A stretch of 26,834 bases of DNA from a virus (Duplodnaviria > Caudoviricetes), in the IMG/VR virus record IMGVR_UViG_3300037069_002417, positions 1 to 26,834 of that record, one strand, 5' to 3'. The position numbers and the translations under genes were made by a program. Numbering within the stretch: the first letter of the stretch is position 1; the number at the start of each line of letters is the position of its first letter. Below the pieces are notes generated by a model. The model did not search any database and was not told where the DNA came from. It saw nothing but the letters and a program-made list of their open reading frames with translations. Of the stretch, positions 1-26,834 are shown in pieces.

Positions 1-112
1 GAAAGATCGGTGATCGGCACCCACCTATCCGTGCCATCGCAGGACCAGGGTGAGCGCGGCGTGGCGCGCGGGGATCGCGAGCGGTCGGCGATCGGCTGCC
101 AGCCTCGGGGTG

Positions 113-470
113 TATCGACTGCCAGAAAAGCCTAGGAACGCAGTCATATCCGGGGTAATCGGGCAAAACGTCAAGTGTCTGATATGCCACGATACCCGGT
201 CGCCGGGGGCAATCGAGTGTATCGAGTGTATCTATTACCTAGGAAAATAAAGGAGAGAGCGGAACCTCGGGAGGTCGGGTGCCTCAAACTACCGCCAAAC
301 TTGTAGCAGCAGTTCAGCCGGGGATCGCGCGTATCCTATATTTTTAAAACTTGGTAGTAGATACATTCGATACATTCGATAAGTCGGCCTGAACAAAATC
401 AATCACTTAGCTCGGGTAGTCAACTGCCAGGGAACCTTGGTAATCGACGCCAAAAACCTGGCAGTCGATA
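113..470. repeat. Nested degenerate inverted-repeat region (candidate origin or regulatory structure)
   Basis: TATCGACTGCCAG (113-125) pairs perfectly with CTGGCAGTCGATA (458-470). 212-239 pairs with 353-380 (28 bp, 3 mismatches), and each of these arms has a tandem 9-mer (ATCGAGTGT x2 / ATACATTCG x2). Both pairs are centred near 292-296. No convincing ORF. Confidence 0.75.
397..409 (+). promoter_or_regulatory. IHF-binding consensus match
   Basis: AATCAATCACTTA fits WATCAANNNNTTR and has an AT-rich stretch upstream (337-352). Function is inferred. Confidence 0.4.
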
Positions 471-598
471 GCTTGCCACTCGCGAGGTCACCCACGCGGG
501 GCAAATCGGGCGGCGCGGCGCATTAAATCCACAGCATTCGGTGGCGCGTGCCTCATGCGCGCCGGTGTTGCGAGTGCTGTAGGTTGAATGGGTCGCTC

Positions 599-634
599 CT
601 GCTGTAGCAGGATTAGTTATTCCTACTACAGCAG
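599..634 (-). terminator. Hairpin just downstream of the 322-aa gene, possible terminator
   Basis: CTGCTGTAGCAGGA (599-612) pairs with TCCTACTACAGCAG (621-634) with 1 mismatch, about 30 bp past the stop at 665. No clear U-tract. The right arm overlaps a copy of the dispersed palindrome. Confidence 0.4.
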
Positions 635-664
635 TAACAACGAGGTCAGTCTTAGGCGTCAGGC

Positions 665-1633
665 TTAGGCTGCCGTCAGGGCGTCCACGTCATCCGGCGT
701 GAACGTTGAGGGTGACAAGGCGGCACCGATGGACTTCTTGCCACCACGGGCGCGCTTGGCCGCCTTGGGTGCGGGCGGCGCGACCGTCTCGACCTCGACC
801 TCGGGGACTTCCTCGGTCGCGGGGACTTCTTCGGTCTCGGTCGGCTCGTTCAGCAGGCCCTCGATCGTCTGGTCCGGCTGATCCGATACTACGGTCGTAG
901 CACCGGGAACCATACCGCGCACTGCGTCGAGGACTTCCTTGGTCACGGTCGCGAGACCATCGGCGGCCGCCACGATGTCGGCCAGATCGAAGTGGCTGGA
1001 GATCGCGCGCAGCTTGCCCACGATGGCCTCCAGTTCCTTGGCAGTCTTGGCGGTGTCCACCTTGCGGTCGGCGATGACGCGATGCGCCTCGGCGATCAGA
1101 TGGTCCATCGTCGGGATGCTCGCGCCGTCTTTGATGAAGCGCGAGGTCGAGAGGATGCAGTGATACTTGCGCAAGAACGCCTCACGCAGCGGCTTCGGCG
1201 CACCCTTCTCGGGGTTCTCGCCTTCGATCGTCCAGGCGTCGTTGCACATCCCGATGATGCGGCCGATGTCGTCACGCACGTTGGGGTGCATGACCACGCC
1301 GGCTTCTGAGATGAACGTTTTGATGGACTTGGACAGACCCTGCTGGTCTTCCTTGGCCTTCTTCAGCATGGAAGACGCCGCGGAAATCTCCAGCTCCGTC
1401 CAGCTACCCTCGGCGGAGCGGTCCGCGAGGGCGCGCATGGCGTTCTCACGGGCGTTGGATGCCTCGACCTTGGCCTTGTCGTTTTCATCCTTGGCGTTGG
1501 CCGCGAGACCGTCGGCGTAGGCGATCTCGGTCCGGCAGACCGAGGTAATCGTGCTGGAGATCGAGGACAAGCGCGCCGCATCGTTGGTCTGCTTGGCCTT
1601 GATGGCGAGAACCGTGTTCAGAACGTTTGTCAT
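665..1633 (-). CDS. Hypothetical protein (322 aa), helical, with an acidic then basic low-complexity C-terminus
   Basis: Long ORF with GC3-biased codons. Start reassigned to ATG at 1633 (MTNVLNTV) because a GGAGG RBS lies at 1646-1642. No family recognised. Confidence 0.8.
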   Translation of the reverse strand: MTNVLNTVLAIKAKQTNDAARLSSISSTITSVCRTEIAYADGLAANAKDENDKAKVEASNARENAMRALADRSAEGSWTELEISAASSMLKKAKEDQQGLSKSIKTFISEAGVVMHPNVRDDIGRIIGMCNDAWTIEGENPEKGAPKPLREAFLRKYHCILSTSRFIKDGASIPTMDHLIAEAHRVIADRKVDTAKTAKELEAIVGKLRAISSHFDLADIVAAADGLATVTKEVLDAVRGMVPGATTVVSDQPDQTIEGLLNEPTETEEVPATEEVPEVEVETVAPPAPKAAKRARGGKKSIGAALSPSTFTPDDVDALTAA

Positions 1634-1725
1634 AGGCTTAGCCTCCAATGCTACTACGTAGTAGCGGGTTGACCGGGTTGCTCCGGTAGTGACAAGCGGG
1701 AGTGCGTGCCACTGCCGGAACAACG

Positions 1726-1764
1726 AAAAGCCGCGCGCGACCCTAAGAGGATCACGCGCGGCTT
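1726..1764 (-). terminator. Rho-independent terminator (minus strand)
   Basis: AAGCCGCGCG (1728-1737) pairs with CGCGCGGCTT (1755-1764), with further inner pairing. On the minus strand it ends in TTTT. Confidence 0.6.
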
Positions 1765-2257
1765 GACGGTTGGGGGTTGGAGTGCGTAGCCCCATCTCGC
1801 GCGGTTGCTAGGCGCGCAGGATGTTTGCGTTCTGATAAAGAGGCCGATTGTAGACCTAATTTGTTGCGTTCGCGCCCGGCTACGGAAGGATACTATCCAA
1901 CCCGCAAGATGCCTTTATGATGCGCCTGCCAATCCATACCTCACTACGGTCGCTCTGTTCATCGCACCATCGCTTGCCAGTATCTGCGCCTCATACGCCC
2001 GCAGACTTAACAATCGCATTGCGAGCAGGGGTTATCGTTACCGTGCGCACTTTGGATTAGGGTCATTGTTATGTCGGGCTGACCAAACTCCGCCCCGCTA
2101 GTCTCACTAGCCTGATATAGCTCCCCGCCTAACACCGCTCGGGCTCGCATTGTAAATGAACAGGTAGGCTAGACGCCGCAGGTCTATGGTGCCTGCTACC
2201 AGTTTAGGTCGTCTACACCCTAGTGGATCGGTCAGATACTACGTAGTAGCGCCTGCC

Positions 2258-2310
2258 GGGGGGTGGCCACCGGGGGGGCCATCTGTCCATGGGGGAGGGG
2301 GGCTGGGGGG
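2258..2310 (+). other. Cluster of five G-tracts (G-quadruplex-capable), followed by an A/T tract
   Basis: G6 (2258), G7 (2272), G5 (2291), G6 (2297), G6 (2305), then AAATTTTAATTCCAAAAATTT at 2357-2377. Confidence 0.6.
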
Positions 2311-2612
2311 TGCTGTTATCTAAGCCCCCAAGACACCCAGCCTAAAATCGCTTCCGAAATTTTAATTCCAAAAATTTGGACCCCTTCAAATCACACCCTT
2401 TTAACCTGCCACGCGCGCCGATTTCGTGTATCAACAATGCCTATTCGTTACGATAGCGTTACATGTCACAGTTACGAGAGTAGTGTTTTTGTTTGGTAAA
2501 CTCCGCTAGACACAAGGCGTTGCAGCGTGCGACACAGTGCGTCACCGGATGCGTCCCAAGCGGCTCCGGCACGCCGTTTTGATGCCCAACTACGGTAGTA
2601 GGAAGCCTGGAT

Positions 2613-3053
2613 ATGACAACCAAGCGGATCAGCAGTAGCCACTCCCAGATAGGGGAAGCGGCCCCGATCCCTCGTTTAGACGCCTTCCTAGCCGACCGGA
2701 TCACGGACTGGCTGAGCACAACCTACGAGAGCAGGCGAAAGCCAGAAATACAATCTAAAGTCCTTGCGCTGGTGCTCCAGCTCGCCTTTGATAAGAAGGG
2801 CGACCCGCAGCCCTTCCCCCGTCGGGAAGACCTCGCGGAGTATCTGTCCTGCTCCAAATTCACGATCGACGCGGCGATCTACCGCTCGATGGAGCGCGAC
2901 CTGATCCGCCCGGTGCTGCGCCCGGTCGAGGGCCATCTGGCGCGCGGCGGCGGCGTCAACCAGCTCCGCTATTTCGAGATCATCAGCGACGCGCTGAAAG
3001 CTGAATATGACAGCTACAGAAGGACTGCGGGACGGAAACGACCTGCTGCCTAA
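2613..3053 (+). CDS. Winged helix-turn-helix DNA-binding protein (146 aa), candidate repressor
   Basis: FPRREDLAEYLSCSKFTIDAAIYRSMERDLI has HTH spacing followed by a wing-like beta hairpin, plus a basic C-terminus. A palindrome copy ends 12 bp before the ATG. Confidence 0.7.
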   Translation: MTTKRISSSHSQIGEAAPIPRLDAFLADRITDWLSTTYESRRKPEIQSKVLALVLQLAFDKKGDPQPFPRREDLAEYLSCSKFTIDAAIYRSMERDLIRPVLRPVEGHLARGGGVNQLRYFEIISDALKAEYDSYRRTAGRKRPAA

Positions 3054-3234
3054 ATAGAAACAACTGAATAATATAACGAAGGGCAAACCATTGCCCATGT
3101 CGCGATAGTTGGGTGAAAGCTATTCCCCTTCATAGACAAACCCGTTAGAACCCAGTGACCCGTGGCCGTCGCCGTCCTGGACGGTCATTTAACTTGTGGG
3201 GCTGCTACGATAGTAGCACCCTGGAGGTCACGTA

Positions 3235-3480
3235 ATGCCCAGGTCGGGAGCCGCTGCTTCGACGCCACCGCGCATCGTCGCGGACGACATGAGCTACCCC
3301 AGTGAGGTCGCACGCCTGTTCGCGACATTCGTGTTCAGTGAGATCATCGAAGACTTCGCCCGCGCGGATTTAGCGCCGCTGCGCCATCGTCCCGCCGCCG
3401 TGGATCGGGCGCGCGACGAGGCGATCAAGGACATCACCAGCATCGCCAAGCTGCTCAACCACCCGCCGGACGCCGTCTGA
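3235..3480 (+). CDS. Hypothetical protein (81 aa)
   Basis: GGAGG RBS at 3223-3227, ATG start, typical codon usage. Confidence 0.7.
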   Translation: MPRSGAAASTPPRIVADDMSYPSEVARLFATFVFSEIIEDFARADLAPLRHRPAAVDRARDEAIKDITSIAKLLNHPPDAV

Positions 3481-3546
3481 TACCCTGCTAACGGGGTTCG
3501 CCGGCTTGCGTGATCGCGAGTCGGCGTGACACCCTGGAAACAGTTT

Positions 3547-3656
3547 GGGCCGGTCCTTTTGCAGAGGACCGGCCCGATACTGGTGGCAATGAGGAGGAAC
3601 CGTTCGACCCCCTCATTGCCACGCTCCATCCGTTTTTTCAACCCCCCACGGGGGGT
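3547..3656. promoter_or_regulatory. Three tandem hairpins in the leader of the Rep-like gene
   Basis: GGGCCGGTCCT/AGGACCGGCCC (3547-3575), GTGGCAATGAGG/CCTCATTGCCAC (3583-3622), ACCCCCC/GGGGGGT (3641-3656). Confidence 0.6.
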
Positions 3657-3673
3657 CGGGGAGAGCTGTGCCG

Positions 3674-4204
3674 ATGCCAAGCCAGAACTTTTTTTCACCA
3701 GGCCATGCAACCGCCACCGCGCGCCGCCTGCGCACCGCCGTCGCCGCCCGCGAGATCACCCCCTACGACTTCGTGATCGCCGACCATTTGCTGTGGCAGT
3801 GCCGCAAGCTGGGCCGCGCCGACGCCCGCATCTCGATGTCGGCGCTTGCCTCGCGGTGCGGGCGGGCCAAATCCACCGTCGAGAAAACCGTCAAACGTCT
3901 CGCCGACCTCGGCCTTTTCCGCGTGGTGAAATCGCGTCTCAGGGTCTGGTGGGGGGTGAACCATAGCTCGGTCGCGTCCCGCCAGGACGTGAACACCTAT
4001 GTTTTCTGCGCGCCGGACACAGAGACCGCGCGGCGGCCGGTAGAACGAGTCAAAGATAAAACCCTAGAGTCTCAACATGCTAGACCCTTGGGAAAAGAGC
4101 TTGCAGCGGCACTAGAAAGCTACCAAACTACAGTAGTAAAAATGCAAGGGGCGCGTAACCGTGAAAACACTGGTACTGCTGTCCCAAAAGGGGGGTGCTG
4201 GTAA
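3674..4204 (+). CDS. HTH-domain protein, putative plasmid-type replication initiator
   Basis: ISMSALASRCGRAKSTVEKTVKRLADLGLF winged HTH followed by RQDVNTYVF, the pattern of small alphaproteobacterial plasmid Rep/HTH_36-like proteins. Directly upstream of parA. Alternative start is GTG at 3668. Confidence 0.6.
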   Translation: MPSQNFFSPGHATATARRLRTAVAAREITPYDFVIADHLLWQCRKLGRADARISMSALASRCGRAKSTVEKTVKRLADLGLFRVVKSRLRVWWGVNHSSVASRQDVNTYVFCAPDTETARRPVERVKDKTLESQHARPLGKELAAALESYQTTVVKMQGARNRENTGTAVPKGGCW

Positions 4205-4841
4205 GAGCACGCTGGCGCTGCATATCGCGGTCTGTGCCGAACGACAGGGCCTGCGAACATTGCTCGTGGATGTCGATCCGCAGGGGTCGATCGCCGGCTG
4301 GGCCGAGCGGCGCGGCGAGCGCACCCCCGACGTGTTGCCGACTCATCCGGCCAAACTCGCCGCGGTGTGCGCCGACTCCGCGCGCGAAGGCTACGATCTG
4401 ATCGTCATCGACACGGCCCCCGCCGCCGATAGAGGGGCGCTGGTCGCCGCCGGGGTGGCCGATTTTATTTTGATCCCATGTCGGCCCGCGCAATTCGATC
4501 TCGACGCCGTGGTCACGACGGTGGCGATGATCCGCACTGTGCGAAAACCGTTCGCCATCGCGTTCAATGCCGCCCCGCCACGGGGCCGCCAGATCGAGGA
4601 CGCGACCTCGCTGGTGGTAGCGTCGGAATATCCCTATCTGGCGCACAGCATCCGCAGCCGTGTGGCGTTTCAATCCTGCCTGACCTCGGGCGATACCGCG
4701 ATGGAGCTGGAACCAAGCTCGATAGCGGCGCGCGAGATGGGTGATTTCTACGGCGAGCTGATGGGCCGCATGGACCGGCTCGACCGACTCGTTACCGCCG
4801 TGCCGAACGGCGACAACACCAAAACCAAGAGGAGTGCCTGA
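4161..4841 (+). CDS. parA: ParA-family partition ATPase (type Ib, no N-terminal HTH)
   Basis: Deviant Walker A KGGAGKST at the N-terminus, A' motif DVDPQGS, Walker B IVIDTAP, ADFILIP; 226 aa. Confidence 0.95.
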   Translation: MKTLVLLSQKGGAGKSTLALHIAVCAERQGLRTLLVDVDPQGSIAGWAERRGERTPDVLPTHPAKLAAVCADSAREGYDLIVIDTAPAADRGALVAAGVADFILIPCRPAQFDLDAVVTTVAMIRTVRKPFAIAFNAAPPRGRQIEDATSLVVASEYPYLAHSIRSRVAFQSCLTSGDTAMELEPSSIAAREMGDFYGELMGRMDRLDRLVTAVPNGDNTKTKRSA

Positions 4842-5140
4842 TGGCACTGAAAGCACCGCGAACACTGAACCGCCTGCCCGAGCCGCCGCCCGTGGAGCGC
4901 GTCCCAGGCCGTGCCCCAGCGGCGAGCAAGGGCCGCACGCGGCTGACGCCGATCAACGGCAAGGGCAAGCCTGTGGGCACCCGCGAGGGTCGCACGCAGG
5001 TGGCGTTCTTCATCAACCGGCAGGCCAAGAAGCAGCTCGATCAGTTCCGCATCGACGAGGATACCTCGTTGCAGGCGCTGATGATCGAAGCGGTCAACCT
5101 GCTGCTGGAGAAGAAGGGCAAACGGCCGAACGCGGAGTAG
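4841..5140 (+). CDS. Ribbon-helix-helix partition/centromere-binding protein (ParG-like)
   Basis: Coupled to parA (TGATG). Flexible basic N-terminus, then TQVAFFINRQAKKQLDQFRIDEDTSLQALMIEAVNLLL (beta-alpha-alpha). Confidence 0.8.
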   Translation: MALKAPRTLNRLPEPPPVERVPGRAPAASKGRTRLTPINGKGKPVGTREGRTQVAFFINRQAKKQLDQFRIDEDTSLQALMIEAVNLLLEKKGKRPNAE

Positions 5141-5144
5141 CACC

Positions 5145-5405
5145 ATGAGCGACGATCCGATCCTGGCCGCCCTGGCGCGGCTGGAGGCCGGGCAAGTGGC
5201 CGTGATGGAACGCCTCGACCGACTACAGAACGCGATCACGGCGATCCGCGACGACATCGGCGTGAACTTCGCGCGGGCGAGCCGTGCAATCGAGGTGAAC
5301 GATCACACCCGCGCGGAACTGCGCACGCTCGGCTCCGAGGTCTCGGGGATGCAGCGGCAAATCCAGCGGCTGCAAAGCGACGTGCGCGAGCTGCGCGGCG
5401 AGTGA
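5145..5405 (+). CDS. Small coiled-coil protein (86 aa)
   Basis: Heptad pattern throughout; GGAG upstream; follows the RHH gene by 4 bp. Confidence 0.7.
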   Translation: MSDDPILAALARLEAGQVAVMERLDRLQNAITAIRDDIGVNFARASRAIEVNDHTRAELRTLGSEVSGMQRQIQRLQSDVRELRGE

Positions 5406-5478
5406 CCGCCCGCTAAGGCGTTTCCCCCGCGCCCTTTGCTATGTTACTACCGTCGTAAGAGTTCGACGGAGTCCGGCT

Positions 5479-5904
5479 ATGCGCCTCGATCTGTTCCGCG
5501 AGCAGTCCGCCAGTGGTGCCACCATCGGCAGGCTCCACGTCGACGACGATTTCGAGTGCCACACGCTTGAGGATGTCGTGCGCGACCGCGAGAAAATCCC
5601 CGGCCGCACGGCGATCCCGGACGGCACCTACGGTGTCGTCGTCACCCACTCGCCGCGCTTCGGCGTGCTGATGCCGCTGCTGGTCGGGGTGCCCGGCTTC
5701 GAGGGCGTGCGCATCCATACCGGCAACACCGCCGAGGATACCGAGGGCTGCATCCTGGTTGGCCAGGGCCGCGACGACGACTCGATCAGCAGCTCGCGCG
5801 CCGCCTATGCGGCGCTGTTCGCCAAGCTCAAGGCCGCCCATGACAGCGGCGAGACCATCACGCTGACCATCCATCCAACGCAGCGCGAGGGAGCCGAGTC
5901 GTGA
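5479..5904 (+). CDS. DUF5675-like protein, putative endolysin/peptidase
   Basis: TIGRL..CHTLED..IPDGTY..HSPRFG..VPGFEGVRIHTGNTAEDTEGCILVG has the His/Cys pattern of the L,D-transpeptidase-like DUF5675 phage family. GGAG RBS. Confidence 0.85.
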   Translation: MRLDLFREQSASGATIGRLHVDDDFECHTLEDVVRDREKIPGRTAIPDGTYGVVVTHSPRFGVLMPLLVGVPGFEGVRIHTGNTAEDTEGCILVGQGRDDDSISSSRAAYAALFAKLKAAHDSGETITLTIHPTQREGAES

Positions 5905-6200
5905 GCCTGAAAACCAAGAATACCGACTACCGTTTCAGCACGGCGTCGTTTTCCCATCTCAAGCTGATCGTGCCCGGCACGCCGTTCCCGGTCACCGACG
6001 GGCTGCTGACCGGCGTGGCGGGGGTGGCCGACCTGACCATGGCCTCGGGCGTGGTGGTGCTCGGGGTGCCGCTGGTGGCGGGCTACAACCCGCTGCGGGT
6101 GGTCGCCGTGGCCGCGTTCACGCCGACCGCCGTGGGTGCCGCCGACGTGGTGTTCGCGGGCTACTGCTACGGCGTACCGATGAGCGGCCTGCTGCCGTGA
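5901..6200 (+). CDS. Putative head-spike base protein (RcGTA Rcc01079-like)
   Basis: About 100 aa, beta-rich, GLLTGVAGVADLTMASG...LVAGYNPLRVVAV. Coupled (GTGA) to a spike-fibre-like gene. Confidence 0.55.
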   Translation: MSLKTKNTDYRFSTASFSHLKLIVPGTPFPVTDGLLTGVAGVADLTMASGVVVLGVPLVAGYNPLRVVAVAAFTPTAVGAADVVFAGYCYGVPMSGLLP

Positions 6201-8902
6201 GCGACCTTGGCATCGGCGTCGGCGTGCCGATGCTCGTGGCGCGCGGCGGGGCCGACGCAGGGGGCGGCACCAGACCCGAGCAGGTGTGGGGGCCGAACCT
6301 GATCACCAACCCGACCGGCCTGGGCGCGGTCGCGGGGACCATCGGCGCGGGCGGGGCGTTCCCGACGGATTGGGGCCTCTTTTCTGGCACCACCGACGCG
6401 ACCGTCGACGTCATCGAGCGGCTGGGCAGCCCAGGCGGCACGTTCCGCGTGCATGGTGCCCTGACCGCCTCGACGGCGTTTGAGTTCGTGTTCCAACAGC
6501 CGGAGCCGCCGCTGATCGCGGGGGCCACCTACGCCATGAGCGTGGACGTGCGGCTGACGGCGGGCGATCTGACCTTGCCGACGATTGACAGCGTGGGCCT
6601 GACGATCCAGGCCAGCGCGGGCGACTGGGCTTCCGTCTCTATCGCTGATGCAGATGCCACATGGAAAACCTACACCATCCCGCCATCGGTCATCGGCGGC
6701 ACCATCGCGGACCCAGGGCAGACTGTCAGCATCGACTTCGGCTACTACGTCCTCGCAGCGGGGGACGCGCTCGATTTCACGCTTGAGTTCAACAACGTCA
6801 CGCTGCGGCGGCTGCTGACGGTCGACACCGGGCCGGACTATTTCCTCGGACCCAATCTGGTCACCAACCCGACCGGCCTCGGCGCGGTCGCGGGCACGGT
6901 CGGCGCGGACGGGGCGATGCCAACGGAGTGGTCGGTCTACGAAACCGGCGGTGCCACCGTCGACGTCATCCCGCTGCCGGACGGCGAGGGCTGCTCGTTC
7001 CACATCCACGGCACGCTGAGCACGGTGAACTACATCGTCCTGGCGTTCCAGCAGCCGCAGGTCCCCTACACGCCGGAGGAGATTTTCACCGGCAGCGCGG
7101 AAATCTGGCTGATCGCGGGCAGCTTCGCCGGGGCCACGTATGGGGCGCTCGACATCTACGAGAACAGCGGCAACGGCGACGTCACGACGAGCTTCCTGGA
7201 CGCCACCGCGACCCCGCGCACCTACATCATCCCACCCAACGCGATCCACGCCGCCGACCCGCCCAACTCTACTACGGTAGCATTCACCCCGTACTGGTCC
7301 GTCGCCGCCGTCGGCGATGCGGTGGACTTCACTGTCGGGATCAACAACGCCACGCTGCGCCGGGCCACGCCCAAGCCGAAGCCACCATCCCTCACAATCG
7401 ACTTCTTGCAGCCCGGCCCGCTCGACCCGCGCATCGTGTTCGCCCGCGCCAGCGGGGGCACCTACATCGACGCCACCGGCATCCTGCGGACCGCCGCCGT
7501 GGACGAGCCGCGCTGGGACTACGACGCGCAGGGGACCCTGCTCGGGCTGCTGCTCGAACAGAACAAGACCAACCTCATCTATTCGTCCGTGATCGACGCG
7601 ACGTGGGGGCCAGACGGCGACGCGCAGCTTACTGGCGCGACAACGCGGCCAGATGGCACGTCGGGAGCCTCGCTGATCGCCGCGGGCGGCACGAGTGATA
7701 GCGTCCGTTCGCTGATCGGCCCGATCGTCACCGGCACAGCCGCGTCGACACCCTACACCGTGTCGGTGTTCCTCAAGCGCGACACCACCAACGCCTATAT
7801 CCAGGTGAACCTCCAAGACGCGGGAGCGACCTACGCGGCGGGCGTGGCCTATTACGACCTGACCAGCGGCGCGGCGGTCATAGGCGACCCGCTTGCTGGC
7901 GCTCTTGCGGACGCCGTGGCGACCCTGACCCCCATCGGCAACGGATGGTTCCGCGCCACGCTGGCGTTCACCACCAATGCCGCGTCGGACCGGATCGCCT
8001 GCTTCATCGGCCCGTGCATGACGGTCACGGGGGCGGGCGACCACCGAAACTATCCGGGCGTCGTCGGCCAGGGCGTCTATGCGTGGGGTGCCCAGGTCGA
8101 AGCCGCCGGGTTCGCGTCCAGCTACATCCCGACGACGGCGGCGGCGTTGGCCGCCCGCGCCGACGATCTGTACAGCGTCCCGGTCGGCCCCTGGTACGAC
8201 GCGGCCGAGGGCGCGATGGCGCTGGAATACATCCTCAAGGGCGCATTCCCCGGCTACAACGGGCCGATGCAACTGGTCGGCGCGGACCGGGATAACGACT
8301 ACATCGACATGGATCAGGTCGGCGTAGGGCCGGAGACGGCACCAATGTTATCTGCGGTTCAGGTGTCCATCGGCGGCAACGGCCCCTACGATCTCTACGG
8401 CACTCCCGTCCCCATTCCCGCGCACACGATCAACAAGGGCGCGTCGTCATGGGCGGCGGGCGGCGCGATCATCGGCGCGCATAACGGTGTGGGATCGAAC
8501 AACAGCGGCGGCAACGCCGTGGCCGCGCTGCCGGAGATCGTCGCCCTGACCGTCGCGGGCCAGATGCACTACCAGTGGCCGTGGAGCCTGTGGGCGCGCA
8601 GCGCGAAATACTGGCCCAGCGAACTGACCATGGCCGAACTCGTGGCCGAGACGACGCTGCCCGCGCCGCCGGCGGCCAAGCCATCGCCACCGGACAAGCC
8701 CACGCTGCCGACGCTGCCCGACAAGCCCTCGCTGCCCGACAAGCCGACGCTGCCGGACAAGCCGCTGCTGCCGCCGGAGAAGCCACCGGAGAAGCCGCCG
8801 GAGAAGCCGCCGGAGACGCCCACGCTGCCCGACAAGCCGCTGCTGCCGCCGCTCAAGCCGCCGGCGGGCATCGCGCAACCCAAACGACGAGGCCGCCCAT
8901 GA
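6197..8902 (+). CDS. Head-spike/fibre protein (901 aa) with a duplicated N-terminal beta domain and Pro-rich tail
   Basis: FARASGGTYIDATGILRTAAVDEPRWDYD..GLLLEQNKTNLI and WGAQVEAAGFASSYIPTT..ARADDL are motifs typical of phage/GTA head-spike fibre domains. Confidence 0.75.
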   Translation: MSDLGIGVGVPMLVARGGADAGGGTRPEQVWGPNLITNPTGLGAVAGTIGAGGAFPTDWGLFSGTTDATVDVIERLGSPGGTFRVHGALTASTAFEFVFQQPEPPLIAGATYAMSVDVRLTAGDLTLPTIDSVGLTIQASAGDWASVSIADADATWKTYTIPPSVIGGTIADPGQTVSIDFGYYVLAAGDALDFTLEFNNVTLRRLLTVDTGPDYFLGPNLVTNPTGLGAVAGTVGADGAMPTEWSVYETGGATVDVIPLPDGEGCSFHIHGTLSTVNYIVLAFQQPQVPYTPEEIFTGSAEIWLIAGSFAGATYGALDIYENSGNGDVTTSFLDATATPRTYIIPPNAIHAADPPNSTTVAFTPYWSVAAVGDAVDFTVGINNATLRRATPKPKPPSLTIDFLQPGPLDPRIVFARASGGTYIDATGILRTAAVDEPRWDYDAQGTLLGLLLEQNKTNLIYSSVIDATWGPDGDAQLTGATTRPDGTSGASLIAAGGTSDSVRSLIGPIVTGTAASTPYTVSVFLKRDTTNAYIQVNLQDAGATYAAGVAYYDLTSGAAVIGDPLAGALADAVATLTPIGNGWFRATLAFTTNAASDRIACFIGPCMTVTGAGDHRNYPGVVGQGVYAWGAQVEAAGFASSYIPTTAAALAARADDLYSVPVGPWYDAAEGAMALEYILKGAFPGYNGPMQLVGADRDNDYIDMDQVGVGPETAPMLSAVQVSIGGNGPYDLYGTPVPIPAHTINKGASSWAAGGAIIGAHNGVGSNNSGGNAVAALPEIVALTVAGQMHYQWPWSLWARSAKYWPSELTMAELVAETTLPAPPAAKPSPPDKPTLPTLPDKPSLPDKPTLPDKPLLPPEKPPEKPPEKPPETPTLPDKPLLPPLKPPAGIAQPKRRGRP

Positions 8903-9060
8903 ACATCATCGTCCTGCTGCTGATCATCCTGCTGCTGTTCGGCGGCCTCGGCGGTCTCGGCTACCGGCAGGGCTGGGTCGGCTCCGGCTACGGCGTCTAT
9001 GGCGGCAGCGGGCTGGTGCTCATCGTCCTCGTCGTGATCCTGGTCCTGGTGTTCCGCTAG
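8899..9060 (+). CDS. Small two-TM membrane protein (53 aa, DUF3309-like)
   Basis: ATGA overlap with the fibre gene. MNIIVLLLIILLLFGG...GGSGLVLIVLVVILVLVFR. It is the real 3' part of track ORF 8575..9060. Confidence 0.75.
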   Translation: MNIIVLLLIILLLFGGLGGLGYRQGWVGSGYGVYGGSGLVLIVLVVILVLVFR

Positions 9061-10466
9061 GTCCAACCTGCTGCGGTAATGCGCTGCCGGGGTGCCGACA
9101 GTCTACGTTGCTCCCGTAGTAACACCCTACCAGTGTAGTTCCCTGACACCCCGAGGGCCGCATATTGCAGGCAATCCGCCACGTCCGACCACGGGTGCAG
9201 CTTCTCCGGGCGATCTTCCAGGCGCCCGTCGCGCATCTTCTTGTAGCGGTATTGCGAGGCCAGGGCGCGGATCAGGATGGGGCAGCCGGCGCGCGAAATC
9301 TGGAGGGCGGGCTGGCCGCCGATGGACGTGCGCATCAGCTTCTCGACCGCGTTGATGCGTGGCTCGACGTTGTTGGTCGAGGCTGGATACGCCAGAAAGC
9401 CCTGATCGCGCAGCACGTCGAACGGGCATTCCTCGCTGATCTGACTTTTCTCGCGGCCCGCCGGGTCGGCCACGACGAACACCCGCTTACCCGCGTAGGG
9501 CTCAGCCGACAGCTCTGGCTTGAGCTGTTCTTCGAGCATCTGGATCAGCCCCATATCCTCGGTGACGACCTCCTTGTAGACGATGAGACGCCCGAGCGTG
9601 TCCACCTGGGTGATCAGCGCGCAGGGGGTGCGGCCGAAATCCTGCGCCACCATGATCGGGCGGTGCGGGTTCACTACCGTAGTAATGTCTTTGACATGCG
9701 TTTCGGCGTGGAAGCTGGAGCGGAACACCGCCTGCCCCGCATTCGAGGTCCCCCACATCGACTCGACATGGACCTCGGCCCAGCCCTTGCCGCGGTTCGA
9801 CATCAGATTTTCGTAGTAGTTCGGCGGCAGGTTCTCGACGTTCTCGGCATAGGGACCGATGCCGCTCGGCTGGTGGAACAGCGCGAAACGCGGGTCCGGC
9901 GCGAGCACCATGACCTCGTGGTAGGCGCTGTCCACGTCCCACGGGTTCGTGTCGCCGATGACCCCGAACCACGTCGGCCCGCCCATTATCTTGGAGGGGT
10001 AACGTCCACAGCGGCCTATGAGCGCGTCGATGATCTCGAACGGGACTTCCCTGATCTCGTTGACCCAGGCGCCGGTGAGCTGCAACGACAGCAATCTGCG
10101 CTGATCCTCCTTGGTATCGAGCGGAATAAGCGGCCAGTCGGAGTGGATGCGCGTGCCATCGGGTAGGGCGAACCTGATCCGCACCGTCGAGTCGGTCACG
10201 TAGAACTGCACCATCGGGCCGAGATATTGCTGGATGTCGGCCAGCACGGTCGCCTTGAGCTGGGCGAACGTGTTGCGGATGCAGGCAAAGCGAGTGTAGC
10301 GCACGCCGTCCGAGTGCGGGCGCTGCTGCGTCATGCGCCGCACCAACTCCATGATCGCGCCCATCGTCTTGCCGGAGCCGTACGGGCCGACCATCACCCG
10401 CACGAGGCTGGTGCTGTCCAGCATGAACCGCCGGACGGTGAGGCTCGGCGCGTAGGTCAGGCTCAC
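9057..10466 (-). CDS. terL: Terminase large subunit (469 aa)
   Basis: Walker A GPYGSGKT, Walker B GAWVNE, coupling motif GDTNP, nuclease acidic motifs QDFGRTP and SDVADCLQY. GTG start overlaps the upstream stop (GTGA). Confidence 0.92.
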   Translation of the reverse strand: MSLTYAPSLTVRRFMLDSTSLVRVMVGPYGSGKTMGAIMELVRRMTQQRPHSDGVRYTRFACIRNTFAQLKATVLADIQQYLGPMVQFYVTDSTVRIRFALPDGTRIHSDWPLIPLDTKEDQRRLLSLQLTGAWVNEIREVPFEIIDALIGRCGRYPSKIMGGPTWFGVIGDTNPWDVDSAYHEVMVLAPDPRFALFHQPSGIGPYAENVENLPPNYYENLMSNRGKGWAEVHVESMWGTSNAGQAVFRSSFHAETHVKDITTVVNPHRPIMVAQDFGRTPCALITQVDTLGRLIVYKEVVTEDMGLIQMLEEQLKPELSAEPYAGKRVFVVADPAGREKSQISEECPFDVLRDQGFLAYPASTNNVEPRINAVEKLMRTSIGGQPALQISRAGCPILIRALASQYRYKKMRDGRLEDRPEKLHPWSDVADCLQYAALGVSGNYTGRVLLREQRRLSAPRQRITAAGWT

Positions 10467-11032
10467 GCGGCCAGCTCGTGCGCGGCAGTGTTGGGCACCA
10501 TGTCGATGGTCTCGACGCGGTCGCCCATGTTGATGATGACCGCGAATTGCGGGCCGCCCGCCCCGGCGGGACCGTCGCCCTCGCCGATCCCGGCGATCTG
10601 GCGCATCTCCTTGATCAGCCCGACTTTCGCCGCCGCCGGGGTTTCCGGGTCCAGCAGCAGCCGAAATCCCTCGGGCAGCCCGAACTCGGCCAGCCCGGTC
10701 TGGGCCAGCGATTGCAGCTTGGCGCGCAGATTGTCGGGATGGTTGAACTCCGCGCGCACGCGCTCGATCTGCGCCTTGTTGCCCGGCTGCATGGCGAACC
10801 ACGCGACATGGCCCTCGGTCAGCGCGAACTGCTTGCCGATGTCTTCGTAGGAATAGGTCGCCTGCGCGATCAGGGTGACCAGCGAGTGATGCGGCAGCGC
10901 CAGCGGGTTCGGCGGCTTGACCGGGATGACCCTGGTGACGACGCCGCGCCCGCTCATCAGCGTGGCCAGGGAGATGAACTCGCCCGAGTCGTCGACCGTG
11001 GTATCGAGTCCTGCATCTGGTAGGTGGGACAT
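10463..11032 (-). CDS. Putative terminase small subunit (189 aa)
   Basis: Coupled immediately upstream of terL; HTH-like segment YSYEDIGKQFALTEGHV, then helical hairpin and FAVIINMG strand. Start uncertain. Confidence 0.65.
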   Translation of the reverse strand: MSHLPDAGLDTTVDDSGEFISLATLMSGRGVVTRVIPVKPPNPLALPHHSLVTLIAQATYSYEDIGKQFALTEGHVAWFAMQPGNKAQIERVRAEFNHPDNLRAKLQSLAQTGLAEFGLPEGFRLLLDPETPAAAKVGLIKEMRQIAGIGEGDGPAGAGGPQFAVIINMGDRVETIDMVPNTAAHELAA

Positions 11033-11082
11033 GTTCCAGCCACGAGCTATTGCGTCAGCGCCTTAGCATGGCCTAGTCATGG

Positions 11083-11097
11083 CTACTACGGTAGTAG
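11083..11097. promoter_or_regulatory. Perfect palindrome copy in the divergent terS/portal promoter region (operator candidate)
   Basis: CTACTACGGTAGTAG in a 78-bp divergent intergenic gap, just before the portal RBS (AAGGGGG) and after a weak TTGCGT-N18-TAGTCA promoter-like element. Confidence 0.65.
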
Positions 11098-11110
11098 ATA
11101 AGGGGGCCAA

Positions 11111-13393
11111 GTGCCCATAGCGCTGCCAGGAGTCTCGGTCTCGACGCCGCCCGCGCAGGCCCGCGCCGGCGGATTGCTTCGCGTGGTCTCCGGTCAGGAG
11201 CTGGATCGCCGCGACGCGCAGAGCCGCGCCGACGAGGCCGCGCGCCGCCAGAGCGCCTTGCAACTGCATGAACTCGATCTCGGGGCCTACATCCGCAACA
11301 CCTGGATGATGTTCCGCAACCACCGCAACACCAACCAGGGGGCCGACAGCCTGAACAACCGGCTGCTGCGGGCGCAGCGCATGATCGAGGGCAAATACGA
11401 CAGCGCCAAGCTCACCGAAATCCAGAAATTCGGCGGCTCGGAGGTCTATTCGCGGCTGGTTTCCGGCAAATGCCGGGGGGCCACCGCGCTGATGCGCGAC
11501 GTCTATCTCGGCCCCGACCGCCCGTGGGACATCCAGCCGCAGCCCGACCCGCCGGTGCCGCCCGGCGTGCTCGACCACATCATCCAACTGATCCAGATCG
11601 AGGCGGCGACGCTGGCGCAGTCCGGCCAGCCGGCGATCCCCGAACAGCTCCACGCGCGGCAGATGGGCCTGCTGCACGCCGCCGTGCAGGCCGCGCGCCA
11701 GCAGGCGCTGATGCAGGCCAACAGCACCGCCGACAAGATCGAGGACATGCTGGTCGAGGGGAAATTCTATGACTCGCTGGCCGAGTTCCTGACCGACCTG
11801 CCGATCTTCCCGTACGCCGTGCTCAAGGGGCCGGTGGTGCGCATGGTCCCGCAGATCGTCTGGAACGGCAACGCCGCCAGCATCCGGCAGCAGGCGCGGA
11901 TGTTCTGGGAGCGGGTGTCGCCGTTCGATTTTTACTGGACGCCGGGTGTGTCAAGGATCGAGGACGCCGACACCCTAGAGCGCAAACGCTTTACCAGGGC
12001 CGACCTCAACGCGCTGATCGGCCTGCCCGGCTACGACGAGCAGGCGGTGCGCGGCGCCATCGACGATTACCGGCGTGGCCTGCGCGAGTGGCTGGACAGC
12101 CCCGATACCGAACAGGCGATCAACGAGGGCAGGGAGAACCCCAACCTCAACCGCTCGGGCATCATCGAAGGTCTTGAGTTCAACGGCATGATCCAGGGCG
12201 ACATGCTGCTGGCGAACGGGGCCGATCCGAAAACCATCCCCGACATCGACCGCGACTACAACGTGCAGTGCTGGGTGGTCGGCCGTTACACCCTGAAAAC
12301 CCAGATCAACCCGATGCCCCGGCAGCGGCACCCCTACTATGTCACCAGTTTCGAGAAGGTGCCGGGGACCGTGCATGGCCACGGCCTGCCGGACCTGCTC
12401 GAAGACATCCAGGAGATCAGCAACGCCGCGCTGCGCGCGACGGTCAACAACCTCTCCATTGCGTCAGGCCCGCAGGTGGTCATCGACGAGGAGGCGCTGT
12501 CGCCGACCGAGAACGGCGACGAGCTGTATCCGTGGAAGCGCTGGCGCATCTCGCGCGACCCGATGGGCAATCCGAGCGCCAAGCCGGTCGAGTTTTTCCA
12601 GCCCGCGTCGAACGTGCAGGAGAACCTTCAAGTCCTGCAATACGCCAACACGATGGCGGACGAGGCATCCGCGATCCCGCGCTACGTGACCGGCGAGAGC
12701 CTGTCCGGCGGCGCGGGCCGCACGGCGTCGGGCCTGTCGATGCTGATGAACAACGCGCAGAAGATGTTGCAGACGGTGGCTGGCAACATCGACCGCGACG
12801 TCATGGCTCCCTTACTGGACGGCATGTACGACCTGATCATGCTCACCGATACTACCGGAGTATTGACGGGGCAGGAAAGCATCCGCGTCCGGGGCGTCAA
12901 TGTGGCGGTGCAGCGCGAGACCGAGCGCCAGAAGCAGCTCCAGTTTTTGCAGATCACCGGCAACCCGATCGACGCGCAGATCATCGGCCCGATGGGTCGC
13001 GCCCGCGTGCTGCGCGCCGTGGCCGCGAACATGGGCCTGCCGGACGACGTGGTGCCGGACGATCAGACCATGCAGTCGCAGCTCGACGCCCAGAAGCAGA
13101 TGGCGGCGGCGGGACAGGCATTGACGGCAGCGGGCGCGGGCGGACCGCCCGGCAGCGCGCCACAGGCTCCCGGTGGACCGCCCAGTCCGGCACAGCCGGG
13201 CGGCCCGCCAGGGGGTGCGCCGGGCGGGCCTCCCTCGCCCGGCAGCACTCCGGGCGGCGGTGGGGTGGGTCCTTCGCCGCCCGGAGCAGGGGGACATTCC
13301 CTGCCCAACCCCGCGCCGCAGCCCGGCCCGTCGGCGCACTCCGACCACGCACCGCCGTTCAACGCCTTTCAGCAACACCAAGGAGCGATCTGA
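11111..13393 (+). CDS. Portal protein (760 aa) with Gly/Pro-rich C-terminal extension
   Basis: Size, position before scaffold and capsid genes, and motifs WERVSPFDFYWTPG, GHGLPDLLEDIQEISNAALRATVNNLSIASGPQ, RTASGLSMLM typical of podoviral portals. Confidence 0.9.
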   Translation: MPIALPGVSVSTPPAQARAGGLLRVVSGQELDRRDAQSRADEAARRQSALQLHELDLGAYIRNTWMMFRNHRNTNQGADSLNNRLLRAQRMIEGKYDSAKLTEIQKFGGSEVYSRLVSGKCRGATALMRDVYLGPDRPWDIQPQPDPPVPPGVLDHIIQLIQIEAATLAQSGQPAIPEQLHARQMGLLHAAVQAARQQALMQANSTADKIEDMLVEGKFYDSLAEFLTDLPIFPYAVLKGPVVRMVPQIVWNGNAASIRQQARMFWERVSPFDFYWTPGVSRIEDADTLERKRFTRADLNALIGLPGYDEQAVRGAIDDYRRGLREWLDSPDTEQAINEGRENPNLNRSGIIEGLEFNGMIQGDMLLANGADPKTIPDIDRDYNVQCWVVGRYTLKTQINPMPRQRHPYYVTSFEKVPGTVHGHGLPDLLEDIQEISNAALRATVNNLSIASGPQVVIDEEALSPTENGDELYPWKRWRISRDPMGNPSAKPVEFFQPASNVQENLQVLQYANTMADEASAIPRYVTGESLSGGAGRTASGLSMLMNNAQKMLQTVAGNIDRDVMAPLLDGMYDLIMLTDTTGVLTGQESIRVRGVNVAVQRETERQKQLQFLQITGNPIDAQIIGPMGRARVLRAVAANMGLPDDVVPDDQTMQSQLDAQKQMAAAGQALTAAGAGGPPGSAPQAPGGPPSPAQPGGPPGGAPGGPPSPGSTPGGGGVGPSPPGAGGHSLPNPAPQPGPSAHSDHAPPFNAFQQHQGAI

Positions 13394-13590
13394 TGGACAC
13401 CAAAGCACCGACCAAGGAACTCGCCCGCACCACGCTCGACGGGGCCAAGGGCGGCAAGGCGAGCACCAGCGGCCCGACCGGCAGCGCCCGCGCCTACCCC
13501 AAGGGCAAGCTGCCGAGCGGCAACGGGCGCAGCTTCGTCCCCGACGGCAAGAGCGACTACGGCGTCGCCGGCGTCGGCGGTGGTGAGTAG
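13393..13590 (+). CDS. Small basic Gly-rich protein (65 aa)
   Basis: TGATG coupling to the portal gene; AAGGAG RBS at 13380-13385; MDTKAPTKELAR... Confidence 0.7.
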   Translation: MDTKAPTKELARTTLDGAKGGKASTSGPTGSARAYPKGKLPSGNGRSFVPDGKSDYGVAGVGGGE

Positions 13591-13592
13591 CC

Positions 13593-13889
13593 ATGCCGAT
13601 CTCCAGCCATCCCGGCGGCATCAAGGGCGGGATGCCGATCCCCCGGACGCCGCTGGGCGGGGGCAACCCCGCCGGGCGGGCTTTGGGTCACTATGGGACG
13701 CAGCCGCCCGCGCCTGGCTCGCCTGCGTCGATGGTCATGGCGCCCAAACCGATGACGCCCGCGACCAGCCTGCCGACCTCGCCGAACACCGACCTGGCCC
13801 CCGTGCGCGGGGCCATGGGTGGCATCCGCTCGCACCCGCGCCTCGGCGGGATCGTCGGCAAGACCCTGTCCTCGCCGGGCAACCTCTAA
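13593..13889 (+). CDS. Pro/Gly-rich hypothetical protein (98 aa)
   Basis: Fills the operon gap exactly; GC3-biased codons. Confidence 0.65.
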   Translation: MPISSHPGGIKGGMPIPRTPLGGGNPAGRALGHYGTQPPAPGSPASMVMAPKPMTPATSLPTSPNTDLAPVRGAMGGIRSHPRLGGIVGKTLSSPGNL

Positions 13890-13900
13890 GGAACGAACCC

Positions 13901-14365
13901 ATGGGATTGAATATCGGAACCCCCGCCGCCGAAGCCTGCCGGGGCCTGCGCGGCAGCAAGGAATTTGCCCTCGTGCTCGCCGAACTCCGGCGCATGTGGA
14001 GCGACCGGCTGATCGCCGCGGCGTCCTCGCCGGTCGAGCAGCGCATCGAGGCGACCGCCTATGCCCGCGCCTTGCTGGACCTGTGGGTCGGCTACGAGGC
14101 CGCGACCTCCGGCAAGAACCCGCGCGCGGTTGCTACGGTAGTAGAGGGCCACGGCGACCTGTTCGCCGAGCACGTCTCTCCGCACGAGGGCCGCGCCCAC
14201 GAGGGCAGAGCGGGGGTGATCGAGGAGACCGCGCCCGTCCACGCGACCCAGCTTCCCGCCGAGTCGCGCCACGGCAAGGGACACCACGCCGAGCCGCTGG
14301 ACGAGCCGCCGCCGACGCCGAAAGCCACCACGAAATTCTCTACGACGACTGACAAGAAGGGCTAA
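13901..14365 (+). CDS. Hypothetical head-region protein (154 aa)
   Basis: AAGGA RBS, ATG at 13901 (MGLNIGTP). Helical N-terminal half as often found between portal and scaffold, with a His/Pro-rich tail. Confidence 0.7.
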   Translation: MGLNIGTPAAEACRGLRGSKEFALVLAELRRMWSDRLIAAASSPVEQRIEATAYARALLDLWVGYEAATSGKNPRAVATVVEGHGDLFAEHVSPHEGRAHEGRAGVIEETAPVHATQLPAESRHGKGHHAEPLDEPPPTPKATTKFSTTTDKKG

Positions 14366-14368
14366 CCT

Positions 14369-15526
14369 ATGTCCGAGACGACGGCCGCACCGCCCCCAGC
14401 CCCCGTATCGGCCCCGGCCCCGCCGGTCGATCCCAATGCCGGGTTCGAGACGCCGATCCCGCCGGCCGTGCGCCGGCAGGCCGAGCGTGCCGCCGCCTTG
14501 CAGACCGAATACGCCCACGGCGTCGCGCGCCAGACCGCCGAGCTGGAAGCCGCGATCTCTGGAAAACCGATTGCTGACGCAGCCGAAAGCGGGACTGGTC
14601 CTGGGCAGTCCACCCCCGCTCCGGCTGCGCCAGCAAGCCCCGCACCCGTGCCGCAGGGCATGGCGAACACGGGTGCCGGGTCTCCCGCGCCGACGCCGAC
14701 GGAGGCAGCGCCTCCCGACGTGTCGGCGTGGGAGCAACGCTACCGCACCCTCGAAGGCAAATACTCCGCCGAGCTACCCCGGTTGCAACAGCAACTCGGG
14801 GCGGCGCAGAGCGAGATCGCCCGGCTGCACGCGCAGGCCGAGCGCGCCGAGATCGAGCGCCTGACCGCGCCCGCGCCGCGCTCCCAGATCGACGTGCCGC
14901 AAGAGGACATCGAGACGTTCGGCGCGGACTTGGTCTCGGCCTCGCAGCGCTGGTCGCGCGCGGGCGTCGAACCGGAGATCGCCGAGCTGCGCCAGCAGCA
15001 GCAGCAACTTCGCCAGCAGATGCAGCAGGTGGCGCGCACCGCCGCCGAGCGCGATGTCGAGGCGCGGCTGGCGGCGTCTGTGCCAAACTGGCAACAGATC
15101 GACCGCGACGTGAATTTCCACGAATGGCTGGCGCGTCCCGACGTTTTTTCTGGACAATCCAACCACCCTAGGCTGGTAGAAGCCTATCGCGCGGGTGACG
15201 CTGCCCGCGTGGTCAATATCTTCCAAGCGTATTTGCGCGAGCATACCGTTCCCAACCAGGGCGGGACACAGCCGATCCAGACCACGCCGCCGATCTCTCC
15301 CTCGGCGGGGCAGGCGGGAAGGCTACCCCTCGAAACCCTGGCCGCCCCCGGCACCGTCCGGTCCGGCAGCACGAACGGCGCGAGCGAGCCGCCGATCATC
15401 CGCAGGGCGGAGGTCAAGGCGTTCTACGACGCGATCATTCAAGGTCATTACCGAGGCCGCGACGCCGCGCGTCAGGCCAGGGAAGCCGAGATCAATGCCG
15501 CGTTCGCCGCTCAACGTGTGGTCTGA
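14369..15526 (+). CDS. Capsid scaffolding protein (385 aa)
   Basis: Immediately upstream of the capsid gene; Pro/Ala-rich N-terminus, WEQRYRTLEGKY coiled coil, VPNWQQID..FHEWL. Confidence 0.8.
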   Translation: MSETTAAPPPAPVSAPAPPVDPNAGFETPIPPAVRRQAERAAALQTEYAHGVARQTAELEAAISGKPIADAAESGTGPGQSTPAPAAPASPAPVPQGMANTGAGSPAPTPTEAAPPDVSAWEQRYRTLEGKYSAELPRLQQQLGAAQSEIARLHAQAERAEIERLTAPAPRSQIDVPQEDIETFGADLVSASQRWSRAGVEPEIAELRQQQQQLRQQMQQVARTAAERDVEARLAASVPNWQQIDRDVNFHEWLARPDVFSGQSNHPRLVEAYRAGDAARVVNIFQAYLREHTVPNQGGTQPIQTTPPISPSAGQAGRLPLETLAAPGTVRSGSTNGASEPPIIRRAEVKAFYDAIIQGHYRGRDAARQAREAEINAAFAAQRVV

Positions 15527-15566
15527 AACATAGCTACTACGGTAGCAATTCTCTGGGAGCACTCTC

Positions 15567-16520
15567 ATGGCCTATCCTGTCGCCAATCCCCCGTTCGGCG
15601 GGGCCGGCACCGGCGCGACCCCGCCCTACTCGGGCGTCTTCATTCCCGAGATTTGGTCGGGCAAACTCATCGAGAAATTCTATGCAACGACGGTTTTGGC
15701 CGCGATTGCCAACACCGACTACGAGGGCGAAATCTCCAGCCACGGCGACAAGGTCAAGATCAGGACGAAGCCGACCATCACGATCCGGCCGTATCAGGCG
15801 GATCAGCCGCTGCTGGTCGAGCGCCCGTCGTCCAACATCATAGAAATGCTGATCGACCAGGGCCAGTATTTCAATACGATCCTGGACGATGTGATGGAGG
15901 TCCAGAGCGACATCAACCAGCTCTCGCTGTGGGCCGACGACGCCGCCGAACAGATGAAGATCGTCATCGACGTCGCCGTGCTCGGCACCATCGACGCGGG
16001 CATCGTCGCGGCCAACAAAGGGGCCACGGCGGGCAAGCACAGCGCCAACATCAACCTCGGCGCGGTCGGCGCACCGGCGGTGGTGACGCCCTCCACGGTG
16101 CTCGATTTCATTGTCGATATGGGAACGGTTTTGGACGAACAAAATATCCCGGAGACGGGACGTTGGCTCATCCTGCCGCCCTGGCTCGCCGGCATGGTCA
16201 AGAAGTCCGACCTGCGCAACGCCTCGATCTCGGGCGATGGCGTCTCGCTGGTGCGCAACGGCCGTCTCGGCATGATCGACCGCTTCACGCTGTACGGGTC
16301 GAACCTGCTGCCCACGGCGGTCGAGGGCACCGACACCGCGACGCGCGTGTTCGCCGGCCATCCGCACGGCCTGTCGTTCGCCTCGCAGATGACCAACATG
16401 GAGACCATGCGGTCGGAGCAGGCGTTCGGGACGCTGATGCGCGGCCTACAGATTTACGGCAACAAGGTCCTCGACGGGATCGCGTTGACGGAACTGTATG
16501 CCGTTCGCGGCACGGCCTAA
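15567..16520 (+). CDS. Major capsid protein (317 aa)
   Basis: FIPEIWSGKLIEKFY..NTDYEGEI..GDKVKIR, LDEQNIPETGRWLILPP, RGLQIYGNKV; GGGAG RBS. Confidence 0.93.
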   Translation: MAYPVANPPFGGAGTGATPPYSGVFIPEIWSGKLIEKFYATTVLAAIANTDYEGEISSHGDKVKIRTKPTITIRPYQADQPLLVERPSSNIIEMLIDQGQYFNTILDDVMEVQSDINQLSLWADDAAEQMKIVIDVAVLGTIDAGIVAANKGATAGKHSANINLGAVGAPAVVTPSTVLDFIVDMGTVLDEQNIPETGRWLILPPWLAGMVKKSDLRNASISGDGVSLVRNGRLGMIDRFTLYGSNLLPTAVEGTDTATRVFAGHPHGLSFASQMTNMETMRSEQAFGTLMRGLQIYGNKVLDGIALTELYAVRGTA

Positions 16521-16562
16521 ACTACTACGGTCGTAACCTCACGCACCGTAAGGCCCGCGCCG

Positions 16563-16931
16563 ATGAGCGGCACCGTTCGCACCATCGCCACTGTTCTCGC
16601 GGAAGCGCGCACGCTCCTGCAAGACAAGCACACGCCCTATCGCTACACCGATGACGAGCTGTTGGAGGCGTTCAACGGTATCGTTGCAGAGATCAGGGCG
16701 AAGCGACCGGACATGTTCCTCGGCGCGGGCATCGGGCTGCGTGACCCGGTGCCCTATTACACGATGGCCAACACCACCACGCCGTTCCCGCTGCCGGCGA
16801 CCGCCTACAACGCCTGCCTCTACTACGTCGTAGGGCGCAGCTCGCTGCGCGACGACACCTACGCCGACGACAGCCGGGCCGTCACCATGATGAACAAGGC
16901 GGTGACCTCGTTGCTGACGGTGGCATCGTAA
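16563..16931 (+). CDS. Head-tail adaptor-like protein (122 aa)
   Basis: VLAEARTLLQD..RYTDDELLEAFN..I..KRPD helical adaptor pattern; directly after the capsid gene. Confidence 0.7.
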   Translation: MSGTVRTIATVLAEARTLLQDKHTPYRYTDDELLEAFNGIVAEIRAKRPDMFLGAGIGLRDPVPYYTMANTTTPFPLPATAYNACLYYVVGRSSLRDDTYADDSRAVTMMNKAVTSLLTVAS

Positions 16932-16941
16932 TGGGGGCCTC

Positions 16942-17556
16942 GTGAGCACCGTCCCGCCGACCCAGCACGCCACGCTGATGCGTCCCAGGGAGGCGCTGGA
17001 CCGCTTCTTCGACGAGATCGAGGCGGTGGTGCCCGGCGTGCTGCACGCCGTCGTGCAGATGTGCCTGTGGGACAGTATCGAAGACTTCTGCACGCGCAGC
17101 ACGTTCTGGCGGCAGACCGTGCAGTGGACCCTCGGGGCCGGGGTCAACATGCTCGACTTCAACCCGTTCGATGGGGCCAGCCTGATCGTGCAGGTGCTCG
17201 AACTGGAGGGTCTCAGCCAGTGGGAAATGCAGCCTGTTGCGGTGTTGGTCGACCACGGTGATAGCACCCTACAACGCCAGGGCCACGCGCTCGTCGCCCT
17301 CAAGCCGGTGCGGCTGTCCAACCAGATACCGGGCTTCCTGACCGATCTGTGGTTCGAGCCGCTGCGCGACGGCGCGCTGAGCCGCCTGTACGGCCAGCCG
17401 GCCAAGCCCTACTCGAACATGCAGCTCGCGCAGTTCTTCGGGCGGCGCTTCGAGGTCGGCATTTCTCGCGCGCGGGGCCGCGCCGCGCACATGAACAGCC
17501 GCCACGCGCCGACATGGCGGTTCCCGTATTTCGCCCGTGGCCGGAGGAAAGTCTGA
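16942..17556 (+). CDS. Adaptor/tail tubular protein A-like (204 aa)
   Basis: IEDFCTRSTFWR..GALSRLYGQPAKPYSN..A pattern seen in podoviral adaptors; synteny. Confidence 0.65.
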   Translation: MSTVPPTQHATLMRPREALDRFFDEIEAVVPGVLHAVVQMCLWDSIEDFCTRSTFWRQTVQWTLGAGVNMLDFNPFDGASLIVQVLELEGLSQWEMQPVAVLVDHGDSTLQRQGHALVALKPVRLSNQIPGFLTDLWFEPLRDGALSRLYGQPAKPYSNMQLAQFFGRRFEVGISRARGRAAHMNSRHAPTWRFPYFARGRRKV

Positions 17557-17969
17557 TGGGCGCGATCTACGACATCACCGCCGCCGAGTTCGCGCGCGGG
17601 CGCATCGACTGGGGCGTGCAGAGCCTCGTGCTGGCGCTGACGTCTGTGGCTTACACGCCCAGTTACGCCGCCGAGAAGCATGTCATCGACCTGCCGACCG
17701 GCGTGGTGATGACGCCGTTCTACCCGCTGTTCGCGCCGGTCGTGCGCTCCGACGGCGTGTGCCAGGTCAACCGCGCCATCCTGCCTGGTGTCACGACCAC
17801 CGGGCCGATCAAGGGCGCGCTGATCGCCTTCGATGACGGCGGCGGCGACAGCAGCACGTTCCAGCTCGCCTGCTTCCTCGACCAAGGGCTCGGCTTCGGG
17901 ATGTGGCCGGAGCAGGAAGATATCAGCATCAACTGGGATGCGAACTTTGGCGGCGTGCTCAAGCTGTGA
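17556..17969 (+). CDS. Virion structural protein, hypothetical (137 aa)
   Basis: TGATG coupling; GGAGG upstream; MGAIYD..GRIDW..DISINWD. Confidence 0.7.
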   Translation: MGAIYDITAAEFARGRIDWGVQSLVLALTSVAYTPSYAAEKHVIDLPTGVVMTPFYPLFAPVVRSDGVCQVNRAILPGVTTTGPIKGALIAFDDGGGDSSTFQLACFLDQGLGFGMWPEQEDISINWDANFGGVLKL

Positions 17970-18559
17970 GTAGGTATTCCATCGAGCCGATCGGCGTCGA
18001 GCTGGCGACCGTCGCGGTGTCGTGCCAGCTCGACTACGACGAACTGACGCTCACGGGGGCCGGGCCGGGACGGGTAGGGACCATTATGCTCAAAGCACGC
18101 GGCACTACCGTAGTAGTTCCTACCGATGGCGGCGGCGAGATTTTGTTCTGGCAGCCGACCATCGCCGCCGTGCCCATCGTCGGCCGCGTCACCAAGCACC
18201 CGCGCGACCGGGCGCGCTACACCGTGGACTTTACCGACTGGGTGGACCCCGGCGAGCTGCTGGTGTCGATCAGCGACGTGCTGGTGACCCTGCTGGCGGC
18301 GACCTGGGCCGGTCCCTACCCGCCGTCGATCCCGCCCGCCGGCCCGGTCGTGCTGCCGCCCGATCCGACGCCGCTCACGGTCCACTCGGCCTACCTCCTC
18401 GACAACGACGTGCAGGCGCAGGTGTTCGTCGATTTCGGCACCGACGGGAACACCTACGCGCTCGAATTTACGGTCGGCGGCACGTCCGGCCGCGCCATCA
18501 ACGTCCGGGTCGACTGCTCGGTCCGCTCCGGCGTCATCAAGGCGGTGCAAGCGCTATGA
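17966..18559 (+). CDS. Putative fibre-tail adaptor protein (197 aa)
   Basis: GTGA coupling; KHPRDRARYTVDFTDWVDPGELL..GTDGNTY pattern; precedes the fibre gene. Confidence 0.6.
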   Translation: MSRYSIEPIGVELATVAVSCQLDYDELTLTGAGPGRVGTIMLKARGTTVVVPTDGGGEILFWQPTIAAVPIVGRVTKHPRDRARYTVDFTDWVDPGELLVSISDVLVTLLAATWAGPYPPSIPPAGPVVLPPDPTPLTVHSAYLLDNDVQAQVFVDFGTDGNTYALEFTVGGTSGRAINVRVDCSVRSGVIKAVQAL

Positions 18560-20106
18560 CGGTCCAGTTCGCCAACAACGCGGTCTCGGCGTTGCAGGTC
18601 GGCATCTCGCCGACCGACAACCATCTCATCGTCGCCCCCGCCGACGCGGCGCTGTTCCCGCCCGCCGGCGGCACCGACGTGTTCGACCTCGTGATCGAGG
18701 ACAGAAAAGTCGTCCCGCCGATCCGCGAGATATGCCGGTGTTACTCCCGTAGCACCAACAATCTCCAGGTCACGCGCGGCACCGAGGGCACCGCGGCGCT
18801 GGCCTGGGCGCCGGGGGTGATCGTCTCGCACCGCATCACCGCCGCCGGCATGGCGACGCTGCGCGATGACAGCTTCTACGGCCAGCGGCTGCTCGGCTCG
18901 TTCGGCACCGCGCCGACGATCCGCCCGGACGGCACGCCGCTTGAGGTCGGCGACCACTACTACGACACCACCTTGCGGGAATTGTTCGTCTGGCTGCCCG
19001 GCGGCTGGGCGAGTGCGGCCAACGACATCGCCGGCGACACCACCATCGGCGGCTATCTGAACGTGGGCAAAGACGCCGCCGTGGACGGCAATCTGCACGT
19101 CCTCGGCACCGCCAAGGTGGACGGCGCGACCACGCTGGCGGGCCTGACGGTTACCGGCACGGTGACCGCGACGGGCGCGGTCACCGTGCAGACCCTCACC
19201 GTCAACGGCAACGAGAATGTCGGCGGCGTGCTGGCCTCGGCGACCGGCATCACCACGCCGGGCTACATCCATGCCGGCGGCTCGCTCGATGCTTATACCC
19301 TCAACGTCGGGGCCGGCGGTGCCAACGTCAACGGCGCGTTTTCCGCGTCGTCGATCTATACGGCGGGCAATATCTCGACGCCGCTGGACATCTACGGCCG
19401 CCGCATCATCGCCAGCGCCGACGTGTATGCGTACACCGACATCCAGGGCACCAACATCACCGCGCGCGGCAACCTCAGTGCGAACGGCAACGCGGGCATC
19501 GCCGGCGGCCTGAGCGTGGGCGTCGATATCACCGCCGGGCGCAACGTCACCGGGGCCTACGGCCAGTTCAACTCGGCACACATCCTCGGCCCGCTCAATG
19601 TCGACGGCGCGTTCGGCGCGGGCACGTCGATCTGGTCGGGCGGCGCGATCTCCGCCGTCGGCAGCATCAACGCCAACGGCAACGTCATCGCCGGGGCCGC
19701 GCTGCAAGGGGCCTATGTCCACTCGACCGGCAGCACGCAGACCGACGGCGACAGCGTCACCAACGGGGTGATCTATGTCGGCGGCACCGGCGGCATCCTT
19801 ATGTTCGTCTCGAACGCCACTCGCGAGATACGCTACACGACGGATGGCTGGTCCTCTACGTTCGACTGGTCTAGCGGCATCTTCGGGTGGTTCACCCCCG
19901 GCAGCGTCGCCAATATGTTTCTCGACAGCGTCGGCAATCTGCATGTCCACGGGCAGGTCTATGGCGGCCAGCGCGCCGCCAGGGTCGCGGGCGTGCTGGA
20001 GGTCGAGCCGGGCAACCCGGTGTCCTACGACGCCATGATCGAGGCACTGGCCGCGCGCGTCGCCGCTCTGGAAGCGCTACTACCGACGCAGACCTCGCGC
20101 GGATGA
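18556..20106 (+). CDS. Tail fibre/spike protein (516 aa)
   Basis: ATGA coupling; N-terminal anchor FANNAVSAL..RGTEGTAALAW..HRITA; Gly-rich beta repeats; C-terminal coiled coil. Confidence 0.8.
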   Translation: MTVQFANNAVSALQVGISPTDNHLIVAPADAALFPPAGGTDVFDLVIEDRKVVPPIREICRCYSRSTNNLQVTRGTEGTAALAWAPGVIVSHRITAAGMATLRDDSFYGQRLLGSFGTAPTIRPDGTPLEVGDHYYDTTLRELFVWLPGGWASAANDIAGDTTIGGYLNVGKDAAVDGNLHVLGTAKVDGATTLAGLTVTGTVTATGAVTVQTLTVNGNENVGGVLASATGITTPGYIHAGGSLDAYTLNVGAGGANVNGAFSASSIYTAGNISTPLDIYGRRIIASADVYAYTDIQGTNITARGNLSANGNAGIAGGLSVGVDITAGRNVTGAYGQFNSAHILGPLNVDGAFGAGTSIWSGGAISAVGSINANGNVIAGAALQGAYVHSTGSTQTDGDSVTNGVIYVGGTGGILMFVSNATREIRYTTDGWSSTFDWSSGIFGWFTPGSVANMFLDSVGNLHVHGQVYGGQRAARVAGVLEVEPGNPVSYDAMIEALAARVAALEALLPTQTSRG

Positions 20107-20143
20107 GCTACTACCGTCGTAACCACCTAGCAGGAGCAGCACC

Positions 20144-20323
20144 ATGAAGGGTATTCCGTCCGGCAAGATCGGCCCGTCCTCGGTCGATCCGGCCTCGAAA
20201 GGCAGCAACCCCGCCGGCAACTCGCCGGGCAATCCTGGCAAGTCCAAGGCCGCGCCCGCGATCCCAGGCCCGAGCAAGCCGGGGATGCCGATCTCCATGA
20301 AGAAGGCGCTGCGGCGTAAGTAG
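20144..20323 (+). CDS. Lys/Pro/Gly-rich microprotein (59 aa)
   Basis: AGGAG RBS at 20132; MKGIPSGKIGPSSVDPASKG...MKKALRRK. Not in the ORF track. Confidence 0.7.
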   Translation: MKGIPSGKIGPSSVDPASKGSNPAGNSPGNPGKSKAAPAIPGPSKPGMPISMKKALRRK

Positions 20324-20334
20324 GAGGTTTTCCG

Positions 20335-20487
20335 ATGGCCAAGAACCCGTTCGCCAAGAAGTCCGCCAAAGGCTTCGAGCAGTCCAAGTTCGACAACGAC
20401 AAGGGCGTCAAGGAAGGCTCGAAGGCGGACATGAAGCGCGATGCCAAGGAACTGCCGAAGTTCATGGCGGCGAAGAAGCGGAAGTAG
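20335..20487 (+). CDS. Lys-rich microprotein (50 aa)
   Basis: AGGAGG RBS at 20322; MAKNPFAKKSAKGFEQSKFDNDKGVKEGSKADMKRDAKELPKFMAAKKRK. Not in the ORF track. Confidence 0.75.
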   Translation: MAKNPFAKKSAKGFEQSKFDNDKGVKEGSKADMKRDAKELPKFMAAKKRK

Positions 20488-20525
20488 CGCACTACCGTAG
20501 TAGAAAACTACCGTGATAGGCAGCG

Positions 20526-22280
20526 ATGGTACAGTGGTCGGTCAAGGATATGGGCGGCGAGATGCCGAGGACCGACCCTCGGCTGCTGCCGCCCGCGATG
20601 GCCGAGGACGCCTGGAACGTCGATCTCCAGTCCGGCCCGCTCGATGGGCTGGGCGTGCCGCTGCTGATCAAGGATTTGACCGCCGCCCCTGATCCGGTGA
20701 TGCGGGCCTACCGGCTGCCGGGGCCGGTCGTGGGCGACCCCGATGCGTGGCTGCCGCTACCCTCGCCCTATTCGAGCTGCGTGCGCTCGCCCTTGGCCAA
20801 CGACCAATACCGTCGCGTCTACTGGACATCGCCGGGGGAAAACGCGAAGTGGTCGACCTACGACGACATCCGCAACGGCTGGCCGCCCTACGATCTCGGC
20901 GTGATCCAGCCGACCGCCGCCTACACGCCCGTGGTCAGCGCCTCCGGCGGCACCGCGCCGGACGTGGTGCCGTGGGTGTCGCGCTCCTACCTGATCACCT
21001 TCATCAATTCCTACGGCGAGGAGAGCGCGCCCAGTCCGCCCTCCGACCCGGTGGACGGGGCATCGGACGGCGACTGGCAGATTTGGGTCAACGGCGCGCT
21101 GCCGGGGCCGGTGGCGGGCAGGAACTATCCGGGGCCGATCACCATCCGGCTGTATCGCACCGTGGTCGGGCAGACCTCGGGCGCGGTCTACTACCAGGTG
21201 CGCGACTTCAAGATCAGCCTCGGCGACGTGCCACCGCAGCCCTATCACGACACGCTGCTCGACAGCGAGATCGTCGGCAACCTCGTGCTGGCCAGCACCA
21301 ACTGGGTCAACCCGCCGGACAACCTCGACGGCATGACCGTCATGCCCGGTGGGATGCTGGTCGGGTTCACGCGCAACACCGTGCATTTCTGCGAGCCGGA
21401 CCACCCGCACGCATGGCCCGCCAGCTACGATCAAAGCCTGATCTTCGATATCGTCGGCTTCGGCGTCTGGCAGCAAAGCCTCGTCGCGTTGACGCTCGGC
21501 ACGCCGGCCATCGGCTCGGGCCAGATGCCGTCCTCGTTCACCTTCTCCGGCTTGCAGGTGCCGGAGCCTTGCATCTCCCGTGGCAGCATCATCACCGACC
21601 TCATGGGCGTCTACTATTCATCCCAGAACGGCTTGATAATGCTCAATTATATGGGAATGCAAAATATGACTCTGCAACAAGTTACCCGGAATATCTGGCT
21701 CGAAGAATACAAGGGTGCAAGTTTGATAGCGTGTCGACACCGTAGTCAGTTCCTGGCGATCAACGGCGGCGACCACGGGTTCATCATCGACTACGGCGAG
21801 CCGCGCCTGGGCGTCATCCACATCGACCCGGTCTCCGGGGCCGACTGCGTGTGGAACGACCCCTATGACGGCAGCACCTTCATCATCAACGACAAGCTGG
21901 TCTACCGCTGGGACGATCCGACGGCGCAGGCGATGACGTGGCGCTGGCGCAGCAAGAAATTCAACCTGCCCAAGCCGACCAATATCGGCGCGGTGCAGCT
22001 CTGGGTCTCGAAGGAGGTTACTACCGCAGTAGCACCGCCCGCGCCGCCGATGAGCACGCAGGACAATTCCGGTCTGGTGCTGCCGGACGGCGTGGTCTGC
22101 CTGTTCCGGTTGTTCGCCGACGACGAGATGATCTACGAAATGCCGATCATCGAGCCGCTGCAACTGCTGCGCCCGCCCTCGGGGCTGATGGCGTACGAGT
22201 GGCAGTTCGAGATCGTGTCCTGCATCGCCGTCTATCAGGTGCAGCTCGCCACCACGGTGAAGGAGCTGCAAGGTGCCTGA
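20526..22280 (+). CDS. Tail nozzle / tail tubular protein B-like (584 aa)
   Basis: [64 protein letters not shown]; beta-propeller-type podoviral nozzle. Confidence 0.75.
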
Positions 22281-23580
22281 CAGCACCGCGATCAGCATCT
22301 TCGGCCCGGTATCGGCGAACAAGACGCTGATGGGGGTGCCCGACCCCAGCGCGCAGAACGGCGCGATGGCGCTGCGCGTGCTGAAATCGAACATGGACCA
22401 GCTCTCCGGGTTTTCCGGCTCGGTGCTGGATCGCGCGGTCACCTTCAACGACCTGCTCGCGCACAACGTCACCGGGGGCGGCTCGGGCGGCTCCTCGGTC
22501 GGACCGCCGGGGCCGCAGGGCAAGCCGGGACCGACGGGACCGGAAGGCCCGGACGGGCCGCCCGGACCGGCTGGCCCCAAGGGCGACACCGGACCCGCCG
22601 GTCCGACCGGCCCCGCCGGACCGCAGGGTGCGCCGGGCGATGCCTCGGCGGGGATGCCGTCCTCGAACGCGCCGCCGCTCATGGACGGCGTGGCCAATCC
22701 CGGCGTCTCCGGGGAATGGTCGCGCGGCGATCACGTCCATCCGCACGACACGTCGCGGTTTCCGACCACGGGCGGCACGATCAGCGGCAACGTCGACGTC
22801 ACCGGCCAGATCACGGCAGCCTACGTGCATTCGTCCGGCAACGTGGACGCGGCGGGCGACGTCAATGCGTCCGGCAACGTCCATTGCGTCGGGGTCTATG
22901 CCACCGGCGGCCTGTTTCAGATCGGTCCGAACTACTATCTGGCGCGCGGCGCGGCGGACGGCTTCTGGCGCTTCGTCGAGAACGGCACGGTCAACTTCAC
23001 GGTCCAGACCGACGGCGGCGCGTCCGCGCGCGGCGACGTGCGCGCCAACAACGGCCGTGTGTTCTCCATCGGCGCGGGCAACAACCCGGTGTTCACCTGC
23101 TGGGACACCACCCACGGCATCGCGGCGGGGCTGCTGCTCGGGGCCGACAACCAGCTCTATCTGGCCAATGTCGACGGCAACGGGGCGTTCCAAAGCTCGC
23201 GGCTGCATCTCGACGCCTCGGGCAATACCGTCGTCGCGGGCACTTTTGCCGCGAATGGCGGCGCGACTTCGCTCTATGTCAGCGGCAGCATCCACGCGCT
23301 GAACTGGGAGAGCTACCAGTTCTTCATGGATACCAGCACGGGCATGTGGACGTGGCAGCGCTGGGACGGCTGGGCGCAGATGTGGCTCGACGGCGGCGGA
23401 AATTGCCGCGTCCACGGCGGGTTCTACGGCGGCCAGCGGCTGCGCGCCGAGACCAATGGAACGCTGACGCGCGACGCCCCCGAGGGCAAGGCGATGTCCA
23501 CCGACGAGCTATTCGTGGCGATGTCGGAGCAGATCGCGGCGCTGCAAGCGCGTGTCGCCGCGTTGGAGGCTCGTCCATGA
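22273..23580 (+). CDS. Collagen-repeat fibre protein (435 aa)
   Basis: Uninterrupted Gly-X-Y run at about 22501-22640, SRGDHVHP motif, beta repeats, C-terminal coiled coil; AAGGAG RBS. Confidence 0.8.
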
Positions 23581-24020
23581 ACATCCGCATCAACCACCCC
23601 GGCGACGGCCATTGGATCATGCAGCAGGTCCAAGGCGTGTTCTCGCCGGACACCGATCATTCGCTTATGAACTACGACGGTAGTAACACTCGGCGCGGAG
23701 GGTTCGCGCTGTGCAACTATTTGGGTGCCTCGATCACGGTCCACATGGCGGGCAGCGATCCCCGCTGGTGCTCGCGCGAGCTGATGTGGATGGTGTTCGA
23801 CTACTCGTTCAACCAGCTCGGTGTGCGCAAGGTGCTGGCGCTGGTGCGCTCCACCAATGAGATCGCGCTGGATCAGGACATGCGCGCGGGCTTCAAGCTC
23901 GAAGCCATCATCCGCGAGGTCTACCCCGACGCCGACATGTGGGTGCTCGGCATGACCCGCGCGCAATGCCGCTGGCTGGCGCTCAAGCCCAAGCACCATC
24001 GCATCGAGAGGGCCGCGTAA
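23577..24020 (+). CDS. GNAT-fold acetyltransferase-like virion assembly protein (147 aa)
   Basis: ATGA coupling, GGAGG RBS; [24 protein letters not shown]....RAGFKLE; usual position before ejection proteins. Confidence 0.8.
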
Positions 24021-24910
24021 TGGGCGGCAAGCAGAAAGCGCCCCCGGCGCCCGACTACACGCCGCTGGTCGCCGCCTCGACGCAGAACGCGGATACGGCG
24101 CGCTACGCGGCGGACAAAGCCTACGACACGTCGCAGCAGCAGCTCGACTGGGCGCGGCAGCAATATGCCGACCAGAAGCCGCAGACCGATGCCTTTATGA
24201 AGTCAATGATCGCCAACAGCGACCAGCAGACGCAGCAGGCCAGCGACGCCGAGGCGCGCTACAAGTCGGTCTACCAGCCGATCGAGGACAAGTTCGCGAG
24301 CGAGGCGACCGGCTGGAACTCGCCGACGCGCTCGAACCAGCAGGCCGGAGCCGCCGAGGCGGAGGTCGCCACCCAGTTCAACCAAGCCCGCAACGCCAGC
24401 CAGTCGGCGTTGGAGAGCTACGGCATCGACCCCAGCCAGACCCGCTATGCCGCCCTGGATTTGGGCACCCGCGTGCAGCAGGCCGCCGCGCAGGCCACCG
24501 CCGGCACTCAGTCGCGCGTGCAGACCGAGGCCACGGGCTTGGCACTCCAGGGCGAGGCGGTCAATATCGGCCGCGGCTATCCGGGGCAGGTGGCGCAGTC
24601 CTACGCCGGGGCGACGCAGGCGGGCACGTCGGGGATCAATGCCGGTCTCGGGACCATGTCCACCGGCAGCAACATGATGGGCAACCCGGCCTCGTGGTTC
24701 TCCGGCGGGTCGAGTGCATTAAATTCGTCGACCGGCGCGCTCGCCGGGGCCGGCAACATGATGAATACCGGCTTTCAGGACAACATGGCCCACACCCAAT
24801 ACAACAACCAGCAGATCGCCCAGAATATGCAGGGCATCGGCCGGATGATCGGTGGCGCGATTTCCGGTGGCATGAGCGGCGGCGGCTCGGCCCTGCTCGG
24901 TATGCTGTAG
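24020..24910 (+). CDS. Internal virion / DNA ejection protein (296 aa)
   Basis: TAATG coupling; [13 protein letters not shown] start, Gln/Ala-rich helices, Gly-rich hydrophobic C-terminus. Confidence 0.75.
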   Translation: MGGKQKAPPAPDYTPLVAASTQNADTARYAADKAYDTSQQQLDWARQQYADQKPQTDAFMKSMIANSDQQTQQASDAEARYKSVYQPIEDKFASEATGWNSPTRSNQQAGAAEAEVATQFNQARNASQSALESYGIDPSQTRYAALDLGTRVQQAAAQATAGTQSRVQTEATGLALQGEAVNIGRGYPGQVAQSYAGATQAGTSGINAGLGTMSTGSNMMGNPASWFSGGSSALNSSTGALAGAGNMMNTGFQDNMAHTQYNNQQIAQNMQGIGRMIGGAISGGMSGGGSALLGML

Positions 24911-24923
24911 GAGCGTCGACACC

Positions 24924-26834
24924 ATGGCAATGAACATCGGGCCACTCGTCGACGGATTGTATTCCGGGGCCGACCACTACCAGGAAGCCAGCGCCCGGCA
25001 GATGGCCAACGACCGGCAGAAGATGGAGCTGGACGCGCTGCGCGCCGCCCTCGCGCCGGACGACGGCAGCTTCGGCGGCCAGCCGGGTGGCCAGCCGGGT
25101 GGCCAGCCGGGGACCATGCCGAACGGCCTGCCCGATCCGACCAAATTCCCCGGCGAGACGGGTTCTACTACGGTAGCACCATCCGCCGTCTCCGGCACGC
25201 CGCCGGTGCATCAGGTGTCGCACGAGGTCGATACCTCGGAGTTGGAGCGCAAGGCCAAGAAGCCCGGCGGCGTCACGTCCGACGAGGCGGCGAAGGAAAA
25301 GCCCGGTAAGGCGATCTACGACACGCCCGCCGGACCCCCGATCCCGGACGTGAACACCGGCCTGCCGCGCAGCGACACGCCCGCCTATACCGGCACGCCA
25401 CCGGGCGCGGGCGGGGCACCCGGTACCGGGCCGGTGCCGCCGCAGCCAACCACGGCTCCCGCCTATAGCGGCACGCCGCCGGGCGCGACGGGCGACGGCT
25501 CGAATGTGCCGCCGATCACCACGGGCGGACGGAACGTGCCGCCGACCAACACCGGGACGTGGCCGCCCCAAGCCCCCACCCCGCCCGCCACGCCGGAGCA
25601 GACGCAAGAGGAAAAGCTGCTCGCGATGTCGCCGGAGGAACGCCGTCGTGCGCTGCGCGGCCCGGTCCCCGGTCGCGCCCAGGCGGTGCCCCCACCCCCA
25701 TTGACGCCGCAGAGCGCGCTGCACGGCACGGGTGGCACGGCGGAGCCGCAGGAGCCGCCGCCGCCCGCTGCCCCCATCGGGCCGGACGATGGCAGCGACA
25801 GTTTTCCCTCCCCGCGCACGCCGCCCGCTTCGCAGACGGCGGCGATGGCCCCGCGCCGCGCGCTGGGCTTCGGGCCGATCCCGGCCAATGGCGGGATGCC
25901 CAACCTGTCGCGTCCGGGACAGCGCGTGGGCGAGACCACGGAGCCGCAATCCAGCCCGAACGCAAACTATCGCTATCCGCCGGAACGTCCCGCCGCCGGT
26001 CCCTACGCCCCGCCGCCCACGCCGCCCACGCCCGCGCCGGCCGATCCGCGCTCGCCGACGACCACGCCGCAAGGCTCGGCACTGCTCAACGGCCCGCGCA
26101 ACAGCCTCGGCATGACGCCGACGCCGTCGCAGGTCGGCGCACCGCAGATGGTCGCCCCCTCGCAGCCCGGCCAGCCCGGCTGGATTTCGAGCGTGCTGGG
26201 GCATCTCAACCCGATCTCGGCCGCGCACGGCGAGACGATGCCCACGCCGGCCCCTACTACGGTAGCAACCCAACAACCTACCACGCCGACACCCACGCCC
26301 GCCGCCACGGCTGGGGCACCGGCACCCGCACCCACGCCCGCGCCCGCGCCGGCCACGCCCGCGCCTGCGCCCGCGCCGGCCTCTGCATCGGCACCGGCAA
26401 ACGCCGAGAAACCGGCCACACCCTCGGCAACGCCCCCCGCGACACAGGGCGCACCCGCCGAGAAGCCGGTCGAAAAACCCGCGCCGTCGTTCGCCAAGGG
26501 CGACCCGCAGATCGAGGGCGAGCGCCCCGACACCAGCAAGGGGGAGCAATATACGCGCGGGCCGGTGTGGCACGGGCCGTTGCTGGAATTGCAGCGGCAG
26601 CGCCCGGACTTGGCGGCGACTGTCGAGAAGATCGCCGAGCGCGAGGGCATCGACCCGGCGCGGCTGGCGGCGCACTGGTACGCCGAGAGCCGGTTGCGCA
26701 CGTCGTCGGAAGACGGCAGCGCGGGCGAGCGCGGCATCATGCAGGTCAAGCCGGGGACGCAGCAGGAAGTCGACCCGAAGATGCAGCTCAACCCGGCCAA
26801 TCTCGAAGACAGCCTCACCATGGGGGCGCGCTAC
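24924..26834 (+). CDS. Large internal virion protein with lytic transglycosylase (SLT) domain; 3'-truncated (at least 637 aa)
   Basis: AGGAG RBS, frame open to the window end. Long Pro-rich region, then GIDPARLAAHWYAES (catalytic Glu at 26685), GIMQVKPGT, GARY. Absent from the ORF track because it has no stop. Confidence 0.85.
   Translation, partial: MAMNIGPLVDGLYSGADHYQEASARQMANDRQKMELDALRAALAPDDGSFGGQPGGQPGGQPGTMPNGLPDPTKFPGETGSTTVAPSAVSGTPPVHQVSHEVDTSELERKAKKPGGVTSDEAAKEKPGKAIYDTPAGPPIPDVNTGLPRSDTPAYTGTPPGAGGAPGTGPVPPQPTTAPAYSGTPPGATGDGSNVPPITTGGRNVPPTNTGTWPPQAPTPPATPEQTQEEKLLAMSPEERRRALRGPVPGRAQAVPPPPLTPQSALHGTGGTAEPQEPPPPAAPIGPDDGSDSFPSPRTPPASQTAAMAPRRALGFGPIPANGGMPNLSRPGQRVGETTEPQSSPNANYRYPPERPAAGPYAPPPTPPTPAPADPRSPTTTPQGSALLNGPRNSLGMTPTPSQVGAPQMVAPSQPGQPGWISSVLGHLNPISAAHGETMPTPAPTTVATQQPTTPTPTPAATAGAPAPAPTPAPAPATPAPAPAPASASAPANAEKPATPSATPPATQGAPAEKPVEKPAPSFAKGDPQIEGERPDTSKGEQYTRGPVWHGPLLELQRQRPDLAATVEKIAEREGIDPARLAAHWYAESRLRTSSEDGSAGERGIMQVKPGTQQEVDPKMQLNPANLEDSLTMGARY

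Follow-up and report, generated by a model that had tools for sequence, protein, structure and literature searches.

Dispersed phage repeats of open function, such as those of the Cluster O mycobacteriophages, the SAS/ESAS elements and the T1-like phage TLS, form a standing puzzle in the accessible literature. The closest published case to the sites described here appears, by arrangement, to be Cluster O (Corndog), where 17-bp dyad repeats of unknown function occur in more than 30 copies, many of which lie between genes or close to 5' ends, with roughly a third being intragenic; according to the accessible text, they are denser among small non-structural genes, the host lacks them, and a dimeric phage protein was proposed as their reader (PMC4351075). 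The sites of the present phage share the dyad form, a count of at least 30, a partly intragenic location and absence from host DNA (the host being tested on relatives), but they are of unrelated sequence and belong to another phage group. Furthermore, the Corndog arms are given as invariant (7 bp, with a 3-bp spacer), whereas the sites here are degenerate and have two centre lengths. A family-wide lattice with many spellings, integrated members and a test of gap filling go beyond the Cluster O description as far as its accessible text extends. The first-pass annotation of this DNA knew of no described system with this motif, which holds for the motif in the literature searched but not for the arrangement, given the similarity to Cluster O (PMC4351075, accessible text). 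Our search, which excluded subscription papers and supplements, found no description of the motif or of repeats in RHph_TM phages, and TM3 is not named in the accessible text of PMC8245606.

The stoperators of L5/Cluster A and of Streptomyces phage R4, for which the immunity repressor has been identified (PMC4351075, PMC10276819, PMC12266134), resemble the present sites in being many, short, spread genome-wide and often located at gene junctions; they belong to temperate phages, as the window phage may also be. As described in these sources, they are asymmetric and oriented with transcription, whereas the sites here are symmetric, which counts against the likeness; in addition, no known repressor family is common to the lattice carriers here. 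Cluster K SAS/ESAS repeats are tied to gene starts, with SAS overlapping the Shine-Dalgarno sequence, an ESAS consensus that differs between related phages and a function that is open (PMC3203893), and the 21-nt repeats of TLS are also start-tied and of open function (PMC11447400). Both types are described as oriented and essentially intergenic, SAS being an asymmetric 13-mer at translation starts, whereas the sites here are symmetric and 14 of the 27 in the window lie in coding sequence, so that half are intragenic gap-fillers. Dispersed palindromes bound by a dimer that the replicon itself encodes, and that represses and/or partitions, are also known from the KorB/O_B system of plasmid RK2, the N15 centromeres and the conserved inverted repeats of phiC31, for the last of which our literature search gave no paper. 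All three have far fewer sites per kb than the lattice here and, in a further difference, Pfam detected neither a ParB/KorB family nor a nucleoid-protein family in the scanned proteins (for the window phage, our own gene calls over about 46 of about 60 kb).

A lattice of degenerate palindromes

The sites are real, phage-specific, selected at the DNA level, placed at gene starts, gap-filling and re-spelled between lineages, and a one-base change of the site centre is tolerated. The window, by which we mean the whole 26,834-nucleotide stretch analyzed, is part of the approximately 60-kb podophage-type genome of a soil phage and contains 22 15-bp sites within three mismatches of CTACTACNGTAGTAG (CTACTAC-N-GTAGTAG), whereas 100 dinucleotide shuffles gave 0.17 on average and never more than 2. 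Three more sites, at 1651, 2236 and 16820 (0, 1 and 1 mismatches), represent a 14-bp form that lacks the central base, and weaker ones near 1678, 9108 and 18741 exceed the weight-matrix cut-off. The conserved part is TACTAC-N-GTAGTA, with a variable outermost base, and the centre base on the transcribed strand (G 13, C 10, A 3, T 1) indicates symmetric sites without orientation. Twenty-four copies with up to three mismatches had been listed in the first-pass annotation; 21 are 15-bp sites and the other three are the 14-bp form, while the density of about one copy per kb is confirmed. The features in window coordinates, with strand given for genes, are:

596..610, weak site with 3 mismatches, overlapping a terminator-like hairpin
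623..637, site just 3' of ORF 665-1633
665..1633, minus strand, first early gene, 322 aa, candidate reader (all-helical, predicted homodimer via residues 189-239)
886..900, site within ORF 665-1633, encoding TTVV in a disordered tail
1651..1664, perfect 14-bp even form, adjoining the upstream side of the ORF 665-1633 ribosome-binding site
1678..1692, weaker site in tandem with 1651
2236..2249, 14-bp even form in the divergent early/late control region
2587..2601, site, centre 19 bp 5' of the wHTH start
2613..3053, plus strand, wHTH-like protein, second candidate reader, patchy among relatives
3202..3216, site, centre 26 bp 5' of ORF 3235
4125..4139, site within HTH 3674, upstream of parA
4161..5140, plus strand, ParA (4161-4841) and RHH (4841-5140), accessory plasmid-type partition pair
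5444..5458, site, centre 28 bp 5' of the DUF5675 gene
7269..7283, site within a tail protein gene, encoding STTVA
9108..9122, weaker site close to the terL end
9671..9685, site within terL, encoding ITTVV
11083..11097, perfect 15-bp site between terS and portal (divergent)
12849..12863, site within the portal gene
14130..14144, site within ORF 13901-14365
15534..15548, site, centre 26 bp 5' of the major capsid gene
16522..16536, site directly 3' of the capsid stop codon; many relatives have a dyad at the same junction
16820..16833, 14-bp even form within the adaptor gene
18102..18116, site within ORF 17966-18559
18741..18755, weaker site within the tail-fibre gene
20077..20091, weak site at the tail-fibre gene end
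20108..20122, junction site 5' of ORF 20144
20489..20503, junction site 5' of ORF 20526
22018..22032, site within ORF 20526-22280
23672..23686, site within the GNAT gene, in a different reading frame (YDGS)
25165..25179, site within ORF 24924 (putative ejection protein)
26254..26268, site within ORF 24924

The claim that the lattice is genome-wide cannot be shown from a 26.8-kb fragment alone. However, locus L317 is 100% identical over window 7-1794, so that its contig overlaps the window, and it adds a 19-kb early-gene extension with 30 further sites, which brings the total for this phage to 55 or more sites over some 46 kb. Segments 0.6-4.7 kb long from window 1-20000 recur in contigs of three other soil runs, each differing at 0-3 positions; among the 40 letter differences listed (of 55) none falls within a site. 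Because these contigs reproduce pieces of the window, the lattice is not an assembly artefact; an adapter or assembly origin is also rejected by the degeneracy of the sites and the intact reading frames.

Conservation of the motif in related phages is borne out by lattices with lineage-specific spellings in seventeen relatives, the cultured Rhizobium phage RHph_TM3_14A among them. G001 carries 59 sites and has 40 spelled as in the window, and G006 and G010 have weak lattices. An exact-motif scan of viral contigs (19 of 64 parts) returned 120 loci, nearly all of them low-GC chance matches, with no convincing lattice. A host element, considered in the first-pass annotation, is rejected for the class II relatives: in assemblies of 3.3-8.7 Mb, 3/3, 22/22, 4/4 and 3/3 matches to the exact class II pattern lie on the phage contig or prophage, and prophage flanks of 26-40 kb hold 0, 1 and 0 matches, so that the sites end at the prophage borders. 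This test was run on relatives of the window phage. In five bacterial assemblies, the exact window-type pattern was matched 0, 0, 0, 0 and 3 times, fewer than its reversed-pattern control.

Selection, placement and spacing

Inside genes of the window we observed 13 sites, against 0.34 expected and a maximum of 3 in 300 codon-preserving shuffles, so the first-pass count stands up to this null; 8/8 genomes tested exceed the maximum of their own null. One-sided changes number 50 in the arms of the window sites, 9 being G.U, with one compensatory change where 3.6 were expected, and compensatory changes were at or below expectation in 6/7 genomes. The score cut-off of this pairing test is biased against two-sided changes, which makes it moderate evidence that the sites are DNA dyads in which RNA-hairpin pairing is not maintained. 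An RNA-level element, either a hairpin or a translational operator at ribosome-binding sites, would account for the loop-like tolerance of one-base centre changes and for one arm forming a GGAG/GAGG Shine-Dalgarno 9-14 nt 5' of the start in G001, G003 and G008. With arm pairing rarely better than independent, and about half of the sites located mid-gene in all three phases, we consider such an element highly improbable.

Gene starts are clearly favored, with 9 of 26 window sites associated with a start (1.3 expected) and start association above expectation in 18/18 genomes, while 18 of 26 L317 early genes have a site 5-45 bp upstream. A promoter scan of window 1-6000 found 2, compared with 1.7 expected. 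Most genomes carry 2-3 times more sites per unit length elsewhere than in the late region. With junction sites held fixed, the window sites fill gaps (spacing CV 0.45 vs 0.97, p=0.0002), as do those of 6/10 testable genomes at p<0.05, or 8/17 when spacer variants are included. Whole-genome evenness is significant in only 2/11 genomes because the early regions are denser, and even spacing is a late-region result. Evenness of this kind suits a structural role equally well. Intragenic positions turn over: for 93 of 124 sites, no other genome has a site in the matching alignment column. Late-region density differs five-fold among relatives, several of which have gaps of 5-13 kb; in 7/18 genomes, main-form sites number only 2-6 per 21-37 kb of late region, and tight tiling is therefore not universal.

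A structural or self-marking lattice, in which a phage dimer would compact, loop or protect the genome, or mark phage versus host DNA during take-over, is in our judgment rather unlikely. Here, the preference for gene starts would reflect nothing more than the freedom of intergenic DNA to vary. The filling of gaps inside long late genes, the upkeep of density while positions turn over and the absence of sites from host DNA (in the relatives tested) all agree with this explanation, and the authors of the Cluster O study were skeptical that their dyads act in transcription initiation (PMC4351075, accessible text). It is harder to reconcile with small early genes nearly all owning a site when one per kb would suffice, with the five-fold variation in late-region density, or with the lack of ParB/KorB and nucleoid-protein families among the proteins scanned.

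Okazaki fragments measure 1-2 kb, and the lattice spacing of 1-2 kb resembles them. The palindromes might be priming or loading sites for the DUF927 primase-helicase, which is encoded in 17/17 relatives. However, a primase reads single strands and has no need of a dyad, gaps of 5-13 kb would be left in several relatives, the start association goes unexplained, and motif distance is not explained any further by primase distance (partial -0.03 and -0.46, in 8 and 7 genomes), making this role very unlikely.

A proposed operator reading

A phage-specific dyad selected at the DNA level best fits the binding site of a dimeric phage protein, as first supposed, and the distributed repressor of the first-pass annotation is also our leading reading. 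By analogy with stoperators, the palindromes may be operators for a phage-encoded dimeric repressor, a proposal that we rate at about an even chance. In this model, a phage dimer would bind the palindromes and repress, silencing the whole genome or throttling transcription from positions at gene starts and, as roadblocks, within long genes, as stoperators do. Re-spelling between lineages would then represent immunity-type divergence.

The family is probably temperate, given the tyrosine integrases that border 3/3 integrated members and the presence of ParA in the window and in G002. No integrase is present in the approximately 46 kb seen of the window phage. G001, with its 59 sites, has no integrase, ParA or ParB in the sequence seen, an observation that counts against a temperate-repressor reading.

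New here are natural re-spellings over many lineages, the occurrence of free as well as integrated members, a statistical signal for selected spacing and a named candidate reader. If confirmed, that reader would bring a new DNA-binding fold together with a naturally occurring library of specificities, and possibly a new mode of whole-genome silencing for temperate phages. The cultured Rhizobium phages make the lattice question directly testable.

Candidate readers

Within the operator reading, we weakly infer that ORF 665-1633 is the site reader, at somewhat under an even chance. Its family comprises 349 clusters at 50% identity and was found in 8/10 class I genomes (searches gave no hit in G006 and G010) and in 23/33 loci collected through the AAA gene that neighbors it; sites flank the family gene in the window and in G001. 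The protein is predicted to be all-helical, with a homodimer score of 0.56 against 0.08 for the best control, where the mark used was reached by 20/30 solved homodimers and 1/23 single chains; across dimer runs at least 48% of contacts agreed, with pLDDT of at least 79. R62, R120, R155, K102, K112 and K151 are conserved in the family. Residues 1-240 are net acidic (median -4), which counts against a DNA-reader role. The C-terminal helices are predicted to dimerize, an arrangement that would keep both N-terminal domains free to contact half-sites at either of the two spacings.

Neither a Pfam/PHROG family nor a recognizable repressor fold was matched by ORF 665-1633, a PDB sequence search gave no match, and the ESM Atlas gave no hit above 0.9. 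For the first model (pLDDT 74), Foldseek found nothing at E<=0.001 in BFVD or PDB, and the best VIA match (Z 8.8, rmsd 2.9, 100 aligned) falls in the range of unrelated helical bundles; a second model reached pLDDT 92.

Distance in ORF 665-1633 correlates with motif-spelling distance (rho 0.43, partial 0.26, raw p=0.018, one of five tests) among loci selected for holding the family gene and with kinship left in, while the partial correlation was at most 0.10 for four neighboring genes. In an earlier analysis of 8 and 7 genomes, this protein did not stand out. Its positional counterpart in class II gave rho 0.13 with the motif, and hhalign matches between the first-early proteins of the two classes (E 0.008 and 0.023) are too weak to establish homology. 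Tentatively, and with more doubt than confidence, we suggest that the first-early protein could be a new class of DNA-binding dimer that coats or silences the genome through 50-60 selected, evenly spaced sites, with joint re-spelling of reader and site serving as a code by which phage lineages distinguish self from non-self.

The dispersed centromere for the ParA/RHH pair suggested in the first-pass annotation is not supported. N15-type dispersed centromeres exist, and the window encodes ParA and RHH with a site upstream, but ParA is found in only 1/10 relatives (G002), RHH 4841 and HTH 3674 in none of the ten, and G001 has 40 same-spelled sites. ParA/RHH is an accessory partition pair and not a family-wide reader. 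Lattices are also kept in integrated prophages, and TerS distance does not track the motif (rho -0.08), leaving little probability for a centromere or for virion nick or packaging marks.

The same operators could instead have another reader or sign, being bound by the wHTH 2613 family or another small regulator that may activate or time lytic transcription; we regard this as unlikely. A site lies 19 bp upstream of wHTH 2613, a gene in the divergent control region, and homologues occur in 12/20 other lineages tested. As a family-wide reader, wHTH 2613, one of the proteins named for binding assays in the first-pass annotation, is not supported, being missing from the near-complete carriers G001, G003, G004 and G007 and from 8/8 class II genomes, and the location of half of the sites deep inside genes also speaks against this reading. 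In favor of an activator or timer sign, the plaque-isolated RHph_TM3_14A retains 43 sites.

Dyad sites in the window and its relatives

The window (26.8 kb, 66% GC) holds a podophage-type gene set, with terminase, portal, capsid, adaptor, tail and putative ejection protein genes accompanied by ParA, RHH, two HTH-like genes and the orphan ORF 665-1633. The 15-bp form CTACTACNGTAGTAG occurs in it 22 times at three or fewer mismatches, against 0.17 by chance; the first-pass annotation had counted about 24 such copies, of which three are instead a 14-bp even form that lacks the central base. An unbiased scan that took in every 6-bp dyad at spacers of 0-9 put TACTAC-N-GTAGTA at the top for the window (22 versus 0.8 expected). 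The window sequence is reproduced in other soil assemblies, and one locus, L317, which is 100% identical to window 7-1794, adds 19 kb of the early region of the same phage, with 27 odd-form and three even-form sites and a largest site-to-site gap of 1282 bp. Together, the two amount to some 46 kb with 55 sites or more, bearing out the earlier estimate of one per kb.

Ten near-complete relatives were picked among 80 capsid-gene matches, and six more came from bacterial assemblies, together with the cultured Rhizobium phage RHph_TM3_14A. A dyad is present in every one of these 17 relatives, and many genomes hold a second form with a centre one base shorter or longer. G014, a more distant element in which no dyad was found, was left out of the set. 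The dyad lattice is a real, family-wide trait with spellings private to each lineage.

Dyad spellings among the relatives
Class I, TAC-N-GTA type core
G001: TTACTAC, 40 copies
G002: AACTAC, 41 copies
G003: TTACTCC
G016: TCACTAC
G009: TCCCTAC
G004: even CCACTAG
G006, G010: weak CTATAG-N3
Class II, TTACCY-N4-RGGTAA: G005, G008, G012, G013, G015, G019, RHph_TM3_14A (43 copies)
G017: class II variant

The density of sites in the host, raised in the first-pass annotation, was addressed in the relatives: in four bacterial assemblies all exact class II matches are confined to the phage contig or prophage, and the prophage flanks are essentially free of sites.

Selection on the sites and their placement

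The window contains 13 intragenic sites, far exceeding the 0.34 (maximum 3) found across 300 synonymous-codon permutations, the kind of shuffle proposed earlier, and the null maximum is likewise exceeded in all eight genomes tested in this way. The codons used at these sites are rare (ACT, 5.5% of Thr; GTA, 4.4% of Val). Departures from the consensus mostly affect one arm only and break the pairing, and compensatory changes do not exceed the number expected of independent arms in six of seven genomes, in a test whose score cut-off itself works against two-sided changes. The data are therefore better matched by a duplex site whose two half-sites are tolerant than by a hairpin; an element acting at the RNA level is most improbable.

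Of 26 sites in the window, nine precede a gene start by 4-45 bp (1.3 expected), and an excess at gene starts is present in 18 of 18 genomes. In L317 a start-associated site accompanies 18 of 26 early genes, with starts picked by hand, while in G001, G003 and G008 one arm doubles as the Shine-Dalgarno sequence and often also as the upstream stop codon. When junction sites were kept fixed and intragenic sites re-thrown, sites in the late region of the window proved much more regularly spaced than by chance (CV 0.45 versus 0.97, p = 0.0002), with a largest gap of 1744 versus 3773 bp. Gap filling was seen at p < 0.05 in six of the ten testable genomes (seven had too few late sites and one was not delimitable), and in eight of 17 when one-base spacer variants were included. 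Among intragenic sites of core genes, 31 of 124 fall in the same alignment column as a site of another genome (null 11.6, maximum 24); the positions thus persist in part and mostly turn over.

We give an even chance to a model in which the sites are operators of a dimeric phage repressor, working in the manner of stoperators. Each site would be bound by a dimeric phage protein, which at gene starts would block initiation or early elongation, whereas evenly spaced copies inside long genes would limit the length of stray transcripts, the symmetric site acting in both directions. Repressor-operator immunity groups likewise show lineage-specific spelling. A structural or self-marking role for the lattice is unlikely, and a role as priming sites would be very surprising.

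Candidate readers of the lattice

Window features considered as readers, with an adjacent hairpin
665-1633, minus strand: orphan ORF, the first early gene
1728-1764, minus strand: hairpin resembling a terminator, strong (17 pairs, T tail), lying some 95 bp upstream of ORF 665-1633
2613: wHTH gene
3674: HTH gene
4161-4841: ParA gene
4841: RHH gene

The earlier proposal of a centromere for the ParA/RHH pair is contradicted by the relatives, only one of ten having ParA and none the RHH gene (nor HTH 3674), and centromere or nick sites are highly improbable. The wHTH belongs to a genuine family, yet is absent from G001, G003, G004 and G007. Pfam scans returned no ParB/KorB and no common HTH among the proteins covered, namely those of the window (34 ORFs), L317 (28), G001 (52) and RHph_TM3_14A (17), 217 of the 268 non-structural proteins listed for G002-G010, and 76 proteins from prophage borders and G016. 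Two overlapping sites (L203:13207-13220) lie inside a lineage-specific HTH gene of G001 (52898-53353).

The family of ORF 665-1633 occurs in eight of ten class I genomes and in 23 of 33 loci, several of them near-duplicates, anchored on the neighboring AAA gene; of the other ten, eight have less than 4.6 kb upstream and two are remote AAA genes that lack a lattice. It spans 349 clusters at 50% identity, and the peptide that the site encodes, T[TP]V[VAIG], is found in 60 of 151 members versus 8.3 in shuffles. This links the motif of class I with many further lineages, which is not proof of a reader role for the protein. AlphaFold gives an all-helical model for residues 1-245 (pLDDT 92, pTM 0.81), and complex prediction supports a putative homodimer through residues 189-239 (0.56 versus 0.08 for the best control, a level that 20 of 30 solved homodimers attain, as does 1 of 23 single chains), with contacts agreeing at 48% or more and pLDDT of at least 79.

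Of five early genes, ORF 665-1633 alone follows the spelling of the motif over and above the rest (partial 0.26, p = 0.018 uncorrected) across 18 lineages chosen for holding it and with kinship not removed; it was not singled out in a smaller test of 8 and 7 genomes. Counting against it are a net acidic core, the lack of a match to any known family, and only marginal similarity to the same-slot protein of seven of eight class II genomes. That the genome is tiled by a system whose reader has a new fold is a tentative prospect. Another reader, or activation, is decidedly unlikely. Two sites lie between the hairpin and the start of the ORF, an arrangement that could possibly serve attenuation or an internal promoter.

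Comparison with known systems and other family genes

KorB, N15 and phiC31 offer points of comparison for the lattice. In its proposed working it resembles a stoperator array, from which it differs in its symmetric sites and in having no known repressor. Among the systems compared, which include R4 and D29 stoperators, the closest likeness is to the Cluster O dyads of Corndog, with 34 copies whose function was left open there (PMC4351075), and Cluster K SAS/ESAS and TLS repeats are looser likenesses. The first-pass remark that no described system with this motif is known stands for the motif, of which our literature searches found no account; a closely similar array has been published for Cluster O mycobacteriophages. 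The lattice belongs to a known but unexplained kind of dispersed phage dyad, as a new variant.

G012, G013 and G017 are integrated, with a tyrosine integrase at the end, and the window and G002 carry ParA in its place. An HTH gene of replication-initiator-like type, together with ParA and RHH, makes up a plasmid-type cassette (window 3674-5140) missing from most relatives. Given this absence, and the integrase of other relatives, the family seems to exchange lysogeny modules. A tandem double prophage of 61.9-kb period, with one integrase at the right end, occupies G012:C4 from about 12000 to 137000 (L290-L296). A whole 60.6-kb family member (L242 / G011:C42) is a separate contig in the assembly of a Bradyrhizobium isolate; neither integrase nor ParA was seen in it, and it is possibly in a carrier state. 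The RHph_TM3_14A gene annotated as a putative integrase (MN988472.1, 42239-45322) matches DUF927, of primase-helicase type, and no integrase family in Pfam.

Both motif classes (hhalign probability 90) have a gene for 236-271 aa upstream of the DNA polymerase (L203:11960-12775 and homologues), which belongs to no family in Pfam or PHROG. The early genes of these phages repeatedly include anti-defence genes of Acb2/Tad1-like and Tad2-like type (L317:18434-18682; L215:16857-17084; L271:17357-17599). Small Lys/Pro/Gly-rich ORFs amid the structural genes (window 20144-20487 and 13393-13889), one of them kept in 10 of 18 genomes, possibly encode DNA-condensing virion peptides.
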